A DNA stretch of 61,730 nt from Candidatus Omnitrophota bacterium. GTDB lineage: Bacteria; Omnitrophota; Omnitrophia; Omnitrophales; Aquincolibacteriaceae. The stretch spans positions 1 through 61,730 of the forward strand of contig JBDRCT010000021.1 in assembly GCA_043821445.1 (NCBI GenBank). Direction: 5' to 3'. Under the pieces are notes generated by a model. That model worked only from the letters and a program-made list of their open reading frames with translations. It was not told the origin of the DNA and made no database searches. A program made the position numbers and the translations under genes. The first letter of the stretch is position 1, and every line of letters starts with the position of its first letter. This document shows, in pieces, positions 1 to 61,730 of the stretch.

Positions 1-140
1 ACCCCATCTCCTCGGCTTCTACACCCCCAATAACATCTCCAAAACCTCAAAGAAAGAACAAACCTTATGTCTTGTCTAAACACCCTAAAGGGGACATTTC
101 ATGTGCTAACAAAAGGGGACATCTTGACGTGCTGCCAACA
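1..140. repeat. Left copy of a perfect 140-bp terminal inverted repeat of the window
   Basis: Bases 1-140 are the exact reverse complement of 61591-61730. The repeat contains two ~22-bp direct sub-repeats (AAAGGGGACAT-N-TGTGCT). Its inner boundary reads 5'-TGTTGGCAGC outward. Confidence 0.9.
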
Positions 141-405
141 CAAAATTCTTTTTGAAGAGCTCTCTCGTTCTTGTTATACTTGCGGCCTTGTAAACCCTGA
201 TAGATCTCTTGCCCTGCCAATGCAAGGAATTTGTGGGGACATGCGAAAAACAACAGTATTGAATTTTTAGCTTGAACATTTAACCTAATCGGGAGATCTA
301 AAAAGGGGTCCACCCCGTTAGATCTTTGATTTTTTGGCTATGGCTAATTTGTATCAGTATACTGAACAATATTTTTAATGAACCTTCATCAGGAGATCTA
401 ACGGG

Positions 406-1455
406 GTGAAAAAAACCGTTCAAGAGTTCGCAAAACTTGCTGGTGGCGTCGTCATTGGCAACGGTGCTACGTTGATCGAAGGCATTACGAATTTTGAGAA
501 TCCGCTCAAGGGGCATATCTCGTTCGCACAAGATGAAAAAAGCTTCAAAGCACTTGAGGTTTCCGAGATCAGTTGCATCATCGTCCCGAAACAGATCTCC
601 CAGTCCTCCAAAGCCCTGATCCAGGTCGAATATCCCAAGCGGGCGTGGGCGCAGATCCTCCGGGAACTTTTTCCCGCCAGGAAATTTCCGGGAACGATCT
701 CTCCTCAAGCCTTGATCGCCTCGACCGCCTGTATCGGAAAAAATGTTACGATCGAGGCTTTCGTGACGATCTCGAACCACGCATCCGTCGGGGACGACGC
801 AGTCCTTTGTTCCCATGTGTTCGTCGGTGAGAACGTCAAGATCGGCCCGTACTCAGTGATCCATCCGAATGTGACCCTTTATGAGAATTGCGAATTGGGC
901 GCCCGCGTGGTGATCCATGCCGGTACTGTGGTCGGTGCTGACGGCTTCGGGTATGTCGCGACTCCGGCCGCACATGAAAAACTTCCGCAGATCGGCAACG
1001 TGGTGATCGAAGATGACGTGGAGATCGGAGCTTGCTCAACGGTCGACCGCGCGGCCATCGGATCCACACGCATCGGCCAAGGCTGCAAGATCGACAATCT
1101 CGTTCAGATCGCACACAACGTGGTGCTCGGCCCGCACACGGTCATTTCGGCCCAAACCGGCATCTCCGGGAGCTGCAAGATCGGTTCCCATGTCACGATG
1201 GGGGGAAGCGTCGGTGTGGGAGATCATGTGGAGATCGGCGACTGGACCATGGTGGGCGCCGGCGCGGGGTTCCCCTCGAACAAGAAAGTCCCCGGCAAAC
1301 AGATCGTATTCGGGCAACCTGCCCGCCCCTATGCAGAAGCCCGGCGTCAGATCGGCGCGCAGCTTCGCGCGGCCGAAACCCTGGACGATGTCAGGATGTT
1401 AAAGAAAAAAGTGGCCGAACTGGAGAAAAAACTGGAAGACGCTTCCAAAAAGTAA
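406..1455 (+). CDS. lpxD: UDP-3-O-acylglucosamine N-acyltransferase (LpxD)
   Basis: GTG start with AGGAG at 391-395. 349 aa. An LpxD-type N-terminal domain is followed by a long run of left-handed beta-helix hexapeptide repeats (IG..V.IG pattern) and a C-terminal helical tail. Confidence 0.85.
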
Positions 1456-1530
1456 TCTCCGCCGCTGCGTTACGGTTTCCTTCATTTAAAGGATTTACTT
1501 TCTTCTGACTTTAAATAGAATGTCGCCATC

Positions 1531-2682
1531 ATGTTTTCGATATTGAGTCTCTTGATCTTCCTGCTTCCCTTTTGTCTTTCGTCCGCATCAGCAGCTGAGC
1601 CCTACTCTCTCTCAAGCTTCTTCTGCCTGGTTGTGATATTGGCATTTTCAGTCCTTTGGATCATACTCCGGAGACTTCCCGTAAAAAAATTCCGTTCTAT
1701 CAAGCACCCCTTCCTTCTGACCCTCCTTTTCCTGGTGATCGCTATCGCCTGCTGCCCGGCCGCACAATTGAAAAGCCCGGAAGAGATCAGCCAGAATTTC
1801 ATCGGTTTGCTTTTGTTCGTGATCGCCGCCTCCCTATCCCAGGAAGAAAAGAACCAGCTTACTTCCGCCATTGTTTTGAGCGCTTTTTGCATCAGTCTCA
1901 TGGCTGTGTTCCAGTATTTTTTTGGTTTTAATTTCCTGACGGATTATCTCAAAGAAGCGAACATCAACGATCCCTATGTTATGGAAAAGATCGCGCAACG
2001 AAGAGTTTTCTTCCCGTTCCCGGAACCGGTCATCCTGGGCGGATATTTGGCCATGATCCTTCCTCTTGCATTTAATATAAAATGGGGAAAGTTTTTTGTG
2101 ATCCCTTTGGCTTTTGCCCTCTTGCTCACGAGGTCCCTTGGCGCCCTTTTAAGTCTTGCGATCGTTTCCGCGGTCATTTTTATCTTAGGGGACCATTCCA
2201 AAAAAAAGAAGATCCTGATCCCTCTCTTGCTCGCAGTGATCATCGGATTTGTTTTTCACATCAGGATGAGTGCCCCTGAACTCCACCTCCTGCCCACCTT
2301 TTCCGTAGGAGAACGCCTGGAATACTGGAAAGGCGCTTGGGGAATCATCCGGGCGCATCCTTGGATCGGCACGGGACTCGGAAGTTTTGATCTTCCGGGA
2401 CGCACCTATTATGCCCATAACATTTTTCTGCAATTTTGGGCCGAGGCAGGCATCGCCAGCGTCTTTTTCTTCTTCTGGCTGGTCGCCGCGATCTTGAGAA
2501 ACGGCTGGGAAAACCTTCAGAGGTTACCGGAAAAAAAGCGGCAGATCGGTTTATTCGCCGGGGCTTGCGTCTTTCTCATCCACAACCTTGTGGATTTCAC
2601 TTTTTTCCTCCCGGCGGTCAGTCTTATCTGGTGGGTCATGATGGGATTGCTGTTTTCACCCAACGAGCAAAAAGAGAAATAG
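1531..2682 (+). CDS. O-antigen ligase (Wzy_C/WaaL-like) family membrane protein
   Basis: 383 aa and polytopic (about 10 hydrophobic helices). Carries the loop motif YAHNIFLQFWAEAGI typical of the O-antigen ligase family. Confidence 0.6.
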   Translation: MFSILSLLIFLLPFCLSSASAAEPYSLSSFFCLVVILAFSVLWIILRRLPVKKFRSIKHPFLLTLLFLVIAIACCPAAQLKSPEEISQNFIGLLLFVIAASLSQEEKNQLTSAIVLSAFCISLMAVFQYFFGFNFLTDYLKEANINDPYVMEKIAQRRVFFPFPEPVILGGYLAMILPLAFNIKWGKFFVIPLAFALLLTRSLGALLSLAIVSAVIFILGDHSKKKKILIPLLLAVIIGFVFHIRMSAPELHLLPTFSVGERLEYWKGAWGIIRAHPWIGTGLGSFDLPGRTYYAHNIFLQFWAEAGIASVFFFFWLVAAILRNGWENLQRLPEKKRQIGLFAGACVFLIHNLVDFTFFLPAVSLIWWVMMGLLFSPNEQKEK

Positions 2683-2730
2683 TCGGGACCCCGCCTTCCC
2701 CGTCTTCCTTTTCCCGAGTAGCAGGTAAGA

Positions 2731-3336
2731 CTATGTTTCTCTTTTGAGCCTTATCAAACTCAGGAATTCACTGCGGGAGCGGGCGTCTTTGCGGAAAGCT
2801 CCGAGCATCGAGCTGGTGATCGTGTAGGCGTCGGATTTCCGGACGCCGCGCATGGACATGCAGAGGTGAAGGGCCTCGATCACGACCGCGACCCCTTTGG
2901 GATTGAGCGCATTCATCAGGCACTCGGCGATCTGCGTCGTGAGCCGTTCCTGGACTTGGAGCCGTTTGGAGAAGACCTCCACAAGACGCGGGATCTTGGA
3001 AAGCCCGATGATCTTCCCGTTCGGGATATAAGCGATATGAGCCTTGCCATAGAACGGCAGAAGATGATGCTCGCAAAGTGAAAAGATCTCGATGTCCTTG
3101 ACGATGACCATCTCGTCGTAGGGTTCCTTGAAGATCGCATGATTCAGGATCTCCCGGGCGTCCATATGATACCCTTGTGTCAGATACCGGAGGGATTTTG
3201 TCACACGCGCCGGCGTCCTTCCGAGACCTTCGCGCTTGGGGTTCTCCCCCAAAAGCACGAGCATCTCCTTGACCAGTCCTTCGAATTTTTCTTCTTTCTG
3301 TTCTGTTTTTTTCTTTCCCATTTTTCCCCCGGTCAT
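2731..3336 (-). CDS. folE: GTP cyclohydrolase I (FolE)
   Basis: 201 aa with signatures [30 protein letters not shown] and [13 protein letters not shown]. Confidence 0.9.
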
Positions 3337-3339
3337 ATT

Positions 3340-4359
3340 TTATTTCAATGCCCTACGGACCGCTTCCGCGATCTTCGAAAAATGCTCGCTGAGAGAACTC
3401 TTCGGATATCCGGCCACGACCGGCAATCCGGAATCCCCGCATTCCCGCACCTGAGCCTCAAGCGGTATGCCCCCGAGAAAGGGGATCTGGAACACCCCGG
3501 CCATTTTTTCGCCACCGCCTTTTCCGAAGACCGCTCCGGTCATGTTCTCAACCACGCCCAGGATCGGGACCTCGATCTGACGGAACATATTCACCGCTTT
3601 CCGAACATCGCTCAAGGCCACCTCCTGCGGCGTCGTCACTACGACCGCTCCCGACAAACTCACCCATTGCGACAAGGACAACTGAACATCCCCCGTTCCC
3701 GGCGGCAAGTCCACCACCAGATAATCAAGCTCGCCCCAATCCACGCGGTGCAAGAACTGTTCCATGGTCTTATGCAAAAGCGGTCCCCGCCAGATCACCG
3801 GTTGTTCGGGATTCGCAAAAAATCCGATCGAGATCGTCTTGACGCCATAAGCTTCCAGCGGAAGGATCTTTTCCGCGGCATTTCCCTCAGGACGTTTTTC
3901 GGTCGGGATACCGAGCATGATCGGGATATTCGGCCCGTAAATATCCGCGTCCAACAAACCCACTTTGGCGCCGTGTTGTTTCAAGGCAAGCGCCAGATTC
4001 ACGGCCACGGTGGATTTACCGACGCCGCCTTTGCCGCTTGCGACCGCGATCACATGCTTCACGCCGGGAATAGACCGGAGAACCGGGGCGTCAACCCCGG
4101 ATCCTGGTTTTCCTGAAAAATGGACCTCGCACCCGCTCGCGCCCGCCTTCTGCACGGCCTGAACGATCGCTGAACGCAATTTCTCCTGAAGACACGGATC
4201 TTCGACGGAAGATTCCAAATGAAGAAAGGCATGGTTCTTATCGATCTCGATCTCCCGCACAAGTCCAAGCGAAATAATGTCCTCGCTGAGAACAGGCTCC
4301 CGGACCTGTTTGAGACATTCGAGCACTTTCTCGCGGGTGATCTTATTGAACGTGGTCAT
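3340..4359 (-). CDS. apbC: Mrp/ApbC/NBP35-family Fe-S cluster carrier ATPase
   Basis: 339 aa. N-terminal DUF59-like segment, deviant Walker A IAVASGKGGVGKSTVAVNLA, and CxxC-region context typical of the family. Confidence 0.85.
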   Translation of the reverse strand: MTTFNKITREKVLECLKQVREPVLSEDIISLGLVREIEIDKNHAFLHLESSVEDPCLQEKLRSAIVQAVQKAGASGCEVHFSGKPGSGVDAPVLRSIPGVKHVIAVASGKGGVGKSTVAVNLALALKQHGAKVGLLDADIYGPNIPIMLGIPTEKRPEGNAAEKILPLEAYGVKTISIGFFANPEQPVIWRGPLLHKTMEQFLHRVDWGELDYLVVDLPPGTGDVQLSLSQWVSLSGAVVVTTPQEVALSDVRKAVNMFRQIEVPILGVVENMTGAVFGKGGGEKMAGVFQIPFLGGIPLEAQVRECGDSGLPVVAGYPKSSLSEHFSKIAEAVRRALK

Positions 4360-4361
4360 GC

Positions 4362-5315
4362 CTAAACCTTAGGGTCCCTCGAAGAACTCGCAGGACCTGG
4401 GGTGCCGGGTTTCAAGACCCTCCAAAAAAACCATACCATCAGCGCCAGAAAAAACCAACCCACGAGGCCGTCGTAGAGGACCTTGGACCCCCAGAATAAA
4501 GTCCTGCCCTTTTGGAATTGCAAGAAAGAGTCGTCCAGTCTTACAAAAAAGACGCACCCTGCGTGGAATCCGATCGCAGGATAAAGAGATCCGCTCCGGT
4601 AGGCCACCCCGTTAAGGGCCAGCCCGAAAAGGAAGAGACCTACTACCTCCGGCCAGAACTTCGGCCACTGAGCAAGAGAAAAAAAAGGCGCCCCGACCAA
4701 CCGTAATCCGTCGATCCAATTCGGGGACGAGTCGACAAAGATCTTTTTCATCCCGATGAAATGGATGATCGCATAGAACGAAGTCGTGATTATCACGCTC
4801 AGGAACACCCGGTCCCTCAAAAGACGCATGAGCGACCGGAAAATGAACCCCCGGAAAAAAAATTCTTCTATGAACCCGATCAGAAGGGCCGTCCCAAGCG
4901 CCAAAAAAACTTTGGCGGTCCACCCCTCCCACGAAAGGGAGTCCGGCGCGAAGACCGCCTGGCCCAAAAGGAACCGCAGGATCCCCACCGCTCCCAGGAC
5001 AAGGACACCGGCCTTAAATCCCTTCGCCAAAAGTTCCAGGCTTTGAGGCTTCCAGGCCAGACCGTAACTCGTGAGCATTTCTCTTTTGACCCGGACAAAG
5101 CACGCGACCGCGACAAGCGAAAGGATCATCACGATACGGTTGAAGATCCGTTCGAATTTATAGGGATGGAATGTTTGGAAAAAATTGAAAAAAAGCGGTG
5201 CAAGAACTGCGCTCAGGAGAAGGATCGCCGCAAACACTGCTATAAATTTGAGAAAACCTTTCATGGAAAACCTTTCTGTCCTGTTGTCATTCCGAACTCG
5301 CCGACGGCGGGCCAA
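4362..5315 (-). CDS. CPBP (CAAX) family intramembrane metalloprotease
   Basis: Multi-TM protein with motifs EEFFFRGF and IIHFIG characteristic of the CPBP family. The true start is probably the ATG at 5264 (MKGFLKF). Confidence 0.7.
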   Translation of the reverse strand: MARRRRVRNDNRTERFSMKGFLKFIAVFAAILLLSAVLAPLFFNFFQTFHPYKFERIFNRIVMILSLVAVACFVRVKREMLTSYGLAWKPQSLELLAKGFKAGVLVLGAVGILRFLLGQAVFAPDSLSWEGWTAKVFLALGTALLIGFIEEFFFRGFIFRSLMRLLRDRVFLSVIITTSFYAIIHFIGMKKIFVDSSPNWIDGLRLVGAPFFSLAQWPKFWPEVVGLFLFGLALNGVAYRSGSLYPAIGFHAGCVFFVRLDDSFLQFQKGRTLFWGSKVLYDGLVGWFFLALMVWFFWRVLKPGTPGPASSSRDPKV

Positions 5316-5372
5316 GAATCCCGAATAAGATCCTTCGCCTTTTTTAGGGCTCAGGATGACGTGAAAACCACG

Positions 5373-5831
5373 TCATTTCAATTCAAGGATAAGTTCGATT
5401 TCCACTGCGGCATTAAGCGGCAAACTGGCCACACCCACGGCAGAACGGGCATGCACCCCTTGATCCCCCATCACCTCGGCAAAAAGCTCCGAGGCCTTGT
5501 TCAGGACCGCCGGGATCTCATAAAAATCCGGCGCCGTCTGGACAAATCCGGTCATTTTCACGATACGGGCAATTTTCGCAAAGCCGATAACACTCTTCAT
5601 AATGCTTAAGACATTGAGTGCCGCAAGCCTCGCGGCTTCCTGCCCCTGCGCCAAAGAGAGGCCTCCGCCGACCTTCCCTTCCAGTGTCTTTCCCGAAGCG
5701 TCCCTGGAGACCTGTCCGCTTAAAAATGCAAGATTTCCGGATATCACACACGGCTGATAAAGCCCCGCAGGCTTGGGCGCCGGCGGTAGAGACAAACCTA
5801 ATTGTGTGATTTTTTCTTCTGGAGTCATCAT
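5373..5831 (-). CDS. ridA: RidA/YjgF/L-PSP family enamine/imine deaminase
   Basis: 152 aa. C-terminal ARSAVGVASLPLNAAVEIELILE matches the RidA family signature region. Confidence 0.8.
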   Translation of the reverse strand: MMTPEEKITQLGLSLPPAPKPAGLYQPCVISGNLAFLSGQVSRDASGKTLEGKVGGGLSLAQGQEAARLAALNVLSIMKSVIGFAKIARIVKMTGFVQTAPDFYEIPAVLNKASELFAEVMGDQGVHARSAVGVASLPLNAAVEIELILELK

Positions 5832-5838
5832 TTTGAGG

Positions 5839-6549
5839 TTATTTCGTACCTATGATAAGCGTAGCGGCGCCAAAAGCAAAGCTTTTACTCATTAAGTTGC
5901 GGTATCCAACAGCCCGCATCAGCTGGATCGTGTCTGCGGGAGACTGAAAACTCCGGACCGACCGGGACAAAAAATCATAGGCCTTCCGGCGACCCGAAAA
6001 AAGCCACCCCAAAAACGGCAGCATGAATTGGATGTACGGAAAAAAGAACAGCCGGACCCAGAAATTCCGGGGGCGCGTCAGATCCAGAAAAGCGGCTTTC
6101 CCGCCCGGGGTCAGGATGCGATGAACGCTGCTTAAAAATTCCGGAAGTTTTTGGACGCTCCGGAGCGTAAACCCCGAGATCACGAGATCAAAACTTGATT
6201 CGAGAAAAGGCAGGGCATCAAAATCCTCCTGGAGCCACATCACATTCCCCGGGATCGTCTTACGCGCCTTTTGAAGCATGGCAACCGAGAAATCCACTCC
6301 GGTCACGCTCTCCCAGGACCTGCTGCGCAGGAAACATTCCAGGAATTTCCCCGTACCGCAGCCAAGATCCAGAAGGGTCTTGGGAGAAAAGTTAGGATCG
6401 CTCAGGAGGATTTCCGACGAACGCTTACGCCAGCATCCTGCCATTCCCAAGCTCAGGATCTGATTCAGCATGTCGTATCGCGGCATGATCGAATCGAACG
6501 CGTCGCGGATAAATCCCTTGTCAGGCACGTGCATGGCTCGCCTCTTCAA
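5839..6549 (-). CDS. ubiE: Demethylmenaquinone/ubiquinone methyltransferase (UbiE/MenG)
   Basis: Has RYDMLNQILSLG (UbiE N-terminal motif) and SAM motif I LLDLGCGTGKF. Sits inside the menaquinone gene cluster. The start may be the ATG at 6534. Confidence 0.8.
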   Translation of the reverse strand: MKRRAMHVPDKGFIRDAFDSIMPRYDMLNQILSLGMAGCWRKRSSEILLSDPNFSPKTLLDLGCGTGKFLECFLRSRSWESVTGVDFSVAMLQKARKTIPGNVMWLQEDFDALPFLESSFDLVISGFTLRSVQKLPEFLSSVHRILTPGGKAAFLDLTRPRNFWVRLFFFPYIQFMLPFLGWLFSGRRKAYDFLSRSVRSFQSPADTIQLMRAVGYRNLMSKSFAFGAATLIIGTK

Positions 6550-7654
6550 AAACCTTCAGAACTTGATAATTCGTGTCGCGTTGGACGGGAATAAAACCGG
6601 CGTCCCTGATAAGACGGACAAGATCCTCACGACGCGTCCGGACCCGGATACCCGTGGGTTCCAAGACCTTGTCCTCGATCAAGGTGCCTCCCATATCATC
6701 ACACCCGAAAGCCAGCGCGATCTGCCCGAGCCTCATCCCTTCAGTAAGCCATCCGCTTTGAATATGTTCGAAATTATCAAGCATCAGACGTGAGATCGCC
6801 ACGGTTTTCAGATAATCATTTCCACCTGCGGGTTTGAAATCACCCATGCCGGGAGTGTCTTGCGACCCGTCTGAGGATCGGCGAGGCTCGCTCGAAATTC
6901 TGGGCGGCACAAAACTCCACGGGATGAAAGCCCGGAAGCCTCTCGTCTGGTCCTGCAACTCGCGAAGCCGGAGAAGATGCATGATCCGTTCTTCCTTCGT
7001 CTCCACATGCCCGAATACCATGGTGCCCGTCGTTTTAAATCCGCTCTCGTGAGCCACCCGCATCACTTCAAGCCATCGCTCCGATGAGATCTTCTTCGGG
7101 CTGATCAGCTGCCGGACGCGCTCCACGAGGATCTCGGCTCCGCCCCCCGGAAGCGAATTGAGCCCGGCTTCTTTGAATTTCCGGAAAAGTTCGGGCAACG
7201 GCATGCCGCTTTTTTGAGAGAGCACATCCATTTCGATCGCCGAAAAAGAATGAATGTGGATCTTGGGGAACTTCTCGTGGATGGCGCGAACCATATCAAG
7301 GTAGTAGTCGAGTTTAAGATCCGGGTGAATGCCTCCCTGAATGAGCACTTGCGTCCCGCCCAGGGCCTCGAGTTCTCCCACTTTTCCGAGGATCTCTTCT
7401 TGGGAGAGCACATACGCTCCGGGAGCCCTGGGGGCGCAATGAAACGCACAAAAATCGCAACCGATCGTGCAAACATTCGTGTAGCTGATATTCCGGTCTA
7501 CCACAAAAGTGACGGCGTCGGGAAGAAGCCTCGAAGTCAGCTCTTGGGCGATCTCACCCAGGCTCAAAAGATCGCAGGCATAAAGCTTCACCCCGTCTTC
7601 GAACGTCAGCCGTTCGCCCTTCAGACGTTTTTCGAGGATCTTGCCATGCCTCAC
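6521..7654 (-). CDS. Radical SAM futalosine-pathway enzyme, MqnC/MqnE family (cyclic dehypoxanthinyl futalosine synthase or aminofutalosine synthase)
   Basis: 377 aa with CTIGCDFCAF (CX3CX2C), GGTQVLIQGG, MVFGHVET.EERI.HL and GFRAFIPWSF. Lies immediately downstream of mqnA. MqnC and MqnE cannot be told apart by eye; the IPW motif leans towards MqnC. Confidence 0.75.
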   Translation of the reverse strand: MRHGKILEKRLKGERLTFEDGVKLYACDLLSLGEIAQELTSRLLPDAVTFVVDRNISYTNVCTIGCDFCAFHCAPRAPGAYVLSQEEILGKVGELEALGGTQVLIQGGIHPDLKLDYYLDMVRAIHEKFPKIHIHSFSAIEMDVLSQKSGMPLPELFRKFKEAGLNSLPGGGAEILVERVRQLISPKKISSERWLEVMRVAHESGFKTTGTMVFGHVETKEERIMHLLRLRELQDQTRGFRAFIPWSFVPPRISSEPRRSSDGSQDTPGMGDFKPAGGNDYLKTVAISRLMLDNFEHIQSGWLTEGMRLGQIALAFGCDDMGGTLIEDKVLEPTGIRVRTRREDLVRLIRDAGFIPVQRDTNYQVLKVFEEASHARA

Positions 7655-8553
7655 CTGCCCTCTCCTGACGGAAGAGGGGCGGAGATTGGGGTGGGAAGAG
7701 GGATGGGGAGAGAGAAAAATTCCAAAGGCTTCGGGGCAGGCGCAAGGCCTTCCTCATGAGCCAATTCGAAGAACCGGAGCACGCCTTCTTTCATGTCCGC
7801 ATCCAATGCGTAATGAAGGTTCCCAAGATAACCCAGCGTTTGACAGAACCGTTTGTCCGAAGGCCCGATCCCAAGCCCCTGCTTCAAGAGCCCTTCCAAG
7901 TTCGCTAAATTCTTTGAAAGATTTTCTTTCAGACTCTCCGCAAGAGCCCAGAGCCAGACCGGATGCCGGGCCGCGAAGTCCTTGCGCGCAGCCCACAGCG
8001 CGAACACGAAGGGCTTCCCCGTCCAGGAACGCCACAGCTCTCCGAGATCGTATTTATAGACCAATTCCTTGGGTTGGCAAAAAAGCGCCTGGTCTCCGAT
8101 CACAAGCGCGGCCGGATATTTTTGAAGCATGGCCTCGGGATCCTGCCCCGTCAGCTCGAACGTGTTGCGATGGCCATATTTCTTCGAGAGAAGAATGCGC
8201 ACAAGGCCGGCGGAGCTGAGGCTTTCCCGGGAAAGTGCGATCACCGAGCCGTAGAGATGCTCGATCTTTATTTTGGAAAGGAGCAGCACGCTCCGCGCGA
8301 AAAGCCGCGTCCCGATCGCAAGGTCGGGGAGGAGAAAATAATCATCTTGGTACTGGAGATATTCCAAAGAGGACACCGGTGCCACGTCGATCTCCCCTTT
8401 CTCCAGGGCTTGATTGATCTCGGATGGATAAGATTCGAAAAAACTTATTTCCGATTCTACCCCCTTTGCACGGAGCATTTCGACAAGGCCGGAATAGAAC
8501 GGAAGGCAGTTGAGATAGTGGATCTTTCCAATGCGAAGTCCTGTGTTAGTCAT
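7651..8553 (-). CDS. mqnA: Chorismate dehydratase (MqnA)
   Basis: 300 aa. N-terminal IGKIHYLNCLPFY and a periplasmic-binding-protein-like fold pattern of the MqnA (VitK2_biosynth) family. Context is next to the mqnC/E gene. Confidence 0.75.
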   Translation of the reverse strand: MTNTGLRIGKIHYLNCLPFYSGLVEMLRAKGVESEISFFESYPSEINQALEKGEIDVAPVSSLEYLQYQDDYFLLPDLAIGTRLFARSVLLLSKIKIEHLYGSVIALSRESLSSAGLVRILLSKKYGHRNTFELTGQDPEAMLQKYPAALVIGDQALFCQPKELVYKYDLGELWRSWTGKPFVFALWAARKDFAARHPVWLWALAESLKENLSKNLANLEGLLKQGLGIGPSDKRFCQTLGYLGNLHYALDADMKEGVLRFFELAHEEGLAPAPKPLEFFSLPIPLPTPISAPLPSGEGR

Positions 8554-8612
8554 TATAAAATCTCTCCCAGCTGATAGCTGTTAGGCCCAGGCCGGAAGTT
8601 ACCGACCATAGG

Positions 8613-9191
8613 CTACAGGTCACAAACTATTTTCCCAACCCAGCGAGGAAAAAGCGTGTGTGAGATACCCATTTGATCGAGAACCTTCCCCACCATAAAA
8701 TCAACGATCTCTCGGATGCTTTGCTGTCCGGAGTAGAACGCGGGCATCGCAGGCACGATCCGCACCCCGAGCCGTGAAAGCTTCAGCATATTTTCAAGAT
8801 GAATGGCACTCAGAGGCGTTTCGCGCGGCACGAGCACAAGCTTCCGCCCTTCCTTGATCGTGCAATCCGCGGCCCGGTGGATAAGATTCTGGCTCAGGCC
8901 CGAGGCGATCGCCCCGAGCGTTCCCATGCTGCACGGGATCACGACCATTCCTTCCGTGGGGTAGGAACCGCTCGCGATCGGCGCCGTGAAATCCTTAAAA
9001 TCATGGAGATGGATAAATTTTTGAGAGACGGTCTCGGCCAGATCGATCCCCATCTCCTCCCGGGCCACGATCTTGGCCGTATCCGAAAGGACCAGCTCCA
9101 CGGAGACCGACTGCTCCGCCAGCACTTGGACGAACCGCACCCCATAAATAACCCCGCTCGCCCCCGTGATCGCCACAATGTAAGGTTTCAT
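8613..9191 (-). CDS. ubiX: Flavin prenyltransferase UbiX
   Basis: 192 aa with MKPYIVAITGASGVIYGVR and VIPCSMGTLGAIASG motifs of the UbiX/Pad1 family. Confidence 0.85.
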   Translation of the reverse strand: MKPYIVAITGASGVIYGVRFVQVLAEQSVSVELVLSDTAKIVAREEMGIDLAETVSQKFIHLHDFKDFTAPIASGSYPTEGMVVIPCSMGTLGAIASGLSQNLIHRAADCTIKEGRKLVLVPRETPLSAIHLENMLKLSRLGVRIVPAMPAFYSGQQSIREIVDFMVGKVLDQMGISHTLFPRWVGKIVCDL

Positions 9192-9256
9192 TTTTCCTCT
9201 TCAAGCCTCGAATGGAAGAGTACCACCTTCCGCAAGGCGGGAACCGGGATTTCCGG

Positions 9257-9598
9257 TCATTGATACTTCTCTGCAACTTCCTTGTATTTCAGGGGCTTTT
9301 CTTCTTCCATCCGTATTTTTTCCTCGGCCTCCCGCTGAAAGGCCTCAGCCCTCAACTGATTCGAAATCTCCGTGCACTTGTCGATGCAATGCTCTTTGGA
9401 ATAAACCCTTTGGCATTCCAGCCGGCATTTTTTAACATCGATCCCGAACCGGGTCTTGTCCTCTGCAACTATTTTTTCCGCCACAGCCAGAATGTCTTGC
9501 TTGCCATCCGCCCAAGCGCTCCCCCCCGTAAGGCATAACGCCATAAAAAAGACCCCTACTGATAAACTTTTCATTTTTTTCTCCCGTTTTCCCGCCAT
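9257..9598 (-). CDS. Small secreted Cys-containing hypothetical protein
   Basis: 113 aa. N-terminal signal peptide (SVGVFFMALCLTGGSAWA-DG), four Cys (CRLEC...CIDKC) and a charged helical tail. No family recognised. Confidence 0.45.
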   Translation of the reverse strand: MAGKREKKMKSLSVGVFFMALCLTGGSAWADGKQDILAVAEKIVAEDKTRFGIDVKKCRLECQRVYSKEHCIDKCTEISNQLRAEAFQREAEEKIRMEEEKPLKYKEVAEKYQ

Positions 9599-9652
9599 GC
9601 GTCCCCGTGAGCCGATAAACTTTAGCCCCTAGCTGTGAACTATCAGCAAGGA

Positions 9653-9946
9653 TTAATCTTCCAACTTGATCGCGACTTTCTCTTTTGAAGCGGCTGTCCC
9701 CTGGTTTCCAGGCGCCGTCTTTCTTGCTGCGAAGAGCATCCAGAACGCGAGCAATAAAACGATCACAGCACCTATGGCGCTTGCCTCGGGAGAGATCGAC
9801 TTGTCCCCCACGATGATGGGAACCTTCAACACCCACCGCACCAGATGAATTTCGGCAGCCACGATAAAAACGATCCCCGCAACATTCAACGCGATTTTTT
9901 GCATGCCCCCTCCTCCTGTTTTTTGAAAGATACCAGGCCTACACAC
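9653..9946 (-). CDS. Small two-TM membrane protein, hypothetical
   Basis: Two hydrophobic helices (IALNVAGIVFIVAAEI and AIGAVIVLLLAFWMLF). The likely start is the ATG at 9904 (MQKIAL). No family recognised. Confidence 0.4.
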   Translation of the reverse strand: MCRPGIFQKTGGGGMQKIALNVAGIVFIVAAEIHLVRWVLKVPIIVGDKSISPEASAIGAVIVLLLAFWMLFAARKTAPGNQGTAASKEKVAIKLED

Positions 9947-10109
9947 CGCAGAGGGATTTTACCACGAAATTCTGACGCCCGCCTCTATCTTCGATTCCTT
10001 TACTGACCGGGAAAACCGGACAAAGGTTTGGGCGTTGCCTTAAGACGAACTTTTCCCGGATCTTCTTCTTAAGCCCGGCTAGATGCTCACTCAAAAGATC
10101 TTCGTGATG

Positions 10110-10982
10110 CTAAAGGATCACATCCAGTATGACGGCGGTGAGAAGCGTGAGGCTGACGACGGCGTTCAGGATAAAAAAGGCCTCATTCATTTTGTGAATC
10201 CCGAAAGAGCGGATCAGCTGATGCTCGCGAACGAGGAAATAAGTGACCAGAAGCAGCCCGAGACCATAAGCCCACCCCGCCCCGTTCAAAGATCCCGCCA
10301 CGGCCCAACAAAAAACGGCTAGTATATGAAGCCCTCGCGTGAGCAAAAGCGTCCGCGCCTCGCCGAACCTTACGGGGACCGAGAAAAGACCGTGCGAGCG
10401 GTCAAAATCCGTGTCCTGAAGCGCGTAGATCATGTCAAATCCCGCCACCCAACAGATCACACCCGCCGTCAGAAAAGCCGGCGCCCACGCGAACTTTCCG
10501 GTGACCGCGATCCACGCCCCGTACGGGGCAATACCAAGTACGAGTCCCAGCACAAAATGCGAGAGCCATGTGAAACGCTTGGTCAGGGGATAAATCCACG
10601 CCAGCACCACGGGGATGGGTGAAAGCCAAAGACACAGGGTCCCGAGAGTGAAAGAACTCCATTCAAAAATAAGGAGCGAGATAAACGCCGCCACCCAAAC
10701 AAAACCTTCCCGTATCTTTTTCCGCGGCAGCGCCCGGTCCTGGGTCCTCGGATTTTCAGCATCAATGCGGAGATCCAGCAGCCGGTTTAAACCCATCGCC
10801 AAAGTGCGGAAACTCACCATCGCAACCGAGATCCAGAGAAAAAGGAAAAAGCTTGGGATTTTTTTTTCCGCAAAGAAAAGGCCGAGGTAAGCGAACGGAA
10901 GTGCGAAGACCGAGTGCTTGAATTTGATCGTTTCTAGGAAAATAGAAGCTTTATTGGTAAAAGACAAAAACAAACTGCTCAT
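10110..10982 (-). CDS. UbiA-family aromatic prenyltransferase (MqnP-like in this context)
   Basis: 290 aa and polytopic. Asp-rich motif NRLLDLRIDAENPRT and second motif YALQDTDFD are typical of the UbiA superfamily. Flanked by ubiX and ubiD homologues. Confidence 0.8.
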   Translation of the reverse strand: MSSLFLSFTNKASIFLETIKFKHSVFALPFAYLGLFFAEKKIPSFFLFLWISVAMVSFRTLAMGLNRLLDLRIDAENPRTQDRALPRKKIREGFVWVAAFISLLIFEWSSFTLGTLCLWLSPIPVVLAWIYPLTKRFTWLSHFVLGLVLGIAPYGAWIAVTGKFAWAPAFLTAGVICWVAGFDMIYALQDTDFDRSHGLFSVPVRFGEARTLLLTRGLHILAVFCWAVAGSLNGAGWAYGLGLLLVTYFLVREHQLIRSFGIHKMNEAFFILNAVVSLTLLTAVILDVIL

Positions 10983-11061
10983 AAGTGGCGAACGCCCGTT
11001 TCTATTTTCCCGGGAAACGGATATCGGATGGTGGATGGAGCAGGCAATTTATCGCCATCCG

Positions 11062-12543
11062 TCATCCTTTATCCGCATTTCGGAATTTCTCATCCAACCC
11101 GTACTCGTGCCAGCGCTCTGCGACCTTTTGGCGAATGGTTTCCGTCATCACGATGTCTTCGGGCCAAGGGCGCTCCATTCCCTCTGCACTGCTTTTGCGC
11201 GTGGCATCGATCCCGATCTTGGACCCTCCGAAATCCCTGGCCGCGGCATGGTCGAGCTCATCCAAGGGCCCTTCTCCGAACACCATATCACGTTTAGGGT
11301 CCATATTATTCAGAACACGCCACGAGACTTCCTTCAAATCCTGGATATTCGTGTCGTGGTCCAGCACCACAATTATTTTGGAGAACATCATTTGCCCAAG
11401 ACCCCAAAGAGCGTGGATGATCTTTTTCCCCTGCTCGGGATAACCCTTTTTGATTGAAACGATGAGACAATTATGGAACGCGCCTTCCCATGGAAGACAG
11501 ATATCGGTGATCTCGGGAAATTGTTTCTGGATAACGGGAAGAAAGATCCTTTCGATAGCTTTTCCCATGTAGCAATCTTCCATCGGTGCGCGGCCCACGA
11601 CAGTCGTCACGTAGACCGGGTCCCTGCGATGCGTCATGCAGGTGACATGAAACACGGGGAAATCTTTCGCCCGGGAATAAAAACCCGTATGGTCTCCGAA
11701 CGGCCCCTCGAGGCGCATCTCCCCCTCCTCCACATAACCCTCCAGGACGATCTCGGCCTCGGCCGGGACTTCGAGATCGATCGTTTTGCATTTCACAAGC
11801 TCCACGGACTTTTTCCTCAAGAATCCCGCAAGCATCAGCTCATCCAAGCCGACCGGGAGCGGACACGCAGCGGCGAACATTGTCGCCGGGTCCGCGCCGA
11901 TCACACACGCGACAGGTAATCTTTTTTTGCTTCCTTTCTCCAGCTTCCGGAAATGTTCGGCGCCGTCCTTATGGATCTGCCAATGCATGCCGGTCGTCCG
12001 GTCGTCATAGACATGCATGCGGTAAAGCCCCACATTCCGTTTGTTTGTCTCCGGATCTTTGGTGATCACAAGCGGAAACGTGATGAATTTGCCTCCGTCC
12101 TTGGGCCAGCATTGGATCAAGGGAACACTGTCCAGCATCTTGCCCTCGCCCGCAAGAATGATTTTCTCCTGGCAAGGCGCATGCTTGACGAACTTGGGAA
12201 GCACGGCGTTCAGCTCCGAAAGCTTGGGGATCATTGCGAGCTTTTCAAAAAGACCCTGCGGCGGCCTGAGATCCAGAAAGGAATGGATGCGCTCCGTGAT
12301 CTCGGAAATATCGTTCACGCCAAGCGCCATCGCCATGCGTTTCTGTGAACCGAAGAGATTGATCGCAAGCGGCATGGAAGAACCCCGAATGTTTGTGAAG
12401 AGGAGCGCCGGCCCTTCCTTTTTCACCACACGGTCGTAGATCTCCGTCACCTCCAGCTCCGGATCGACCGGTGCCTTCACTTCCGCAAGTTCTCCTTCTT
12501 TGCGAAGGGCTTCCAGAAATTCCCCGAGATTCTTAAAGCCCAT
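11062..12543 (-). CDS. ubiD: UbiD-family (prenyl-FMN dependent) decarboxylase, menaquinone-type
   Basis: 493 aa with UbiD-family architecture and motifs (PLAINLFGS, GLYRMHVYD, GADP.T, EGPFGDHTGFY). Confidence 0.85.
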   Translation of the reverse strand: MGFKNLGEFLEALRKEGELAEVKAPVDPELEVTEIYDRVVKKEGPALLFTNIRGSSMPLAINLFGSQKRMAMALGVNDISEITERIHSFLDLRPPQGLFEKLAMIPKLSELNAVLPKFVKHAPCQEKIILAGEGKMLDSVPLIQCWPKDGGKFITFPLVITKDPETNKRNVGLYRMHVYDDRTTGMHWQIHKDGAEHFRKLEKGSKKRLPVACVIGADPATMFAAACPLPVGLDELMLAGFLRKKSVELVKCKTIDLEVPAEAEIVLEGYVEEGEMRLEGPFGDHTGFYSRAKDFPVFHVTCMTHRRDPVYVTTVVGRAPMEDCYMGKAIERIFLPVIQKQFPEITDICLPWEGAFHNCLIVSIKKGYPEQGKKIIHALWGLGQMMFSKIIVVLDHDTNIQDLKEVSWRVLNNMDPKRDMVFGEGPLDELDHAAARDFGGSKIGIDATRKSSAEGMERPWPEDIVMTETIRQKVAERWHEYGLDEKFRNADKG

Positions 12544-13210
12544 AACCCACCCCTTTTTTTCTTACCAAGCAAAGACATTTATCGAAGGGCGCGTGAACGA
12601 TGGCCGCAAGCCCCGAAAGCGCGGTCGCTCGGCCCAACTTCTTGAGATGGGCCATTTCATTCGGCTGAAAATGCCCGGAATGCCCGAGAAGTTTGGATGT
12701 TTTTTCCTCCACCTCCAACTCGAACGGCAGGTCAAAGATCACGAGGGCCATGACCACGATAAAGCATCCGAGCCCGAGATTTACCAGAAATCGGAGGCTG
12801 GGAAAAAAATTTCCGAGAACCAGCAGGATCCACCCCGCCAAGACCGTGAAACGGATCACAAAAGCCATCCGCTTTTTGAGGCGCACCCAAAAAGTCATAT
12901 TGGAAAGCTGGCTTTTAAGGAATGCTTGGCGCGCCGCCCGGAGGATGGAAAGAAAATCACGCCCCTCATAGACCTTGGGTTCCAGAAAAAGACCTTCCGT
13001 GGACGGATATTCCTCGGAAGGCTCGACGGGAGTCACCGGCACTTGGACGAAACCAGCCTTGTCTAGGATGAAGCGTGCGATCTCGCAGCCGGTCACAGTC
13101 GTCCTGTAGGAGGGCGTCCTATATTTCCAGAACACCCACCGCTCGTAGAGCGCAAAACCCAGCGAGACGATGACGGTTCCGATGAAAAAAAACCAATGGC
13201 CAGGGTTCAT
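12533..13210 (-). CDS. Membrane protein related to putative neutral zinc metallopeptidases (Zn_peptidase_2-like) but lacking HExxH
   Basis: 225 aa. N-terminal TM, a soluble segment with ..TGCEIARFILDKAGF.., and C-terminal TMs as in the family. The expected AAHExGHA site reads AARQAFLK. Confidence 0.4.
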   Translation of the reverse strand: MNPGHWFFFIGTVIVSLGFALYERWVFWKYRTPSYRTTVTGCEIARFILDKAGFVQVPVTPVEPSEEYPSTEGLFLEPKVYEGRDFLSILRAARQAFLKSQLSNMTFWVRLKKRMAFVIRFTVLAGWILLVLGNFFPSLRFLVNLGLGCFIVVMALVIFDLPFELEVEEKTSKLLGHSGHFQPNEMAHLKKLGRATALSGLAAIVHAPFDKCLCLVRKKGVGYGL

Positions 13211-13230
13211 AGACCCTGATTATAAGCCAA

Positions 13231-14190
13231 TCAGACCCGTGATTCAAGAAAGCGCAGGAGGTCCTGCATATCTTCGGGTAACTCGCTCGTCAAGTGGATC
13301 CACTTTTTCGTACGGGGTTGCTCAAATCCGATCGACAGGGCGTGAAGCGCTTGCCGTTTGATCGGCGGGAACTGGATCCCATACAGGGCGTCCCCCAGCA
13401 CCGGATGTCCCATGTGCGCAAAGTGCACACGGATCTGATGGGTGCGGCCCGTTTTCGGACGGATTTCCACGAAAGTCGCCTTGGGGAACCGTTTCAGTAC
13501 GCGGAAAAAAGTAACGGCATCCTTGCCGCCTGAAGGACGAACTACCACTTTTTTCCGGTTGAGAAAAGCGCGCCCAACGGGTTCTTCACACACACCTTCA
13601 TCATGTTGAACCACGCCGCGAACAACAGCGTTATAAACACGATCGATCGTGTGTTCCTTGAACTGAAGCGCAAGTTTGGCGTGCGCGTAGTCGTTCTTGG
13701 CAACTACCAGGAGCCCCGAAGTGTCCTTGTCGAGGCGATGCACGATCCCGGGCCGGACCTTGTCTTTCGCATTCCCAAGGTTCTGCACATGAAAAAGAAG
13801 CGCGTTCACCAGCGTATGACGGGGATTTCCGTGCGCCGGATGGACGACCATGCCCGCCGCTTTATTCACGACCAGGCAGTCGTTGTCTTCATAGACAATA
13901 TCGAGATGGATCGCTTCGGCAGGAAGATCCTCCTCCGGCATGTCGAGTTTCTCAACGCGGATCTGTTCGCCTTCCTTGACCGGATAATGGGGCGTCACAT
14001 TTTTTCCGTCTACGAGTACGCCGCCGTTCTTGATCATTTTTTGGAGGTGCGACCGGGAGTGTTGGTTGGACATCTTATGGGCAAGAAACACATCGAGACG
14101 TTCTTCGGCCTCCATGGATCCTACCACAAATTCCGCAAAACGGTTCTTGGGCATCTTAGGATGCTTTGCGCCGGCGGGATTGAAAAACAA
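13231..14190 (-). CDS. rluD: 23S rRNA pseudouridine synthase, RluA family (RluD-like)
   Basis: S4-like N-terminus (RLDVFLA), catalytic motif HRLDKDTSGLLVVAKN, and C-terminal GRTHQIRVH. Confidence 0.85.
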   Translation of the reverse strand: MFFNPAGAKHPKMPKNRFAEFVVGSMEAEERLDVFLAHKMSNQHSRSHLQKMIKNGGVLVDGKNVTPHYPVKEGEQIRVEKLDMPEEDLPAEAIHLDIVYEDNDCLVVNKAAGMVVHPAHGNPRHTLVNALLFHVQNLGNAKDKVRPGIVHRLDKDTSGLLVVAKNDYAHAKLALQFKEHTIDRVYNAVVRGVVQHDEGVCEEPVGRAFLNRKKVVVRPSGGKDAVTFFRVLKRFPKATFVEIRPKTGRTHQIRVHFAHMGHPVLGDALYGIQFPPIKRQALHALSIGFEQPRTKKWIHLTSELPEDMQDLLRFLESRV

Positions 14191-14893
14191 TAAAGGCAGC
14201 GATTATGATCGCGACGCTCAACCACTGGTTCGAGGTGAGCCCCATCCACATCCAGCTTGGTTCACGCACGAATTCGATCACATAACGTCCTATCCCGTAC
14301 AGAAGGAGGTAAAGAAGACTGATCTCGCCTTCGAAATGGACCCGTTTTCTGCGTACCATAAGGAATACAAAAAGCATGATGTCATAAAAAGCCTCATAAA
14401 GCTGGGTAGGATGCACCGCGTACGGAAATTCCGGGAACCGGACGGCCCAAGGCAGGTCACAGGCCTTGCCGAAACAACATCCGTTCAGAAAACATCCGAT
14501 CCGTCCAAAGGCGTGGGTCAATGCGCCGTACGGCACGAGGAAATCCAGGGTTTTCCAGAAAGGCCACTTTTTTTTCCGGGCCGTCAGCCAGAGACCCAAA
14601 AAAGCCGAGATCGCGCCGCCATAGAAGATGAGTCCCCCTTCCCAGACAGCAAAGAACTTGAGCGGCTCAGTTGCGTAATAGGAGAAGTTCTGGATCACAT
14701 AGAAGAGCCGGGCCCCGAGAAATCCCCACACCAGGACCACAAAGGGTATATCGAGCACTTCCTCGGCCCCGGGGAACCCTTCCTTCGCGGCACGGCGTCT
14801 CATGAGAAAAATAGAGAGCAGAACGCCGAGGGCAATACAGAAACCGTAGGAATAAAGGTGGATCACCCCAAAAGAGAATAAGACCGGTTTCAT
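14156..14893 (-). CDS. lgt: Prolipoprotein diacylglyceryl transferase (Lgt)
   Basis: 245 aa and polytopic, with motifs HPTQLYEA, GRIGCFLNGCCFG and YGIGRYVIEF. Confidence 0.85.
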   Translation of the reverse strand: MKPVLFSFGVIHLYSYGFCIALGVLLSIFLMRRRAAKEGFPGAEEVLDIPFVVLVWGFLGARLFYVIQNFSYYATEPLKFFAVWEGGLIFYGGAISAFLGLWLTARKKKWPFWKTLDFLVPYGALTHAFGRIGCFLNGCCFGKACDLPWAVRFPEFPYAVHPTQLYEAFYDIMLFVFLMVRRKRVHFEGEISLLYLLLYGIGRYVIEFVREPSWMWMGLTSNQWLSVAIIIAAFIVFQSRRRKAS

Positions 14894-15396
14894 GTTTTGT
14901 CCTTGGAAGTGAAAACGTGAATGAAATAAAGGCCGACGCCGATTGTGATCGCAGTGTCCGCAATGTTAAAGACCGGAAAGATCCGGAAGTCAATGAAATC
15001 GATCACGGCCCCAAAACGTAACCGGTCGATCCAGTTCCCGATCGCACCGCCCAGGATCAAGCTAAGTGCCCAACGATCCACGATCGAAGTGCCATGGACC
15101 GCTTCTCTTTCTTGCGGTGAAGAAGGCGAGCCTCCCCTCAGGCGGGCCGTTGTGCCGTGAGAACGGTTCGCAATCAGGAAGAGGCATACAAGACTAATCG
15201 TGATCACCGTAAAAAGTGCAGGCGCATAGCCGCTCAAAAGTCCGAATGCAACGCCGGAGTTCTTGACGAGCGTCAGGTCCAGGACATGCGGAATAAGGAG
15301 GACCGATGCATAAGGAGAAAGATACTGAAGGGCGAGGAATTTGGAGAGCTGGTCGATAAAAACTACGGCTCCCACAAGGGCGTAAAAGAAGATCAC
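14890..15396 (-). CDS. lspA: Lipoprotein signal peptidase II (LspA)
   Basis: Motifs NSGVAFGLL, GGAIGNWIDRL and VIDFIDF...FNIADTAI. I place the start at the GTG at 15396, a GTGA overlap with the upstream stop. That gives ~168 aa, versus 204 aa for the track ORF 14890-15504. There is an unusual ~30-aa insertion (NRSHGTTARLRGGSPSSPQEREAVHGTS). Confidence 0.8.
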   Translation of the reverse strand: MIFFYALVGAVVFIDQLSKFLALQYLSPYASVLLIPHVLDLTLVKNSGVAFGLLSGYAPALFTVITISLVCLFLIANRSHGTTARLRGGSPSSPQEREAVHGTSIVDRWALSLILGGAIGNWIDRLRFGAVIDFIDFRIFPVFNIADTAITIGVGLYFIHVFTSKDKT

Positions 15397-15869
15397 TGAA
15401 GACGTTTGTTCTTCTCCTCTTCTTCTTGGGCCCTCATCGAAAGACGGGTATAAGGCATGGCCAAAAGACGTTTCTTGGGGATCGGCGTTCCGTAGATTTC
15501 GCAAACGCCGTAAGTGCCTTCCTCGATCCTTTTGAGGGCAACATCAATGTCGTTTAAGAGCTGCTGCTCGTTGGACGCTAAACCTATATTGAGTTCCCGG
15601 TCATAATTATCGGTCGCCATATCAGCCACGTCCGAGAGCTCCCCTGAGTGGCTGGGCTGATTCCCGCTCAGCGAATCCCCTTCGATTTGTTCAAGGTCTC
15701 CAGCGATCTTCGTACGCAACTGAAGAAGCATTTTCTTATAAAGATCCAGCTCTTTCTTAGGAAGCCGTTTCACCTTCAACGTTTTGGCCGGTTTCCTGGA
15801 AGATTTTTTCACGGATCTTTTGGATGATTTTTTGGATGACTTCTTGGAAGTTTTCTTGGCTTTTGCCAT
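15393..15869 (-). CDS. DksA/TraR-family protein with Lys-rich N-terminus and degenerate zinc finger
   Basis: 158 aa. Coiled-coil region with an acidic tip, and C-terminal EGTYGVCEIYGTPIPKKRLLAMPYTRL resembling the DksA C4 finger but keeping only one Cys. The N-terminus is KKSSKKSSKRSVKK. Confidence 0.6.
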   Translation of the reverse strand: MAKAKKTSKKSSKKSSKRSVKKSSRKPAKTLKVKRLPKKELDLYKKMLLQLRTKIAGDLEQIEGDSLSGNQPSHSGELSDVADMATDNYDRELNIGLASNEQQLLNDIDVALKRIEEGTYGVCEIYGTPIPKKRLLAMPYTRLSMRAQEEEEKNKRLQ

Positions 15870-16010
15870 AAAATTTAAACCCGCTTTCCTTAGAATTGAG
15901 GCGTCTCCGTCAAACGAGATTAGCCTTCATGAGTGCCTAGAAACGAGGCGGCATTATACTGATGCTCCTCTGGGGACGCAAGCGTTAAGTCCACAAAAAT
16001 GAGGCGGGGG

Positions 16011-17285
16011 TTATTTCGCGATGTATTCGGCCAAAGAACTTGGGATCTCGCCTTTTTTCTGAAGCTCTATCCTCAAGGCCCGCAGGAAGGCATCGACCAC
16101 GACCGGATCGAACTGAGTCCCTGCGCATTTTTGGATCTCGTGGATGGCGTAATCGATCGAGTGCCCTTCCCGGTAACACCGGGACGAAACGATGGCATGA
16201 AAACTGTCCACCACGCTGATAATACGCGCTTCGATCAAGATCTCATCCCCCTTGAGACCGCGTGGATAACCGCTCCCGTCGAAACGCTCGTGATGTGCCA
16301 TGATGATCTCGCGGACTTTTTTGAAATCCGTAAGCGGTTCCAGGATCCTGGCCCCTTTTTCCACATGGGTCTTCATGATCTGCCATTCCTCCGGGGTCAG
16401 CTGTCCCGGTTTGCAAAGGATGCTATCGGGGATCCCGATCTTTCCGACGTCGTGCAGGACCAACGCGGCGGAAAGCAAGTCCTTGGCCTTCCCGGAAAGA
16501 CCGATCCCCATTTCCCGGGCGGTCATGATCCCGAGCCGCTCCACTTCCGAGATATGACTGAAAATATAGGGCTCCTTGGCGTGAACTTCTTCGGCGAGCG
16601 AACGCATGATCTCATAATAGGTCCGTTGTTCTTTAGCGCGCATCCTTTCGATCTCTTCAAGACGGTTCGCAAGTTCCTGGTTCTGCTCGATGAGATTTTG
16701 GTTGTATTCCGTGGTCTTGACGGCCATCGAACAATCATGGGCCAGTGTCTGGAAGAAAGTGACCTCTTGCGTGGTGAAGTTTCGGCCGTTCACACGCCGC
16801 CCCAACATCAGCAGTCCCACAAGCGTATCCTTGAAATAGCCTGGAACAAGTAACTCAATGTTCAGATTCTGCATCGTTTTCTGGATCCCTGCGAGAAGGT
16901 CTCCTCTGGAATTCGCCGCCATCCTGAATTCCGCGCGGGAAAGCATCTTTTTAACGTCAGAAAGGGAAAGAAAATCCTTCTGGATCGGAAGCCTTTTCTT
17001 GGACCCCGAGAACCATTGCATGAGAGGGTGATCCATATCGAATTTCACAAGGCCTACCGGAAGCCGTTTGGCCCCTTTGGAGTTCACAAAGACATAGCGG
17101 CCTTTTTTGGGGTCGAGAACGAGAAGAGAGGTATGCGTGAGACCAAATTGACGGTCAATAAAACGGGTAATGAGTTTCAGCAGGCGGTCGGGCCGCTTGA
17201 GACGCACCATGCTACGGGCCACGTCCCGCAGGACTTCTTGATAATCGAACTTTTGAATGTCTGGAGAATCCGCTTCCTTCGGCAT
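16011..17285 (-). CDS. GAF-like sensor + HD-GYP domain c-di-GMP phosphodiesterase
   Basis: 424 aa. C-terminal HDVGKIGIP...HHERFDGSGYPRGL (HD-GYP signature), with a GAF-like N-terminal region. Confidence 0.8.
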   Translation of the reverse strand: MPKEADSPDIQKFDYQEVLRDVARSMVRLKRPDRLLKLITRFIDRQFGLTHTSLLVLDPKKGRYVFVNSKGAKRLPVGLVKFDMDHPLMQWFSGSKKRLPIQKDFLSLSDVKKMLSRAEFRMAANSRGDLLAGIQKTMQNLNIELLVPGYFKDTLVGLLMLGRRVNGRNFTTQEVTFFQTLAHDCSMAVKTTEYNQNLIEQNQELANRLEEIERMRAKEQRTYYEIMRSLAEEVHAKEPYIFSHISEVERLGIMTAREMGIGLSGKAKDLLSAALVLHDVGKIGIPDSILCKPGQLTPEEWQIMKTHVEKGARILEPLTDFKKVREIIMAHHERFDGSGYPRGLKGDEILIEARIISVVDSFHAIVSSRCYREGHSIDYAIHEIQKCAGTQFDPVVVDAFLRALRIELQKKGEIPSSLAEYIAK

Positions 17286-17469
17286 AGGAACCTTCCCCTG
17301 TTCGCGGGGCTTCTTTCCGGGCCTTACCGCGTTGGCGGCAAGAACCCCATTTTTACTGTTCCGGTCATATGGATTCCGGATAAGATATGGCGCTGGCTGG
17401 CCCTGTAGACATCACCAAGGATCTCACAAAAAAAGAGCCGGGCCGCCTCTCACTTGGGTCTGTTGGCAA

Positions 17470-17844
17470 CTAAAAACCCTTGGCAAGAGTATCGATCTTG
17501 TCCTGGACATCTTTCTCCAAGTACTCAAGGCTCAAGGGCTTGGTGATGTAATTATCCGCTCCGAACCGCATCGCTTCCTCGATTTTTTCTTGCGTTTCCA
17601 CGGCGGTCACCATAATCACCTTCACCTTAGGATACGTTTCTTTGATCTTTTTCAGGACTTGGAGACCGTCCATCCCCGGCATTTGAATATCCAAAAGGAC
17701 AACCTCAGGGTGAAAAGTGACTATTTTTTCAAGGGCTTGGGACCCGCCATTGGCAACCGCGACCTCGAAATCACGATCCTCAAAGAAGGATTTTAGGAAT
17801 TCACAGATCTCGACCTCGTCATCCACGATCAATAATTTACTCAT
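17470..17844 (-). CDS. Stand-alone response regulator receiver (CheY-like)
   Basis: 124 aa with LLIVDDE, VVLLDIQMPGMDG, VIMVTA and KP motifs. Confidence 0.85.
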   Translation of the reverse strand: MSKLLIVDDEVEICEFLKSFFEDRDFEVAVANGGSQALEKIVTFHPEVVLLDIQMPGMDGLQVLKKIKETYPKVKVIMVTAVETQEKIEEAMRFGADNYITKPLSLEYLEKDVQDKIDTLAKGF

Positions 17845-17949
17845 CCTGGCATTCCTCCTTTGTGTGAGTGCAGCTCACCATTGATGAAAACCGTCTGAGA
17901 ATCCTCTGACCCGAGATATTCGAAAATTGTCTTTATTGTTTTTTTCTTA

Positions 17950-17977
17950 ATGAAAAATCAGCGGTTTAAAACCGCTG
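17950..17977 (-). terminator. Possible weak terminator/attenuator hairpin overlapping the histidine-kinase stop codon
   Basis: Palindrome CAGCGGTT-TAA-AACCGCTG (17959-17977), followed in minus sense by ATTTTTCATT. The loop is short and the U-tract is weak. Confidence 0.3.
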
Positions 17978-19529
17978 CGTCTGTTTTTGCCGATTCCTTA
18001 TCTCGCATCGCTTCCGCCACGTACGGCAGTTGAAGAATGAACATACTGCCGATCCCCGCCTGGCTTTCGACACGAATGGAGCCGCCGTACCGGTGCACGA
18101 TCTGCTTGGTCACGAAAAGCCCGAGTCCCACCGCTTCGTGATGCGTGGTGTAAAACGGATTAAACACCTTGTCAAGATGTTCGGCCGGGATCCCTTTCCC
18201 CGTGTCCGAACATACGATCTCAATCAGCTCCTCGTCCCGGCGATACTTCAGTTCCACAACGATCTTCCCTTCCACTCCTACGGCCTCCACGGCATTCAAA
18301 AGCAGATTGAGGAAGATCTCCCGGATCTCCTGCATATTTGCGAGAAAAAGCGGCAGTTCCCGATCCAGATTTCTCACGATCTCGATCTTATCAGTCGAAA
18401 CCTGGTACGCAAGCAACGAAAGCGTTTCATCCAGCACTTTTTCCAAAGAGATCCTCTCTTGCGGTCCCCGGGAATCTTGTGAATACATCAAAAGCTTCCT
18501 CGTGATATCGGCTGCCCGGTGCGTTTGCTTCACTATCGCATTGAGCGCCTCCTGGACGTTCGGTTCAAGCTGCCTGGGCCCTCTCTGCATGAGCAGGACC
18601 TGGGCCTTTCCGGAAATAATGGCCAATGGGTTATGGACCTCGTGGGCAATACCGGCGGCCAGCTTCTCAATCGCGTTCAACTTTGTCTTCTGGACCCATT
18701 GGGACTGCGAATCCTGGAGTTCAAAATTAAGCTGCCTCAGCCGCTTCACGACCATGGCGTTATGCACACAAGGAGCGATCGCAGCCGCAAATTCCCGGAA
18801 AAAATGGAAGTCCCCCTGGTCAAACACGGTGTCCGGCACAAGCGCCCCGAACGCGAGAAGCCCTGCTAGCTCCCCTTTTATGAAAAGCGGAATGATCCAG
18901 GCGGCTTGCAAAGAATCAAGGTCGCGCGCCAACGCATTCGCCTCCTGCCAGGAAAGGCTTTGGAGCACAGGCCCGCGCATTAAGACATGCGGCCCTGTCT
19001 GATGGATCATTTTCAAAAGCGGCGTGTCGGCCGCAAGACGGACCTTTTTGGAAGCCGAGATCGTCCATCCGAAAGCCGACGCGATCTCGAAATTATTCTG
19101 GAGCGGGTTCGGAACGAGCAGGGCCACGGTCTTCAATTGCAGCACCTCGCCGAACGTATTCACCACCAGGTTTGCGATCTCCTGAATATCCAAATTCACG
19201 GCCAAATCGCCCGCCAGATCCATCAGGGTCATTTGAGCGAATGTTTTTTTGTGGAAAAAGTATTTCTCAAGAAATTTTTTCACCCAGTGCTCCGTGGACT
19301 TATAGGCAAACACAAAGATCACGGTCATCACGAGGATCGGAAGCAGCGGGTGATGGACCCAAGAACCCGAAACTCCGGAAAAAGACATCAGAAACGGAAG
19401 CAGGTAAGCGACAAAAGCTCCGAAAGAAAAAAGGACGAGACCTACCAGAACTTTTTTCAGGACCATCTTCGGAGTTCTTACGTGAAACGACGCATCTTTT
19501 TTGAGATAGGGCCATCCCCTTTGTTTCAT
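17958..19529 (-). CDS. Membrane sensor histidine kinase (TM + GAF-like + HisKA + HATPase_c)
   Basis: 523 aa. Two N-terminal TM helices, H-box AHEVHNPLAIISG, N box LLLNAVEA, G boxes DTGKGI and GLGL. Confidence 0.85.
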   Translation of the reverse strand: MKQRGWPYLKKDASFHVRTPKMVLKKVLVGLVLFSFGAFVAYLLPFLMSFSGVSGSWVHHPLLPILVMTVIFVFAYKSTEHWVKKFLEKYFFHKKTFAQMTLMDLAGDLAVNLDIQEIANLVVNTFGEVLQLKTVALLVPNPLQNNFEIASAFGWTISASKKVRLAADTPLLKMIHQTGPHVLMRGPVLQSLSWQEANALARDLDSLQAAWIIPLFIKGELAGLLAFGALVPDTVFDQGDFHFFREFAAAIAPCVHNAMVVKRLRQLNFELQDSQSQWVQKTKLNAIEKLAAGIAHEVHNPLAIISGKAQVLLMQRGPRQLEPNVQEALNAIVKQTHRAADITRKLLMYSQDSRGPQERISLEKVLDETLSLLAYQVSTDKIEIVRNLDRELPLFLANMQEIREIFLNLLLNAVEAVGVEGKIVVELKYRRDEELIEIVCSDTGKGIPAEHLDKVFNPFYTTHHEAVGLGLFVTKQIVHRYGGSIRVESQAGIGSMFILQLPYVAEAMRDKESAKTDAAVLNR

Positions 19530-22354
19530 GACTTTGTTCCCCGGAGCGCTTCAACGCATTTGGGACAGAGGGACTCGTGATCGGGATCCCGGCCGAGGGG
19601 GGACGAGTAATTCCAGCAACGAGCGCATTTCGCGCCGTCCGCCCGGGTGACGAGAACCTTCAGTCCGAATTTCTTCTGGAACACCGCGGAAAGACCTTCT
19701 GCGGCCTCCATACCCTCCACGGTCTTTGTTTCCAAAACGACCTGGGAGACGACAAGAACGCGAGCAAGTTCTTTTTCATATCTATGTAATATTTCGGCCG
19801 ATTCCGGATCTTCCGAAGTAAAAATTACCTTCGCCTCGAGTCCCGCTCTGATCTCTTTGGCTTCGCGTTTTTTTTCAAGGAAAGGCGTGACCGCATTACG
19901 GACCTCGCGGAGATGTTCCCAATCCCGGAACTCCGCCCCCGGCTTCGCGCCTTGAGGAACGGGCCAAGCGCTCGCATGGACCGTCGTCACACGTTCTTCG
20001 AGCTTGTACGATCTCCAAACCTCATCGGCCGTGAACGGTAAAATGGGCGCCACGATCTTCACCATGCGTGACAGGATATAAAAAAACGCCGTTTGGGCGG
20101 AGCGACGGAGCCAGGAATCCGGCGCCGCGGTGTAGAGCGTATCCTTCAGAGCGTCCAGGTAATAAGCGCTCAAGTCGACCACGCAGAAATCGTAGACCTC
20201 GCGATAGATCTCATGGAACTCAAAGCGTTCGTAAAACTCTGTTACCGACGCGACCAAGTGATCCGTCTTGACCATCGCCCACCGGTCAAGGGGATGGAGC
20301 TTTTCATAAGGGACAGCATGTTTTGCAGGATCAAAATCATAAAGGTTAGAAAGGAAATAACGGAACGTGTTGCGGATCTTGCGATAGGTGTCCACAAGCT
20401 GTTTTAAGATCTCGTTGGAAAGCCGGACATCGAACTGGTAGTCGCAGGAAGTGACCCAGAGGCGAAGCACGTCTGCGCCAAATTCCTTCATCACATCCTG
20501 CGGCGTCACGACATTGCTCGCGGATTTCGACATCTTCTTACCCTGTCCGTCCATCACGAACCCGTGGGTCAGAACGCTCTTGAATGAACTTTTATTTTCA
20601 AGCGCCATCGCCGTCGTGAGCGCGCTTTGGAACCATCCCCGGTGCTGGTCGGAACCTTCAAGATAAAGATCCGCGGGATACCGGAGTCCCGGATGCCAGT
20701 GAAGCACGGCCTGATGGCTCACGCCCGAATCGAACCAAACATCGATGATATCGGTTTCTTTATCAAATTCATTTTTCCCGCACTTCGGACAATATGCGCC
20801 ATGCGGCATGAATGCAGCAGCCGGATGCGCAAACCACGCATCAGCTCCTTCCTTTTCGAAAAGCTCCAAGATCTTCGCCTTGGACTCTTTGACCAAGTGA
20901 ACGCCGGCACAGTGACGGCAGCGGATCACAGGGATCGGCACGCCCCAATACCGCTGACGGGAGAGGCACCACTCCGGGCGTGTTTCCACCATGGCCTTGA
21001 TGCGGTTTTTGCCCCAGTCCGGAATGAACTGAATGTCTTTTTCGATGACCTCAAGCATGCGTTTGCGAAGGTCCTTATGGTCGATCTTCATGAACCATTG
21101 TGTGGTCGCGCGAAAGATGATCGGCTTCTTGCACCGCCAGCAATGCGGATAACTGTGGGGGTGATCCTCTTCTTTAAGAAGCAATCCTTTTTCGGACAAA
21201 AGCGCCGTGATCTTCGGATTGGCTTTAAAGACATGTTCTCCGTGACAATGATGGAATTCCTCGGTGAATCTTCCCTTGGAATCCACGGGTGAAAAGATCG
21301 GCAGGCTGTTGTCCAGATGCCCGTACTGGTAGTCGTCTTCCCCATGCCCCGGAGCGATATGCACGATCCCCGTCCCGTCTTCGCTGGAAACGTAATCCGC
21401 CAGGATCACTTTCCCTTTCCGTTCCAGAAAAGGGTGCTGATATCCCAGGCCCTTGAGTTCCCGCCCCGTCACGGATCGGATGTTGCTAAAGCATCCAAGA
21501 TCGATCTTGTCTTTCAGTTTTGCCTTGAGAGCCTCGGCAAAAATGAACACCTCATGGCCTTTTTGAAAGACCCCGTATTCAAGCTCCGGATGCACGGCGA
21601 CCCCGACATTCGCCGGTAACGTCCACGGCGTGGTGGTCCACACCAGAAAAAAAGCTTCCGCCCCGGCGGGAAGCTGTAGAACATCCAAAGGATCCTCTGC
21701 GGGAAACTTTACAAAAACAGATTTCGAGATCTTATCTTCGTACTCCAGTTCGGCTTCGGCCAGCGCTGTATCGCAGTCATAGCACCACGGAACGGGTTTC
21801 AGGCGCTGCTCGATGAAACCCTCTTCATAGAGTTTAAGGAAGGACGCCGCGATCGAGGCCTGGTATCCGTAGCTCATGGTCAGATAGGGATCTTGCCATT
21901 CCCCGAAGATGCCAAGCCGTTTGAATTCTTCACGCTGGATCTCGATGAATTTTTCCGCGTATTTCCGTGCTTGTTTGCGGAATTCGACCCGATCCACTTC
22001 TTCTTTGCGCTTGCCCATTTCCTTCAAACAGGCGTGTTCGATCGGCAGGCCGTGGCAGTCCCATCCCGGGACATAGAGCGCGTCATGACCGCGCATGGTC
22101 TGGTACTTCACGATGAGGTCTTTGAGAACTTTATTGAGCGCGTGACCGATATGGATATGGCCGTTCGCGTAAGGCGGCCCGTCATGGAGAAGGTACTTGG
22201 GCTTACCCGCGGACTTCGCACGGATCGCAGGATACACGCCTTCCATCTCCCATGCTTTGAGCATCTCCGGCTCACGCTGAGCCAGATTTGCTTTCATGGA
22301 GAAAGAGGTCTGTGGAAGGTTCAGAGTGTCTTTGTAATTTTTGGGTTCAGTCAT
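19526..22354 (-). CDS. ileS: Isoleucyl-tRNA synthetase (IleS), zinc-finger C-terminus
   Basis: HIGH motif (ANGHIHIGHALN), KMSKS, and C-terminal CARCW...CPKC. The track ORF starts at the TTG at 22375. The ATG at 22354 (MTEPKNYKDTLNLPQT) fits the family N-terminus better. Confidence 0.92.
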   Translation of the reverse strand: MTEPKNYKDTLNLPQTSFSMKANLAQREPEMLKAWEMEGVYPAIRAKSAGKPKYLLHDGPPYANGHIHIGHALNKVLKDLIVKYQTMRGHDALYVPGWDCHGLPIEHACLKEMGKRKEEVDRVEFRKQARKYAEKFIEIQREEFKRLGIFGEWQDPYLTMSYGYQASIAASFLKLYEEGFIEQRLKPVPWCYDCDTALAEAELEYEDKISKSVFVKFPAEDPLDVLQLPAGAEAFFLVWTTTPWTLPANVGVAVHPELEYGVFQKGHEVFIFAEALKAKLKDKIDLGCFSNIRSVTGRELKGLGYQHPFLERKGKVILADYVSSEDGTGIVHIAPGHGEDDYQYGHLDNSLPIFSPVDSKGRFTEEFHHCHGEHVFKANPKITALLSEKGLLLKEEDHPHSYPHCWRCKKPIIFRATTQWFMKIDHKDLRKRMLEVIEKDIQFIPDWGKNRIKAMVETRPEWCLSRQRYWGVPIPVIRCRHCAGVHLVKESKAKILELFEKEGADAWFAHPAAAFMPHGAYCPKCGKNEFDKETDIIDVWFDSGVSHQAVLHWHPGLRYPADLYLEGSDQHRGWFQSALTTAMALENKSSFKSVLTHGFVMDGQGKKMSKSASNVVTPQDVMKEFGADVLRLWVTSCDYQFDVRLSNEILKQLVDTYRKIRNTFRYFLSNLYDFDPAKHAVPYEKLHPLDRWAMVKTDHLVASVTEFYERFEFHEIYREVYDFCVVDLSAYYLDALKDTLYTAAPDSWLRRSAQTAFFYILSRMVKIVAPILPFTADEVWRSYKLEERVTTVHASAWPVPQGAKPGAEFRDWEHLREVRNAVTPFLEKKREAKEIRAGLEAKVIFTSEDPESAEILHRYEKELARVLVVSQVVLETKTVEGMEAAEGLSAVFQKKFGLKVLVTRADGAKCARCWNYSSPLGRDPDHESLCPKCVEALRGTKS

Positions 22355-22363
22355 TTCAACTTG

Positions 22364-22432
22364 CGCAACGGTCAACGCTCAACGCGCAACGAAAAAAATC
22401 TTTTCGTCGAACGTTGCGCTTTGCGCGTTGTG
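22364..22432. repeat. Heptamer-periodic palindromic element, copy A (intergenic, punA-ileS)
   Basis: Left arm CGCAACG GTCAACG CTCAACG CGCAACG, a 20-nt loop, and right arm CGTTGCG CTTTGCG CGTTGTG. About 17/19 bases can pair. Confidence 0.8.
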
Positions 22433-22437
22433 CTCCT

Positions 22438-23286
22438 TTAGAATTTTCCGATGGCGGCCGTGATGAATTTATCAAGCTTCGGCCCGGCTTCATTCGCGGT
22501 CTTGATGATCTCTTGAATATCACAGGGTTCCAAGTGGTCCGGATCGCAAGTATCCGTCACCACGCTTACTCCCAGCACCTCCATGCCCATCTGAGCGGCC
22601 ACGATCACTTCCGGCACCGTGGACATTCCGACAAGGTCCGCGCCCCATTGCCGCATCATGCGGTACTCCGCGCGTGTTTCAAGACAAGGACCCGTCACGC
22701 CGATGTAAACACCCCGGTTGATCAGGATCTTCGCTTCCTTCGCCGCAAGTCCGGCCAATTCGAGCAGCCGTTTTGAATACGGTTCACACATGTCCGGGAA
22801 CCGGGGCCCGAGCTTCTCCTCATTCGGCCCCACCAGCGGGTTCACCCCCATAAAATTAATATGATCCGTGATCGTCACGATCTCGCCTTTTTTGTAGCTA
22901 AGGTTCAAACCTCCCGCGGCGTTTGAAACGACCAGGATCCTCGTCCCTAACTGCCGGAGCACTCTGACCGGGAACGTCACTTCCGCGAGCGAATAGCCTT
23001 CGTAGAAATGGAAACGCCCCTCCATGGCCGCGACTTTCTTGCCTCCCAATTCGCCGAGGATCAGCTTACCGCTATGCGACTGGACCGTGGTCCTTGGGAA
23101 AAAAGGAAGTTCCTCGTATTTGAAGACCTTTTCGGCTTTGATCCGTTTCGCGAGATCTCCGAGCCCCGTCCCGAGGATCAATGCGACCTCGGGCTTAAAA
23201 GAAGTCCTTCGGCGGATATAGGCCAAACATTTTTCAATATGTTCCATAAGCGGATTTTTTTTCTTGCGAAAAGGCTTCATCGGCAT
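22438..23286 (-). CDS. punA: Purine nucleoside phosphorylase, trimeric PNP-I family (PunA)
   Basis: 282 aa with GRFHFYEGYS, NAAGGLN and VGMSTVPEV motifs. Confidence 0.85.
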   Translation of the reverse strand: MPMKPFRKKKNPLMEHIEKCLAYIRRRTSFKPEVALILGTGLGDLAKRIKAEKVFKYEELPFFPRTTVQSHSGKLILGELGGKKVAAMEGRFHFYEGYSLAEVTFPVRVLRQLGTRILVVSNAAGGLNLSYKKGEIVTITDHINFMGVNPLVGPNEEKLGPRFPDMCEPYSKRLLELAGLAAKEAKILINRGVYIGVTGPCLETRAEYRMMRQWGADLVGMSTVPEVIVAAQMGMEVLGVSVVTDTCDPDHLEPCDIQEIIKTANEAGPKLDKFITAAIGKF

Positions 23287-23305
23287 TGCTGTTTTTCTCC
23301 TGTGA

Positions 23306-23602
23306 TTATTGGAATTGATAAGCGATCCTTAAAAGAATGGCAACAAGGATCTGGTTCGTGAGATAGATGATGAAAAAAGCGAGCATCGGTGTAAGATCCA
23401 GCATTCCGATGCGGAGCGGCAGCCGTCTTAAAGGCTCTAGAATTGGGTCTGTTACCTGGTTCAGAAATTGCACCGGGCTCGAAAAAGGATCCACGGGCAG
23501 CCACGAAATAATGATCCTCGCGAAGATCAGCCAATAGAGGATCGTACAGATCCCGTTCACAAGCATGGCCAAACCCTGAAGAACGGTCCCAATGATAAAC
23601 AT
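23306..23602 (-). CDS. yggT: YggT-family membrane protein
   Basis: 98 aa with two TM helices. Sits in the conserved yggS-proC-yggT neighbourhood. Confidence 0.7.
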   Translation of the reverse strand: MFIIGTVLQGLAMLVNGICTILYWLIFARIIISWLPVDPFSSPVQFLNQVTDPILEPLRRLPLRIGMLDLTPMLAFFIIYLTNQILVAILLRIAYQFQ

Positions 23603-23646
23603 CTTTACCTCCTCCGTAGGCGCAAGGCATCCATGATTGCCTTGCG

Positions 23647-24462
23647 TTAATTCATTTTTCTTAGTTCCCTACTCCGGTTCATGGCCGCTTGAAGCGCTTG
23701 CTGAAAAACTTTCTTGAATTTTCCGCGTTGTAAAATCTTGATCGCTGCTTCCGTCGTCCCCTTTTTCGAAGTCACTCTCTGCCGCAACTCCGCACAAGAC
23801 TCCGGTGAGCCCTTCGCCAAAAGCGCGGCTCCCAGTCCTGTTTGAACGGCCAAAACTTCGGCAACCTCGGGCCGAAGCCCCTGCTTCACGCCGAAATCCA
23901 CCAAGAGTTCCATTAAATTGAAAAAATAGGCCGGCCCGCTGCCGCTTATCGCGGTCACAAGGTCCAGCATCTTTTCCGGAAGCGTTAGAACCTCGCCGCA
24001 TCCTTCAAAAAGTTTTTTGGCAAAAGAAAGCGCGGTTTTATTTTTTCCGCAGATCACGGTCATGGACTGGCCTGCCTTCGCTCCAAGATTCGGCATCGCC
24101 CGGACGATCGTAATGTTTTTGCCGACGGCTCGCGCGATCTTTTCTGTCGTCATCCCGGCAAGGATCGAGATGACGCATTGCCCCCGTCTGAAGGAAGACC
24201 GGTGCTCCAGAGCAAAGCTTGCAAGATCCTGGGGCTTCATGGCCAGCAGCACCACATCCGTTTTTTTTAGTAATTCTGTAACTGAAGGCGCTCTGCGCAC
24301 GTGAAGCCGGCAGGCAAAAGACCTGGCCTTATTCACGGATTTATCATAAACCCATACGTTGGAAGGAGTTACGAGCCTCCGGGTGAGCACGCCTTCCAGG
24401 ATCGAGGCGCCCATATTTCCCACGCCGACGGCGCCGATTTTCTTATTTCCCAATGTTTTCAT
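23647..24462 (-). CDS. proC: Pyrroline-5-carboxylate reductase (ProC)
   Basis: 271 aa. N-terminal Rossmann motif IGAVGVGNMGASI and C-terminal VTSKKGTTEAAI motif. Confidence 0.88.
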   Translation of the reverse strand: MKTLGNKKIGAVGVGNMGASILEGVLTRRLVTPSNVWVYDKSVNKARSFACRLHVRRAPSVTELLKKTDVVLLAMKPQDLASFALEHRSSFRRGQCVISILAGMTTEKIARAVGKNITIVRAMPNLGAKAGQSMTVICGKNKTALSFAKKLFEGCGEVLTLPEKMLDLVTAISGSGPAYFFNLMELLVDFGVKQGLRPEVAEVLAVQTGLGAALLAKGSPESCAELRQRVTSKKGTTEAAIKILQRGKFKKVFQQALQAAMNRSRELRKMN

Positions 24463-25160
24463 TTTTTGACACCCCTCGGAAAGACTAAAGAGCCAATTCT
24501 AAGCATATTTGCGCCTTCTTCAATAGCTATTCTGTAGTCGGCCGACATTCCCATGGAAAGGACGTCCCAATCATATTGAGAGAATTCCTTCTTCAGAGCC
24601 TCCCAAAGTTCCCGTGTTTTCCTGAAACACTCGCGGATCTCCCCTTCGTCTTCCGTCAACGGCCCAATGCTCATAAGCCCGCGGATCCTGATCGAGGATC
24701 TCAAGGGCATTTGCCTTACAAAATCCGCAACGCGGACGGGGTCAAGACCGGACTTGCTTTCTTCTCCGGACATATTCACCTGGATAAGACACGGCACTTC
24801 GGCGATCCCTTTGGATCTCGCTTGCTTTTCGATCTCGTCCGCAAGCTCGAGCCGGTCGAGGGAATGAAGGAGCTCGACCTGACCGATCACATGCTTCACT
24901 TTGTTCGTCTGCAGATGCCCGATCAGATGCCAGTGGATATCTTTCGGGAGCGTGTCTTTTTTTTCCCGCCACTCCTGGACACGATTTTCCCCGAAGTCCC
25001 TTTCTCCCGTTTGATAGGCTTCCAGGATCCTTTCCGGCGAGATCGTCTTGGTAACGATCACGAGCTGGATCGATCCCGGCTCCCGGTTCGCGCTGACCGC
25101 GGTTTTATGGATCGAGCGCCTCAGATCTTGGATGCTCTCTTTTATAGTCATCGATTCCAT
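24459..25160 (-). CDS. yggS: YggS-family pyridoxal-phosphate homeostasis protein
   Basis: 233 aa with VTKT, WHLIGHLQTNK, LMSIGP and SMGMS.DY..AIEEGA..LRIG motifs. Confidence 0.88.
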   Translation of the reverse strand: MESMTIKESIQDLRRSIHKTAVSANREPGSIQLVIVTKTISPERILEAYQTGERDFGENRVQEWREKKDTLPKDIHWHLIGHLQTNKVKHVIGQVELLHSLDRLELADEIEKQARSKGIAEVPCLIQVNMSGEESKSGLDPVRVADFVRQMPLRSSIRIRGLMSIGPLTEDEGEIRECFRKTRELWEALKKEFSQYDWDVLSMGMSADYRIAIEEGANMLRIGSLVFPRGVKK

Positions 25161-25190
25161 GGCTCAGTTCGGCTCACAGCATGATAAGCT

Positions 25191-26186
25191 TCAAACTTGG
25201 ACCTTTGGGCTCAGATCTTTGGTCTCAAGTTTTGGCTCCGTTGCCTGGATCTTCCGTATGAGATCAAAAAAACCCACCACGTTCAAGCGATCCACAAAAA
25301 AAACGACATCCTCGCCTTCGAGAAATCCGTAATAGGCGTTCTGCTCCGGAACTTCATTGCCAAAATAAAACGTTGTCCTCTTTTTGTCTTCGGACTCGAC
25401 CCAGATACAGTCATGGATCATGAAAAACCCGAGCTCGGCCCTGGACTTCTTATTGGCGTCCAGAAATTCTCTCGCGTGAAGGCTCTGGAGCCCTTCCAGT
25501 ACAAAATTCATACGCTCCCTTGCGATCTTCTGGCCGAATTTCTCTACAGGCTCGATCCAATACCAATCGTCGCCGTCTTTCTTCCACTCGCAGCTGTATT
25601 TCCCCATTTCCACGTAGATCTTTCGGATCTTGTCGACCGGAGTGCGGAACAAACGCTTTTGGCGAAGCCCGTAGACGCTCTGGCGGAACATGGCCTTCAT
25701 CTCCACAGGCAGAAGGAAAAATCCGCGTTCCTCCGCCCACCGGGCAAAAACCGCTTTCCCGACAGGCGTCTGAGCGCCTATCAAAAGTGTCGCCGTTTTT
25801 TTGCCCTGAAGATCGAACAGGATCTCGAACTCCGGCTTCGCAAGCCCATACTCTTCCCATTCTTTCTCAGCCCGCAAACGGGGCTGTTGGGACGCCATCC
25901 GGGCCGCGGTCACAAATCCCTCCGCGATCGGGCCCTCTGCCGGATAGTGAACGGGAGCCTCGATCATCCACGCCCCGTTCGTTCTTTGAAGTACGATCTT
26001 CGTCTTTTGGGCCGGATTGCGCAATTCCACACGGGTTATCGGATCGTTCTTTGAGATCGCGACAATCCTGTTCACTTCGTCGGGAACGATCTTGAGGGCC
26101 TGTTGGGTCAGGTGTGCCTGGAAAAGATAAACCGCCCCCGCAACGGCAAAGAGAAGAATAAAAACGATCGTCCTGACGAGCTTCAT
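25191..26186 (-). CDS. DUF4340-like membrane-anchored protein (partner of GldG-type ABC systems)
   Basis: About 331 aa from the ATG at 26186 (MKLVRTIVFILLFAVA). Single N-terminal TM, positioned directly after the gldG-like gene as is usual for DUF4340. The track start at 26195 is a TTG. Confidence 0.55.
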   Translation of the reverse strand: MKLVRTIVFILLFAVAGAVYLFQAHLTQQALKIVPDEVNRIVAISKNDPITRVELRNPAQKTKIVLQRTNGAWMIEAPVHYPAEGPIAEGFVTAARMASQQPRLRAEKEWEEYGLAKPEFEILFDLQGKKTATLLIGAQTPVGKAVFARWAEERGFFLLPVEMKAMFRQSVYGLRQKRLFRTPVDKIRKIYVEMGKYSCEWKKDGDDWYWIEPVEKFGQKIARERMNFVLEGLQSLHAREFLDANKKSRAELGFFMIHDCIWVESEDKKRTTFYFGNEVPEQNAYYGFLEGEDVVFFVDRLNVVGFFDLIRKIQATEPKLETKDLSPKVQV

Positions 26187-26240
26187 GACGCCCAAGTCTC
26201 TTTATTTCTTTTTTGGAATGGCGACTTGGACAACCATGAT
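26183..26240. repeat. 58-bp palindromic intergenic element, copy 1
   Basis: TCATGACGCCCAAGTC - T-rich loop (TCTTTATTTCTTTTTTGGAATGGC) - GACTTGGACAACCATGA. The arm overlaps the ATG of the DUF4340 gene. Confidence 0.75.
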
Positions 26241-26268
26241 TTCCAATTCATTTTTCGATTAAGGAGGA

Positions 26269-26325
26269 TCATGACGCCCAAGTCTTTATTTTCTTTTCCA
26301 GAACGGCGACTTGGACAGTCATGAT
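26269..26325. repeat. 57-bp palindromic intergenic element, copy 2
   Basis: TCATGACGCCCAAGTC - TTTATTTTCTTTTCCAGAACGGC - GACTTGGACAGTCATGA. A direct repeat of copy 1, 86 bp away. A third TCATGACG half-site overlaps the gldG stop codon (26355). Confidence 0.75.
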
Positions 26326-26354
26326 TCTCATTATTAAAGAAAATGAACGAGTAA

Positions 26355-27764
26355 TCATGACGTCCTGGAACGGATCCCGAGATAGATCCCGCCGAGAATG
26401 AAGACCGTGAGCGGATAAACGCCAAATAAAAAGATCATCAGCTGAGTTCGGTGCGGCACATCGAGTAAGAGCGGCTTAAAGCGAAGCTCAGGACGTTTCA
26501 CGTCCATGAAGCGGTCATCGCTGGCGAGCCATCGCACCATATTCAGTCCCAGTTCTTTGTTCCCGGAAAGGTCCAGATATCCGTTCGTCAAAAAATCCCC
26601 GTCCCCCACGATGATCATCCTACCGCCGGTCCATGACTCATGGTCCACACTCTGCCGTCGCTTTTCGTCTGTCTTCTGTAATCTCTGGTCTGTGGTCTGT
26701 TGCACAGCAACGGCGATCGGTAAGGGACCTGCGACATCCGCTTTCAAGTCAAACTCCGCATTGCCGTTCTCCAACGCCGGAAGATCCGTTTCTCCCCAGC
26801 TCCCTTCTCCGGTCATGGCGATCGGCATCACGTCAAGCCCGGGAACTACATCCGTCGACGGCTGGACCGTACGCACTAACGGGAAAAAAGTCGCTTGTTT
26901 CAGGGACTTCGTGACCGGATGCGTCACCAGATAACGGCTGACGAGCGGCATTAAAAAATCCCCTCCTACCATACGGCTGACCTTATCCACGACTACGTTC
27001 TGCCCGAGCGCCACGCCGTGTTTTTGGGCGAACTCCAGGAACGCGCCTCCCTGACCCGGATCCATCGGATCGATCAAAAGAAGAACCCCTTTTCCTTCTT
27101 GAAAAGCCTTGTCCAGGTCCGCGAACTCTTCGGCCGTCAGATCCCACCTGGGACCGCCCACGACCACCACCTGGCAAGTATCCGGCACATGATCGCGCGT
27201 GAGCACGATCCCGTGGACCCTGGCGTTATACCCTTGGAGGGAGTCTCTGAAACGCCGGTACCCACCCGTCGCATCATCATCGAGGTCAACCTCCCCGTGC
27301 CCCGTCACAAAACAGACATCCAGGTCCCTGGGATGAAGAAGCCTCAGGAACGCGTTCGTAAAGGCTTCTTCGGTCGGTCCGACCAAACGCTCTTCGCGGT
27401 CTCCGGAGCGGAAGATCACCGTCTTGGCGGCCGAAACGTTGAACTTGCGCGCAAGCTGCGGCCGCCGGTTCGGATCATAGAAGTCATAATGGAAATCAGA
27501 ATGGTGGCGGCTGCATTCCTTGAGAAAAACCTCCAGTCCCTGTCGTGCGGGGTCGTCCTGCGCAAAAAAGAGAAGTAGATTGATCCTGCGGCCTCGCAGG
27601 TCCGACAAAACTCCGGTGGTCGCGGGTGGAAGCGAATAGACCTTGTCCTGGGTCAGGTCCCACCGCTCATGGAAAGGCTGGATCACCACGTAGACCAGCG
27701 TGAGCGTCGCCAAAAGGATCGCGGCCTCGAACAAGAGCTGAAACTTCAAAAAGAATTGTTTCAT
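26355..27764 (-). CDS. GldG-like auxiliary component of an ABC-2 transport system
   Basis: 469 aa. N- and C-terminal TM anchors flank a large soluble domain. Follows the ABC-2 permease and ATPase genes in the operon. Confidence 0.7.
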   Translation of the reverse strand: MKQFFLKFQLLFEAAILLATLTLVYVVIQPFHERWDLTQDKVYSLPPATTGVLSDLRGRRINLLLFFAQDDPARQGLEVFLKECSRHHSDFHYDFYDPNRRPQLARKFNVSAAKTVIFRSGDREERLVGPTEEAFTNAFLRLLHPRDLDVCFVTGHGEVDLDDDATGGYRRFRDSLQGYNARVHGIVLTRDHVPDTCQVVVVGGPRWDLTAEEFADLDKAFQEGKGVLLLIDPMDPGQGGAFLEFAQKHGVALGQNVVVDKVSRMVGGDFLMPLVSRYLVTHPVTKSLKQATFFPLVRTVQPSTDVVPGLDVMPIAMTGEGSWGETDLPALENGNAEFDLKADVAGPLPIAVAVQQTTDQRLQKTDEKRRQSVDHESWTGGRMIIVGDGDFLTNGYLDLSGNKELGLNMVRWLASDDRFMDVKRPELRFKPLLLDVPHRTQLMIFLFGVYPLTVFILGGIYLGIRSRTS

Positions 27765-27772
27765 ATTAGTCC

Positions 27773-27806
27773 AGAGTCATGAGTTCGGAGTTCAGAGTTC
27801 GGAGGA
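27773..27806. repeat. Heptamer array (NGAGTTC)n immediately 3' of the four-helix-bundle pseudogene
   Basis: AGAGTCA TGAGTTC GGAGTTC AGAGTTC GGAGGAT fills most of the 27765-27806 spacer. Confidence 0.7.
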
Positions 27807-28160
27807 TCATATAGCTTTGAGCAATCCGCTGAGCATTTTTGATAATTCCGAAGCCCTTTCCCGTGACTTTTCCTCATTCTTTTCAGATAGATAATCCCTT
27901 CTTCTTGCGAGAGTTGCGCAAACAATACACTCCCTTACCGATCGTCTGGCTATCTTTATAAAATGCTGGAATTCGGCCTTGCTGCCGCCGCTTCCCTCCC
28001 CGATATTCAAAGCAATCGACTGTGCTGCCCGCTGAAACTAGCTTGTCAGCCCGAATTTCTCTTCCTTCGGAAATTCCTTGGTCCATTCATAAACACAATC
28101 CACATAATCCAGCGCCTTCCTGTAAACCAGTAGATTCTCGAATGAAAATTTTTCCTTCAC
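27807..28160 (-). pseudogene. Four-helix-bundle protein (23S rRNA intervening-sequence-protein family) with an in-frame TAG at codon 41
   Basis: Reading from the GTG at 28160 gives VKEKFSFENLLVYRKALDYVDCVYEWTKEFPKEEKFGLTS-TAG(28040-28038)-FQRAAQSIALNIGEGSGGSKAEFQHFIKIARRSVRECIVCATLARRRDYL... This is a full-length (117-codon) family-typical sequence interrupted by one amber codon. Confidence 0.75.
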
Positions 28161-28167
28161 GCTTCAG

Positions 28168-28202
28168 CCTCCATCTCCCAACTCCCGGCTCCAAACTCCA
28201 GG
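28168..28202. repeat. Heptamer array (CTCCNNN)n immediately 5' of the four-helix-bundle pseudogene, inverted relative to 27773-27806
   Basis: CCTCCAT CTCCCAA CTCCCGG CTCCAAA CTCCAGG. The AACTCC units are complementary to the GGAGTT units of the other array. Confidence 0.7.
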
Positions 28203-28210
28203 CTGACTAT

Positions 28211-28987
28211 TCAGCTTTTCCAGTTCCTTGTTTCGATCGAGCGAAGCGTCAAAAAAAGAAAATAGAAGAAAAAGAAGCAGAAAAAGACCACGTCTTGAAC
28301 GTCCAGGATCCCCAGTGTGAAATTTTTGTAATGAGCAAGTGGCGAAAGTTCGGAAAAAATATGCGCCCAGGGCCCCGTCGCGATGTCCTTCACCCAATCG
28401 AATATCCAGAACACGAGCAGAATGCTGAAAGTCCCGAGAGCGCTGACGATCGGACTTTTGGTCAGACTTGAGATAAAAACTCCCGCCGCCAGATACGCCG
28501 ATCCCAAAAGCCAGAACCCGAGGAATCCTAGCAATACGGGAAACCATTCAAATTCCCCGCCGATCGAACGGAACACTGCCAAATATCCCGAAAGAGGCAG
28601 GAGAAGCGCCGCAAAGAAGCAAAGGATCCCCAGCTGTTTGCCGGCCACGATCTCGAAATCGGACAAGGGGTACGTGAAAAGAAGTTCCAGCGTTTCCTGC
28701 CGTTTTTCCTCCGAAAAAGAACGCATGGTGAGGATCGGCGTCAGAAAAAGAAGCATGATGCTCAGATTGGAAAAAAAAGAGCCGAGGATATATTGCGTTT
28801 GATTGATCCCCGAGAAATTCGAAAGCCCGTACTGCTGCGGATTCATGGAGATCTTGGAGTAGCTCAACACCAGGATCACAAAAAAAACGCCCGAGGCCAA
28901 AAAGAAGAACGTCGCCATCAACACCCCCAGCCAGGAATGGAAACAGCTGCTGAACTCTTTTCGCGCGATCGTCAGGACTTTTCTCAT
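28211..28987 (-). CDS. ABC-2 type transporter permease (GldF-like)
   Basis: 258 aa with six hydrophobic helices. 4-nt overlap with the upstream ATPase gene. Confidence 0.75.
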   Translation of the reverse strand: MRKVLTIARKEFSSCFHSWLGVLMATFFFLASGVFFVILVLSYSKISMNPQQYGLSNFSGINQTQYILGSFFSNLSIMLLFLTPILTMRSFSEEKRQETLELLFTYPLSDFEIVAGKQLGILCFFAALLLPLSGYLAVFRSIGGEFEWFPVLLGFLGFWLLGSAYLAAGVFISSLTKSPIVSALGTFSILLVFWIFDWVKDIATGPWAHIFSELSPLAHYKNFTLGILDVQDVVFFCFFFFYFLFLTLRSIETRNWKS

Positions 28988-29979
28988 GAGAACCGCCTTT
29001 CGAGCTTCCCATTCTTCAAAAGACCGAGAAAAATATCCTCCAGCGTGAGCTGCTGGCGTTGGATCTCTGCAAGCGAAATGCCCTGTTCCACGAAGAGCTT
29101 CATGATGCGGGGCCTGAGATCCAACTCCGGCGAAGTTTCGAAAGAAATAAAAATCTCGCCTCTGACCTCCTCCTCAACCTTCAGGGCCTCGACCTCAGGG
29201 ATCGAACCCAGGAGCTTGAGCGCGAGATCTTGATCTTTCTTGTCCAGGATCCTGATGTGGATCGCCTCGCGATCTTTCAAACATGAGGCAAGTTCCGGAA
29301 CGGTCCCGCTCGCCAGGATCTGCCCTTGATTGATCATCATGACGCGGTCACAAACCATCGAAACCTCAGGCAAAATATGCGTCGAAAGGATCACGGCGCG
29401 GTTCTGCCCCAGGGCGCGGATCAGTTCACGGATCTCTTTGATCTGCGACGGATCAAGTCCTGTCGTCGGTTCATCCAGGATCAGGACCGGCGGATCGGCC
29501 ACGAGGGCCTGGGCGAGCCCGACGCGCTGCCGGTAACCTTTGGAAAGCCGTCCGATCAAACGATGCCCTGAGTCGAGCAGGCCGCAAAACGACATTTTGC
29601 TCCGCAGGTGCCCCTGCAATTCATACGCCGGTACGCCCTTGAGTTTTGCGACGAAGCGCAAATATTCGATCACCTTCATATCGGGATAGAGACTCACGGT
29701 CTCCGGAAGATAGCCGATGGCCCGCTTTGCTTCATGGGGATATTTGAACATATCGACACCGCGAATGAACACCCGCCCGCTTGTGGGAGGAAAAAATCCG
29801 GAAAGAATGCGCATGGCTGTCGTCTTGCCCGCGCCGTTCGGCCCCAAGAATCCGACGATCTCCCCTTCTTTGATCTCGAAGGAAACATCGAGAAGCGCGT
29901 GAAAAGCGCCATATTTCTTGGAAACATTCTCGAACTGGATAAGAGTGGAGGGATCAGGATTATTCATGGACATCGTCAT
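28984..29979 (-). CDS. ABC transporter ATP-binding protein (GldA-like)
   Basis: Walker A GPNGAGKTT, signature LSKGYRQR, Walker B VLILDEP, plus a C-terminal regulatory extension. Confidence 0.88.
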   Translation of the reverse strand: MTMSMNNPDPSTLIQFENVSKKYGAFHALLDVSFEIKEGEIVGFLGPNGAGKTTAMRILSGFFPPTSGRVFIRGVDMFKYPHEAKRAIGYLPETVSLYPDMKVIEYLRFVAKLKGVPAYELQGHLRSKMSFCGLLDSGHRLIGRLSKGYRQRVGLAQALVADPPVLILDEPTTGLDPSQIKEIRELIRALGQNRAVILSTHILPEVSMVCDRVMMINQGQILASGTVPELASCLKDREAIHIRILDKKDQDLALKLLGSIPEVEALKVEEEVRGEIFISFETSPELDLRPRIMKLFVEQGISLAEIQRQQLTLEDIFLGLLKNGKLERRFS

Positions 29980-29991
29980 GCGACATGCTAT

Positions 29992-31209
29992 TTACGACAT
30001 ACTGCTTTGGATTTTTACGAATTTACGTTTGCCGCACTGCAGGACAAAGGGTGCACCGATCGTGATGACCGCCTTCGGGTCCGTGATCTTCTCGTGGCCG
30101 ATCTTCACCCCGCCCTGTTCCATAAGGCGGCGGGCCTCGGATTTGCTTGCCACGAGCTTTGCCTCGACCAAAAGACCCACGATATCGATCGTCTTCTGAG
30201 CAATCTTGACGGTGGGGATCTCATCCGGCATTCCTTTGTTCTTGAAGATCTCATCGAATTCTTCTCTCGCTTTCACGCTCGCTTCGGGACCATAAAAAAA
30301 AGCTACGATCTTCTGTCCCAAATCCGCTTTGCCATCACGAGGATGAAGATCTCCCGATTCTAAATCTTGTTCAAACTGGTTCGCTTCTTCGATCGTGCTG
30401 CCGGTCGTGGCACGATAATACTTAGCCGTCAATTTGTCTGGGATCGACATCACCTTGCCAAACATCTCCCGCGGGCTGTCCTTGAGCGCAATATGATTGC
30501 CCAGGCTTTTGGACATCTTCTGCACGCCATCCAACCCTTCGATCAGAGGCAATGTCATCACGACCTGGGGCTCCTGGCCGTCGATCTTTTGAAGTTCACG
30601 CCCCACCAGCAGATTGAACTTTTGATCTGTCCCGCCGATCTCGATATCGGACTTGATCTCCACGGAATCATGCCCCTGCATCAAGGGATAGAGAAGCTCC
30701 ACCACCGAAATGGGTTCACCTGCTTTGTAGCGCTTCGAGAAGTCGTCGCGCTCCAGGATGCGCGCCACGGTGTACTGCGCCGTGAGTTTGAGAAAATCCT
30801 CAGGCCGCATGATCCCCAGCCATTCTGAATTGTAATGGAGTTCGGTCTTTTTCTTGTCGAGGATGCGGAACACCTGCTCCTGATAGGTCTTAGCGTTCGC
30901 CCGGACCTGCTCTTCGGTAAGCAGAGGCCGCGTCTCGGACCTCCCGGAAGGATCGCCGATCCGCGCCGTGAAATCACCGATAATGAAAACAACGGTATGC
31001 CCCAAGTCCTGAAGCGAACGGAGCTTGCGAAGCGGGACCGTATGGCCGAGGTGAAGGTCCGGCGCCGAAGGGTCGGCCCCGTATTTAATGCGAAGAGGAC
31101 GTTTACTTTTAAAAGAGGCTTCGAGCTTGGCTGTGAGCTCACGTTCGGAAATGAGCTCGACGAGATTTTCCTTAAAAACTTCCAGCTGTTCCTTGACGGG
31201 TAAGAACAT
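29992..31209 (-). CDS. tyrS: Tyrosyl-tRNA synthetase (TyrS) with S4-like C-terminal domain
   Basis: 405 aa with HLGH, IGDPSG and KMSKS motifs and a C-terminal S4 domain (SKSEARRLMEQGGVKI). Confidence 0.92.
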   Translation of the reverse strand: MFLPVKEQLEVFKENLVELISERELTAKLEASFKSKRPLRIKYGADPSAPDLHLGHTVPLRKLRSLQDLGHTVVFIIGDFTARIGDPSGRSETRPLLTEEQVRANAKTYQEQVFRILDKKKTELHYNSEWLGIMRPEDFLKLTAQYTVARILERDDFSKRYKAGEPISVVELLYPLMQGHDSVEIKSDIEIGGTDQKFNLLVGRELQKIDGQEPQVVMTLPLIEGLDGVQKMSKSLGNHIALKDSPREMFGKVMSIPDKLTAKYYRATTGSTIEEANQFEQDLESGDLHPRDGKADLGQKIVAFFYGPEASVKAREEFDEIFKNKGMPDEIPTVKIAQKTIDIVGLLVEAKLVASKSEARRLMEQGGVKIGHEKITDPKAVITIGAPFVLQCGKRKFVKIQSSMS

Positions 31210-31300
31210 TTCCTAAGTCCCAAGTTGGAAAAGAGTTAGAAGATAAAGAGCATTCTAACAGGGTGAGCGAGAGCCGTCAATTTAATGAACTTGAAATGAT

Positions 31301-34300
31301 CTATGCGGCTTTGCCGACTGCGGATTGGGCGAGGTATTGCTGCACGACGGCGCCGAGGATAGAAAGTGAGCCATCTGCATTGGCTTGGAACATTCCCCCG
31401 ATCCCGAAAAAGGCTTCGAGTTGTGTCTTGAGCCATGCCGCCGTCACCGGACCGTCTTCTTTTTTACGCTCCGCGATTAGCTCCGCCATATGAAGGAGCG
31501 TCACGGCAAGGAGAAGTTCCAGGTGATCCCGCATCAGTACGTCATCAGGCGTGTTGCCCGCTTTAAAAGCCACGGAAAGAGGACGGAACCCGAAATCGAC
31601 CATGGAAATGGCCGCCTTCTCCGCCGCCGCATCAAACCCCAGGGGAACCTGCGCATTGGAACCCAGGACCGTTAAGGTGCCTTTCACGGACTTCGGATCG
31701 AGCGGGTGTTCTCTATAAAGACCGGCGGACGCCCTGAGTTCCGGGGTATTCAAGAGCGCGGAATCTGCGATCAATTCTACTTTTCTCCGGCCTGCATAAG
31801 TTTTCAAAACTTGCGCAAAGCGGGACAGGAACGGTTGGTTGGTCTTTTCATCCATCATCAGAGCAACTGAAATACCGGCTTCTTTGGAATCCGCCGGCCT
31901 TGCGGCCCATTTCCGGAAAATCTCCTCTTGGTATTCCTTGATGCGGTCATAAAGTTTCCCGGCTTGAACGGATCTTTGAGCCATTTGTTCTTCCGCCGCT
32001 GTTTTCAACACTTGGATCAACGCTGGCAAGTCTTTCCGTGCTAATTCATAGACAGCGAGAACTTCCGACGTATCCAAGACGACACCCTTCCGTGACGGCT
32101 CCAGCACATTCGCAAGTTTTTCGACCACGAGCGGGACAAGCTGCACCTTTTGAGCGCGAACCTCGCTTCTCCCCGGAACTACAGGTTTGAATAATTTGCT
32201 AAGCGTTTCCACGACTTGATTTTTCCTGACCACCGCGATCCCCAATTGATGGGCCAGATCATTCCGGTTATCAATGTCCTCGCGGGTCGCCATGACGATC
32301 GATATCTCCGGTTTGATCGCTTGGACCTTCCGAATCAGTTCGGCGCCGCTCATTTCCGGCATATGGGCATCCGTCACAACCGCATCCACATCCCTTTTCC
32401 CTAATATTTCCAAGGCTGTTTTCCCGTCGGCGACAGATAAGACCTCGGCTCCCGCTCTTTCAAGAGAACTTTGTATATTCGCCCGGTCCGCAGGATCATC
32501 ATCCACATGCAAGATCACCCGGCCTTTCAGCATTTCCGTTGTCCCGCTTCTTGTTTCGGATCGCTTTTCTTGCGGCACCGCGACCGGGAGCACCTGTCGG
32601 AAATGACGAAGAATCCCCTCTTCACCGGCCTGGGAACGCACCCGCCCATCAACCGATCGGACAAACTTGGCGGCATCTTCAGCCTTCAAACTCCAATAGA
32701 TGCTATTTTCTCCGGGTTCTTTATTGAGCCCGTAAGGACGCAAGGCATCATAGAACCGTTCGGCATCAGGATCTTGCTTTCGGGATGCAAAACGAATCGC
32801 CCCGCGGGTCCTTGCGTCGCTTTGGCTCAGCAAGACTGCCAGCTGGATCAGCCGGGTCCCGACATATTTGAGATTCCTTGCCACGCCCGACGTTCTCTGA
32901 TTATCATCCTGGGCGAGGACATTACCGATCTCCAAAAAGACTTCTTCTCCGGATTGTTTTACTGAAAAAATGAAATGTCCTTCCACGGTCCCTTCGCCAT
33001 CTTTCAGAGCAGCTTCCAGGATCGCGATACCGTCATCGACCTGCTTCTTTTCCCTTGAAAATTCATGCGGCAGGCCTTCATAAAAATAGGGGGCTTCTTC
33101 GATGGGAAGGATCCGGGCGCTCACCGGAACCTTTTGCCCATCCGCCGCTTTAAGAACAAAAGTTTCGTAATGAAAACCAGTCGAGATCCTGCTTTCTGGC
33201 TCAGAGCTCTGATACAGCTCCCGGATTGTACTTTGCGTACCGTTCGCCGCATTAATGGCTGCGGCCCGCATTTCGGAACGAATACCCGTTGCCGCCGCGG
33301 ATACCCGACGAAGAATCACGATCTTGGCTTTGTGAGGTTCGTCACTAACCTCATCGAGAACCTCAAACCCCGCATTCTCGTAATCCTCCTTCGTCACGGG
33401 AAAATCAAGCGTATCCAGGACTTCGTGAATACTGATTCCTCCGGAATTCGTTAAAGCGGCCAGATTAGCCAGCATTCGCCGCCCCAATTCCCGATGCCTA
33501 GCTTGTTTTATTCCCGGAACCAAATCTGTCTCATCGTACTCCCTAAACTGTCCGTCGAAAGTCACATCATCCAAAACATCAAGAACCTGACGACTGAAAG
33601 TCACGTCGTATTTTCCTGGAAGACTTCGCGGCAAATCCAGAATCGATCCCAGAAACACACTCAACCCTTCCCTCTTTCCGAAAGACACCATCTTCGGAGC
33701 AATCTCCAATCCGTCACAACTCATTCCCAATTCTCGCAACGCCATAAGAAAATATCCCTCACGGCTCCCGATCTCCAGCATGCGCTTGGATGACAATGGG
33801 CCCGCATATTTTTTCAACATGCTAAGCAGGGTAGCATATGCCACAGCATTCCCCAGCTCGGCATCGCTTTCTTCAGTTGCGAAATTCAATGTTTCCTTCA
33901 GCTTTTCTTCAATTTGCATAAGCCGTTTAGCGATCTCGTATTGATTTAAAGAAAGCCGGTCGATCTCCGCCAAACCTCGCATTTCGGAACGTTGCTCTTC
34001 CTCAGAGGTTATCTGCCCCATTTCACGATCAAGACTAAAACTCCCGGAAATATCGAGAACATCTGTTCCTGCGTTCACTATTTTGATCGTGGTGCCTTCC
34101 CCCTTGATCCAAAAATCGATCTGTTCCAGGCCCCGGGAGTACGGCCGGGCATGAATGTCCTTGAATTCGTCTTCCTGCGACGGTTCTCCGACATAAACCG
34201 TTTTTCCGCTAACGAGGGTCCTCCCTATTTGCCGGCCGGCCGGGTTAAATTCAAGAACAACATATTTTTGGTCGATGCCGCGCTCAATGCGGAATTGCAT

Positions 34301-37300
34301 CCCGTCCTTACCCCGCACCGAAATATGGATAACGTTTCCGGCTCCGGGACGCAGGTAAAAGGTTTCTTCATTGATTCCGTGATTCGAATCAGGAATTTCT
34401 ACCTTCCTGGAGGAAACTCTCGCCTCTGACCGTACCCCAGGTACAGCCGGAGCTAGGGATTGGCCGCCAAGGTTCTGCAGAATAACGTTAACCTCTCCAT
34501 AGCCCGTCTGACGAAGTGCTTCTGTCAATTCTGCATCACCCTCCAAAGCATCCCGGACATTGAATCCAAATTCCTGAAGGACTTTTACCAATTCTTTTTT
34601 GCGGGGATGATAACGAAAATCCGCATCGGGCCAGTAATGGTCGTCCACGATCCAAAACCCGTTTTCCTTGACCCGGACCTGATCGATAAAATGATCATAA
34701 AAATGCCCCAGGCTTTGTCCGCCATTCTGAAAATAGGCATCGAATTCTCTTCCCATGATCTTTGTCAGCTGTGGGTTCCCGGTCGACTGAAACATGCCCG
34801 GCTCCGTCAAATTTCCGGATCTGACGAAATAAAAGCGTACGTTCCTGTTTTTTCCCGCAGGAAAAGGTTTCTCGAATTCGATGAACAGGATCCCGTTCTC
34901 GTTCGTTCCCCAAGACATCCGGTCAACACCCATGGACCTCAGCGCAGCCCATAACGACAAGGGCAAGCTGACTCCGTAAAGTTCATCTTCCCGGGTAAAA
35001 CCTCGAGTGGCTTTCGTGCGAACAAGGTCGGCCGATTGCTCCGCCAGGTCCGCCACAGAATGAATGGCCGTCTCTTTGGAAAAATCCCCTTTGAACCACC
35101 GGTCGACCCGTTCGACGTCTTCTTTCATAACTCCCTTACTGTCGACCATGACCACCTCGTCCGCGCCCGTGGTCACAAGAACATTCGGCAAATCAATGCC
35201 GGCACCAAAATAAAGGACGCTGTACGGATCACCCTCTGTAATGCCAGACTTTATAAGATTAACTTTTTCACGGATCCGCGAGGCGCGGGAAAATCGTTCG
35301 AACGACATAGACGGCTGAACTTGTTCTTCCGCCACCCCTATCCCTTTTTTAGCTCCCGGAAAAACTTGCTCATACTTCGCTTCTTTTTTTTGCGCCTCGA
35401 CACTCAATTGGAAAGTGTCATCCTCCACGGAGGCGTCATATCCTTTTTCCATCCATACTTTTTTAATGGAAAATCCGGCTTTTTCCGCGACTTTTGCAAG
35501 GAATGTCTTTTTGAAAAGTTCCGCCAGGGACGTCAAACCATCGTTCTGTTCCATAGTTTCCTGATACCGGTACAGCAAAGGAAGGATATCCACGAACAGA
35601 TCTTCTTCATCATCAAGATCCATTCCTTCCGGTAATCCGTCCAGTAAAGACTCGAACTCCTCCAAAAGCGTGTCTGCCTGTGGCAGTTTTTTCAATTGCT
35701 CCACAGCCATACGGGACATTTCAACCAAGGCTGTGGAATTGGTCAGAGGTAAGAACCAGAGAGAAGTCCCCGGATCGAGGCTCTTCAGAAAACCGGTGCG
35801 GATCCCCTGTCCACGATCTACATGGTCCTCGATATGCATATCCGTCAAGATAAGCCTGTGTCCCTGCCATCCTTCCCCAAACGGCGTTCCGGGGAACGGC
35901 GCAAGGGCCATCCATCCTACCGAGCGAGTTCCATTTTTATAAATTTCAAAAAAATGCACAGTTATATCTGCTCCTGGGAAAAGCCCATAGCGTTGGGGAA
36001 TAAGACTGCCCGTAAAAACAAAATTGTAGAGAGCTTGATTATTCCCCGTCACTTGGATCGCTTCGATCTTTTTTATGAGCGCTTCATCCCGCATTTCGGA
36101 GCGGGCTGCATCAAGTCCAGCCTCGGGATACATTTGATGAAGTCCGAAATCGGCTACAATGGCCCGAAGATCTTCCCCGGCTTTGACATCCCCTTCGTAC
36201 CTGACTAACCTCTCTAGAAGCACTGCCGCCTCTTCAAACACCGGATCAATCCTTCGCAGATCCTCAATGACCTGTACCAGGGGAGACGACTCGTGAAAAA
36301 CCTCCTCCGGGTAAGCCAACTGAGCCCAGAATTCATCCGCAAACTTAACCTGATCCTCCCGGCCTATCTTGACACGTTCAATATCCTCGGCAACCTGATC
36401 GTCATACGAAGATTTATTTTTGAGAAAAAATTCCCGCAACACCTTCGGCCCGTTCGCCGATCTGAGGAACGCAACATAGCCTTTTTTCAACGTCTCCCTA
36501 TCCGCCGGATTGGCTTTAACGCGCAGTGCCCAATGAGCCCTCTCATGGCGGAGCACCCACTCCAATTCCGGCTGGCGCACTGTATCATCGGAAACCTGAA
36601 CAGCGGTTGTCCCAATAAATCTGCTTAGCAGATCATCGGGTGTGGACGGCTCCCTTCGCTGGGTCCACCGTGCCAACCCATTCTTGAGTCGTTCGGCCTC
36701 TTTATGCGGTAGTTTTTCCAATAACAATTTTCCTAGCCTATAAAATAAAATTGACAAGCCTTGCGCTCCGGTTTCCAGATTGCTCGCTCCTGCATCTTTT
36801 GCGTGCCAGAATGCCGCTACATTCCCACCATTCCGCCCCGTTCGAAACAGGTGAACAATGTTTCGTTCTCTGCTATTATCCGCCTTGATCGGATCGCCAA
36901 AATTTAACACCGTTTCCCGAAGATCCCGATCAGCGGCGATCCTTTGGAGAAGGGTCATATAGACAAAGAATAAACGGTCAACGACCATCAGGTCTGGTGC
37001 CATCATCTTCCACGCCCCCGGCAGCACGACACGGACAGGTAACGAAATACGATTAGCGCTTCGCAGCTGCCCGCCTGCATCCCGCATTTCAGAACGACCA
37101 GCGAACGGCAGAGAACCTCCCCGCAATGCGGGCTGGTCAAAGGGAATGGCAATCGGAACGCTTTCATTTTGTGATCCGTCACCGAAAAGGTCACTGGGAA
37201 AATTGAATGGGCGAAACTGCACGCCTTCCTCAAGTAAAGTCTGCTGTTGCGTCTGGAATATCCTGTGTTCGATCTGCGGTGTACTCCCTTGAACCAAAAG

Positions 37301-40300
37301 AGTGGCCGCTTCGAGCGGAAGCATCGCTGTCCGGACAGCATTGATCTTTCTATCGATCGTGGCCAACCGGGGGCCAAAAACCCGGGCCGAATCATCCGAC
37401 ATGAAACGTACCCAATCAGCCAGATTCGTACTCTTATTATCGGTGAATTGTCGTAAGATCAATTCCCGCGGGACCATGGCACCGTTGACTTTCTGCAGAA
37501 TCATGAGCTTCAAAACAGGAAATTCCTTTGTCCTTCCGGTAGGGTACCTGACCCCCAGGATATAAAGGCCTCCTTCATCTAGTTTCTCGGTAGACTGCCT
37601 GACAATATCCGCGACTTCATCGGGCCTGTAAAACTGCATGACATTGAATAAAATGATGACCTTAACCCTCAGGGGCCTTCCCCCTTTGTCCGCAAAATCA
37701 AAACCAAGAAGACGCTGGTCCGCTTTCTTCAGTACGATCTTGTCGGAAGGATGAAGTGTGATCGCAACACCGCTCGGTTCCTTCGGGTCGACAGCGTAAA
37801 TATACGGCGCCGGAAATGCCTCGTGAAGGTCCAGAGCACCGTAACCGGTGCTCGTCCCAAGATCCACGATGGCGGTTTGCTCCGTCAGTTCACTCGCCGG
37901 AAGATAAAGATTGCCCTCTCCCTTGATCCATTGGATAATTGGCGCATACCGGCCGGGCAAATTTAATGTCTCGATTTCCGCAATCTTGTCTTGTAATTCT
38001 CTTTCGCTTAAGGACCCCACGACAGGTTTTTCCTCCCGTGATTCGGACCGTTGACCTGCAGAAGATGTGAAAACGGAATAGGAATTCTTGAACCTTGGCT
38101 GATCGATCCTTGCCGAAGGAAAACCAAACGCCGCCAGCACGCCTCCCTCCGGCTTTGGAGACGTTCCTTCCCATGGTTTATCGATCGTCCGTGCGACCCA
38201 CCACCCCTTGCGCGCAAAAAAACGTTCGGGAATATAGTCCACCATAAAGCTTAGAGAATCTCCCCATCGAGGGCGGGTCCCGTCATCCTGTTGCCCATCA
38301 AGGATCACTTCCAAACCCTTCTCAAAACTTCTCACCGTCATGATGACCGATGTATTGCCTTTGTCCCGCATCGATTCCAAAGTTCTCTCAACCCCCCGGA
38401 CGAGCTGCTCGACATCCGAAAGCACATTGCTTAAAGGATCGATCCACGTCACCAAACCACTGCGTTCGCTTTCACGGTAAATGAGGTCGATGATCCGGTC
38501 CATATCCCTGACCGAAACCCTGTAACTTTGTTCGCCCAGGCGCTTGCCGTAGATCTCAGGAGAAACAAAACTGAAAGAAGATCCTGTTGCCGATCGCTTT
38601 AACGGCGGAGAGAATGAAGGAATGTCTGTCAAAACGAGGTCATAGATAGACCGGGGAGCGTCTTTGAACATCCGGTACGTTTCTTTATGAGGAGCGATGC
38701 CGCCATCGCGGACCAATGCCCTCAATCTCGACTGCTCGACCGGGGAATCCAAGAGAACATCGACGATATGGTCTTCATATCCCGTCAAAAAATTCGGCGT
38801 ATAAACCCCCGAAATGATCACCAGCCGCTTGCCTTGCGTGAGAAGCGCATCCAGATCATCCTTAAAAAAATCCAACTTGAACGGTGTCTCATGGGACCAA
38901 CTGCCCAAATAATCGTCTGTTTCCATAAAAGCAATGTCTTCCGGACCGTATTCCCCCACCCCCTGACTTTGAAGAAGTTTGGCGATCTCGGTCTTGCCGT
39001 TACCCGAAGCACCCACAAGGATCAGGATCTGGTAATCCTGTCCGTTCCTTCTCTCCGCCAATTTTTCGCCGATAGGTTCCATGACCTTTGCCCGGAATTC
39101 GGGATCCACCGCATCGGACGAACGAATCTCAGAACGCAACCGGGCCATCGCTTCCTTGACCAGAGCCGCCCGGTCCATGCCGACCTCCTGGTCCTCCACC
39201 AATCTCTTAAATGTTCCATAACCATACTGGTGGACCGAAGGGGTGAAAAACACGACGTGTTCATAAGGCGCTTCGATTGCCAAAAGGTCATGGATCGTTC
39301 CCGGCTGAACGAACGCGGCATCGCCCGGCCGGAGATACAGTATCTCGGGGCGATAATGACCCGTTGGATCTTTGATAAAATACACGAGCGCAGCCGCGCC
39401 TCGGGTGACCACATAGGTCTCGACCAGCTCCCAGTTCCCGTTCAAAATAGGATGTTCATGCAGATTTTCGGCGGTCCTGAGATCATGAAAAGAAAATACC
39501 CCTGAATGTTCGGGATATTCGACGCGGGAAACCCCAACAATAGGGGGGAACCGACTCCGGGGAAAACGCTGGGTGGTTGAATCCGTGATCCAGCCCATCT
39601 CACCTTCGACGCCGTTCTTGAGGTCGTACCAATTTTTCCTGTCCCGGTGCCGGTAGACCACCACACCGCCTTTTTCCCAAGCTTTTCCGGTAACATTTTT
39701 CCCGGAATCTTCTTCCCGCCACTCATACCAGGCCGGAGATTTGTCCAGCGTGATCACCACGATATCTCCCCGGGTGACCGCCACGGAAGCCGTTGTGTGA
39801 TGGCTCATTCCAATCACGCCGGGTTCGGAAAGCTTAAAAGACTCGCCTTCTGTCGTCACGATCGCCTCAGCGCCCGCCGGAACGACCACCTGGGTTTCGT
39901 GTTCAAAAACATTTGTTCTTTTTAAAAATTCTTTCGCTGTCGCCCCTTGATACATAACCGTCCGGGTCTTGCTCGCCTCGCCCACAAAATCGTCCACATG
40001 ATAACCGCCATCCGCATGAGGCGTAAGCAGCTCCTTCCCCGTTGACGTCAGCCGCACCACCCCCGGGCCGGGTTGTGAGACGGTGACGTCCCGCACTTCC
40101 GCCCGATTTGGAGAATCAGGACGGATCCGTCCTTCGCTTTGCGAAGGCGGATCGGAACGGCGATTTTCTGTCTCCTGCAGATTTGTAGCAGGTGGAAATG
40201 CTTTCTTTAAAAATTCTTCGGTCAATGCCATAAATTCAGACTCGCCGATACCCGCGGACCCTGTCCTGTCTGCCTCTGCAAACGCGCGCTCCGCATCGGC

Positions 40301-43300
40301 CACGAGCCCTGGATCCCGCAACAGAAGCCGCAAATACGCTTCGCCGAAATAGGGGCGCCGCACCGCATAGCTCAAAGAACCCGAAACGGGAACCGGCAAG
40401 TTCGCGATTTTATGGACCATGGCTTGAAAAAAACGATTGGGGTAGTCACGCCAATCGGCAAACAACTGCCGGGCACCTTCTTCGCCGTCAAAAGACTTCA
40501 CACTATCAACGCTCGTGTCGATCATCTGCATTAACGGCCCATAATTGTCCGTTATATTGGAGCTACGAGTGCGGTTTCTTTTCGTAACCCACAGGGCACG
40601 AAGATTCGAAGCCATATTCTCCATGAGATAACGCAACACAATATCATCAAGACCTTCCCGGCTTTCTTTCTGGAAAAGCTCCTGGTAGGAGGCCTCCATC
40701 AGATCATGATCCGCCCAGACCGGAAGAGGCCCGTAGGACTCGCTGACTAACCCGGCCAAACGGTTCGTGTCGAAAGACATCCGAACGGAGTACCAAGTCT
40801 GTTGCCACTTCGTTGCTATAAGTTCAGGGAGTGTGAGAGCATTAAAAAGTCTGGAAGAGTAAACCGTATCCGCCAAGAGTTGGGCCCCTTCCCGCCGAAG
40901 CATCGCGTCCATACCTTTTGCAAAAGACGCTTCCCTGCCCGTTGCGCCGACCCCACCGCCCACACGGGAGGCAGTACCGGTGACCTTTTTATAATCTGCG
41001 CCCGGGATGTACACCATTTTCCTATCGAGTCCGGCCAGAGCATCCGGAGTCACTACGCTTGTAAGAAACGACGCCGCTCCGACACCCTTAAACTCAATCG
41101 TCGCGGCCACTTTGAGGCGAACTTTGCCTTGTCCGGCCAGACGTTTGAGGATCATTCCCGCATTATTTCGTGTCACTTTTTCACCAGCAAGTTCACTGAT
41201 CTCATCGAATGTCGAGAGAATTCGGATGCCGATTCCTTCTTCCACATAGGGCACGACCCAAGGACCCGGCAGGGCAAAAACACGGTTTCCCGTAACCAGC
41301 ATTTTGACCCGTACAGGTTCTCCCGAAGCATTGAATACTTTTTTTAACCCGGCAAATTTCAGTTCTTGTTCCGATAAAACGCTCCCATTGGGATGGTAGA
41401 TCCCATCTCCCGCGATCGGGATGTAGCGCTCGTCGAACCATAAGAGATTTGATTCGTGAGCATCTATCTTTTCGTATAATTCAGCCTCTATGACGCGGAT
41501 CGGCATCATTTCAAAAGGATGCTGCTGCGCCAGGGGATGCTTCCATAGATAGGAAGAGACCATGTGACCGTTCAGAGGATTGATCCCAAGACCGTTTATG
41601 GGATTTTTTTCTAAAATATTCAAACGGCGATTAAAATCCGGCAAACTATCTGGGGTAAACCTCAAAAATCCCTCATCCAATAATCTCAAACCCTCGGGAG
41701 TGTGATCCTCCCGGATCTCGGAGCGAGGTCGTGTCAATAAGGCACCGGCTTTGACATCCATGGCAAAGGTCGCGTCCGGATGTCCTTGCAAGAAGGACGC
41801 GGACACTTCGGAACTCGCCGGCTCCTGTGTGGCTTTTTTGACTGCATCCGCTTTATTTTCTCCAAAAGCCAGGACCGCGATCTTCGCCGCCCTCCGGAAA
41901 GTTTCCGGGCCGATCGTGAGCGCCTGCAAAGGCATTTCCTTGATGCGCGAAAAATCACGCATGTTATCAATGATCGTCGGGACGGCCAGCTCAACGCGCC
42001 GCGTTCGCATGGCCGAAGGTTTTTCCTGTGACAGGACGACCTGGACCGGTCTTCCCAAGGACCGTTCCACCTGCGCTTTGATCTCAGCGAGCTGTTCTTT
42101 CCTTTCATTCGTGATCTCATCCACATAAAAGATCACCTTCTGCCCAAGCAATCCCCGGATCAGTCCGTCCAAGTCCCCGAGATCCTCCGGACCCCACGAA
42201 TCCTTTTTCATCGAAGCCTTCAGAGTCCCCTGAAGTTCCTCGCGAAATTCATTGCTTGTGCGAATGTGGAAATGGTTCGCCAAAGCCATGGTGACGGCTT
42301 GATCAAAATCGACGTCTTGCTCAAGAAGGAATTCGTTGAAATCGGCGAATTTCTTCTCCCATTCGCGCACTTGATCTCCGGACAATTTTTTTCGTATAAG
42401 ATCATTGCCGATAATAATGATCGGTTCATTAAAAGCGATGTGCCCGTCGCGGCCGATACCGCCGAAGCCAAGATCGATACGTCCCGGAAAAGAATTTTCA
42501 TAGCGCCGGCATTCTGCTTCAAAATCTTCCGCATTCCCGTTCAGGAAATGAATGTTCGCGTCCTTAAAGCCAAATTTACGGAGATGCTTGAACAACTTGT
42601 CTTCCATGAACGCACGAAAACTATGGATGTCTTCGGCCCAAACAGGCCCCTTCGCCGTCGGGACAAATCTTTTCATCAAGGATCCGACCACGGTGCTGAC
42701 CGCGGAAGACAAAAAGCCCGCCTGCTTAACCGCTATTGCCGGCACTAGCTTTTTCATCGCCGCACCGGGATAATATTCATCCATGTTGAATGTGTGAAGG
42801 CGGGAAAGATCGATCCGCTCGCTTGCGACGATCCTGATGAACGCATCGTACAATTCGATGGGCGTGCTCCCTGTCGGCAGAATGTATGTCGTATCCCTAT
42901 CGTACCGATTATTGTCCAGAATCGTGTCGGCCATAAGACGGGCGTACTGCTCCACGGCCCGCCGTGTATCACCGTACTCTTCGATGAACAAACCCTGTGA
43001 CGTTTTAAATGCCGCCACCCGGGCCTCGGAGCGGCGTTGGCTTGAGGATCTCCCCGGCACAATGTGGGATTTCACTGTACGCCCTCGGATCTTTTCCGCC
43101 ATGGCTCTTGCCAGCACAGCACCGATTTCTTGCTGGAGTGCAACTCCGTGAAGGTCCCCCCATTTCAAGACCCGCACCAGTTCCTGGGAAGTCTGTTGGG
43201 AACTCTCCAGGTTCGGGAAGAAGGAGACCATCCCTTCAAGAACGCCTCTTGTCTCCGGCGACAGGCCTGAAAGAAGATCACTGCCCAGGATAAGATTAAA

Positions 43301-46300
43301 CAGCCCGTCGGTCACGTTGCTGTCCGGAACATCCACGGCCGCAGCACCTTCGGCCCCCTTCGTGAAAATGTAAAAAGGAGTGGCGGAACTATAATCTCCT
43401 TCCACGCTAACGGAGAACAACCGGGAACCACTCTGCTTTTTATAATTTTTTTCAAGTAGGGCCACGGTATCTTCGGCATACATTCTTAAGGCATAAGGCT
43501 TGATGTAGATCTTTCCGCCATCTTTGAGTTTATCGATGGGACCCTTGTCCGCCAGGAACCTCGCCAGCGGCTCCGGATCGGAATGGAGCAGGACCAGGGC
43601 ATCCAATGTCCTGTCCGGGACGGCCTTGAGAAGTTCCTGAAAATCTTTATTCAGAAGAACAAGGTTGGGCCGGAAAACAGCCTCCCGTTGGATCGTCAGA
43701 TCGTTGCGGAAGAACCGTTCATGGTAATCGCGATATTCCACGCCGTAAGTGTCCGCCGCCACGACCGCGCGGTGCGGATCCCGCGTGATCTCCGCTTCAA
43801 ACTTCCCATCACCCGGTCCGATGGAAAAAATAACTTCTTCGATCTCTCTTCGCGCTCTTTCCGCGGGATCCATCAGTAAAGCGAAACGTTCCATCATTTC
43901 CGTTTCTGGAACACCCGCGGATGATCGTGCTTCGGAGCGGGAAGCCGGGGCCACCAGAGGCAGACCGGGCCGGGTGGTGCCCAGGACCGCGTGAACACGC
44001 ACGATCGTGTTTCCTTTTTTATAGGGGGTTTTTTTCGTTCTGTCGAAATGGATCCACGCCCCAAGGTTATCGTCATTGGGGTTGGAAGATTCCGCGATCC
44101 AACCCTGGGCCGAAAAATCGGACGGAGTGCTGTCCGGAAGCATTTGTATAAAAACGGTCGGCCGGTACCCCCACGAAGAAGGTTTTTCGTTAGTCAAATA
44201 CACCAAGCCATGTTCGAGCGGCTGCGGTTGCGGGACAATGAACCTGTTTTTCCCGGCCGTCGGACTCCGGACCATGGCTTTATTTTCACCCTGATAAATG
44301 GCAAAGTCCGCATCATGCGCCGTGCCGATATTCATGGAGCTGAACTGCAGAACTTTGAACCCTTCATGATTGGCAGCACGATCAGCATCAATCGAAAAGT
44401 TCCGCCTCGCCTTCAACGTAAACGATACCTCCGCCTCAACGCTCTCCTTGAGAGGTTTCCTGAAGATCATTTTAAAATCCTTGGACTGAAAAGCCTCTTT
44501 TTTATCTTCCATGACACCGCTCAAGACGACCGTGCCGTCCTTCCCGGACTTGAACTTCGCCTGGGTAATCCTGGGATTGTGAGAATAAACGCCCTCGCTC
44601 CAATACCCCGGCAGCACAAAGCTGGTCCCCCAATCCACACGCTCCTCGTTCGGCCCGCGATAATTTGCCGGAAGAACACCGCGGAGATAACCGTTCCCTT
44701 TCACGCTGAATATCTGATCACCTTTATAGACGATCTTGATCTCCGTGAAAGTCCCGTGGGGCGTTCGGATCGGCCTGGCCCCCGGACCGCTATCCGTCGC
44801 ACCAATGATCTTCCAATCCCTCGCCGCAAAGATCGTTCTTTCGGAACTCTGCGCTAGTACAACTGATGGCAAGCCTGCGACTGAGGCGAAGGCGAAAGAT
44901 TTCAGACAAAGCCCCAGAAAATATCTCCGGGAGGAACCTTGTAAACGGTTGTCGCGGGCCTCCGAACGAGTTTTTCGCATCTCGGAGCGTCCGGATATTT
45001 GGGAGAGTTGAAAGACCTCCTCCAAAATACGGTCGATATCCTGCTCACCCCGGTAGACCCCCTTGATCTCTGCCGTTCTCTTTTTTGCTCCTTTTTTCAA
45101 GCCATACTCGGCCATCTCCAAGCTCCGTGAGGTAGTAATGTCCCGTTGAATGGCAAATAATCGCGGCAGAACGGAACGGTTTATAAAATTATTTTGGATC
45201 ATATTTTTATCCCCGGATGAGACAATATCTTGAGGGCGATTTGCATCGGGAGGATGGTTATGTAACGCAACCGCATTTTGCAAGGTCATCCAGGGAAAAC
45301 CTCCTACCGTCCCTCCGTCTCCGCACATGACGAAATACCGCTGTTTTCCTGCCCAGAAAGATGTGGTGAGGGTCACTTCAAATTCAAAGTCCGGCAGGGA
45401 TTTGATCAGTTGAAGGAACTGTTCCCGCCCTAAACGTTCCGCCTCGATCACGGCAACCTTTCCGGGGCGTGCCTCTAACGCCCATTTCCGGAACTTCCTG
45501 AGGTCGGCAAGCCTCGCCTTGCCTCTGCAATATTGATCCAAGACATGTTGCTCTTCGTCCGGATGTCCGGCGAGGATCAGTGCTATAAGAGACAGAATGT
45601 CGCCATTGGATCCGACGAGATCTCGAGCCCGTTCCCGGTCCAATTGGATGAGCGCCGGCACGAATTCGGTCCACCGTAATATTCTTACAAGTTGACGGGA
45701 AACGGGATCATTGCCTCGGATGTCGGCAAGCACGCTTTTCAGGGCGGCCCCTTTTTGTCCCAGGTAGACCAGAACATGGTCGAGCCTTTTCTGATTTTCC
45801 CAGTCGCCCTCTTTTTTTCGGACCCGAAGCAGCTGCGGCAAATATTTCAGAAGGTTTTGTTTTATCTCATCATCATTTTTTTCTGCCAACGCTTCCAGAC
45901 TTTCGGTCGCCCACGACCTAACGGCACGAACCGGGTGCTGCGCTCCCGGCACCAAAAGCTCAGGATCTTCGATCGAACCGAATAATTCAGTTGCATGGCT
46001 GATAAAAACACGAAGCATCCACTCCTCTTCTTTTTTCACATTTCCAAGCACATAGCGAAGCAGAAGTTCCTGTTCGGAAAGGGTCAACGGGGACAGGACT
46101 TCGATCTTTTCCTGGGGATCTCTTAGGGCCCGAAGCTCTTCTTGGATCTTTTCAATCAACCTCTCCGCATCCGTCGCACGCACTTCAGAGCGTGGTACCG
46201 AAAGAGGCCATCTGATTTCTGCTCCCGGCACAAGAACGCTGGCGAGGACCGGTTCGGCGGTGGTAATGGATTTGAGGAGTTGGGCGATGCCGGATTCGCT

Positions 46301-48211
46301 AAGTTTGCCTGCGGCCTGAAGTTTCTTAAGGCCATTCCCGAAATGCTCGATGTTGGCGAGCCATTTTTCTTTTAAGTTCGGAGTCTGGAGTCCGGAGTCC
46401 GGAGAAAGCTCGTCGATGAAGCGGGTGTAGCCGGACGCTTCGGCGATCCGTCCCTGCTCCGCCAGGTCGCGGATGATCTGGTCGCGCCATTGCTTGCGCA
46501 CGGAACTCGGAACTCGGGACTCGAGGTTCGTTAAGCCATTCGTATGCAAAAGCTTGTCCCTGGTAGCACGGACAAAAGCATCGTAGAGATTCACTTTGCC
46601 GTTTTTGACCTCGAAGTAGTTCTTCCAGGAAACGTCGCCCTCCATGTGCTCGCGATAAAGCGATTGTTCGGGAAGACGATCGATCTGGGGCACCACAAGA
46701 ATGTACGAGATCCCCTTCTCTTTGAATGTCTGTGTCAGCCCTCCGGTGTGGAAGCCCCCAGCTACAAGGATCGCTGTGTTTGCAGTGCGGGGCTCGTTTT
46801 TTTTCATTAGATCATTCAAATTTTTATAAAAAACTTCGTCGCGCTGCTCGGCAATGCGATAGAAACGAAGGTGGGGCTCGAGTTTTGTCCGCAATTCAGG
46901 ATCAGGGGTCCATGGCTTCACCATGGTCTTCTTCAGGATCGTCCAATCCTCAAAACTGAGTTCCAGCTTGGCGAGGCGTCCCAGAAGCGCCAGTTCTTGG
47001 GTTCGGACATTCAATTGCCGGATCGAGTCCCGGGTTGCGAGCTCCGAGTCTCCGATCATTTTTTCCGTTACCGCTTTCGTATAACGCTCGAAGTCTTCAA
47101 ACAGGCGCGTGCCTTCGATGTCCCGCAATTTCTTTTGATCTTCCACCAGGGAGGCGAGCTCACGGGAGACTTTGATCTTCACATTCTGTTGCTTCGCGAG
47201 GTCCTTCAGGAATAAGGCAAAGGCCTGCGGTGTCAACTGTGATGTCTGGTATTCCTGCCGCTTTCCGTAGAATGCTTGGAGTTCATGTTCAAGCTCCGGC
47301 GAGGCAGATCGACTCTTGAGAACCGACTCCATTTGTTCCGCGATCTTTTTGACTTCGATCGAAAGACTCTGTTCTGTTGTTTCTTGTCTCTTGTCTCTTG
47401 CTTCTTGCTTTTGGTTGATCTGAATTTCTCCAAGCAATACCGCGAGTTCCGAACCTTCGGGAGGCAGCAGGTATTGACTTAGCCCGCTCAGGACTTGCGC
47501 AAGGTCGGTCTTATTTTCGCCGAACTGCGCAAGAAGACGGTCGACCTTAAGAAGATCTCCGGGGTAAATCGCCTCTTTTTCCCGTTCTAGGTCGATGATC
47601 CGTTGCTGGAGCAATGCCGTGACTTCACCTTCTGTTTTCATGGCTTCTAAGAAGTTGGCGATCCCTTTTTCGTAAAGTTCCCAATCTTCGATGCCTTGAA
47701 AGATCGTTGTGTTTCCGCCAGAGGCGGATCCGCCTCCGGCGGAGAACAAAGCGGCCGCTGTCCCGCCGGTAAGCTCGCCTTTTTCGGAATAATCATCGAA
47801 CGTCTTACGGAGCAGTCCCTGATCCGGAAAACTCCGGAAGATCTGCGGGTCCAGCCTTTCCGAAGCTCCTTCAAGTCCGACGAGAGTGACCCCGTACTCT
47901 TTTTGAAAAAGATCAATAGCAGACTGGATACTGCGTTGGGCATCAGGAACGGAGTGGGCGTCCTGGATCAAGATCACTGTTTTGTCGCTTGCCCCACGGT
48001 AGATTTCCCGGATCTTTCCAATCTCAGCGGGGAGCGAGATATCCATCAAATCCTTAAACGGTGTGACAGGATCCGGACGGACAGAAGACACCGTATTCGC
48101 ATAGGCAGAAGGCATCGTCCATGTCACACTCGTGAGTGTGAACATAAAGACCACCCCCCAAACGATGGCTCGCAAAGCGGCGCCGTAGTTTTTCTTACTT
48201 TTTATGGTCAT
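31301..48211 (-). CDS. Giant modular ORF 1 (5,636 aa): signal peptide + conserved N-module + ~15 cargo modules + conserved C-module
   Basis: Uninterrupted 16,911-nt ORF. Sec-type N-terminus (MTIKSKK..AIVWGVVFMFTLTSV..AYA-N). Contains 15 RSExR junction motifs plus 1 RAEVR. Recognisable internal domains are listed as separate features. The terminal modules are paralogous to the neighbouring giant ORF. Confidence 0.85.
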   Translation of the reverse strand: MTIKSKKNYGAALRAIVWGVVFMFTLTSVTWTMPSAYANTVSSVRPDPVTPFKDLMDISLPAEIGKIREIYRGASDKTVILIQDAHSVPDAQRSIQSAIDLFQKEYGVTLVGLEGASERLDPQIFRSFPDQGLLRKTFDDYSEKGELTGGTAAALFSAGGGSASGGNTTIFQGIEDWELYEKGIANFLEAMKTEGEVTALLQQRIIDLEREKEAIYPGDLLKVDRLLAQFGENKTDLAQVLSGLSQYLLPPEGSELAVLLGEIQINQKQEARDKRQETTEQSLSIEVKKIAEQMESVLKSRSASPELEHELQAFYGKRQEYQTSQLTPQAFALFLKDLAKQQNVKIKVSRELASLVEDQKKLRDIEGTRLFEDFERYTKAVTEKMIGDSELATRDSIRQLNVRTQELALLGRLAKLELSFEDWTILKKTMVKPWTPDPELRTKLEPHLRFYRIAEQRDEVFYKNLNDLMKKNEPRTANTAILVAGGFHTGGLTQTFKEKGISYILVVPQIDRLPEQSLYREHMEGDVSWKNYFEVKNGKVNLYDAFVRATRDKLLHTNGLTNLESRVPSSVRKQWRDQIIRDLAEQGRIAEASGYTRFIDELSPDSGLQTPNLKEKWLANIEHFGNGLKKLQAAGKLSESGIAQLLKSITTAEPVLASVLVPGAEIRWPLSVPRSEVRATDAERLIEKIQEELRALRDPQEKIEVLSPLTLSEQELLLRYVLGNVKKEEEWMLRVFISHATELFGSIEDPELLVPGAQHPVRAVRSWATESLEALAEKNDDEIKQNLLKYLPQLLRVRKKEGDWENQKRLDHVLVYLGQKGAALKSVLADIRGNDPVSRQLVRILRWTEFVPALIQLDRERARDLVGSNGDILSLIALILAGHPDEEQHVLDQYCRGKARLADLRKFRKWALEARPGKVAVIEAERLGREQFLQLIKSLPDFEFEVTLTTSFWAGKQRYFVMCGDGGTVGGFPWMTLQNAVALHNHPPDANRPQDIVSSGDKNMIQNNFINRSVLPRLFAIQRDITTSRSLEMAEYGLKKGAKKRTAEIKGVYRGEQDIDRILEEVFQLSQISGRSEMRKTRSEARDNRLQGSSRRYFLGLCLKSFAFASVAGLPSVVLAQSSERTIFAARDWKIIGATDSGPGARPIRTPHGTFTEIKIVYKGDQIFSVKGNGYLRGVLPANYRGPNEERVDWGTSFVLPGYWSEGVYSHNPRITQAKFKSGKDGTVVLSGVMEDKKEAFQSKDFKMIFRKPLKESVEAEVSFTLKARRNFSIDADRAANHEGFKVLQFSSMNIGTAHDADFAIYQGENKAMVRSPTAGKNRFIVPQPQPLEHGLVYLTNEKPSSWGYRPTVFIQMLPDSTPSDFSAQGWIAESSNPNDDNLGAWIHFDRTKKTPYKKGNTIVRVHAVLGTTRPGLPLVAPASRSEARSSAGVPETEMMERFALLMDPAERARREIEEVIFSIGPGDGKFEAEITRDPHRAVVAADTYGVEYRDYHERFFRNDLTIQREAVFRPNLVLLNKDFQELLKAVPDRTLDALVLLHSDPEPLARFLADKGPIDKLKDGGKIYIKPYALRMYAEDTVALLEKNYKKQSGSRLFSVSVEGDYSSATPFYIFTKGAEGAAAVDVPDSNVTDGLFNLILGSDLLSGLSPETRGVLEGMVSFFPNLESSQQTSQELVRVLKWGDLHGVALQQEIGAVLARAMAEKIRGRTVKSHIVPGRSSSQRRSEARVAAFKTSQGLFIEEYGDTRRAVEQYARLMADTILDNNRYDRDTTYILPTGSTPIELYDAFIRIVASERIDLSRLHTFNMDEYYPGAAMKKLVPAIAVKQAGFLSSAVSTVVGSLMKRFVPTAKGPVWAEDIHSFRAFMEDKLFKHLRKFGFKDANIHFLNGNAEDFEAECRRYENSFPGRIDLGFGGIGRDGHIAFNEPIIIIGNDLIRKKLSGDQVREWEKKFADFNEFLLEQDVDFDQAVTMALANHFHIRTSNEFREELQGTLKASMKKDSWGPEDLGDLDGLIRGLLGQKVIFYVDEITNERKEQLAEIKAQVERSLGRPVQVVLSQEKPSAMRTRRVELAVPTIIDNMRDFSRIKEMPLQALTIGPETFRRAAKIAVLAFGENKADAVKKATQEPASSEVSASFLQGHPDATFAMDVKAGALLTRPRSEIREDHTPEGLRLLDEGFLRFTPDSLPDFNRRLNILEKNPINGLGINPLNGHMVSSYLWKHPLAQQHPFEMMPIRVIEAELYEKIDAHESNLLWFDERYIPIAGDGIYHPNGSVLSEQELKFAGLKKVFNASGEPVRVKMLVTGNRVFALPGPWVVPYVEEGIGIRILSTFDEISELAGEKVTRNNAGMILKRLAGQGKVRLKVAATIEFKGVGAASFLTSVVTPDALAGLDRKMVYIPGADYKKVTGTASRVGGGVGATGREASFAKGMDAMLRREGAQLLADTVYSSRLFNALTLPELIATKWQQTWYSVRMSFDTNRLAGLVSESYGPLPVWADHDLMEASYQELFQKESREGLDDIVLRYLMENMASNLRALWVTKRNRTRSSNITDNYGPLMQMIDTSVDSVKSFDGEEGARQLFADWRDYPNRFFQAMVHKIANLPVPVSGSLSYAVRRPYFGEAYLRLLLRDPGLVADAERAFAEADRTGSAGIGESEFMALTEEFLKKAFPPATNLQETENRRSDPPSQSEGRIRPDSPNRAEVRDVTVSQPGPGVVRLTSTGKELLTPHADGGYHVDDFVGEASKTRTVMYQGATAKEFLKRTNVFEHETQVVVPAGAEAIVTTEGESFKLSEPGVIGMSHHTTASVAVTRGDIVVITLDKSPAWYEWREEDSGKNVTGKAWEKGGVVVYRHRDRKNWYDLKNGVEGEMGWITDSTTQRFPRSRFPPIVGVSRVEYPEHSGVFSFHDLRTAENLHEHPILNGNWELVETYVVTRGAAALVYFIKDPTGHYRPEILYLRPGDAAFVQPGTIHDLLAIEAPYEHVVFFTPSVHQYGYGTFKRLVEDQEVGMDRAALVKEAMARLRSEIRSSDAVDPEFRAKVMEPIGEKLAERRNGQDYQILILVGASGNGKTEIAKLLQSQGVGEYGPEDIAFMETDDYLGSWSHETPFKLDFFKDDLDALLTQGKRLVIISGVYTPNFLTGYEDHIVDVLLDSPVEQSRLRALVRDGGIAPHKETYRMFKDAPRSIYDLVLTDIPSFSPPLKRSATGSSFSFVSPEIYGKRLGEQSYRVSVRDMDRIIDLIYRESERSGLVTWIDPLSNVLSDVEQLVRGVERTLESMRDKGNTSVIMTVRSFEKGLEVILDGQQDDGTRPRWGDSLSFMVDYIPERFFARKGWWVARTIDKPWEGTSPKPEGGVLAAFGFPSARIDQPRFKNSYSVFTSSAGQRSESREEKPVVGSLSERELQDKIAEIETLNLPGRYAPIIQWIKGEGNLYLPASELTEQTAIVDLGTSTGYGALDLHEAFPAPYIYAVDPKEPSGVAITLHPSDKIVLKKADQRLLGFDFADKGGRPLRVKVIILFNVMQFYRPDEVADIVRQSTEKLDEGGLYILGVRYPTGRTKEFPVLKLMILQKVNGAMVPRELILRQFTDNKSTNLADWVRFMSDDSARVFGPRLATIDRKINAVRTAMLPLEAATLLVQGSTPQIEHRIFQTQQQTLLEEGVQFRPFNFPSDLFGDGSQNESVPIAIPFDQPALRGGSLPFAGRSEMRDAGGQLRSANRISLPVRVVLPGAWKMMAPDLMVVDRLFFVYMTLLQRIAADRDLRETVLNFGDPIKADNSRERNIVHLFRTGRNGGNVAAFWHAKDAGASNLETGAQGLSILFYRLGKLLLEKLPHKEAERLKNGLARWTQRREPSTPDDLLSRFIGTTAVQVSDDTVRQPELEWVLRHERAHWALRVKANPADRETLKKGYVAFLRSANGPKVLREFFLKNKSSYDDQVAEDIERVKIGREDQVKFADEFWAQLAYPEEVFHESSPLVQVIEDLRRIDPVFEEAAVLLERLVRYEGDVKAGEDLRAIVADFGLHQMYPEAGLDAARSEMRDEALIKKIEAIQVTGNNQALYNFVFTGSLIPQRYGLFPGADITVHFFEIYKNGTRSVGWMALAPFPGTPFGEGWQGHRLILTDMHIEDHVDRGQGIRTGFLKSLDPGTSLWFLPLTNSTALVEMSRMAVEQLKKLPQADTLLEEFESLLDGLPEGMDLDDEEDLFVDILPLLYRYQETMEQNDGLTSLAELFKKTFLAKVAEKAGFSIKKVWMEKGYDASVEDDTFQLSVEAQKKEAKYEQVFPGAKKGIGVAEEQVQPSMSFERFSRASRIREKVNLIKSGITEGDPYSVLYFGAGIDLPNVLVTTGADEVVMVDSKGVMKEDVERVDRWFKGDFSKETAIHSVADLAEQSADLVRTKATRGFTREDELYGVSLPLSLWAALRSMGVDRMSWGTNENGILFIEFEKPFPAGKNRNVRFYFVRSGNLTEPGMFQSTGNPQLTKIMGREFDAYFQNGGQSLGHFYDHFIDQVRVKENGFWIVDDHYWPDADFRYHPRKKELVKVLQEFGFNVRDALEGDAELTEALRQTGYGEVNVILQNLGGQSLAPAVPGVRSEARVSSRKVEIPDSNHGINEETFYLRPGAGNVIHISVRGKDGMQFRIERGIDQKYVVLEFNPAGRQIGRTLVSGKTVYVGEPSQEDEFKDIHARPYSRGLEQIDFWIKGEGTTIKIVNAGTDVLDISGSFSLDREMGQITSEEEQRSEMRGLAEIDRLSLNQYEIAKRLMQIEEKLKETLNFATEESDAELGNAVAYATLLSMLKKYAGPLSSKRMLEIGSREGYFLMALRELGMSCDGLEIAPKMVSFGKREGLSVFLGSILDLPRSLPGKYDVTFSRQVLDVLDDVTFDGQFREYDETDLVPGIKQARHRELGRRMLANLAALTNSGGISIHEVLDTLDFPVTKEDYENAGFEVLDEVSDEPHKAKIVILRRVSAAATGIRSEMRAAAINAANGTQSTIRELYQSSEPESRISTGFHYETFVLKAADGQKVPVSARILPIEEAPYFYEGLPHEFSREKKQVDDGIAILEAALKDGEGTVEGHFIFSVKQSGEEVFLEIGNVLAQDDNQRTSGVARNLKYVGTRLIQLAVLLSQSDARTRGAIRFASRKQDPDAERFYDALRPYGLNKEPGENSIYWSLKAEDAAKFVRSVDGRVRSQAGEEGILRHFRQVLPVAVPQEKRSETRSGTTEMLKGRVILHVDDDPADRANIQSSLERAGAEVLSVADGKTALEILGKRDVDAVVTDAHMPEMSGAELIRKVQAIKPEISIVMATREDIDNRNDLAHQLGIAVVRKNQVVETLSKLFKPVVPGRSEVRAQKVQLVPLVVEKLANVLEPSRKGVVLDTSEVLAVYELARKDLPALIQVLKTAAEEQMAQRSVQAGKLYDRIKEYQEEIFRKWAARPADSKEAGISVALMMDEKTNQPFLSRFAQVLKTYAGRRKVELIADSALLNTPELRASAGLYREHPLDPKSVKGTLTVLGSNAQVPLGFDAAAEKAAISMVDFGFRPLSVAFKAGNTPDDVLMRDHLELLLAVTLLHMAELIAERKKEDGPVTAAWLKTQLEAFFGIGGMFQANADGSLSILGAVVQQYLAQSAVGKAA
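31304..32155 (-). other. ORF1 C-terminal module (aa 5353-5636), related to the ORF2 C-terminal module
   Basis: Similar length to, and loosely alignable with, ORF2 aa 3951-4220. The extreme tails are similar: ...GAVVQQYLAQSAVGKAA versus ...LTSFIAAQKAMGASA. Confidence 0.5.
32171..32548 (-). other. ORF1 module aa 5222-5347: response-regulator receiver (REC) domain
   Basis: Has VILHVDDDPADR, DAVVTDAHMPEMSGAELI (phospho-acceptor Asp context) and ISIVMATRE. Bounded on both sides by RSETR/RSEVR. Confidence 0.7.
33281..33976 (-). other. ORF1 module aa 4746-4977: class I SAM-dependent methyltransferase domain
   Basis: Motif I MLEIGSREGYF, motif II CDGLEIAPKM, then YDVTFSRQVLD and GGISIHEV. Confidence 0.55.
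37097..38035 (-). other. ORF1 module aa 3393-3705: class I SAM-methyltransferase-like fold
   Basis: Motif I-like IVDLGTSTGYGALDL, followed by YIYAVDP and ILFNVMQF, then EGGLYILG. Confidence 0.4.
38051..39121 (-). other. ORF1 module aa 3031-3387: P-loop NTPase/kinase-like domain plus unknown C-terminal half
   Basis: Walker A ILILVGASGNGKTEIA followed by an acidic ETDDY and a hydrophobic strand LVIISG. Resembles small-molecule kinases of the uridine kinase/PRK type. Confidence 0.45.
39137..40090 (-). other. ORF1 module aa 2708-3025: cupin-fold domain in the C-terminal half (possible sugar-phosphate isomerase type)
   Basis: Cupin motif 1 ENLHEHPILNGNWELVETYVVTRG (HxH...E...G) and motif 2 GDAAFVQPGTIHDLLA (G..P.G..H). 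Confidence 0.5.
41726..43018 (-). other. ORF1 module aa 1732-2162: glucosamine-6-phosphate deaminase / 6-phosphogluconolactonase (NagB/Pgl) fold with two large insertions
   Basis: Motifs in canonical order: YILPTGSTPIELY, HTFNMDEYY, IHFLNGNAEDFEAECRRYE, GFGGIGRDGHIAFNEP, ALTIGPETF..AKIAVLAFGENKA. Insertions of about 40 aa and about 130 aa. Confidence 0.7.
46381..46404. repeat. Heptamer array (GAGTCYG)x3.4 inside giant ORF1
   Basis: gagtctg gagtccg gagtccg gag. It is the reverse complement of the CGGACTC family. Confidence 0.75.
46501..46521. repeat. Heptamer array (CGGRACT)x3 inside giant ORF1, inverted relative to 46381-46404
   Basis: cggaact cggaact cgggact. Same unit family as the ORF2 (CGGGACT)4. 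Confidence 0.75.
47383..47410. repeat. Heptamer array (CTTGTCT)2(CTTGCTT)2 inside giant ORF1
   Basis: cttgtct cttgtct cttgctt cttgctt. Encodes part of NQKQEARDKRQETTEQ. Confidence 0.8.
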
Positions 48212-48470
48212 AAGATATGTGACTTTTTATACTCCAAAAGTTAGGCTCCAATCCCCTATTCTTGTCTCTACAGAAACTTTGCCATAGGAACTAAGATATT
48301 TCAAGAGCCTTAAAGTATTTATTTGGATGTCTTTGACTATATTTTGCTATAAAAAGATAGTTTTGCTATTTATTGCTAATATCAATAATGCAAACGAAGT
48401 GGCTTTTTGATTTTCAAAGAGAGCCATCTCGCCCGTTCTTTTACAGTCCCGAAGACCGGGTATCGGGATT
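48212..48470 (-). promoter_or_regulatory. AT-rich inter-giant spacer, presumed promoter/leader of giant ORF1
   Basis: Markedly AT-rich compared with flanking coding DNA. TATAAA (minus sense, 48226-48231) lies 14 nt upstream of the ATG. TTTTGCTAT is directly repeated. No clear Shine-Dalgarno sequence. Confidence 0.3.
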
Positions 48471-48507
48471 AAAAACAAAAAAGCCATCGCCGTTTCCAAC
48501 GATGGCT
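48471..48507 (-). terminator. Rho-independent terminator downstream of giant ORF2
   Basis: Minus-sense AGCCATCG-TTGGAAACGG-CGATGGCT followed by TTTTTTGTTTTT. Lies 31 nt after the ORF2 stop codon. Confidence 0.7.
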
Positions 48508-48537
48508 TTTTTGTCTTGAGCGTTGCCGAGCGGTACG

Positions 48538-51500
48538 TTACGCTGAGGCCCCCATGGCTTTCTGAGCCGCGATAAAACTCGTTAGATTGGCCATTAACTC
48601 GCCTAACCGGCCTTCCCTGTCCAACATCGCAATAGCAATGAACGGAATCATACCTTCCAAGGAACCCAGGAGCTTGTCCGCCGCCAAAAGCGCCGAGGCG
48701 GTTTGCTTGAGCGGACTCGTTGCATCCCCGATCACGCTCAAAAGATACTTGCGACCGCCGATCTTGGCCTGCACCGCAGGATCTTCCTGGTCCATAACGA
48801 GCGCTACCGCTGTACCGCGAGGAGCGGCATCATTATAGAACGCCGTGAATTGAACGTTAAAGTCGGATGCGTTCGAAACCGCATTCACCTTGAAATTTTT
48901 TCCGAGGACATCGCCAGCACCCACGGCAAGAGCCTTCTCGAAGGCTTTGACATCATCGACATGCGCGATCAGCGCCAGTGTCACCTGGGCTCTCGGGTTA
49001 TAGCGTGCAAAAGCTACCAATGGCAGGACACTCGCCACATCCGGAACTCCGTGGCGTAAATCAACCAAGAGTCTTTCCTTGGAAGCCCTCGCGGAATGGG
49101 ACAAGATCGTTTTGAAAATGGTCCACTTGCTGAACGCCGCAGGAATGGCCGGCACTGTGCTGAAATGTTCAGGAAAAAGTTTTTGAGCGATCCCGGTAGC
49201 GACCCCCGCAGCAAACACCTTCGCTGCGGTCGCGATTGAAAGGATACGCGCGGTCACTTTCTCGGCCGTGATCAACGCGGCTTCAAGCGTCGGATTCCGC
49301 TCAAGAGAGATTTGTCCTATCGAAATGTTCAAGTCCCCGATGACCGCTTCCCGCACTTCCGAGCGGGAGGCTTCCCCTTGATCTTGTGGGATTGCGGGTG
49401 TAGCCGGAGTTTCGGATTGCACAACAGGAGTCGTGGGACTCACTTTTGCCGGTTTTTGACGCTCAAGCACCCGTTGGACTGCAAAAGCGGTGGAAGCGGT
49501 CAATCCTGCTGTTGCAATTTCTTTTACCCCTTGCAAAAGCGGTAGGATCATTTTTGCCAAGACCTTCCCCAGTTCCACGCCCCACTGATCGAAACTGAAA
49601 ATATTGAGGATGAACCCCTCCGCGGCAACCTGATGCTCATACATGGCGATCAATTTTCCGAGCATATAGGGAGTCAACTCATCGATCAAGATCAAATTAG
49701 TGGGTTTGCTCCCCTCAAAGGTCTTGTGTCTTGCCAACCATAGGAAATCTTCCTCCGTCCAATTTTCATATTTCTTTGGATTTTTTGCCTGGTCCGCTTT
49801 GAGTTCCGCTAAAACTTGAGTCGTGGACTTCCCGACCGCAAGGGCTTCCGTCTGACCCAAAAGGTTTGACAGGAGCACTTGATGATGCCCCGGCACCGTA
49901 TGCGAAGGATTGATGAAACCGATGAAGTCCTCTGGTATCACATCCCCCTGATGCGGTTGCTGTTGGTAAGCATGTTGACCGTTTGTCATGGCTTCCCCAA
50001 AAACCGAAGAGCTCGTGCTATACGTCACACGTTTGCCATTACGGTCAATGCTTTTGCCGTTCGACTCCATGAACAATTGCTGAAGATAGGCCCCCAGACG
50101 GCTTAAAAGCTGGGAGTACGGCGCCACAATAAAAACCGTCATCTTCAGAAAAATACGGTTCCAGATATCCAGAAGGGCCTTCAGTACCGGGATGTTTTTG
50201 GCGAACGGTGCCGTCCGGAAATGCACATCCATCTCATGGGCGCCGGCGAGCATTTGGAAGAAATTCTCCGGCCCGATTGCGAGCATGATCGGAAGACCGA
50301 TCGCCGACCACATGGAGTAACGACCGCCGACCCAATCCCAAAATTCAAACATATTCGCCGTATCGATCCCGAATGCTTTGACCAATTCTTCCGCTGTTGA
50401 GACCGCCATAAAATGACTCGCGACCGCCCTCTCGTCGCCTTGGTAATGTTTCAGGAGCCAATTTTTGGTCGTAACGGCGTTCATAATGGTTTCTTGTGTC
50501 GTATAGGTCTTGGACAACACAAGAACAAGCGTTTCTTCGGGATCAAGTTCCTGCGGCACGCCCGGCATTTGCCCCGTAACCTTGCTTGCGACATCCGCGC
50601 CATCAACGTTAGCAACGAAATAGAATTTCATACCTGTCACCCGGGATGCCTCCAAGGCCAAAACTGCCATCTCAGGCCCAAGATAAGAACCGCCGATCCC
50701 TTCGACTACAACATTTTTAAATTGCTTGCCGGTATATCCTTTCCGTGCTCCGGAATGGATTTCACGGACGAATTGGGCCATTTTATTGAGAACTTTCAGC
50801 ACGTCCGGCATCACGTCTTTGCCGTTGACGATCATCGGCCCTGCAGAGATCCATTCTCCGGTCGCTTCATCTTTCTTGATATTACGCAAAGCTGAATGAA
50901 AAACCGGCCGTTTTTCCGTTTCGTTGATCGGAGCTCCGGCGAACATGAGATCGATCGACTTCCGAAGTCCCGTTTTCCCGGCAAGCTTGACCAAGAGATT
51001 AAGGACCTGCTTTGTGATAAGGTTCTTGGACCCGTCAAAATAAAAGTCCCCGAGATCCACGGAGAAGTTCTCACGTCGTGTAGGATCTTTCTCGTACGCT
51101 TTCGCGATGTTCATTCTTTTCACGAACGGAGCAAAAATCTTGAGCGTCATCCATTCCCACGATCTTGACGGATTGACGCGCGGCAATATGCCCTCGCGGA
51201 CCTCAGAGCGGGTTTGACCGGACCGGAGTTCCTTCACTTGGGCCTCAAGCTTTTGGATTTGCTGTTCGAAACTGGCCAGACTGGCCTTCGCCTGCTCGCG
51301 TTGCGATGTTCCGCCTGGCAACAATTCCGGCTGGTCCGTATAGGCAGACACTATCAAGTTCCCCATTGCCTCTTGCAATATCCGGATCTGGGCCAAGAGC
51401 CCTGGGATCCGTGCATCGGTTCTCGCTTCGGAGCGCGCAGACTGAAGTTTTTTGAGCGTTCCCTGGAGCCGTTTAACGCGGCTCGGAATATCCACCAACA

Positions 51501-54500
51501 ACCGGGTCTTTGCTTGAGGGTCCACATCTGCCACTGGTTCCAGTTTTTGGGCCGCCGCCTCCAAACGCGCGATCTTGCGTTCCAGGCTGATGATCTTCGG
51601 ATTTTTTTCCCTTGCTTCCGAGCGACGTTCTCTTGCTTGACGATTGCCATCAAGGATCTGTTGCGCCTCACCGGCCTTTCGATCGAGCCACGCCTGAGCA
51701 TGTTTCAGAATAGATTTCGAACGCGCCAGTGTTTCCGCCTTATCTTGTCCATTTCTCCAGCCCAAATAGAATCCAGGCAAAGCACCGTTAGAGACATCGG
51801 TTTTGTGATAAACCCATGCACGAACGTCCGCGTTTGCAAACTGCTTCTGGAGATAGGATTCCAAATCCAACCACAAGAGATAGCTCTGGCCAAAACTTCT
51901 CCAATTTCCATCAAAAAGGTCTGAAAGACGTTTTAGCCGGATCATTTGAAACCCCTCGACCGGCTGGTTTTGCCTCCATCTGGAATCTTTCACGTTTTTC
52001 ACTTGCAAATCTTCTTTCAAGGCGTGAATCACGGCCAAGACAGAACGCGGCCTGACCTGCTCGCCTCCGTAAATCGACATTGTCTCAGCTCTCACCTCGG
52101 AACGCTTTTCCACTTGAAGCGTTATCGATTCGAAAGGCTTACCTTCAGTAAGCGTGACCTGCAGGTCCGTACCGGACACATTGTGAGGAACATTCTTGGT
52201 CAACCAGGTTCTCGGAAGCTCGGTGACCTTTTCTCCGGAAAATCTCACTTCAAATCCATTATCCTTACTAAAAGAACCCGTTGCCTCGATGGTCAGGCCC
52301 TGGACCGTCGTCCGGACGTTGCGGAAGACTCCCTTTCTCGCCGGCATGTCAAGCTTCACGACACGGACTCTCCCCGTCAGCCTGTCTAAAACCCATAAAA
52401 CTCCTCTTCCCAAAAGAAACTTCTCCAAAATGGTACGCAGGATGTTTCCCAGCCCGGGACGGGAAAGACCGAAGTACTTCCTCACGGACGGAGGAAGATC
52501 CTTATCGGCAACGATGTAGCCCACAAAATGGGATTGGTCCTGGGAGGCTAAATTGATTTTAAGATTGACGGGTTGCACTTGCTCTTCGTGAGCTGCCGGC
52601 TGCCTTTCCTGGCGGACATAGATCTTCCCGTTATCAAAATCAATGTGCGTGACCCCGGAAAACGGATACGACCTGTTTACCCTTGCGGAATATATTTCGA
52701 GATCCCCCGGGATACCTTGGTGCATCCGGAAGACAATGGAGGGGAGGGATCTTATCCCCAGTTGATCGAGTCGCTGCCCGATCGCTTTGCTGCTCATGAA
52801 TTTCGTTGCCACTGATGCCGCAATCGTTCCTTCCGTGAAAAGGCTGCTACGGACCTCGGAACGGGCGACCATGGCCGTATTGGCAGCATTCGCCATCGAA
52901 ACGGCCTCTTGAAGCAACGTGTGGGGCGGCGCAACGATGATCTCTACTTGACTTTGACGGACAAATTCCTCGCCCGCTAATCCCGTGATGAATGGATCGA
53001 GGTTGTCCCTTTTTGCCGACGGCTCCGCCTTCCAATTGGCCGCGAGGACGAGTGTCCTTCCGTTCCCTTTGTCCCCTGTTGCGCTTATGATCCGGCCCAT
53101 CTTGGAAAAACTTTCCAATTTCAGGCTCGCGCCCCCGACCAGGAATCCGTCGATATCGGGCTGGATCGAAAGACCGCCAACATTGTCCGGCTTCGCCGAA
53201 CCGCCGTAGAGGATCCTCATATGCGCCGCGAGTTCCGGAGAGTAGGTCCTTGCAAGCCAATTCCGGATCGCTTGATGCACCTCCTGAGCCTCTGCCGGCG
53301 TAGCATTCAAACCGGTGTTGATGGCCCAGATCGGCTCATAAGCGATCATGCTCACCGCCTTTGCGACATCTTCTTGGCTCATGCCATGGAGCGCCTCTCC
53401 GAGCTGACGAAGAACAAACAAAATGTGATTTCCGGCGTCTCTTACGCTCCGGGGTTCGCCCACGCAAAGCAATTGCACCGGAGCTGCACCCTTGGCTGCC
53501 CATTGCAACTTTTCATTGATGACTTCGTCGGTATCCCCGAATTGTTCGTACGTCCTCAGAAGTTGCCCGAATGCGGGCGAACTTTTGTCGGTACCGTACA
53601 CTTCCACCATCCGGTGCCGTCGCTCGCTGTGACCGGTCAGTGATGCTGTGACACCGACCTCTTGAAGATGCTCATAATTGACCGAACCTGTCGCTGCGCC
53701 CGTTTTAAGTGAAAAATGCTGGGCAAATATCTTGATCGGCCTCGCTTCCGCCCGCGCTTCCGAGCGGGCGGGTTGGATCGCTGTAGCGAGGGCTTGCGGC
53801 ATAGCCGGAAGCGGGGCCACATGGCCGAGCGCATACTGCTGAAAATAACGGCGACTGTCCTTTGCACCCAAAAGGCCGTACACCTTGACCTGCCAGTCAT
53901 TCAAACGCTCGATCACTTCCTTTTCCGTGGCCTCCGGCATCCTTGTCAGATAAGGAAGCAACGGCGCGCAAAGGTACTTCACGAGATCTTTCAACTTGCT
54001 GCGGGCCTCTCCGGGGACATCATTACTGTCCGAAACCATCATCAGAAGAACCCTGCGACGATCTTCGGTTTTGTTGACATCAAGACCGCGTTCGGCATTT
54101 ACTACTTGAATAAAACGATCCCACTTCGGAGGCAGCATTGCGCCGGTCTTCTTATCTTTCTCCGGCTGTCCGAACTTTACAGTATTGCTTTGGATCCCTA
54201 CCGCATACGCTAAAAGATCTTTCGGCTCGATCTTCAATGCCGCAGCATAATCCTTCAATACCGGGGTCAGGCTCTCCTCGACCGGCTTCATGAACAGCAC
54301 CAAGAGATCCCACATCACATCCGCCATGGCCGGGTCTTTCTGCGCCACGGCCTCAAGAACGATGTTCTGGAGCTGTGTCGCAAGGTGCACTTCCCCCACC
54401 CGGTGTTTCTGCAGGATCGGAAATTGATCGTCCGTCAGTTTCGAGGCGCCGTGCTGCACACCCTGGACTTTCAGAAGTTTCTCGTGGATGCGGAAGACGA

Positions 54501-57500
54501 TCGTGTTCACGCGCCGGCCCGCCACCCCATGGGCCGTCCCAGTCTGATAACTGATCTTGTCCAAACCCGCGATATCCACCCCGTACTTCGCCTTAAATGC
54601 AGCATTCCGGACCGCAAGCCCTTCCTTAACGCCCGCAATGAACGCAAGCGTCCCTTCCACTTCACTCGGCTTATCGGCCAACACCTCATCATCAATATGA
54701 CGTTCCTCACCGCCGATCAAGGTGACCGTCCCGCGTGCCATCAGTCCCTTGCTCTTGAGCTCTTCATCATGCGCGCGGATCTTCACGATCTGATCCACCG
54801 TCGCGGCGATCGTATGCTTATGGATTTCGCGGTACCGTTCGATGCGGCCCTGGTCCACCCAGTTCCAAAGTTCCGGCTCCGGCATGTCATCGATCCAATG
54901 ACCGATCGATTCAAGCGTTTCCCCGGCTTCCAAACGCTTCCGGACCTCATTCATGAGCTTGGACAGACCTGTCGGGTTGTCCGGCGTGACGGATTCCGCG
55001 TACAGTTTGGACAATAAAATAGTATCCACGGCCGTGGATGGATCAAGATCGATATGATAACCGCGGGCCGTGATCATATCGCGGATCTCAGCCTCGAATT
55101 TATCAAACGCTTTCTTGCGCTTGGCAAGGTCCACGTACGGTTCGCGTTCATCCAAGGTCATCGCTTTAAACTTCTTCGCGAACGTTTCCGGATCTTCGCC
55201 GGCAGGGATCTTCGTCTTATCCAAGCCGAAAATGTCATCCAGCTTCAGCTGACGGTGGTCCGCCTGGGCGATGATCGGAACTTTCGAGCCCACGAACGCG
55301 TGCGCAATTTGCGCGGCCGCAAGGAACATCTCATTCGTTTTAAGGCCGGAATAACCTTTTTCACTCGCGGCGAGTTCCGCGATCCCGCCGGCGTTCAGCC
55401 GGTCCAGCGACTCAAAGAAAGAGATCAGTTGGATGATGCCGCCCGCGCGCATGTTGGTGGCGGGGATCACCCACACCTTATCTAGATTTGCTTTCTCACG
55501 ATAAAGCGAAGCCGCGGACATCATTTCGACACCCCGGGCATTGGTGATGGCGCTCGCGATCCAATAAGCGGCATGATTGACATCCGCATTGGGATTGTCT
55601 GTCAGTTCACGCGTTAGATCAAAAAGACGGCGATTCCCTTTCAACCCCTGCAAGATCTCAACGCCGTTTTCGTTCACACGAACAATATCCGAAAAATTCT
55701 GCAGCAGCTCACTCACCGACCCCGACAACGCCGGCATTTCCTGCATCTTCACCATCCGCACTTCGGAGCGGGCAATGGCTTCCTTCACGCTGACGAGCGA
55801 AGCGACCGGAATACCGCCTTCCTCCAAGAATTGAGGGGCGATCCCCTGCATGCTTCCAAGATAGACCTTTCTTTGAGAGACCATCGCGATGATCCCCGTA
55901 ACGGTCTGGGTCTCCGGTTGTCCAAACGGCCTCCATTCCAATACCACGGGGACCGCAGAGTTTCTGTAGGCCTCAAGGGAGGTTTCATGGAACGAATCCC
56001 TCAGAAGCGCATAATAGTCCGTCCAAAAAACAAGATTGGTCGTGATGTTGGTCTGGGCCCCGAAGAGCTGCTCGTGTCCCCGCAAAGCCAGCACGGTCCC
56101 GGTAGCGTTATCGATCGTAGAAAACACAGAGACGCTCTTTCCTGCCGGCAATACGACACCGTTCGCAGACACACGGATCCCGTGGGATTCCAACTCACTT
56201 TGGTGCGCCTTGAGATATTCCTGATCGATCAGTCCTGCCAGGTATTTTTGGATCGCGGTCACCTGCTCTGCGGCGGTCCTTGCTTCCGAACGGTGAAAAG
56301 ACACTTGAACGCCGGTCCCATTGGGCTGCATTTGGGCTGTCGCCGAGATCCTGATCGGCCGGAGGATCCCATTCGTCCCGTTGTTCCGGCGAAGGACCAT
56401 CTGAAAGGCACTGAGTTGTTCGGACTGTAACCCCAAATGGAAGAATACGCGATCCTCATGGTTGCGTCTCTTCAAAAGAAAACCCACAAGCTGCCAAGGT
56501 TTGTCCGGAAATTTGGCCACGACGGCGGACGGAACCTCAAGATCCTGGGGCAGCTGATGTTCGTGGATCGTTTCAGAGAGAACTTCCTTCAGAGCAAATC
56601 TCTGGACCGCATCGGGGATCGAAACGACACCCCACTCCAAATGTGACGCCGAGACGCGCACCGTGGGACGTCCCGGGAACTGTTGCAACGAGCTTTCTTG
56701 GTCACCCGTTTGTTCTTTTTTCTCGTTCAAACGCTCGAGCTCCTCCATGGCAAGGTCCAGGTTCAGACTAACATTCCGAATTTCTGAACGGTATGCGGCA
56801 AATTCGATCGATCCTGTCCACGTAAAGGATTCTTGAGTCGTCGTTCCACGATCAGCACCGAAAGCTGGATATTTTCGGGCAGAAGCTGGGGTCCGTGTGG
56901 TCATTTGCCAATCGATCGCAACCTCTTCCCCCTGAGAAACGAACTGGATACCCGGATCCTCACCTTGTTCGAGCGCCATTTCAATAAAAGTGAGTTTGTC
57001 TTCGGGAACCGAACGCCAATCGACACGGATGGAGGGCCCTTTGCTGAGATAAGTGCCCCCTTGGCTTCCTACGGTCGTCGGTAGAACCCCGACGTTTTCC
57101 TGGGCATACTGTATGAGCAATTCATTGATCCTTTTCACCGCCTGAGGGAAACGGCCAAGTTTTTGGTGGGTCTGCCATGCTCTGAAAGCCACAAAACCCG
57201 TAACCGAAAGAGCGATTCCGCCTGCGACTGCCGGTAACCACGACCGCGTCTCTGAACGACCTGCCTTGGCATTCCTGACCTTCTGGGAAGGATGAGGACG
57301 TTTTGTGTTGGGTCCGTGAAGCGCCGTAATTTTTTTATGATCTTTGGTCCTTTGCACATTTTTCGTTGCCGCTTTTGCCCTCTCTCTCGCAACTTGCTCC
57401 TTCTGATTCGCTTGTTGGCGCTGGCTATCCGTATTACGAATTTCCGAACGGACAATTCCTTGTCGAGCGTTGCTAAAAACTACATTAAATCGAAAATCAT

Positions 57501-60500
57501 GTGCCGCTCGTAAACCGACTAAATAGGCTTCTATCCCCGACGCACCTTGTCCTTCAAAGGAAAGAACCATGGGGGGATATCCCGGCTTCATCACTTCCCA
57601 CCGAAACGTTCTTAACGTCTTTAAACCGATGCTGGGAAATATTTTCCGGTCCAAAACTTGCGGTTGTGCGTCATGAGCCTGTTGGAAGGTTTCGACTATA
57701 GTTTGATCTTCCCGCACCGTTAACTTTACCATTTTAATTTGATTTGCTTCAACCCCAGGCAACGGTACCGGCAATCCATATCTACGCTGCTCAAGGATTA
57801 ACTCTTGGCCGGAATTGGAAATCTTTATCCGTTCGCGAATGCCATCATCAAAACCCACATTGGGACCAAAAACGAGTTGCTTTTCCGAATTTTCAACTTG
57901 GAATAGGGCCCTCAAAAAACCAACGAGTTTTTCCGCCCCATCTTGCTGGCTAAAGTCAAACGTGATAGCGCCGCCGCGCATCTCCGAGCGTTTCCGAGCA
58001 TCGGACGAAGACAACAACCCAATTTGCGCATCTAAGATACCCTCCACAACCGCGTCCGGGGCCATCGCCCCCATAGTAAACATCCCTTTTGCTCCGCGAA
58101 GCGCCGCCGCTTGAACCGTGCGAACAGTAGAATGAAATTTCGCTATCTCCGCGCGAAGGGCTTTCATAGCCTCCGGATTAGCAATTGCGGTTTCATTGAC
58201 GCGGTCAAGAACAGCCTGAAGTGCCCCTAATTGCTTTCGGCCCTCTTCTTCGGTTATGGTCGGATCGCTTATGAGGAGCCCACCCACTCTTATCTTCCAC
58301 GGTTCGGTTATTGCTTGACGTGCTTCCGAACGGCCAGCGACCTGCAAAGAACTGAGAATGTCAATTGCTTGCTGAAGATCAGGAGGAAGGTGATCTGTTC
58401 TGACCTTTGTTGCAAGAAATGCACTGACGCTTCGAATTGTAGGAATAGCTTTATCGAATTCTGCCAGCCGGATTTGTTCTATGGCATACGAGAGCGATCG
58501 ACTGTAAGAGCTTGAAACGGAATCCACATCCCAGATCAAATCGCGCACTCTGTCTACTAATTCTATAGCCTTGTCTATTTTTGCCCCCGCACTTTTTCCC
58601 AGCCTTTCGAAACGGCGAAGTACCGCTTCACCCAATTGATTCATTTCTGCCGCTGAATTTCCAGAATAGAACTCTCGAAAAAAAGCCTGCAAGGCCTCTA
58701 AGGCTTCAGGACGTGACATAACCCCTTTTTCCAGATCGATCAGAACCTTTTCGGGTTGCACCGTTCGCGCCTCTGAACGACTGGCCTTCGCATTCCTGTC
58801 CTTCTGTGACGGCTGATGGGCTTTGGTGTTGGGTCCGTGAAGTGCCGGAATGATCGCATGATCCCTGGTTTTTGGCACATTCTTCGTTATCGCCTCCGCC
58901 CTCCTGATCCGGGCCTGTTCTCGCTCAAACGTTTTTTTACGCTGACTATCCGTATCACGAACTTCCGAACGGCCGTTTCGGGTTCCGCTGTTTGCATTAT
59001 CGAGCCGGCTATCAATCGGAGCAATTGAAGACCGATTCCCGTCAATAATATGCCCAGATCTGTCCCGTTGCGGAGTCACTTTGTTCCCTCTTCTGTCAAC
59101 AAGTTCTCCGTTTCTCCCCACGCTAACAGTTGTTCGATATCCCCTATCATTCGTAATCTCAAAACTCCGTGCCTCCGAACGGCCCGCCTTGGCATTCCTT
59201 ACCTTCTGTGACGAATGAGACTGTTTTGTGTTGGGTCCATGAGTCGCCGGGATGATCGTATGATCTTTGGGCCTTAGTACATTTCTCGTCGCCGCCATTG
59301 CGCTTTCGCGTCTGCGCTGTTGTTCCAAGGCGGCTTCGCGATCGACTGGGCCTCTAGTGGGAGCAGAAGGGACTACATTAAGTTTCTTAAGAGCGGAACC
59401 AGAGAACGCCAAAGAAAGAGCATCACGAATCATGGCCGGTTGTGTCAAAATTAAACCGGTAATAACATCACCAACTTTGGCCAGAAAATTGCGAACTTCC
59501 GACCGCGAAAAAACGGTTTCCATCGCGGTGGGATCCGAACCAAGGACGGCGCTCATCTGCGAAGTTTCGAATTCACGGGCACCAAGAATGGAACGCAAAT
59601 AAACTTCATGGTCGCGCTTGGTGACTTCGGTGATGCGCGGCGTGATCTGAAGATAAGAACAGTTTTTGGCGGCAGCGAGTTTTTTCAGACCATCGGTGTG
59701 GAACCCTCCGGTAACGATCACGGCGCGGTTTTCTTTTAGTTCACCCATTTTTTGGAGAGCGTTGGTAAACATGTGCTTTTCACGGACAACTGCAGTGGAG
59801 TAGAAATTCATGGCCTGCTTAAAAACACCTTGGATTTTCGGCTCAACGCTCAAAGCGCAAAGCGCAACGTCCTTTTTTGGATTTTCTCGTTGTGCGTTGA
59901 CCGTTGTACGTTGCGCGAGGTTCAATTCTTCATACTCACCTCTTGTTAACTCTAACTGGAAAAGTTTTCTAAGAAGACGCAGTTGACGGGCCTGGGCGAG
60001 ATATGCTTTTTCATCCGGAATTTGGGCCAAGGTGTCCTGGATGCGCTCTTGTAACCGCAAGGTCTCTGTATGGAGCCCTTTGCCTTCCAGTTCCTGCATC
60101 AGGATGATGTGTTGGGCATAAAGCGTCCAGCTCGGCCATGATTTCATGGAAAAGTCTTTGGGGAGTTTTTCGAACGCAAGATCGAAAGCGCGGCGCAACG
60201 GGGAGTACTCGCCTGCGGCACGGGACTCGGGACTCGGGACTCGGGACTCGCGCAGAAGCACTTTAAAACTACTGACGACGTCTGCTGAGATCCCCCGTTT
60301 TTCTAGTACCTTGATGAAAGCTTCCGCTTCCTGGTGCGCCTTTTCATGATCGATCTTGGAACCGATCGCCTGCAAGCGTTCATAACGGACAAGAAAAGGA
60401 TATTCGTTCTGATGGAAAGCATCGGCAAGGTCCAGCTTCAGGTGTTCTTTGCTCGCTTGGGCGAGGACTTTGAGCCATCCTTCAAAAGAAAGCGTCCCTG

Positions 60501-61200
60501 AATCCAGTGCCGTTTCCTGACGGACAAGTGCTAAGAGGTTCTTATTGAGTTTCGTTGTGAATCGACGTTCAAGGACGCTGCGGAGTTCGCGTAAAGAAGC
60601 CTGCGCGGCTTTATCTGCTTTTACCACCGCAATGAACGCTTCGCGGTCTTTTTTGTAGGAATCTAGGTTCTCGACCCCAAAGGCCTCGAACCCGCTCAAC
60701 GCACTACGCTCAACGTTCAACGATCCTTTCTTTTCCGTTGCGCGTTGTCCGTTGCGCGTTGCGCTATTGTGATTAATCAGAAAATTCTCCGGGCCGGTGA
60801 GATATCCTTCCTGCATGAGCTTATCCGTGACCTTGCGGTTGAAGTCCGGATGATCGGGAAACATACGAAAGAGTTCAGGCTGGAGTTTGTTCGCTGCACC
60901 TTCAAGGAGCATGAGACGAACCTTGGAATTTTGCTCGATGTAACCGAGGAGTTTTTCGATGTTTTTCTCGGCCTCATAATTGCCGTGCGCGGACTGGATA
61001 TGGATGAGGGCCGGAGCTGTGGGGTCGCCCACGATCGTGTCCGTCACCTGCCCGAATTCAGCGGGGATCTCGAGCGTCTTAAACGGGACAAGAGACACTT
61101 CGGCCTTTGGCATGCTTGCGTAACCCATGGGGTTGAGGTTCGTCACCACAAAAATGAAGACAATAAAACCCGACACCATTTTCAATAAACGAACATTCAT
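48538..61200 (-). CDS. Giant modular ORF 2 (4,220 aa): signal peptide + conserved N-module + ~17 cargo modules (aldolase-like, TPI, PGI) + conserved C-module
   Basis: Uninterrupted 12,663-nt ORF. ATG at 61200 with an AGGGGGA Shine-Dalgarno 7 nt upstream (61208-61214). Sec-type N-terminus ([19 protein letters not shown]..GYA-S). Contains 18 RSExR junction motifs. Confidence 0.85.
   Translation of the reverse strand: [4220 protein letters not shown]
48541..49350 (-). other. ORF2 C-terminal module (aa 3951-4220), related to the ORF1 C-terminal module
   Basis: See feature 31304-32155. Follows the last RSEVR junction. Confidence 0.5.
49366..51195 (-). other. ORF2 module aa 3336-3945: full-length glucose-6-phosphate isomerase (PGI)
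   Basis: Collinear with canonical PGI: [91 protein letters not shown]. Confidence 0.9.
52864..53751 (-). other. ORF2 module aa 2484-2779: triosephosphate isomerase, circularly permuted (beta3-beta8 first, beta1-beta2 last)
   Basis: Order found: [50 protein letters not shown], then [10 protein letters not shown] (nt 53029-53037 = NWK) and [10 protein letters not shown]. Confidence 0.8.
53767..55755 (-). other. ORF2 module aa 1816-2478: class II (metal-dependent) fructose/tagatose-bisphosphate aldolase-like domain with a long C-terminal extension
   Basis: Family-ordered motifs: [20 protein letters not shown] (DH), [45 protein letters not shown]. The three His positions used as Zn ligands in class II aldolases appear retained. 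Confidence 0.55.
57259..57435 (-). repeat. ORF2 intragenic basic repeat module, copy 3 (aa 1256-1314)
   Basis: [59 protein letters not shown], bounded by RSEIR and RSETR. DNA-level similarity to copies 1 and 2 is visible. Confidence 0.8.
58780..58956 (-). repeat. ORF2 intragenic basic repeat module, copy 2 (aa 749-807)
   Basis: [59 protein letters not shown], bounded by RSEVR and RSEAR. Confidence 0.8.
59182..59340 (-). repeat. ORF2 intragenic basic repeat module, copy 1 (aa ~621-673)
   Basis: ...[37 protein letters not shown] followed by RSEAR. Confidence 0.75.
59842..59915. repeat. Heptamer-periodic palindromic element, copy B (in frame inside giant ORF2)
   Basis: CTCAACG CTCAAAG CGCAAAG CGCAACG - loop TCCTTTTTTGGATTTTCT - CGTTGTG CGTTGAC CGTTGTA CGTTGCG. 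Encodes [27 protein letters not shown], which is absent from the ORF1 paralogue. Confidence 0.8.
60221..60248. repeat. Perfect heptanucleotide tandem repeat (CGGGACT)x4 inside giant ORF2
   Basis: Direct reading gives cgggact cgggact cgggact cgggact. Lies in the coding region for aa ~318-327 (RVPSPESR). Confidence 0.9.
60695..60763. repeat. Heptamer-periodic palindromic element, copy C (in frame inside giant ORF2)
   Basis: CTCAACG CACTACG CTCAACG TTCAACG - loop ATCCTTTCTTTTC - CGTTGCG CGTTGTC CGTTGCG CGTTGCG. Encodes [26 protein letters not shown]. Confidence 0.8.
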
Positions 61201-61330
61201 GCTATGTTCCCCCTTTAGTAAATGGATTTTAAAACAGATTTTAAAATGAATTTTAAAAAGCTATCCAAAAGGTAGCATGGGTTCTTTAAAAAGCAAGGGT
61301 TGGCTATTAAAAATTTTCAATTTTTCCACG
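61201..61330 (-). promoter_or_regulatory. AT-rich leader/promoter region of giant ORF2 with three phased GATTTTAAAA repeats
   Basis: SD AGGGGGA at 61208-61214. GATTTTAAAA at 61225-61234 and 61237-61246, and GAATTTTAAAAA at 61248-61259, with 12-bp phasing. Confidence 0.3.
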
Positions 61331-61590
61331 GTCATGCGCTTCACTCATGATTCGACATTGTTACCGGTAGACACTTTCGAACGGCTGGTATTTCAATTGT
61401 TATATAATGTTATAAAATGATATGCAGTGAGTAAAATTTTACATCAAAAGATTCATGGCTGGTTGGAAGCGTCTCACCGTTCGGACCTAAATAAAACCCT
61501 GCATTTTATGAACACCTAGTAAAACTCGTAGGGCGGGTGACGATCCCCCTCTATATATCCCGGAGAGGGTTGGGGTGATTTGAATTTGTA

Positions 61591-61730
61591 TGTTGGCAGC
61601 ACGTCAAGATGTCCCCTTTTGTTAGCACATGAAATGTCCCCTTTAGGGTGTTTAGACAAGACATAAGGTTTGTTCTTTCTTTGAGGTTTTGGAGATGTTA
61701 TTGGGGGTGTAGAAGCCGAGGAGATGGGGT
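61591..61730. repeat. Right copy of the perfect 140-bp terminal inverted repeat
   Basis: Exact reverse complement of 1-140. Sub-repeats AGCACGTCAAGATGTCCCCTTT (about 61598-61619) and AGCACATGAAATGTCCCCTTT (about 61624-61644). The inner end starts TGT. Confidence 0.9.

Follow-up and report, generated by a model that had tools for sequence, protein, structure and literature searches.

Published views take the giant proteins of the Omnitrophota to be membrane-anchored giant assemblies, and their cleavage has been suspected, but without "information about cleavage points" (West-Roberts et al.). The MARTX toxins and the viral polyproteins are nearer parallels to the arrangement considered here than the gingipain/HagA polyproteins to which the first-pass annotation of this DNA had likened it; the latter parallel survives as an analogy only, domain searches having found neither a C25 peptidase nor a T9SS C-terminal domain. 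The annotation knew of no described family with an RSExR junction motif, and our literature search likewise found no published description of one. This motif is the first concrete candidate for where Omnitrophota giant proteins are cut into working parts, and it is common to thousands of related giant genes, not local to the window (the whole stretch analysed, 61,730 nt).

Two Giant Reading Frames Built of Modules

The two giant ORFs of the window, which comes from an uncultured bacterium, are Omnitrophota giant multi-enzyme ORFs of a class already known, and are members of a very large family of that phylum (approximately 9,450 clusters at 50% identity). The family layout consists of a conserved head (a signal-anchor and a TIKI/ChaN-like domain), variable cargo modules with a median of approximately 300 aa, and a conserved tail of approximately 280 aa ending in Ala-Ala or Ser-Ala. 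Head and tail, common to all such ORFs, had both escaped the first reading, as had membership of the known class. The ORFs and their assigned modules are as follows:

31301..48211 (-) giant ORF1, 5636 aa; head, 15 cargo modules (one of 7 aa) and tail; 16 junction motifs
48538..61200 (-) giant ORF2, 4220 aa; head, 17 cargo modules and tail; 19 junction motifs (one overlapping pair)
46193..48211 (-) ORF1 head, aa 1-673; signal-anchor helix aa 7-31, then TIKI/ChaN-like domain with a long helical insert
59506..61200 (-) ORF2 head, aa 1-565; paralogue of ORF1 head, 26% identity
43940..44968 (-) Tat/Sec-like signal-start module, ORF1; signal directly after the motif, RSEAR followed by DNRLQGSSRRYFLGLCLKSFAFASVAGLPSVVLAQS
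41726..43033 (-) NagB (glucosamine-6-P deaminase)-like module with insertions, ORF1 aa 1727-2162
33281..33991 (-) SAM methyltransferase module, ORF1 aa 4741-4977, 237 aa
32171..32563 (-) receiver (REC) module, ORF1 aa 5217-5347, 131 aa
31304..32170 (-) ORF1 tail, aa 5348-5636; main conserved tail family; C-terminus ...GKAA
53767..55770 (-) class II aldolase-like region inside a 668-aa module, ORF2
52864..53766 (-) circularly permuted triosephosphate isomerase (TIM) module, ORF2 aa 2479-2779
49366..51210 (-) PGI module, ORF2 aa 3331-3945
48541..49365 (-) ORF2 tail, aa 3946-4220; divergent tail; C-terminus ...GASA

The modules are protein-sized and complete. REC makes up one whole module, as does the methyltransferase, and the PGI profile aligns over its full length (positions 6-540 of 544) with ORF2 aa 3344-3912, PGI starting about 3 residues past an RSEVR. 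The motif had been said to lie exactly at the edges of every recognisable domain, and so it does for REC, the methyltransferase, the NagB-like module and PGI; for TIM this is true solely because the barrel is circularly permuted.

The Junction Motif

A regular-expression search of the translations recovered all sites that the first-pass annotation had listed, 15 RSExR in ORF1 and 18 in ORF2, along with one RAEVR, and the complete set is:

46178..46192 (-) RSEVR, ORF1 aa 674; head/cargo boundary, position conserved in 41/60 loci
44975..44989 (-) RSEMR, ORF1 aa 1075
44954..44968 (-) RSEAR, ORF1 aa 1082; 7 aa past the preceding motif
43925..43939 (-) RSEAR, ORF1 aa 1425
43019..43033 (-) RSEAR, ORF1 aa 1727
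41711..41725 (-) RSEIR, ORF1 aa 2163
40091..40105 (-) RAEVR, ORF1 aa 2703; genuine variant, RAExR being 10-11x enriched family-wide
39122..39136 (-) RSEIR, ORF1 aa 3026
38036..38050 (-) RSESR, ORF1 aa 3388; start of homology block with L003
37082..37096 (-) RSEMR, ORF1 aa 3706; homology block boundary
36089..36103 (-) RSEMR, ORF1 aa 4037; homology block boundary, five-module insertion here vs L003
34418..34432 (-) RSEAR, ORF1 aa 4594
33977..33991 (-) RSEMR, ORF1 aa 4741
33266..33280 (-) RSEMR, ORF1 aa 4978
32549..32563 (-) RSETR, ORF1 aa 5217
32156..32170 (-) RSEVR, ORF1 aa 5348; codons AGA AGC GAG GTT CGC, cargo/tail boundary
59491..59505 (-) RSEVR, ORF2 aa 566; head/cargo boundary
59167..59181 (-) RSEAR, ORF2 aa 674
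58957..58971 (-) RSEVR, ORF2 aa 744
58765..58779 (-) RSEAR, ORF2 aa 808
58318..58332 (-) RSEAR, ORF2 aa 957
57976..57990 (-) RSEMR, ORF2 aa 1071
57436..57450 (-) RSEIR, ORF2 aa 1251
57244..57258 (-) RSETR, ORF2 aa 1315; hydrophobic helix 6 aa later
56776..56790 (-) RSEIR, ORF2 aa 1471
56278..56292 (-) RSEAR, ORF2 aa 1637
55756..55770 (-) RSEVR, ORF2 aa 1811
53752..53766 (-) RSEAR, ORF2 aa 2479
53740..53754 (-) RAEAR, ORF2 aa 2483; overlaps the preceding RSEAR (RSEARAEAR), absent from the first list
52849..52863 (-) RSEVR, ORF2 aa 2780
52090..52104 (-) RSEVR, ORF2 aa 3033
51610..51624 (-) RSEAR, ORF2 aa 3193
51421..51435 (-) RSEAR, ORF2 aa 3256; pLDDT <50 in model
51196..51210 (-) RSEVR, ORF2 aa 3331; narrow pLDDT dip (model residues 75-79) right before PGI
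49351..49365 (-) RSEVR, ORF2 aa 3946; low-confidence stretch (model residues 664-720), PGI/tail

The chance expectation had been put at well below one site, and the compositional expectation is indeed 0.15 sites for ORF1 and 0.08 for ORF2 (approximately 0.23 in total), while residue shuffles (500 per ORF) gave means of 0.16 and 0.08, with a maximum of 2 sites. Elsewhere in the window the single in-frame RSExR is, as first reported, the RSETR of TyrRS (30928-30942), within the conserved GDPSG.. stretch of the synthetase, and the few remaining six-frame matches are all out of frame. The same enrichment is seen across the family. In 67 long ORFs from GTDB Omnitrophota genomes RSExR occurs 285 times vs 5.5 expected, RAExR 87 vs 7.8, RPExR 20 vs 3.8 and RTExR 17 vs 3.7; the motif tolerates S, A, T or P as its second residue, a freedom that the first reading did not see. 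In 142 representatives of mutual identity at or below 50% (463,112 aa in total) there are 703 RSExR vs 11.5 expected, with at least one in 140 of the 142, spaced at a median of 300 aa (interquartile range 166-503). The motif is extremely enriched in head-led ORFs and confined to them, with zero RSExR in 71,248 aa of ordinary proteins and zero in ORFs of at least 700 aa that are neither head-started nor frameshift continuations of head-led ORFs.

Comparison among Relatives

Two predictions had been attached to the motif, that homologues would keep it at junctions while the flanking modules vary, and that it would fall in disordered linkers. As to the former, PGI-containing relatives at 72, 46, and 44% identity carry the motif on both sides of PGI, and across homologues (the 67 long ORFs and the 142 representatives) it stands at 50 to 60 times expectation. 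When ORF1 is compared with a related locus, L003, the homology blocks (approximately 79% identity) start and end exactly at motif sites, and five modules are inserted precisely between two motif copies. More than half of the modules (518/936) have no relative among the other modules compared, with head and tail conserved. The modules are evolutionary units bounded by the motif, and relatives are mosaics of them.

As to the latter prediction, the structure models of the PGI region and the head place the motif in low-confidence stretches, consistent with linkers: in the PGI-region model each of the three motifs has a pLDDT below 50, as do residues 651-673 of the head model, right before the first motif. 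Pro, Ser, and Ala are enriched in the motif flanks. The residue preceding the motif, described at first as usually G, A, or S, is one of these at 16/34 window sites, and family-wide A, S, G, and P are merely 1.5-2.5x enriched there. The position following it is more restricted, with L/F/Y/W at 0.26x background (44 vs 166, p = 1e-33), Pro at 0.5x, though enriched around the site, and S/A/T/G at 1.86x. Judging by these residue preferences, the position avoids Pro and N-degron residues and behaves like a P1' residue or a new N-terminus. In some modules a Sec, Tat, or lipoprotein signal, or else a MarC membrane protein, starts right after the motif, one example being L019 (RSEMR followed by RRDFLG...LTGC); such signal-like starts, present in 4.4% of modules, are enriched approximately 2-fold (p = 1.7e-4).

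A Proposed Cellular Polyprotein and Its Alternatives

We consider it somewhat probable that RSExR marks where a cellular polyprotein is processed by proteolysis, and this is the best reading of the motif. R-[S/A/T/P]-E-[L/V/M/A/T/S/I]-R would be a short linear recognition motif, occupying the flexible linker wherever two modules join in a very large family of head - cargo - tail giant ORFs that is specific to the Omnitrophota; a sequence-specific endoprotease would cut the translation product there into separate proteins, most plausibly on the C-terminal side of the second Arg (P5-P1 = R-S-E-x-R, P1' = S/A/T), and the giant ORF would be, in effect, an operon in one reading frame. As both computational predictions came out as predicted, the part of the original endoprotease proposal that has protein-sized modules joined by a recognition site is well supported; cleavage itself, the most economical mechanism, and the scissile bond we infer. 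Since A, T, or P can stand in place of the Ser, two other readings of the motif were rejected, as a self-cleavage site with Ser as the nucleophile and as a phosphosite.

An unlikely but substantial alternative is that the motif is never cut and serves as a docking or sorting tag for a common partner (head, scaffold, chaperone, or secretion machine), the giant multi-enzyme chain staying whole. A strictly conserved five-residue motif in disordered linkers implies a common binding partner, not by itself hydrolysis, and both the strict co-occurrence of head and motif and the published views of membrane-anchored assemblies suit a tag. However, a signal, Tat, or lipoprotein peptide or an entire membrane protein that starts directly after the motif makes little sense mid-chain, the avoidance of N-degron residues and Pro is specific to the next position, the tandem and overlapping motifs and the 7-aa "module" resemble redundant cut sites, and obligate oligomers such as TIM and PGI would need to assemble inside giant chains.

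The remaining alternatives turn largely on codons. That codons vary had been taken to place the constraint on the peptide, and this holds for the main signal, AGA AGC GAG GTT CGC also being used, but not for synonymous choice. Of approximately 400 sites, from the window and related loci, only 6% write the first Arg as AGR (vs 24%) and as many as 78% as CGY (vs 40% overall, and 47% for the same context where there is no motif), only 7% use AGY for the Ser (vs 31-33%), and 58% have G as the third base of the x codon (vs 30%), with Glu and the last Arg near background. Proteolysis alone would not predict such a bias in the first half of the motif, and the bias makes room for a translation-level alternative, in which the modules would be separated by a ribosomal event that depends on the nascent chain or on the codons (such as 2A-like "stop-carry-on" or programmed peptidyl-tRNA hydrolysis), which would dispense with a protease, none being found encoded in cis or nearby, and would resolve the topology problem discussed below, because separation would precede export of the head. 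We nevertheless hold such an event to be improbable: we know of no precedent in bacteria for 2A-like or comparable co-translational separation, conservation does not extend upstream of the motif, whereas the tracts used by known nascent-chain effectors are longer, the most biased codons (R1, S2) would already have left the A and P sites when the last Arg is decoded, and TCN codons inherited from a common ancestor and held by strong purifying selection could also account for the AGY depletion. Translational re-initiation is excluded, as there is neither a Met/start-codon requirement nor a Shine-Dalgarno sequence after the motif. The codon-level conservation concentrated in the 5' half (CGY TCN), the residue 2 alternatives being exactly the NCN codons, and the gain and loss of modules exactly at the motif would also suit a recombination scar or cassette boundary, a short junction sequence that enables in-frame insertion, deletion, or swap of modules and has no role in the protein. 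This we judge marginally less probable still, as homologous recombination would need more than nine constrained bases in 15 nt, Glu and the last Arg are invariant even though their wobble positions vary freely, fully recoded versions exist, no flanking repeats, inverted repeats, or base-pair covariation were found at the sites, and the invariant R, E, and R, the hydrophobic x, and the P1'-like next position point to selection on the peptide. Finally, an explanation by chance or composition, by a faulty assembly or gene call, or by an unusual genetic code, with nothing counted in favour, has practically no likelihood, refuted by the shuffles, the family-wide enrichment, and the recurrence of the same architecture in hundreds of independent assemblies; neighbouring genes are also normal-sized, with standard stops.

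The Head as a Candidate Processing Enzyme

Neither a conserved neighbouring protease gene nor a recurrent protease module among the cargo was found. The prime candidate for the processing enzyme is the head domain, which strictly co-occurs with the motif, although both the identity of the protease and the cellular side on which it would act are what we infer. By its predicted topology the head points outward from the cytoplasmic membrane, all members having a positively charged N-terminal side to it, and most cargo are typically cytoplasmic enzymes without signals; as the signal-like starts imply separation on the cytoplasmic side, the head as protease and cytoplasmic processing fit uneasily. 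The TIKI assignment rests on sub-threshold matches, of ORF2 head aa 353-503 to Pfam PF04187 (ChaN/Tiki; 17.6 bits vs a gathering score of 27.7), and of the head fold to three TIKI-superfamily entries (3b55, 2rad, and 5t09; Foldseek E-values >0.1). One member of the TIKI family, RRSP, is a proven sequence-specific endopeptidase with a 2His/2Glu site (PMC6254334). The head itself bears a predicted hydrolase signature (TIKI/ChaN/erythromycin-esterase-like), and H86, E114, E175, R457, and G485-G486-F487-H488 (ORF1 numbering) are 99-100% conserved in 143 heads.

The RSExR Motif in the Two Giant ORFs

The pentapeptide R-S-E-x-R (RSExR) is a real feature of the two giant ORFs and is present far beyond chance. 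The features in question are as follows.

31301-48211, minus strand: ORF1, 5,636 aa
48538-61200, minus strand: ORF2, 4,220 aa
40091-40105, minus strand: RAEVR variant in ORF1
53740-53754, minus strand: RAEAR in ORF2
30928-30942: RSETR in the TyrRS gene

All the copies reported by the first-pass annotation (15 in ORF1 and 18 in ORF2), along with its RAEVR variant, are recovered by regular-expression search of the translations, and its estimate of a chance expectation well below one is confirmed by the residue composition (0.15 copies for ORF1 and 0.08 for ORF2) and by shuffling, with a maximum of two copies over 500 shuffles per ORF. The sole in-frame copy outside the giant ORFs is, as had been stated, the one in TyrRS. 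One site absent from the original list is RAEAR, which forms RSEARAEAR with its overlapping neighbor. Such overlapping doubles (RSEARAEAR, RPELRAEMR) recur among other family members. Another closely spaced pair, seven residues apart, is located at 44954-44989 on the minus strand (RSEMRKTRSEAR); if both were cut, the 'module' between them would be a heptapeptide. The in-frame RSEAR at 51421-51435 (minus strand) also shares bases with an RSENR in another frame at 51416-51430, and the latter is judged to be a coincidence, as N is not a residue found at this position in the family.

A Known Class of Giant ORFs

ORF1 and ORF2 belong to the known giant multi-enzyme ORFs of Omnitrophota ('Archaeovorins', 'multi-enzyme metabolic cluster'), with which they share the phylum, the long chain, the signal peptide or transmembrane segment and many unrelated, scattered enzyme domains, including TPI, PGI, aldolase, methyltransferase and receiver domains, most of the sequence between domains being unannotated. 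In ORF2, Pfam and NCBIfam recognize PGI, triosephosphate isomerase (TPI/TIM) and a class II aldolase-like region, and in ORF1 a NagB-like enzyme, a SAM methyltransferase (MTase) and a receiver domain (REC), while most of the sequence of both has no match in either database. The ORFs described here differ in size, falling, at 4-6 kaa, below the search criterion of at least 30,000 aa of West-Roberts et al. (2023, bioRxiv 10.1101/2023.11.21.568195), and RSExR, the TIKI-like head and the AA/SA-ending tail are not described in the respective papers. For giant Omnitrophota ORFs with TPI, PGI and aldolase domains, post-translational cleavage has been suspected before, and the lack of information on cleavage points blocked structure prediction of individual units (West-Roberts et al., 2023). 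The 'multi-enzyme metabolic cluster' class has been described with no mention of a motif or of cleavage (Nielsen and Lui, 2026, bioRxiv 10.64898/2026.06.07.730766), and neither is found in Seymour et al. (2023; PMC10066038). Targeted literature searches produced no description of the RSExR motif, the motif strings themselves being poorly searchable.

Motif Sites Across the Family and at Module Borders

The enrichment extends to related loci, both in 67 long ORFs from GTDB loci (204,858 aa) and in 142 independent representatives, which are head-led proteins of at most 50% mutual identity (463,112 aa).

Table. Observed versus expected motif counts
Motif; 67 long ORFs; 142 representatives
RSExR; 285 vs 5.5; 703 vs 11.5
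RAExR; 87 vs 7.8; 166 vs 15.9
RPExR; 20 vs 3.8; 40 vs 7.5
RTExR; 17 vs 3.7; 24 vs 7.5

Residues R1, E3 and R5 are essentially invariant, and position 4 is occupied by L, V, M, A, T, S or I. At least one site is present in 140 of the 142 representatives, and the spacing between sites (median of 300 aa, interquartile range of 166-503) corresponds roughly to the length of a typical bacterial protein. No sites are found in 71,248 aa of ordinary proteins, nor in those ORFs of at least 700 aa from the same loci that neither start with the head nor continue a head-led ORF past a frameshift. In 41 of 60 loci the first junction follows the GGFH of the head at a distance of 150-250 aa, even with heads only 31-55% identical.

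Two predictions of the first-pass annotation, that homologs would keep the motif while the modules vary and that the motif would fall into disordered linkers, are both borne out, the former by the family-wide enrichment and by the mosaic relationship of ORF1 to its relative in locus L003, an ORF of 3,701 aa. The two share blocks of approximately 79% identity, with ends coinciding with motif sites:

ORF1 3387-3710: shared block, L003 1618-1941
ORF1 3716-4041: shared block, L003 3091-3422
ORF1 5347-5636: shared block, L003 3417-3701

An insertion of five modules (1,311 aa) in ORF1 relative to L003 is placed exactly between two motif copies. Likewise, the motif on both sides of PGI is kept in PGI-containing relatives at 72, 46, and 44% identity. 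ORF2 3344-3912 matches the PGI profile over its full length (positions 6-540 of 544) and fits one module, so that PGI starts approximately three residues past RSEVR. At 131 and 237 aa, respectively, REC and the methyltransferase fill one module each. As to the linkers, in an AlphaFold model of ORF2 3256-4220 PGI is predicted with high confidence, while all three motifs lie in stretches of pLDDT <50 (model residues 1-5, 75-79, and 664-720), and residues 651-673 of the head model, immediately before the first motif, are likewise below 50. On either side of the motif, Pro, Ser and Ala are overrepresented. Searching for homologs of ORF1 aa 4700-5400, from MTase to REC, gave only eight distant REC matches and no alignment usable for multi-module structure.

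Two peculiarities of individual modules of ORF2, all on the minus strand, deserve mention:

52864-53766: circularly permuted TIM module, ORF2 aa 2479-2779
59182-59505: short module, ORF2 aa 566-673
58780-58971: short module, ORF2 aa 744-807
57259-57450: short module, ORF2 aa 1251-1314

The TIM module runs from beta3 to alpha8 (GHSERR, YEPIWAINTG), followed by a short linker and by beta1 to alpha2 (LAANWK, IIVAPP), with all the catalytic residues present, the only NWK of ORF2, and two RSExR motifs as the new termini; no further permuted TIM modules are found among the related loci examined. The three short modules, small and basic, are related (57-63% identity) and each finish with ...HGPNTK..SQK(V/D)RNAKA(G/S) immediately ahead of the motif.

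A Head-Cargo-Tail Family

At the start of both ORFs, a hydrophobic signal-anchor helix precedes a homologous domain of approximately 550-650 aa, the two together being designated the head. Homologs of the N-terminal region originate from Candidatus Omnitrophota MAGs, the closest, at 79% identity, being from isolate fen_1321. The 79%-identical relative PLLJ01000035 comes from fen/peat sites. An exact look-up of ORF2 among public assemblies gave no record. At E <= 1e-3, a search with the head profile identifies 9,451 representatives of 50%-identity clusters, a number that falls to 6,127 at E <= 1e-30, and in nearly all of the 150 best matches listed the head is at the protein N-terminus, the proteins reaching approximately 8,000 aa. 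Scanning GTDB with one genome for each species reveals more than 500 head copies, several per genome, one example being assembly JBAYGD01 with six on five contigs.

When 143 head-led proteins are split at the motif and the pieces clustered, every one of these proteins has the head as its first module, and two related tail families (63 and 19 modules) are almost always the final one. The cargo in between is highly variable, 518 of 936 modules being singletons and no module family other than head and tail occurring in more than four of the 143 proteins. The C-terminus is Ala-Ala or Ser-Ala in 63 of 65 tails and in 118 of 142 representatives, including both ORFs of the window:

31304-31315, minus strand: ORF1 C-terminus, ...GKAA
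48541-48552, minus strand: ORF2 C-terminus, ...GASA

Such an ending is reminiscent of the end of the ssrA tag or of the C-termini bound by PDZ proteases. At the other end, the signal-anchor helix (48121-48211 and 61110-61200, minus strand) terminates in a conserved F-x-x-T-[N/S] in most family members (alignment A1), an uncommon feature for signal peptides in general, suggesting that a specific interaction or a step of sorting is involved. The head-cargo-tail proteins are a very large, undescribed family inside the known giant ORFs of Omnitrophota.

Proposed Cleavage and Its Alternatives

On balance, cleavage at RSExR is the explanation we lean toward. The residue following the second Arg behaves in a way that fits a P1' position and a new N-terminus: L, F, Y, and W occur there at 0.26x background (44 vs 166; p = 1e-33), Pro occurs at 0.5x background, though enriched around the site, and S, A, T, and G are enriched 1.86x. 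Cleavage before the motif or after the Glu would fit less well, as an N-terminal Arg or Leu would result. A signal-peptidase-like AxA site before the motif was considered and dismissed, small residues at -1/-3 being enriched only 1.2 to 2.1x. Signal-like module starts are found after the motif at 4.4% of sites vs 2.2% of random positions, a twofold difference (p = 1.7e-4). Examples are:

ORF1 aa 1082: RSEAR then DNRLQGSSRRYFLGL...VLAQS, an exported-protein-like start directly after the motif
L019 (related Omnitrophota locus): RSEMR then RRDFLGMML...PGLTGC, a Tat lipoprotein signal
L033 (likewise): AxA-type signals after the motif
L076 (likewise): MarC-type membrane protein after the motif

The Ser of the motif is replaceable by Ala, Thr or Pro, and this excludes its acting as a self-cleavage nucleophile or a phosphosite. 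The R.E.R spacing and overlapping copies such as RSEARAEAR suggest an extended strand with R, E, and R on one face, and an extended strand is the usual pose of substrates in protease clefts.

A docking motif in a chain that remains uncleaved is an unlikely alternative, if one that retains some weight. Two other rivals draw on codon usage. The first-pass annotation had argued from varying codons that the constraint acts on the peptide; as the main constraint this holds, because the sites differ in codons, AGA AGC GAG GTT CGC being also used, but synonymous use is not neutral. Across all motif sites in the window and in loci L003-L081, the first Arg is encoded by CGY in 78% of sites (vs 40% overall, and vs 47% where the same context occurs away from motifs) and by AGR in 6% (vs 24%), the Ser by AGY in only 7% (vs 31-33%), TCN, mostly TCC, being used instead, and the residue-4 codon (the x codon) has G in its third position in 58% (vs 30%). 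At Glu and at the final Arg, codon usage is close to background. Local context effects provide no explanation. The Ser bias may result from common descent of the junction copies, while the biases at the first Arg and the x codon stay without explanation and keep two minor rivals alive: co-translational separation of the modules, through a translation-level mechanism, which we regard as quite improbable, and a recombination scar, with a role in cassette exchange, rated slightly lower again. Two further ideas have been rejected. For internal initiation at the x codon, GCN, ACN, and TCN are common at this position, no Shine-Dalgarno sequence is suitably spaced from it, and the G-ending bias extends to Ala and Ser codons and is absent for Leu. 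For an RNA hairpin across the motif (a 4-bp CCGC/GCGG stem), the base preferences fit, but the would-be pairs lack covariation; no Rfam family matches the window.

The Head as a Candidate Processing Enzyme

If the chains are indeed cleaved at RSExR, the prime candidate for the processing enzyme is the head, as judged from its invariant residues, a sub-threshold PF04187 match, weak TIKI fold matches and the precedent of an endopeptidase in the TIKI family. Residues H86, E114, E175, H488, and R457 are conserved at 99-100% in 143 heads, and a 2His/2Glu site has been described for Bcr135 and for RRSP, the latter a TIKI-family sequence-specific endopeptidase (PMC6254334). The match to PF04187 (ChaN/Tiki superfamily) is seen for the ORF2 head only and is sub-threshold (E = 0.0039, 17.6 bits; gathering score of 27.7). 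Searching PDB sequences with a head profile gave no match, and Foldseek of the head model (mean pLDDT of 73.9, with a large helical insert) against PDB returned only weak matches of the TIKI superfamily: 3b55 and 2rad (Bcr135) and 5t09 (HopBA1), at E = 0.6-4 and TM-score <0.25.

The predicted location of the head conflicts with that of the cargo. By the positive-inside rule, the head would face away from the cytoplasm in all members, whereas the cargo consists mostly of enzymes needing cytoplasmic cofactors, with no signal in 95% of modules, and the polarity of signal peptides after some motifs implies separation on the cytoplasmic side. One way out would be export of the whole chain, to be cut outside by the head, in which case the cargo would have an unexpected location or destination; the other would be cutting by a different, cytoplasmic factor, the head having a different role. 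As to other candidates, the tail can be ruled out as a protease, since its alignment has no invariant catalytic residues. No conserved neighbor gene, such as one for a protease, is found beside the giant ORFs in 80 loci, and no recurrent protease module is found among the cargo of the 143 proteins or by Pfam/NCBIfam in ORF1 and ORF2.

Likeness to Known Systems

Two marks of polyproteins are found here: a single ORF comprising several complete units of protein size (the window has 34 modules, of 63-668 aa; family median of 300 aa), and a short conserved motif at every junction in unstructured linkers (motif counts, L003 mosaic, pLDDT <50). By analogy, the closest systems would be MARTX toxins and viral polyproteins. 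The former are likewise giant, with conserved N- and C-terminal regions and variable, recombining effector modules between them, a likeness of architecture only, and are cut in unstructured linkers between modules to release separate proteins; cargo varying between conserved ends is found here in the L003 mosaic and in the module clustering. The MARTX protease cuts after Leu, in contrast to the strict five-residue junction motif here. In addition, one MARTX effector, RRSP, is a sequence-specific endopeptidase of the TIKI family, to which the head has weak similarity. MARTX toxins differ in being type 1 secreted and in carrying toxins, as opposed to an N-terminal Sec-type signal-anchor and housekeeping-like cargo. 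Viral polyproteins processed by leader or 3C-like proteases also produce many mature proteins per ORF and have a short linker consensus at each junction, the protease often being encoded N-terminally in the same chain. They differ from the ORFs here, which are cellular and chromosomal, exist as several paralogs per genome, have a candidate protease of another fold family, and are only putatively cleaved.

The gingipain/HagA proteins of Porphyromonas, the analogy originally proposed, are bacterial multi-domain precursors cut at Arg or Lys at domain junctions. The likeness stands for the Arg/Lys junctions of a precursor, but the defining domains are missing, with no match to C25 peptidase, haemagglutinin/adhesin repeats or the T9SS C-terminal domain in ORF1 or ORF2 (Pfam, NCBIfam), and the basic P1 residue alone is to be compared with a five-residue pattern with an invariant Glu. 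Similarly, neither RTX repeats nor the C80 cysteine protease domain have a Pfam/NCBIfam match, and there are no tandem repeats of note. Membership in either MARTX or gingipain/HagA is thus excluded by the absence of their defining domains. In the polymorphic toxins, CdiA VENN and Rhs PxxxxDPxGL are short peptide borders between a conserved part and swappable modules and mark a recombination breakpoint, in Rhs also a cleavage site. These systems differ in having one junction per protein vs 15-19 here, in their motifs and in their function in toxin delivery.

Significance

Whether the giant ORFs of Omnitrophota exist as single giant proteins or are cut is an acknowledged puzzle. A possible, still tentative, answer is that a substantial part of the ordinary proteome of these bacteria is made as several head-cargo-tail polyproteins per genome, which a dedicated enzyme, most probably the TIKI-like head, would cleave at R-S-E-x-R. 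The contents would span core glycolytic enzymes, regulators and exported proteins, with a single reading frame in place of an operon and with modules that come and go at the motif in the manner of cassettes, and this would amount to a cellular equivalent of what viruses do with their polyproteins. Should cleavage be confirmed, it would represent, for bacteria, a cellular polyprotein system of unusual size and a new protease specificity, possibly of use as a tool. The question is now directly testable, with the conserved head as a specific candidate enzyme. In any case, RSExR is a simple, searchable border mark in thousands of Omnitrophota giant ORFs and, as it marks module borders, allows splitting them into units of approximately 300 aa for annotation and structure prediction. 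Gene-based surveys may misjudge the presence or location of PGI and TPI, because such enzymes are buried in giant ORFs; one survey reported glucose-6-phosphate isomerase in only 67 of 176 genomes.

Genomic Neighborhood

The genes adjoining ORF1 and ORF2 are ordinary housekeeping genes of normal size. Features of the surroundings include:

48470-48510, minus strand: strong intrinsic terminator (AAAAAGCCATCG...CGATGGCTTTTTTGTTTTT) directly 3' of the ORF2 stop
between this terminator and the ORF1 start: AT-rich promoter region of approximately 250 nt
6521-12543, minus strand: menaquinone (futalosine-type)/prenyl-decarboxylase cluster (MqnC-like radical SAM, VitK2_biosynth, UbiX-like flavoprotein, UbiA, UbiD)

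As the terminator ends ORF2 and the AT-rich promoter region precedes ORF1, the two are separate transcription units. The menaquinone cluster is followed by YugP-like Zn peptidase, RluD, Lgt, and LspA. In the related locus L001 (GCA_964499085.1, CAZCJV010000007.1, 46-8857), the motif-bearing ORF is represented by three consecutive ORFs in different frames, due to frameshifts or sequencing errors, and a counterpart of ORF1 is absent; the downstream genes for the ABC-transporter, YggS, and ProC are syntenic with 23.6-30 kb of the window.

Follow-up and report, generated by a model that had tools for sequence, protein, structure and literature searches.

The two giant open reading frames (ORFs) A and B in the 61,730-nucleotide stretch of Omnitrophota DNA analysed here (the window) carry one R-S-E-x-R-type mark ahead of each cargo unit and ahead of the tail. 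Judging from sequence, we consider it probable, at roughly 60%, that both ORFs encode polyprotein precursors cut at this pentapeptide.

Two giant ORFs with a common punctuation mark

As the initial annotation had described, both ORFs are uninterrupted and lie on the same (minus) strand, with products of 4,220 aa (A) and 5,636 aa (B) that each start with a Sec-type, signal-peptide-like segment closing in AxA. The AT-rich 326-bp spacer between them (37.7% GC) holds the proposed terminator for the upstream ORF, an A-run, hairpin and T-run directly after A. The N-terminal modules (heads) are paralogous, as suggested (blastp of aa 6-523 against 13-510, 26% identity, E = 3e-18). For the C-terminal modules (tails), described as similar and ~270-285 aa long, the sizes hold (275 and 289 aa) but homology does not (blastp E = 0.15; hhalign of the tail families, probability 0.3%); common to them is only the extreme C-terminus (-GASA and -GKAA).

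48538..61200, minus: giant ORF A (upstream ORF), 4,220 aa; signal peptide and head, 17 cargo modules, tail A
61114..61200, minus: Sec-type signal peptide, A aa 1-29 (basic n-region, hydrophobic core, GYA/S site)
59506..61200, minus: A head, aa 1-565; predicted hydrolase with invariant H72, E100, E177, Y467, R473 and GGFH501
48541..49365, minus: tail A, aa 3946-4220; Rossmann-like alpha/beta core, ends -GASA
48212..48537, minus: A/B spacer, 326 bp, 37.7% GC
48471..48512, minus: terminator-like A-run/GC hairpin/T-run, 25 nt past the A stop codon (sequence reading and hairpin scan)
31301..48211, minus: giant ORF B, 5,636 aa; signal peptide and head, 15 cargo modules, tail B
48098..48211, minus: Sec-type signal peptide, B aa 1-38 (...SAYA/N)
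46193..48211, minus: B head, aa 1-673; A-head paralogue (26% identity, E 3e-18)
31304..32170, minus: tail B, aa 5348-5636; own family, C-terminal in B-type-head proteins, ends -GKAA

That a chimeric assembly, or pseudogenes with readthrough, merely pose as giant ORFs is next to incredible. The window is metagenome-like, its contiguity was judged from the sequence itself, and no other record of the exact product of A was found. Against an artefact, the exact sequence of B is present in a public library (entry P0026), the architecture recurs in hundreds of independent assemblies from >250 species, and the frames stay open over 12.7 kb (A) and 16.9 kb (B), with conserved enzymes, conserved tails placed precisely at the C-terminus and ordinary adjacent genes.

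R-S-E-x-R occurs in 18 copies in A and in 15 copies, plus one RAEVR, in B; together, 33 RSExR and one RAEVR stand against ~0.06 expected, with an expectation of ~0.03 for either protein. For the narrower set RSE[VIML]R, 10 copies in A and 9 in B compare with 0.02-0.04 per protein in shuffled sequences, and a chance origin of the motif is excluded. Every RSE tripeptide in A and B has xR next, and none of the other real ORFs of the window contains RSExR. Because codon choice within the motif is free (CGN/AGA for Arg, TCN/AGC for Ser, GAA/GAG for Glu), selection acts on the peptide and not on DNA or RNA. A motif is present at aa 674-678 of both proteins, where the first junction had been placed, but the first copy in A is at 566-570, and the reported module size of 58-663 aa is corrected to 7-673 aa.

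59491..59505, minus: RSEVR, A aa 566
59167..59181, minus: RSEAR, A aa 674
58957..58971, minus: RSEVR, A aa 744
58765..58779, minus: RSEAR, A aa 808
58318..58332, minus: RSEAR, A aa 957
57976..57990, minus: RSEMR, A aa 1071
57436..57450, minus: RSEIR, A aa 1251
57244..57258, minus: RSETR, A aa 1315; membrane-anchor-like segment (aa 1321-1339) directly behind
56776..56790, minus: RSEIR, A aa 1471
56278..56292, minus: RSEAR, A aa 1637
55756..55770, minus: RSEVR, A aa 1811
53752..53766, minus: RSEAR, A aa 2479; N-terminus of the permuted triosephosphate isomerase
52849..52863, minus: RSEVR, A aa 2780
52090..52104, minus: RSEVR, A aa 3033
51610..51624, minus: RSEAR, A aa 3193
51421..51435, minus: RSEAR, A aa 3256
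51196..51210, minus: RSEVR, A aa 3331; natural N-terminus of glucose-6-phosphate isomerase 2-3 residues later
49351..49365, minus: RSEVR, A aa 3946; start of tail A
46178..46192, minus: RSEVR, B aa 674
44975..44989, minus: RSEMR, B aa 1075
44954..44968, minus: RSEAR, B aa 1082; Tat-like signal 7 residues on
43925..43939, minus: RSEAR, B aa 1425
43019..43033, minus: RSEAR, B aa 1727
41711..41725, minus: RSEIR, B aa 2163
40091..40105, minus: variant RAEVR, B aa 2703
39122..39136, minus: RSEIR, B aa 3026
38036..38050, minus: RSESR, B aa 3388
37082..37096, minus: RSEMR, B aa 3706
36089..36103, minus: RSEMR, B aa 4037
34418..34432, minus: RSEAR, B aa 4594
33977..33991, minus: RSEMR, B aa 4741
33266..33280, minus: RSEMR, B aa 4978
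32549..32563, minus: RSETR, B aa 5217
32156..32170, minus: RSEVR, B aa 5348; start of tail B

Cargo units and their boundaries

The cargo includes enzymes, as had been recognized: a class-II aldolase-like protein, triosephosphate isomerase (TIM) and glucose-6-phosphate isomerase (PGI) in A, and a glucosamine-6-phosphate deaminase (NagB)-like protein, a methyltransferase and a receiver in B.

53767..55770, minus: A module aa 1811-2478; aa 2180-2322 resemble a class-II fructose-bisphosphate aldolase
52864..53766, minus: A module aa 2479-2779, circularly permuted TIM
49366..51210, minus: A module aa 3331-3945, complete PGI and a 30-aa P/T/Q linker
44831..44938, minus: B aa 1092-1127, internal twin-arginine (Tat) signal-like segment (SSRRYFLGL, hydrophobic core, VLA/Q)
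41726..43033, minus: B module aa 1727-2162, NagB-like, with insertions
33281..33991, minus: B module aa 4741-4977, SAM-methyltransferase-like (Pfam)
32171..32563, minus: B module aa 5217-5347, one CheY-size receiver domain with a junction at each end

The marks coincide with protein boundaries. The PGI of A is ~50% identical to stand-alone PGIs and aligns with them end to end, and residue 1 of 117 stand-alone PGIs falls on module position 8, i.e. 2-3 aa past RSEVR. Motifs lie exactly at the bounds of the permuted TIM of A, the TIM part of which also matches the NCBIfam model for a PGK/TIM fusion, and of the CheY-size receiver of B, and the NagB-like protein is contained in one module. That the modules are mutually unrelated holds in general, with the qualification that A has three copies of one 64-aa basic peptide; self-BLAST of A and B returned no internal repeats, no single repeat dominates either protein, and distinct enzyme families tile each chain. 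The exclusion of NRPS/PKS, RTX and toxin architectures also stands: neither Pfam nor NCBIfam detected condensation, adenylation, carrier, KS or AT domains in A or B, and the Pfam scan found no RTX or toxin domain in them. Each protein has just 2-3 hydrophobic segments.

Heads, marks and tails across Omnitrophota

The head family comprises 9,689 cluster representatives and is essentially confined to Omnitrophota: nearly all of the 259 loci confirmed in GTDB species genomes belong to this phylum, head homologues carry the names Omnitrophica or Omnitrophota, and 2.9 million viral contigs contained one weak match. The head is always N-terminal (residues 1 to ~600) in proteins of 1,000-7,700 aa (~1-8 kaa), a signal-peptide-like N-terminal segment is present in 130 of 143 members, and 98 of 146 end in -SA or -AA. 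The family of tail A forms the exact C-terminus of 18 further head-bearing proteins, and tails A and B each recur C-terminally in head-bearing proteins that differ greatly in length. Close relatives differ by whole modules; both in the closest relative and between two strains that are 99.99% identical, modules are gained or lost exactly between marks, in agreement with the conserved ends and swappable cargo that had been proposed. Near the head-family genes, 80 loci revealed neither a conserved neighbouring gene nor linked secretion or injection machinery.

From its sequence, the head is a predicted hydrolase that faintly resembles the Tiki/ChaN/erythromycin-esterase superfamily, which includes a metalloprotease (Tiki) and whose members are mostly extracytoplasmic. 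Its His/Glu/Glu/Tyr/Arg/His residues are invariant in 116-117 of 117 sequences, and the AF2 model has beta strands where H72, E100 and GGFH501 sit. The head has an alpha/beta core, His and Glu 28 residues apart and a GxxH-like 'GGFH', which may correspond to the core and catalytic residues of the Tiki/TraB-PrgY/GumN/ChaN/erythromycin-esterase proteins; it differs from these in a helical insertion of ~250 aa, and all matches are below threshold. Pfam PF04187 scores 17.6 bits (cut-off 27.7); in 8 of 12 and in 8 of 16 head members it is the top weak match, again short of the threshold. Profile searches of the head against PDB gave no match, and Foldseek listed Ere-like, ChaN and HopBA1 structures among its top matches (3b55, 2rad, 6xcq, 2g5g and 5t09), each with an E value of at least 0.2.

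Outside the head, variants of RSExR are the most enriched 5-mers of the family (650 sites, 89-fold, 146 representatives); RAExR (130 sites) and RTExR (34 sites) are enriched too, and Ser and Glu are nearly invariant. The mark is shared across heads of only 22-26% identity. A sister clade uses another mark, [AG][AS]SLG, with a Tat signal directly behind it there as well, and many distant head-bearing proteins carry neither RSExR nor SLG. Homology blocks of the family begin within 15 aa of a motif in 39.6% of cases versus 8.3% at random. Of 13 internal Tat-like signals, 8 lie within 7 aa behind a motif (7% expected), B aa 1082-1127 being one, and 21% of internal hydrophobic segments start at most 20 aa after a motif (versus 4.9%); in 14 of 32 such hydrophobic-segment cases the motif is the only positive charge before the hydrophobic core. 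In one relative, represented by 7 contigs, the gene is split at the mark, which leaves the head as an ORF of its own that ends in RAELRQD and a stop codon.

A separation of the units without any protease, in which RSExR acts as a 2A-like peptide-bond skip, a programmed pause or a site of self-cleavage between R and S by N-to-O acyl shift, is consistent with the strict motif, its selection at the peptide level, the nearly invariant Ser and Glu and the fact that no protease was found. We regard it as very improbable, since the enrichment of RAExR and RTExR implies that Ser is not an essential nucleophile, the sister clade has the unrelated mark SLG, and five residues without conserved upstream context are too short; we know of no ribosome-skipping or autoproteolytic fold that manages with so little.

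Uncleaved mega-proteins, i.e. single membrane-tethered multi-enzyme scaffolds in which RSExR is a linker, a docking motif or a gene-capture scar and the signals are relics, appear unlikely. Published topology work handles Omnitrophota giants as single SP+TM proteins, multi-enzyme fusions without cleavage are known (AROM, CAD), several domains reside within some modules, and the missing protease for RSExR fits this explanation as well. A linker, however, needs no strict five-residue sequence across heads this divergent, the variable codons speak against a DNA-level recombination scar, and a gene split precisely at the mark is tolerated. Tat signals function only at a free N-terminus; relic Tat signals should decay, but RR, hydrophobic core and AxA are all preserved in several independent proteins and in two clades with different marks.

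Cys accounts for 0.09% of A and B versus 1.22% in neighbouring genes (~13-fold depletion, Fisher p = 1e-21) and for 0.078% across the head family. Together with the near-universal signal peptide, the family-wide C-terminal signature and the mostly extracytoplasmic superfamily weakly matched by the head, this depletion would suit an exported multi-effector precursor with MARTX-like logic. Such a chain would be secreted whole by means of its N-terminal Sec signal, the head and the -SA/-AA signature and be cut only outside the producer (periplasm, host or prey), and the Tat and Sec signals of the released proteins would act in the host. Omnitrophota have been inferred to be symbionts or predators (PMC10066038), and cargo differs at strain level, as in effector repertoires. 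We nevertheless hold export of this kind to be improbable: PGI, TIM, aldolase, NagB and nucleotide kinases require cytoplasmic substrates, the 80 loci lack linked secretion or injection machinery, toxin and RTX domains are missing, and host-side Tat/Sec use of bacterial effector signals is speculative.

Proposed processing, precedents and meaning

Compared with the 'export or assembly chassis' of the initial annotation, concatenated complete proteins, each behind a strict motif, are the better fit; head and tail may or may not have a part in export. As a polyprotein, each ORF would comprise, in this order, a Sec-type signal peptide, a ~550-670-aa head, a series of complete proteins that are unrelated to one another and have R-S-E-x-R ahead of each, and a tail ending -[S/A]-A. 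Most likely, a site-specific protease would cut the precursor at every RSExR, probably N-terminal of the last Arg, which the downstream product would keep; we infer the cleavage, the cut site within the motif and the responsible enzyme alike, the prime suspect being the head, a predicted hydrolase with invariant His/Glu/His. Processing would yield ~19 products from A and ~17 from B, among them soluble proteins (PGI, permuted TIM, the aldolase-like and NagB-like proteins, the methyltransferase and the CheY-like receiver), a Tat-targeted protein, membrane-anchored proteins and small basic peptides, each of which would reach its own destination. Because every unit starts with the same mark, modules could be inserted, removed or swapped without harm, which would explain why close relatives differ in cargo but retain head and tail.

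Tat signals and metabolic enzymes imply cutting inside the cytoplasm. Against this, the canonical cleavable signal peptide should place the head outside the cytoplasm, and the Cys depletion of all modules is typical of exported proteins and unexplained by cytoplasmic processing. Two or more domains share some modules without an intervening mark (A 1811-2478), and the signals behind the marks could be relics of captured genes that do not work. A further handling step is suggested by the Cys depletion together with the C-terminal signature. We tentatively put forward, as a possibility, that a considerable share of the Omnitrophota proteome is made as virus-style polyproteins, with enzymes of central metabolism and Tat/Sec-targeted envelope proteins among the products. 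The head would be a cis-acting processing hydrolase, and RSExR and lineage-specific equivalents (SLG) the cleavage code. Cys avoidance and the universal -SA/-AA end would both belong to a handling pathway not yet described, in which the unfolded precursor is threaded or exported, possibly delivered into a host cell, and then processed in a tail-dependent manner.

Giant multi-enzyme ORFs of Omnitrophota, which the initial annotation had thought undescribed, already appear in two preprints, with glycolytic domains in West-Roberts et al. [quoted passage not shown] Between them, these preprints explicitly note TIM, PGI and aldolase domains and speculate on cleavage into several products (10.1101/2023.11.21.568195; 10.64898/2026.06.07.730766), and missing cleavage-point information is said to block structure and function prediction (10.1101/2023.11.21.568195). 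The head family, junction motif, cleavage points, -SA/-AA end and Cys depletion are in neither preprint, the words cleavage, motif and polyprotein are absent from Nielsen & Lui 2026, and we found neither RSExR/SLG punctuation nor the head family nor the C-terminal signature described in the literature. Like the multi-enzyme clusters, A and B come from Omnitrophota, combine numerous unrelated enzyme domains and have a signal peptide and hydrophobic segments dispersed along the chain, but at 4,220 and 5,636 aa they are below the threshold of that catalogue. Archaeovorins (West-Roberts et al. 2023) exceed 30,000 aa and have dozens of TM helices, a C39 or S8 peptidase and SecA-like domains. A and B, by contrast, have no such Pfam matches, lack the C39 and S8 proteases that the published work proposes and hold 2-3 hydrophobic segments each.

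In viral polyproteins, 3C (picornavirus) or NIa/TEV (potyvirus) proteases cleave at short consensus sites and release products with different destinations in fixed stoichiometry. A and B share with them several complete proteins per ORF and a short, strict junction peptide; they differ as chromosomal bacterial genes with housekeeping, envelope or unknown cargo and predicted cleavage, and contain no recognizable 3C-, NIa- or chymotrypsin-like protease. MARTX toxins (3.5-5.3 kaa) have conserved N- and C-terminal regions and strain-variable cargo exchanged by recombination and released by inter-module processing, in which the internal CPD cleaves after Leu. Size range, conserved ends and swappable cargo are alike, whereas Pfam searches covering A, B and adjacent genes, together with self-BLAST, revealed no RTX-type repeats, no cysteine-protease domain (Peptidase_C80) and no linked T1SS genes, and the cargo consists of metabolic enzymes. 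Uncleaved multifunctional enzymes (fungal AROM, CAD, PGK-TIM fusions) likewise join several enzymes in one chain, but cover 2-5 related consecutive pathway steps without punctuation motif or internal targeting signals; A and B hold 17-19 mostly unrelated units, some of them Tat-targeted or membrane-anchored.

The giant genes of Omnitrophota are a recognized puzzle, and published analyses see single enormous membrane proteins in which, according to the topology analyses, the number of TM helices is proportional to protein length; such proportionality would follow if every unit came with a signal or anchor of its own. The RSExR code supplies testable cleavage points, allows such ORFs to be split in silico into units fit for structure prediction and accounts for cargo shuffling between strains. 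With cleavage confirmed, operons would be replaced in ultra-small, host-dependent cells by a single translation unit with fixed stoichiometry, a new protease/recognition-site pair of biotechnological interest would be at hand, and this would be, to our knowledge, the first large chromosomal polyprotein family in bacteria. Should the wider picture of virus-style expression also be true, the 'giant genes' of Omnitrophota would be operon substitutes, not giant proteins.

The tandem ORFs and their head family

We delimited two giant ORFs on the minus strand, together with the related N-terminal region that we call the head:

48538..61200, minus strand: giant ORF A, 4,220 aa, upstream of B, uninterrupted
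31301..48211, minus strand: giant ORF B, 5,636 aa, uninterrupted
A aa 1-565 and B aa 1-673: head

The ORF coordinates and the spacer sequence bear out the initial annotation of two uninterrupted ORFs separated by 326 bp (37.7% GC) with a terminator-like hairpin; an A-run/hairpin/T-run lies 25 nt past the A stop codon. A signal peptide and a paralogous N-module had also been proposed for both proteins. Each indeed starts with a basic/hydrophobic/AxA signal segment, and over the first ~510 residues the two proteins are paralogues (26% identity, E = 3e-18). The earlier observation on A and B as a whole is largely correct. An exact-sequence look-up of A returned no record. Directly upstream of the A start (window 61201-61270, minus strand), TTTTAAAAT(T/C)C occurs as three direct repeats at ~11-12 nt spacing ahead of a strong AAAGGGGGAA ribosome-binding site, and this array may be regulatory; a sigma-54 promoter scan gave chance level only. 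The remaining window genes are ordinary bacterial housekeeping genes (TyrRS, IleRS, ABC transporter, ProC, Lgt/LspA, menaquinone genes, LpxD and others). The CPBP and Zn_peptidase_2 genes of the window belong to this housekeeping set, and no gene family, whether for a protease, for secretion or otherwise, is conserved next to the giant genes across 80 loci.

Close homologues of the head occur in Omnitrophota only. Searching 1.84 billion cluster representatives with a profile yielded 9,689 head members, 6,597 of them at E <= 1e-30. In the best 150 of these, the head is nearly always N-terminal or close to it, and protein length mostly falls within 1,000-7,700 aa. With one genome per GTDB species, we confirmed 259 loci, nearly all labelled Omnitrophota and often several per genome. 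Virus origin is ruled out, with a single weak head match in the viral contigs of IMG/VR. That the ORFs are products of misassembly is very unlikely, because hundreds of independent assemblies have the same architecture. At the locus of one relative (L001, 1-9651), the head is preceded by a further giant ORF (8,710 aa, 0.09% cysteine, terminus …QAIATSA), so such genes are arranged in tandem in other genomes too. In locus L004, genes for a sigma-54 activator and a histidine kinase immediately precede the head, and the presumed polyprotein is truncated by a DDE transposase (IS; 12118-13212) inserted directly behind the head gene.

Residues H72, E100, E177, Y467, R473 and GGFH501 are invariant across 117 heads. 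The recurrent best Pfam match is PF04187 (ChaN, Tiki superfamily), found for 8/12 and 8/16 members, all below threshold (best E = 3e-4, 17.6 bits versus a threshold of 27.7 bits). Profile searches of PDB with the full head and its trimmed alpha/beta core returned nothing relevant. Foldseek searches of the AF2 model (pLDDT 75) gave no match with E < 0.2; Ere-like, ChaN and HopBA1 structures were among the top weak matches. We regard the head as a predicted hydrolase with a tentative superfamily assignment.

RSExR marks and module boundaries

We term the pentapeptide RSExR the mark; there are 18 copies in A and 15 in B, plus one RAEVR in B. For the narrower set RSE[VIML]R, we counted 10 copies in A and 9 in B versus 0.02-0.04 in composition-preserving shuffles. 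Each RSE tripeptide in A and B is followed by xR without exception, and the motif is absent from all other real ORFs in the window. The initial annotation placed the first junction motif at aa 674-678 in both proteins; a copy is present there in both, and the first copy in A is at aa 566. Since each of the five positions shows synonymous codon variation, the constraint acts on the peptide, and a role at the DNA or RNA level is ruled out. Two marks stand in tandem, 7 residues apart (RSEMRKT-RSEAR), at B aa 1075-1086 (window 44954-44989, minus strand), directly before a Tat-like signal; this arrangement would provide either heptapeptide release or redundancy.

An unbiased 5-mer scan of 146 representatives of the head-bearing family (450 kaa) ranks RSEMR, RSEVR, RSELR, RSEAR, RSETR, RSEIR and RSESR directly below the head's own conserved peptides. 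RSExR is enriched 89-fold (650 sites), and RAExR and RTExR are likewise enriched. A subset of proteins, restricted to one head cluster, is without RSExR and punctuated instead by [AG][AS]SLG(xE) (P0067, P0078, P0086, P0090 and P0114; loci L025 and L039). Divergent heads inside one genome use the same mark, so a protease acting in cis cannot be separated from one acting in trans by head clade. Both marks are absent from many distant head-bearing lineages, which may rely on codes still to be recognised.

We searched the modules against Pfam, NCBIfam and PDB. Recognised modules comprise (i) a class-II aldolase-like region, triosephosphate isomerase (TIM) and a full glucose-6-phosphate isomerase (PGI; E = 1e-171) in A and (ii) a NagB-like deaminase, a methyltransferase and a receiver domain in B; the remaining modules gave no match in these searches. 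Residue 1 of 117 stand-alone PGIs (~50% identical) falls on module position 8, 2-3 residues past RSEVR, and their C-terminus projects 30 residues ahead of the next mark, the gap being a P/T/Q linker. The TIM module (window 52864-53766, minus strand; A aa 2479-2779) is circularly permuted: it opens at the RSEAR of aa 2479 with TIM residue ~57 (the GHSERR His region), continues with residues 103-250 and closes with its own N-terminal strand (…LAANWK…) just ahead of the next mark, RSEVR. The receiver, 131 aa long and of CheY size, has a mark at each end. In the aligned sequences, the marks coincide with natural protein ends for PGI, permuted TIM and receiver. A very basic 64-aa peptide (…HGPNTK…PSQKxRNAKAG), flanked by marks on both sides, occurs three times in A (window 59182-59340, 58780-58971 and 57259-57450, minus strand) and three times in the closest relative (L006), and in none of the other sequences compared.

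Probable new N-termini, gene fission and module exchange

Because Pfam scans left six further family members almost wholly without annotation, HSP boundaries were used to compare motif and boundary positions. Of the homology blocks common to family members, 39.6% start within 15 aa of a mark (8.3% at random), and the starts peak sharply at ±5 aa. Internal segments resembling twin-arginine signals lie within 7 aa behind a mark in 8 of 13 cases (7% expected); one of the eight is B aa 1082-1127, RSEAR-DNRLQGSSRRYFLGL…VLAQ. The clade with the alternative mark shows the same pattern (…AASLG-MDRRDFIKLAGA). Tat signals work at a free N-terminus only, which makes cleavage at the marks the most economical interpretation. 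Internal hydrophobic segments start within 20 aa past a mark in 21% of cases versus 4.9% at random. In 14 of the 32 hydrophobic segments that follow marks, the mark supplies the sole positive charge before the core, which suggests that the downstream product retains at least the last Arg. Lipoboxes are not enriched behind junctions, with two clear cases only.

A relative (GCA_040767405.1, likewise in independent assemblies) encodes the head as an ORF of its own, ending …RAELRQD*, three residues past the mark. The in-frame cargo ORF that follows encodes cytidylate kinase, CofD, nucleotidyltransferase and guanylate kinase and then a tail homologous to that of A. In three relatives (L001 11948-11950, L017 ~11894-11896, L043 ~11525-11527), one stop codon, TAG in L001, splits same-frame head and cargo ORFs just past the junction mark; either a tolerated split of the gene or programmed gag-pol-type read-through could account for it.

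In the closest relative of A (head 74% identical), exactly one unit between two marks is missing, and the downstream cargo differs. The assemblies of L001 and L002 are 99.99% identical on both sides of a 4.3 kb (1,429 aa) cargo difference inside the giant ORF (L001 16431-20717 versus L002 16431-16469). In place of the block, the shorter allele (L002) has a 13-aa junction cassette with RSEMR that is repeated elsewhere in the same protein. As read from these alleles, modules are gained and lost exactly between marks.

Proposed processing of the giant proteins

We propose, with a probability of roughly 0.6, that A and B are polyprotein precursors. The precursor would be cut at every mark, and each product would then go where its own targeting signal directs. 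By its conserved residues, the head, as the sole universal enzyme-like part, is the candidate processing enzyme.

The C-terminal modules of A and B had been described as loosely similar; they are not homologous (blastp E = 0.15, hhalign probability 0.3%), and their families never merge in four jackhmmer rounds. The tail of A stands at the exact C-terminus of 18 other family members and that of B of 5-8. A model of the A tail (pLDDT 66) gave generic Rossmann-like matches only, all E > 1e-3, pointing to a generic Rossmann-like core. A ends in …AAQKAMGASA and B in …LAQSAVGKAA; 98/146 representatives end in -SA or -AA after a conserved ~14-residue amphipathic peptide. Cysteine accounts for 9 of 9,856 residues in A and B versus 70 of 5,732 in neighbouring genes (Fisher p = 1e-21), and for 0.078% family-wide.

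Conflicts over head location, cysteine and C-terminus keep three alternatives alive. The avoidance of cysteine and the -SA/-AA end recall exported or tail-recognised proteins, and the cleavable signal peptide predicts the head outside the cytoplasm, as an export/effector variant of the polyprotein with MARTX-like logic would have it; Tat signals and metabolic enzymes imply cutting inside the cytoplasm instead, and we hold this variant to be distinctly improbable. Separation of the modules without a protease is highly improbable. The published view, uncleaved mega-proteins, appears unlikely to us. Nielsen & Lui (bioRxiv 10.64898/2026.06.07.730766) regard the giants as single SP/TM proteins and set up a class named 'multi-enzyme metabolic cluster'; the words cleavage, motif and polyprotein are all absent from their text. 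For Omnitrophota giants, domains of TIM, PGI and aldolase are listed by West-Roberts et al. (bioRxiv 10.1101/2023.11.21.568195), who speculate on C39 or S8 cleavage and state that analysis is hindered by lack of cleavage-point information.

Giant multi-enzyme Omnitrophota ORFs are thus already known as objects. Literature searches on the RSExR motif, bacterial polyproteins and Omnitrophota cleavage sites found nothing relevant; what appears new within the searchable literature is the head family with its punctuation code and C-terminal signature, the depletion of cysteine and the interpretation as polyproteins. The initial picture of a conserved chassis with swappable cargo is partly right, and the stronger finding is a punctuated-polyprotein architecture common to a very large, Omnitrophota-restricted family.

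What the first reader, a model, noticed from the sequence alone, without database searches (positions are those of the whole stretch)
44849..44935. Internal twin-arginine (Tat) signal peptide directly after a junction motif, ~1,090 residues into ORF1
The module that follows RSEAR (aa 1082-1086) begins DNRLQGSSRRYFLGLCLKSFAFASVAGLPSVVLAQ-SS.

- This is an S-R-R-x-F-L consensus, a hydrophobic h-region and an A-x-A-like cleavage site.
- It is a textbook Tat leader, but it is embedded in the middle of a giant ORF.
- A Tat leader can function only at a free N-terminus.

This supports one of two views: modules are liberated at the junction, or the giant ORF was built by fusing formerly independent secreted-protein genes.
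Basis: partly seen in the sequence, partly recalled or inferred. Interest (0 to 1): 0.7.

Follow-up and report, generated by a model that had tools for sequence, protein, structure and literature searches.

The report
Export signal inside a bacterial polyprotein
A giant gene of an uncultured Omnitrophota bacterium strings about 16 unrelated proteins together. One of them starts, 1,090 residues in, with its own export signal straight after a conserved five-residue joint, which suggests the giant protein is cut into separate proteins as viral polyproteins are.

Summary
**Observation: confirmed.** ORF1 (window 31301-48211, minus strand, 5,636 aa) reads RSEMR-KT-RSEAR-DNRLQGS-SRRYFL-GLCLKSFAFASVAGLPSVVLA|Q at aa 1075-1121. 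This is the only [ST]RRxFL in 9,856 aa (0.023 expected) and the only strong internal hydrophobic segment of ORF1.

**What it is.**
- The following module folds confidently as an all-beta sandwich. Its best structural matches are the periplasmic glucanases OpgD and OpgG of E. coli; OpgD is Tat-dependent.
- 29 of 33 stand-alone homologues carry an N-terminal signal peptide at the same position, but of Sec or lipoprotein type.
- Embedded homologues in other Omnitrophota giant proteins have RSExR followed by a leader: TRRTFL, SRRNFM, SRRDWL, or SKRYFL in the closest relative.
- Across 34 such proteins, 14 of 23 internal Tat-type motifs lie within 45 aa after an RSExR (7.7% expected, p about 1e-10).

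**Best reading (about 0.55).** The ORF is a polyprotein of cassettes cut at RSExR. This cassette is released with a working export signal, probably Tat, and goes to the periplasm.

**Caveats.**
- The curated Tat profiles miss this particular leader, although they detect sister leaders and the E. coli controls.
- Cleavage, the protease and Tat genes are all unshown.

I found no paper describing this.

The parts
31301..48211 (-). Giant ORF1, 5,636 aa. It runs head domain, then about 15 junction-bounded modules, then a tail.
   Evidence: ORF list and translation. 15 RSExR plus 1 RAEVR junctions. Pfam finds Glucosamine_iso, methyltransferase and Response_reg in separate modules. The identical protein is in the public collection as P0001.
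44954..44989 (-). Double junction RSEMR-KT-RSEAR (aa 1075-1086) directly upstream of the leader, leaving an 'empty' 2-residue module.
   Evidence: Across both ORFs the junction pentapeptide occurs 33 times exactly plus once as RAEVR, against 0.26 expected. Synonymous codons vary freely (five Arg codons at each of the two Arg positions, six in all; five Ser codons; both Glu codons), so selection acts on the protein.
44933..44953 (-). n-region DNRLQGS (aa 1087-1093).
   Evidence: In sister leaders the RR mostly lies 3-15 residues after the junction.
44915..44932 (-). Twin-arginine motif S-R-R-Y-F-L (aa 1094-1099).
   Evidence: The only [ST]RRxFL in 9,856 aa, with 0.023 expected. It matches the TatP pattern. 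It is not detected by TIGR01409 or PF10518.
44852..44914 (-). h/c-region GLCLKSFAFASVAGLPSVVLA (aa 1100-1120), with one Lys at aa 1104. The predicted signal-peptidase I site is V-L-A|Q after A1120.
   Evidence: Strongest internal hydrophobic segment of ORF1. AlphaFold2 gives pLDDT below 50 for module residues 1-22 and 10-residue block means of 44, 43, 50 and 71 over residues 1-40, so the leader is not part of the fold. The cut site aligns with the signal-peptide ends of stand-alone homologues.
43940..44851 (-). Mature domain of the module (aa 1121-1424): an all-beta sandwich resembling OpgD/OpgG.
   Evidence: AlphaFold2 mean pLDDT 89.8, pTM 0.85. Foldseek against the PDB puts E. coli OpgD/MdoD, OpgG and Xanthomonas OpgD on top (E 1e-11 to 7e-10, TM-score on the query 0.62-0.65), followed by the periplasmic P1 domain of YidC. 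An exhaustive sequence search found 131 homologues.
43925..43939 (-). Downstream junction RSEAR (aa 1425-1429), which closes the module.
48098..48211 (-). N-terminal Sec-type signal or anchor of ORF1 (aa 1-38, MTIKSKKNYGAALRAIVWGVVFMFTLTSVTWTMPSAYA).
   Evidence: AlphaFold2 models helix 9-31. It is conserved in the paralogous head of ORF2.
46193..48211 (-). Head domain (aa 1-673), with conserved IQDAH, LEGA and GGFHT motifs.
   Evidence: 28% identical to the ORF2 head. 123 related loci, most of the 80 kept being labelled Omnitrophota MAGs. The link to the Tiki/ChaN superfamily is weak only.
48538..61200 (-). Giant ORF2, 4,220 aa. Same architecture, with 18 RSExR junctions, and it carries aldolase, TIM and PGI modules.
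57181..57258 (-). ORF2 junction RSETR (aa 1315-1319) followed one residue later by a transmembrane segment, WLPAVAGGIALSVTGFVAF. This is the second case in the window of a hydrophobic targeting segment at a module start.

Best explanation
ORF1 is a cellular polyprotein of an Omnitrophota bacterium: a conserved head, a conserved tail, and between them interchangeable cassettes separated by the pentapeptide R-S-E-x-R.

**Proposed mechanism.**
1. The pentapeptide is a processing site, and each cassette carries its own targeting information at its own N-terminus.
2. The cassette at aa 1087-1424 is released as a precursor of about 338 aa. Its first 34 residues are a signal peptide: n-region DNRLQGS, S-R-R-Y-F-L, a moderately hydrophobic h-region, and V-L-A|Q.
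3. The precursor is exported across the inner membrane, most likely already folded and through Tat. A cassette that folds before it is cut out cannot use Sec.
4. Signal peptidase I trims it. The mature product of about 300 aa is an OpgD/OpgG-like beta-sandwich that acts on or binds glycans in the periplasm.

**Shown.** The motif and its position; the fold; signal peptides in the homologues; the coupling of Tat-type leaders to the junction; cassette breakpoints at junctions.

**Inferred.** Cleavage itself, where within or beside RSExR it occurs, the protease, the Tat route, and the glycan function.

**My rough sub-probabilities.** Functional export or anchor signal 0.85; chain cut at the junction 0.65; Tat rather than Sec for this particular leader 0.5-0.6.
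For: **1. Family context.**
- An exhaustive phmmer search found 131 homologues.
- 29 of 33 stand-alone ones have an N-terminal hydrophobic signal ending just before the conserved mature start. Two of the four exceptions (P0021, P0102) have almost no sequence upstream of the mature start, so they may be N-terminally truncated.
- One homologue is fused to a product named mannan endo-1,4-beta-mannosidase.

**2. Embedded homologues keep a leader.**
- Where RSExR is present upstream, the leader follows it (8 to 40 residues to the hydrophobic stretch): SRRYFL (window), SKRYFL (P0002), SRRDWLK plus a lipobox-like AAC (P0003), TRRTFL (P0006), SRRNFM (P0020).
- The leaders of P0020 and P0006 score 25.2 and 16.0 bits on TIGR01409 (cutoff 16.7). 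The E. coli controls TorA and MdoD score 17.2 and 23.1.

**3. The pattern is general.**
- In 34 giant proteins with at least 3 RSExR (117,000 aa), 14 of 23 internal matches to the TatP pattern plus at least 13 uncharged residues lie within 45 aa after an RSExR. The expected share is 7.7% (p about 1e-10).
- With my looser pattern the count is 15 of 18 (p about 1e-14), and one of the three others follows RAEAR.
- Eleven of the 14 belong to proteins other than the four listed as module-family cases. By eye they fall into at least four other kinds of module.

**4. Targeting segments sit only at module starts in the window.** The four strong hydrophobic segments in 9,856 aa are the two ORF N-termini and two segments that start 1 and 14 residues after a junction.

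**5. Topology argues for a break in the chain.**
- The head starts with an N-in signal.
- The leader's N-flank has a net charge of about +5 and its C-flank about +1, so the leader is also N-in.
- No hydrophobic segment follows in the remaining 4,500 aa, which hold a receiver domain, methyltransferases and a NagB-like enzyme.
- All of this is consistent only if the chain is broken on both sides of the module.

**6. Structure.** The leader is disordered in AlphaFold2 and the body is a confident beta-sandwich. The best structural matches are OpgD and OpgG. OpgD/MdoD is a Tat-dependent periplasmic protein (the Lequette 2004 title, as cited in PMC10514313).

**7. Cassette behaviour.** The relative L001 shares the head, two internal modules and the tail, and the HSP ends fall within 1 to 6 residues of the junction motifs. 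It lacks this module. P0002 has the module directly after the head.
Against: - The window's own leader is not recognised by TIGR01409 or PF10518. No hit is listed up to E=10, although HMMER's filters drop most matches above about 0.1. The same runs detect the controls (TorA on TIGR01409 only) and sister leaders.
- It has a Lys inside the early h-region and no basic residue in the c-region.
- The closest relative has K-R instead of R-R. P0004, P0005 and P0007 have no RR.
- Stand-alone homologues use Sec or lipoprotein signals, so the Tat type is not ancestral to the family.
- No tatA or tatC was found in the window or in 1.1 Mb of related loci. This has little power, since about one tatC is expected per genome.
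- No ordinary ORF in these loci shows a convincing N-terminal Tat signal.
- Cleavage at RSExR is not shown, and no protease has been identified. The head's Tiki/ChaN resemblance is weak, and the head seems to be exported, so it is on the wrong side for cytoplasmic processing.
- Both ORFs have exactly one internal hydrophobic segment at a similar depth (aa 1101 and aa 1321). This also fits an uncleaved protein with a single stop-transfer anchor.
- Most of the statistical weight comes from proteins that were found through homology to this very module.
Confidence: 0.55

Rival explanations
1. The cassette is released at the junction as in the best explanation, but the leader is a Sec/SRP-type signal peptide or signal anchor. 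The S-R-R-x-F-L is only a positively charged n-region that happens to fit the Tat pattern.
For: - The Tat profile HMMs miss it while detecting controls and sister leaders.
- The h-region is fairly hydrophobic (Kyte-Doolittle mean about 1.7-1.8).
- The closest relative has KR.
- All stand-alone homologues are Sec or lipoprotein type.
- On its own, the TatP pattern has false-positive rates of 15-23% on RR-containing cytoplasmic and transmembrane proteins (PMC1182353).
Against: - The full S-R-R-x-F-L hexapeptide is expected 0.023 times in the two ORFs.
- Homologous leaders at the same position score as Tat signals (P0020 25.2 bits).
- Tat-type leaders make up about a third of post-junction hydrophobic leaders (11 of 33). 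From my own knowledge this is far above the share of Tat substrates in ordinary bacteria.
- A module embedded in a 5,636-aa chain would probably be folded before release, which disfavours Sec.
Confidence: 0.2
2. The giant protein is not cleaved. The N-terminal signal exports the head and module 2, and the hydrophobic segment at aa 1101-1119 is a stop-transfer anchor, or an internal Tat or signal-anchor as in the actinobacterial Rieske protein. ORF1 would then be a single bitopic membrane protein.
For: - Both giant ORFs have one N-terminal and one strong internal hydrophobic segment at similar depth (aa 1101 and aa 1321). This gives a simple N-out / TM / C-in topology that keeps the glycolytic and regulatory modules cytoplasmic.
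- Omnitrophota giant proteins are described as membrane-associated with many transmembrane helices (bioRxiv 10.1101/2023.11.21.568195; PMC10066038).
- Internal Tat signals do exist (PMC13186574).
Against: - A stop-transfer would put this module in the cytoplasm, whereas its homologues are exported.
- The charge distribution around the segment is N-in.
- If the module is instead threaded out, there is no later membrane segment to bring back the 4,200 aa of cytoplasmic-type enzymes.
- This model does not explain why Tat-type leaders follow RSExR at 3-15 residues in many unrelated modules.
- It also does not explain the recurring A-x-A|Q ends.
Confidence: 0.15
3. The leader is an evolutionary fossil. 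A formerly independent secreted-protein gene was captured into the giant ORF, and its signal peptide is a decaying, functionless linker.
For: - Stand-alone secreted homologues exist in other lineages, for example an Elusimicrobiota MAG.
- Cassettes are gained and lost at junctions.
- RR has changed to KR in the closest relative.
Against: - The hydrophobic leader and its A-x-A end persist in embedded homologues whose mature domains have diverged to 30-60% identity, while the leader sequence itself changes. That indicates selection for the property, not inertia.
- Embedded copies have Tat-type motifs that the stand-alone ones lack, so the leader has been remodelled after capture.
- The same feature recurs in unrelated cassettes.
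Confidence: 0.07

Closest known systems
Viral polyproteins with internal signal sequences (Flaviviridae type; my own knowledge)
   Same: - One long ORF.
- Unrelated functional units separated by short conserved cleavage motifs.
- Internal signal and anchor sequences at unit starts that decide which side of the membrane each unit ends up on.
   Different: - This one is chromosomal, sitting beside tRNA synthetase and menaquinone genes.
- It carries housekeeping enzymes such as PGI, TIM and aldolase.
- No protease has been identified and cleavage is unproven.
- The signal is Tat-like rather than ER/Sec type.
Bipartite presequences of thylakoid-lumen Tat substrates (my own knowledge)
   Same: A twin-arginine signal that is internal in the primary translation product and becomes N-terminal after an upstream proteolytic cut.
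   Different: There the upstream part is a transit peptide of about 50 residues removed by the stromal peptidase. Here it would be about 1,086 residues of other proteins, and the module must also be cut at its C-terminal side.
Internal Tat signal of the Streptomyces Rieske protein (PMC13186574)
   Same: A twin-arginine signal that is not at the N-terminus and directs a downstream folded domain across the membrane.
   Different: - In Rieske the signal is the last of three membrane helices of a small protein, and the exported domain is C-terminal.
- Here 4,200 aa of cytoplasmic-type modules follow, so internal use without cleavage is topologically implausible.
E. coli OpgD/MdoD and OpgG (GH186 periplasmic beta-1,2-glucanases; PMC10514313)
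   Same: - Best structural matches of the mature domain (E about 1e-11, TM-score on the query 0.62-0.65).
- Periplasmic location.
- OpgD is exported by Tat, and its signal scores on TIGR01409.
   Different: - 11-13% sequence identity.
- No Pfam MdoG hit.
- The module is about 300 aa against about 500, so only part of the target is covered (TM-score on the target 0.42-0.46).
- Catalytic residues were not examined.
Giant ORFs of Omnitrophota ('Archaeovorins' and others; bioRxiv 10.1101/2023.11.21.568195; PMC10066038)
   Same: - Same phylum.
- Multi-kilobase ORFs that mix enzymes, including glycolysis-related ones, with membrane segments.
- Cleavage into several products has been suspected.
   Different: [quoted passage not shown]
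- The ORFs here are smaller (4-6 thousand aa), have a defined head, RSExR-delimited cassettes and a tail, and carry internal Tat-type leaders.
- I found none of these features described.
Plastid-targeted polyproteins of Euglena and dinoflagellates, and nematode polyprotein antigens (my own knowledge)
   Same: Cellular, non-viral polyproteins whose units are separated by a short conserved linker and released by a host protease.
   Different: Those are tandem copies of one or two proteins in eukaryotes. Here about 35 mostly unrelated modules lie in two adjacent bacterial genes.

Membership tests
Twin-arginine (Tat) signal peptide | Consensus S/T-R-R-x-F-L-K near the n/h border | tested here: met
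   S-R-R-Y-F-L-G at aa 1094-1099. It matches [ST]RRxFL (0.023 expected) and the TatP default pattern. The consensus Lys is replaced by Gly, with a Lys four residues later.
Twin-arginine (Tat) signal peptide | Uncharged, moderately hydrophobic h-region of about 13-20 residues followed by an A-x-A type cleavage site | tested here: met
   SFAFASVAGLPSVVLA, 16 uncharged residues after K1104, Kyte-Doolittle mean about 1.8 (and by hand). V-L-A|Q obeys the -3/-1 rule and aligns with the cleavage regions of stand-alone homologues. There is no basic 'Sec-avoidance' residue in the c-region.
Twin-arginine (Tat) signal peptide | Recognition by the curated profiles TIGR01409 and PF10518 | tested here: not met
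   No hit is listed up to E=10 for the excised leader or the module; HMMER's filters drop most matches above about 0.1. In the same runs TIGR01409 scored:
- TorA 17.2 and MdoD 23.1;
- sister leaders P0020 25.2, L010 23.6, L025 19.4, P0013 18.1, P0015 16.7 and 16.2, P0006 16.0.

The cutoff is 16.7.
Twin-arginine (Tat) signal peptide | Location at the N-terminus of the transported precursor | tested here: not met
   It starts at residue 1087 of 5,636 in the translation product. The feature would be met only after cleavage at the RSEAR junction, which is inferred and not shown.
Twin-arginine (Tat) signal peptide | Conservation of the RR pair in orthologues | tested here: inconclusive
   - RR is kept in P0003, P0006 and P0020.
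- K-R in the closest relative P0002 (83% identity).
- Absent in P0004, P0005 and P0007.
- 0 of 33 stand-alone homologues match the TatP pattern.
Twin-arginine (Tat) signal peptide | A Tat translocase (TatA, TatC) encoded by the organism | not testable with these tools
   None in the 61.7-kb window. Whole genomes could not be searched.
Proteolytically processed polyprotein | Single ORF encoding several otherwise independent proteins | tested here: met
   Separate modules hit PGI (1.9e-172), TIM (7.4e-58), class II aldolase, Glucosamine_iso, Response_reg and methyltransferase. This module has stand-alone homologues.
Proteolytically processed polyprotein | Conserved short motif at every unit boundary | tested here: met
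   34 R-[SA]-E-x-R against 0.26 expected. The x position is mostly A, V, M or I, and residues -1 and -2 are small. Codons vary freely. The motif is present in related Omnitrophota ORFs, and HSP ends between relatives fall at the motifs.
Proteolytically processed polyprotein | A protease that cuts the motif, and observed products | not testable with these tools
   - The head domain has only weak Tiki/ChaN signals: PF04187 E=0.004 in 1 of 14 members, and Foldseek E above 1 to BcR135 and EreC.
- There is an HNHP...SxxD motif at aa 984-1001, seen by eye, but Pfam is negative.
- No proteomic data were available.
OpgG/OpgD (MdoG superfamily, GH186) | Sequence membership (Pfam MdoG) and a two-domain architecture of about 500 aa | tested here: not met
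   No Pfam or NCBIfam hit for the module. The module is 338 aa. Foldseek identity is 11-13% and the TM-score on the target is 0.42-0.46.
OpgG/OpgD (MdoG superfamily, GH186) | Beta-sandwich fold of the catalytic domain | tested here: met
   The top seven Foldseek hits are OpgD, MdoD and OpgG, with E from 1e-11 to 7e-10, probability 1.00 and TM-score on the query 0.62-0.65. The model has pLDDT 89.8.

The most novel reading that the evidence does not exclude
Some Omnitrophota express a sizeable set of ordinary proteins as chromosomal cassette polyproteins. The set includes glycolytic enzymes, regulators and exported proteins.
- A dedicated, still unidentified protease cuts these polyproteins at R-S-E-x-R.
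- Cassettes are swapped between genomes at the junctions.
- Cassettes destined for the periplasm have been refitted with Tat signals, because they fold before they are released.

The internal leader at aa 1087-1120 would then be the first sequence-level handle on where and why bacterial giant proteins are cut.
Probability: 0.4. Interest if true: 0.9.

Novelty: new variant of a known kind. Interest (0 to 1): 0.8.

Why it matters
Whether the giant ORFs of Omnitrophota and other small-celled bacteria act as single proteins or are cut into pieces is an open question. It is stated explicitly in bioRxiv 10.1101/2023.11.21.568195 and PMC11573180, and both note that no cleavage points are known.

An export signal can do its usual job only if the chain is broken, so it is a built-in reporter of processing. 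Finding such signals repeatedly, 3-15 residues after one conserved pentapeptide, has three consequences:
- It names a candidate cleavage site.
- It makes the question testable with existing metaproteomes, by looking for neo-N-termini at RSExR and at the signal-peptidase site.
- It gives a rule for splitting these ORFs into units for annotation and structure prediction.

If confirmed, this would be a cellular, bacterial use of the polyprotein strategy for housekeeping enzymes. It would also be an example of Tat being recruited because cargo is made pre-folded inside a larger precursor.

Tried and rejected
- **Word-index homology search with the module.** No hits. The exhaustive search was needed.
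- **tblastn of the module against the 80 loci found through the head domain.** No hits. Even the 79%-identical relative lacks this cassette.
- **Tat profile HMMs on the leader.** Negative. I kept this as evidence against 'textbook Tat'.
- **Chance.** Rejected by motif expectation and position.
- **DNA-level repeat or RNA signal at the junction.** Rejected because synonymous codons vary freely.
- **Internal translation starts at the junction.** The x position is Met in only 6 of 34 junctions and Ala in 11, and there is no Met between the junction and the RR. Rejected.
- **Lipoprotein signal in the window leader.** L-G-L-C has Leu at -1 and lies only 6 residues after the RR. Rejected by eye. P0003 does have a lipobox-like F-A-A-C.
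- **Head domain as a Tiki/TraB-type protease.** Only weak signals. Not adopted.
- **JAB/RadC-like motif HNHP...SxxD in module 2 as the junction protease.** Pfam is negative and the motif is absent from the other 33 giant proteins. Left as a lead.
- **Similarity of the ORF1 and ORF2 tails.** Not significant by BLASTP (E 0.14).
- **Tat genes.** None in the window or loci. This test has little power.
- **Literature.** Searches for Omnitrophota with polyprotein, the motif strings, and 'bacterial polyprotein' returned nothing relevant.
- **Contig look-ups.** P0002 gave gene positions but no DNA. The window's TyrRS was not on record.


Full report
**1.
- The window carries two adjacent giant ORFs on the minus strand: ORF1 at 31301-48211 (5,636 aa) and ORF2 at 48538-61200 (4,220 aa).
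- ORF1 reads ...ISG-RSEMR-KT-RSEAR-DNRLQGS-SRRYFL-GLCLKSFAFASVAGLPSVVLA-QSSERTIFAARDW... The stated coordinates 44849-44935 are exactly aa 1093-1121, and the module runs to the next RSEAR at aa 1425-1429.
- [ST]RRxFL is expected 0.023 times in the 9,856 aa of both ORFs and occurs only here.
- A hydropathy scan finds two strong hydrophobic segments in ORF1: its own N-terminus and this leader, which starts 14 residues after the junction.
- ORF2 shows the same pattern: its N-terminus, plus a segment starting 1 residue after RSETR (aa 1321-1339).

**2. Context.**
- The neighbours are ordinary chromosomal genes: TyrRS, IleRS, an ABC transporter, ProC, LspA, Lgt, menaquinone genes and LpxD.
- The N-terminal 'head' domains of the two ORFs are paralogues (28% identity).
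- With them, 123 related places were found in species-representative genomes. Most of the 80 kept are labelled Omnitrophota MAGs, often with several per genome.
- Both ORFs are chains of modules separated by R-S-E-x-R. There are 33 exact copies plus one RAEVR, against 0.26 expected. The x position is mostly Ala, Val, Met or Ile, and small residues precede the motif.
- Synonymous codons vary freely, so the motif is selected at the protein level and is not a DNA repeat.
- Modules include strong PGI and TIM, class II aldolase, a NagB-like enzyme, methyltransferases and a receiver domain.
- Many related Omnitrophota ORFs carry the same motif in numbers: 9 to 11 in 3,000-4,000 aa in L001, L021, L047 and L056.

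**3. The module behind the leader.**
- Pfam and NCBIfam find nothing, and the word-index search found nothing.
- An exhaustive phmmer search of 1.84 billion representatives gave 131 homologues.
- AlphaFold2 with 24 of them gives a confident model (pLDDT 89.8, pTM 0.85). Residues 1-22 have pLDDT below 50 and confidence rises only over residues 31-40. Residues 38-334 form an all-beta sandwich.
- Foldseek against the PDB puts E. coli OpgD/MdoD, OpgG and Xanthomonas OpgD on top (E from 1e-11 to 7e-10, TM-score on the query 0.62-0.65). The periplasmic P1 domain of YidC and the N-terminal domains of glycoside hydrolases follow.
- OpgD and OpgG are periplasmic beta-1,2-glucanases (PMC10514313). [quoted passage not shown]
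- One homologue is fused to a product named mannan endo-1,4-beta-mannosidase.
- The module is therefore most likely an extracytoplasmic glycan-binding or glycan-processing domain. Membership of GH186 is not supported, only fold resemblance.

**4.

Thirty-three homologues have the domain at their N-terminus, with alignments that reach its start.
- 29 of them carry a hydrophobic signal that ends just before the conserved mature start (...LF..G.W.V.G..D). Of the four exceptions, P0021 and P0102 have almost no sequence upstream of the mature start.
- By inspection these are Sec-type or lipoprotein signals, and none matches the TatP pattern.

Twenty-three homologues are embedded in giant proteins.
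- 17 have a hydrophobic segment within 70 aa upstream, and 9 have a junction motif there.
- In the junction-type proteins the leader follows the junction:
  - RSETR-VDHLQDP-SKRYFLGLCLKTF... (P0002, 83% identical, placed directly after the head);
  - RSEAR-AY-SRRDWLKL...FAAC (P0003);
  - RSETR-ILS-TRRTFLTGLF...KALA|Q (P0006);
  - RSELR-NPL-SRRNFMRLSS...IQA|Q (P0020).
  - P0004, P0005, P0007 and P0033 have leaders without RR.
- In giant proteins without the junction, the domain follows an internal membrane helix with a positively charged N-flank.

The domain is thus preceded by an export or anchor signal in most homologues, and the position of that signal is conserved. The RR pair is kept in part of the junction-type copies and is K-R in the nearest one.

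**5. How Tat-like is it?**
- It fits the consensus and the published TatP default pattern RR.[FGAVML][LITMVF]. That pattern covers 97% of the TatP training set, but on its own it has false-positive rates of 15-23% on RR-containing cytoplasmic and membrane proteins (PMC1182353).
- The curated profiles do not see it.
- I calibrated this by scanning excised 55-60-aa N-termini. On TIGR01409 (cutoff 16.7 bits):

| Leader | Bits |
|---|---|
| E. coli TorA (control) | 17.2 |
| E. coli MdoD (control) | 23.1 |
| P0020 (same module family) | 25.2 |
| L010 | 23.6 |
| L025 | 19.4 |
| P0013 | 18.1 |
| P0015 | 16.7 and 16.2 |
| P0006 (same module family) | 16.0 |
| Window leader | no hit |

- Pfam PF10518 behaves similarly. 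It also misses TorA, and no score reaches its 22.7-bit cutoff.
- Tat-type leaders after junctions are therefore real in this class of proteins, but this particular one is an atypical member: Gly for the consensus Lys, a Lys inside the early h-region, and no basic c-region residue.

**6. The pattern is general.**
- I collected 34 giant proteins with at least 3 RSExR, about 117,000 aa, from the homologue list and from ORFs of the related loci.
- With the TatP pattern plus at least 13 uncharged residues, 14 of 23 internal matches lie within 45 aa after an RSExR, where 7.7% is expected (binomial p about 1e-10).
- With a slightly different pattern the count is 15 of 18 (p about 1e-14), and one of the three exceptions follows RAEAR.
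- The RR mostly lies 3-15 residues after the junction, and many leaders end in A-x-A|Q.
- Eleven of the 14 cases are in proteins other than the four listed as module-family cases. By eye they include two families of large modules, HExxH-containing modules in L010, L016 and L025, and a repeat module in P0004.
- **Caveat.** Most of these proteins were found through homology to this module. In the loci found through the head domain alone the signal is weaker: 3 of 9, p 0.03, and two of the three are orthologues.
- Among 928 ordinary ORFs of the same loci and the window, none has a convincing N-terminal Tat signal.

**7. Cassettes.**
- The closest genome in the species set (L001, heads 79% identical) has the same two-gene arrangement.
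- Its ORF1 orthologue shares the head, two internal modules (ORF1 aa 3393-3705 and 3711-4036) and the tail (aa 5353-5636) at 79-86% identity.
- The alignment ends fall within 1 to 6 residues of junction motifs. L001 lacks modules 2-9, including this one, and has others instead.
- P0002 has this module directly after the head.
- The doublet RSEMR-KT-RSEAR in front of the leader looks like the scar of such an exchange.
- The junction-bounded module is therefore the unit of gain and loss.

**8. Mechanism.** The most coherent reading is that each module carries its own targeting information and is released at the junctions. The argument from topology has four steps.
- The head begins with a classical N-in signal: a Lys-rich n-region, 20 hydrophobic residues, then A-Y-A.
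- The leader also has an N-in charge pattern, with flanks of about +5 and +1.
- The domain behind the leader belongs outside the cytoplasm.
- No hydrophobic segment follows in the next 4,500 aa, which hold a receiver domain, methyltransferases and a sugar-phosphate enzyme that belong inside.

An unbroken chain cannot satisfy all four. Cuts at the junctions on both sides of the module can.

A module that has been translated and folded inside a 5,636-aa precursor would need the folded-protein pathway. That would explain why embedded copies show Tat-type motifs that the stand-alone homologues lack. This step is inference.

Not shown: cleavage itself, the scissile bond, the protease, and the presence of a Tat translocase.
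- The head gives only weak Tiki/ChaN-type signals.
- By its own signal the head should be outside the cytoplasm, so it is a poor candidate for cutting cytoplasmic junctions.

**9. Rivals.**
- (a) Release as above, but export by Sec/SRP. This is favoured by the negative profiles, the K-R in the nearest relative and the fairly hydrophobic core.
- (b) No cleavage, with the segment acting as a stop-transfer anchor. This is attractive because both ORFs have exactly one internal segment at similar depth. However, it puts the domain on the wrong side, contradicts the charge pattern, and leaves the junction-leader coupling unexplained. An internal Tat signal as in the Streptomyces Rieske protein (PMC13186574) fails because nothing brings the downstream 4,200 aa back.
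- (c) A fossil leader. This is contradicted by retention of the property across diverged homologues and by remodelling towards the Tat type.
- (d) Chance. Excluded.

**10. Novelty.**
- Giant ORFs of Omnitrophota are known, and cleavage has been suspected because of C39 and S8 peptidase domains. The authors state that no cleavage points are known, and a survey of huge proteins makes the same point.
- Searches for Omnitrophota with polyprotein, for the motif strings, and for bacterial or prokaryotic polyprotein found nothing relevant.
- The principle is known from viruses and plastids: a polyprotein with internal targeting signals, or a Tat signal exposed by upstream processing.
- Its use in a bacterial chromosome for housekeeping and exported proteins, with a defined junction, would be a new variant.

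**11. Verdict.**
- The finding is valuable mainly because it generalises. It turns the question 'are these giant proteins cut, and where?' into one that existing proteomic data could answer.

Noticed in passing
window 48538-61200 and 31301-48211 (minus strand): 34 R-[SA]-E-x-R pentapeptides delimit about 35 modules in two adjacent giant ORFs, against 0.26 expected by shuffling. The x position is mostly A, V, M or I, and small residues sit at -1 and -2. Synonymous codons vary freely, so selection acts on the protein. The same motif is frequent in related Omnitrophota ORFs.
   Followed up: yes
window 57181-57258 (minus strand; ORF2 aa 1315-1340): RSETR is followed one residue later by a transmembrane segment (WLPAVAGGIALSVTGFVAF) that opens a 151-aa module. 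This is the only other strong internal hydrophobic segment in the window, and again it sits at a module start.
   Followed up: partly
window 52864-53751 (minus strand; ORF2 aa 2484-2779): The triosephosphate isomerase module looks circularly permuted. E. coli TIM residues 54-243 align to module residues 1-216, and Pfam TIM starts at profile position 43. A stretch resembling the TIM N-terminus (LVLAANWK...IIVAPP) lies at the C-terminal end of the module.
   Followed up: partly
window 57259-57435, 58780-58956 and about 59182-59343 (minus strand; ORF2 aa 1256-1314, 749-807 and about 620-673): Three copies of a very basic mini-module of about 59 aa (..DSQR...TKNV..T.DH..I.ALHGPNTK...PSQK.RNAKA[GS]), each ending at a junction. 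Function unknown.
   Followed up: no
window 45209-45262 (minus strand; ORF1 aa 984-1001): HNHPPDANRPQDIVSSGD in the module just upstream of the leader resembles the JAB/RadC-type metalloprotease signature HNHP...SxxD. Pfam finds nothing, and the motif is absent from the other 33 giant proteins examined. It is a possible lead to a protease but is unverified.
   Followed up: partly
window 46193-48211 and 59506-61200 (minus strand): Both giant ORFs start with a paralogous 'head': a Sec-type signal plus a domain of about 500-600 aa with invariant IQ.AH, LEGA and GGFHT motifs and a long helical insert. The family has 123 loci, most of those kept being labelled Omnitrophota. Hints to the Tiki/ChaN/EreA superfamily are weak only (PF04187 E=0.004; Foldseek E above 1).
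   Followed up: partly
window 31301-31315 and 48538-48552 (minus strand); C-termini of P0003-P0072: 17 of 18 giant proteins examined end in Ala, usually preceded by small or polar residues (...GKAA, ...GASA, ...GAAA, ...QRAA, ...AQSA) after an amphipathic helix. This may be a conserved C-terminal signal. The ORF1 and ORF2 tails are not significantly similar by BLASTP.
   Followed up: partly
L001 (PLLJ01000035.1), 1-16261, compared with window ORF1 and ORF2: The 79%-identical relative has the same two-gene arrangement. Its ORF1 orthologue (3,701 aa) keeps the head, two modules and the tail, and swaps all other modules. The alignment ends fall at junction motifs, which indicates cassette exchange.
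   Followed up: yes
L001 ORF residues 1571-1618; L010, L016 and L025 modules: L001 has a 48-aa module consisting almost only of a Tat-like leader (RSEVR-EPLMRRHWVQLALGLVAAPAATIGEALA|Q...). L010, L016 and L025 have Tat-type leaders in front of modules with HExxH zinc-protease motifs.
   Followed up: no
window 14156-15504 (minus strand): Lgt and signal peptidase II (LspA) genes are present, so lipoprotein processing exists. This is relevant to the lipobox-like leaders of some embedded homologues (P0003). The futalosine-pathway menaquinone genes and LpxD point to a diderm, respiring cell.
   Followed up: no
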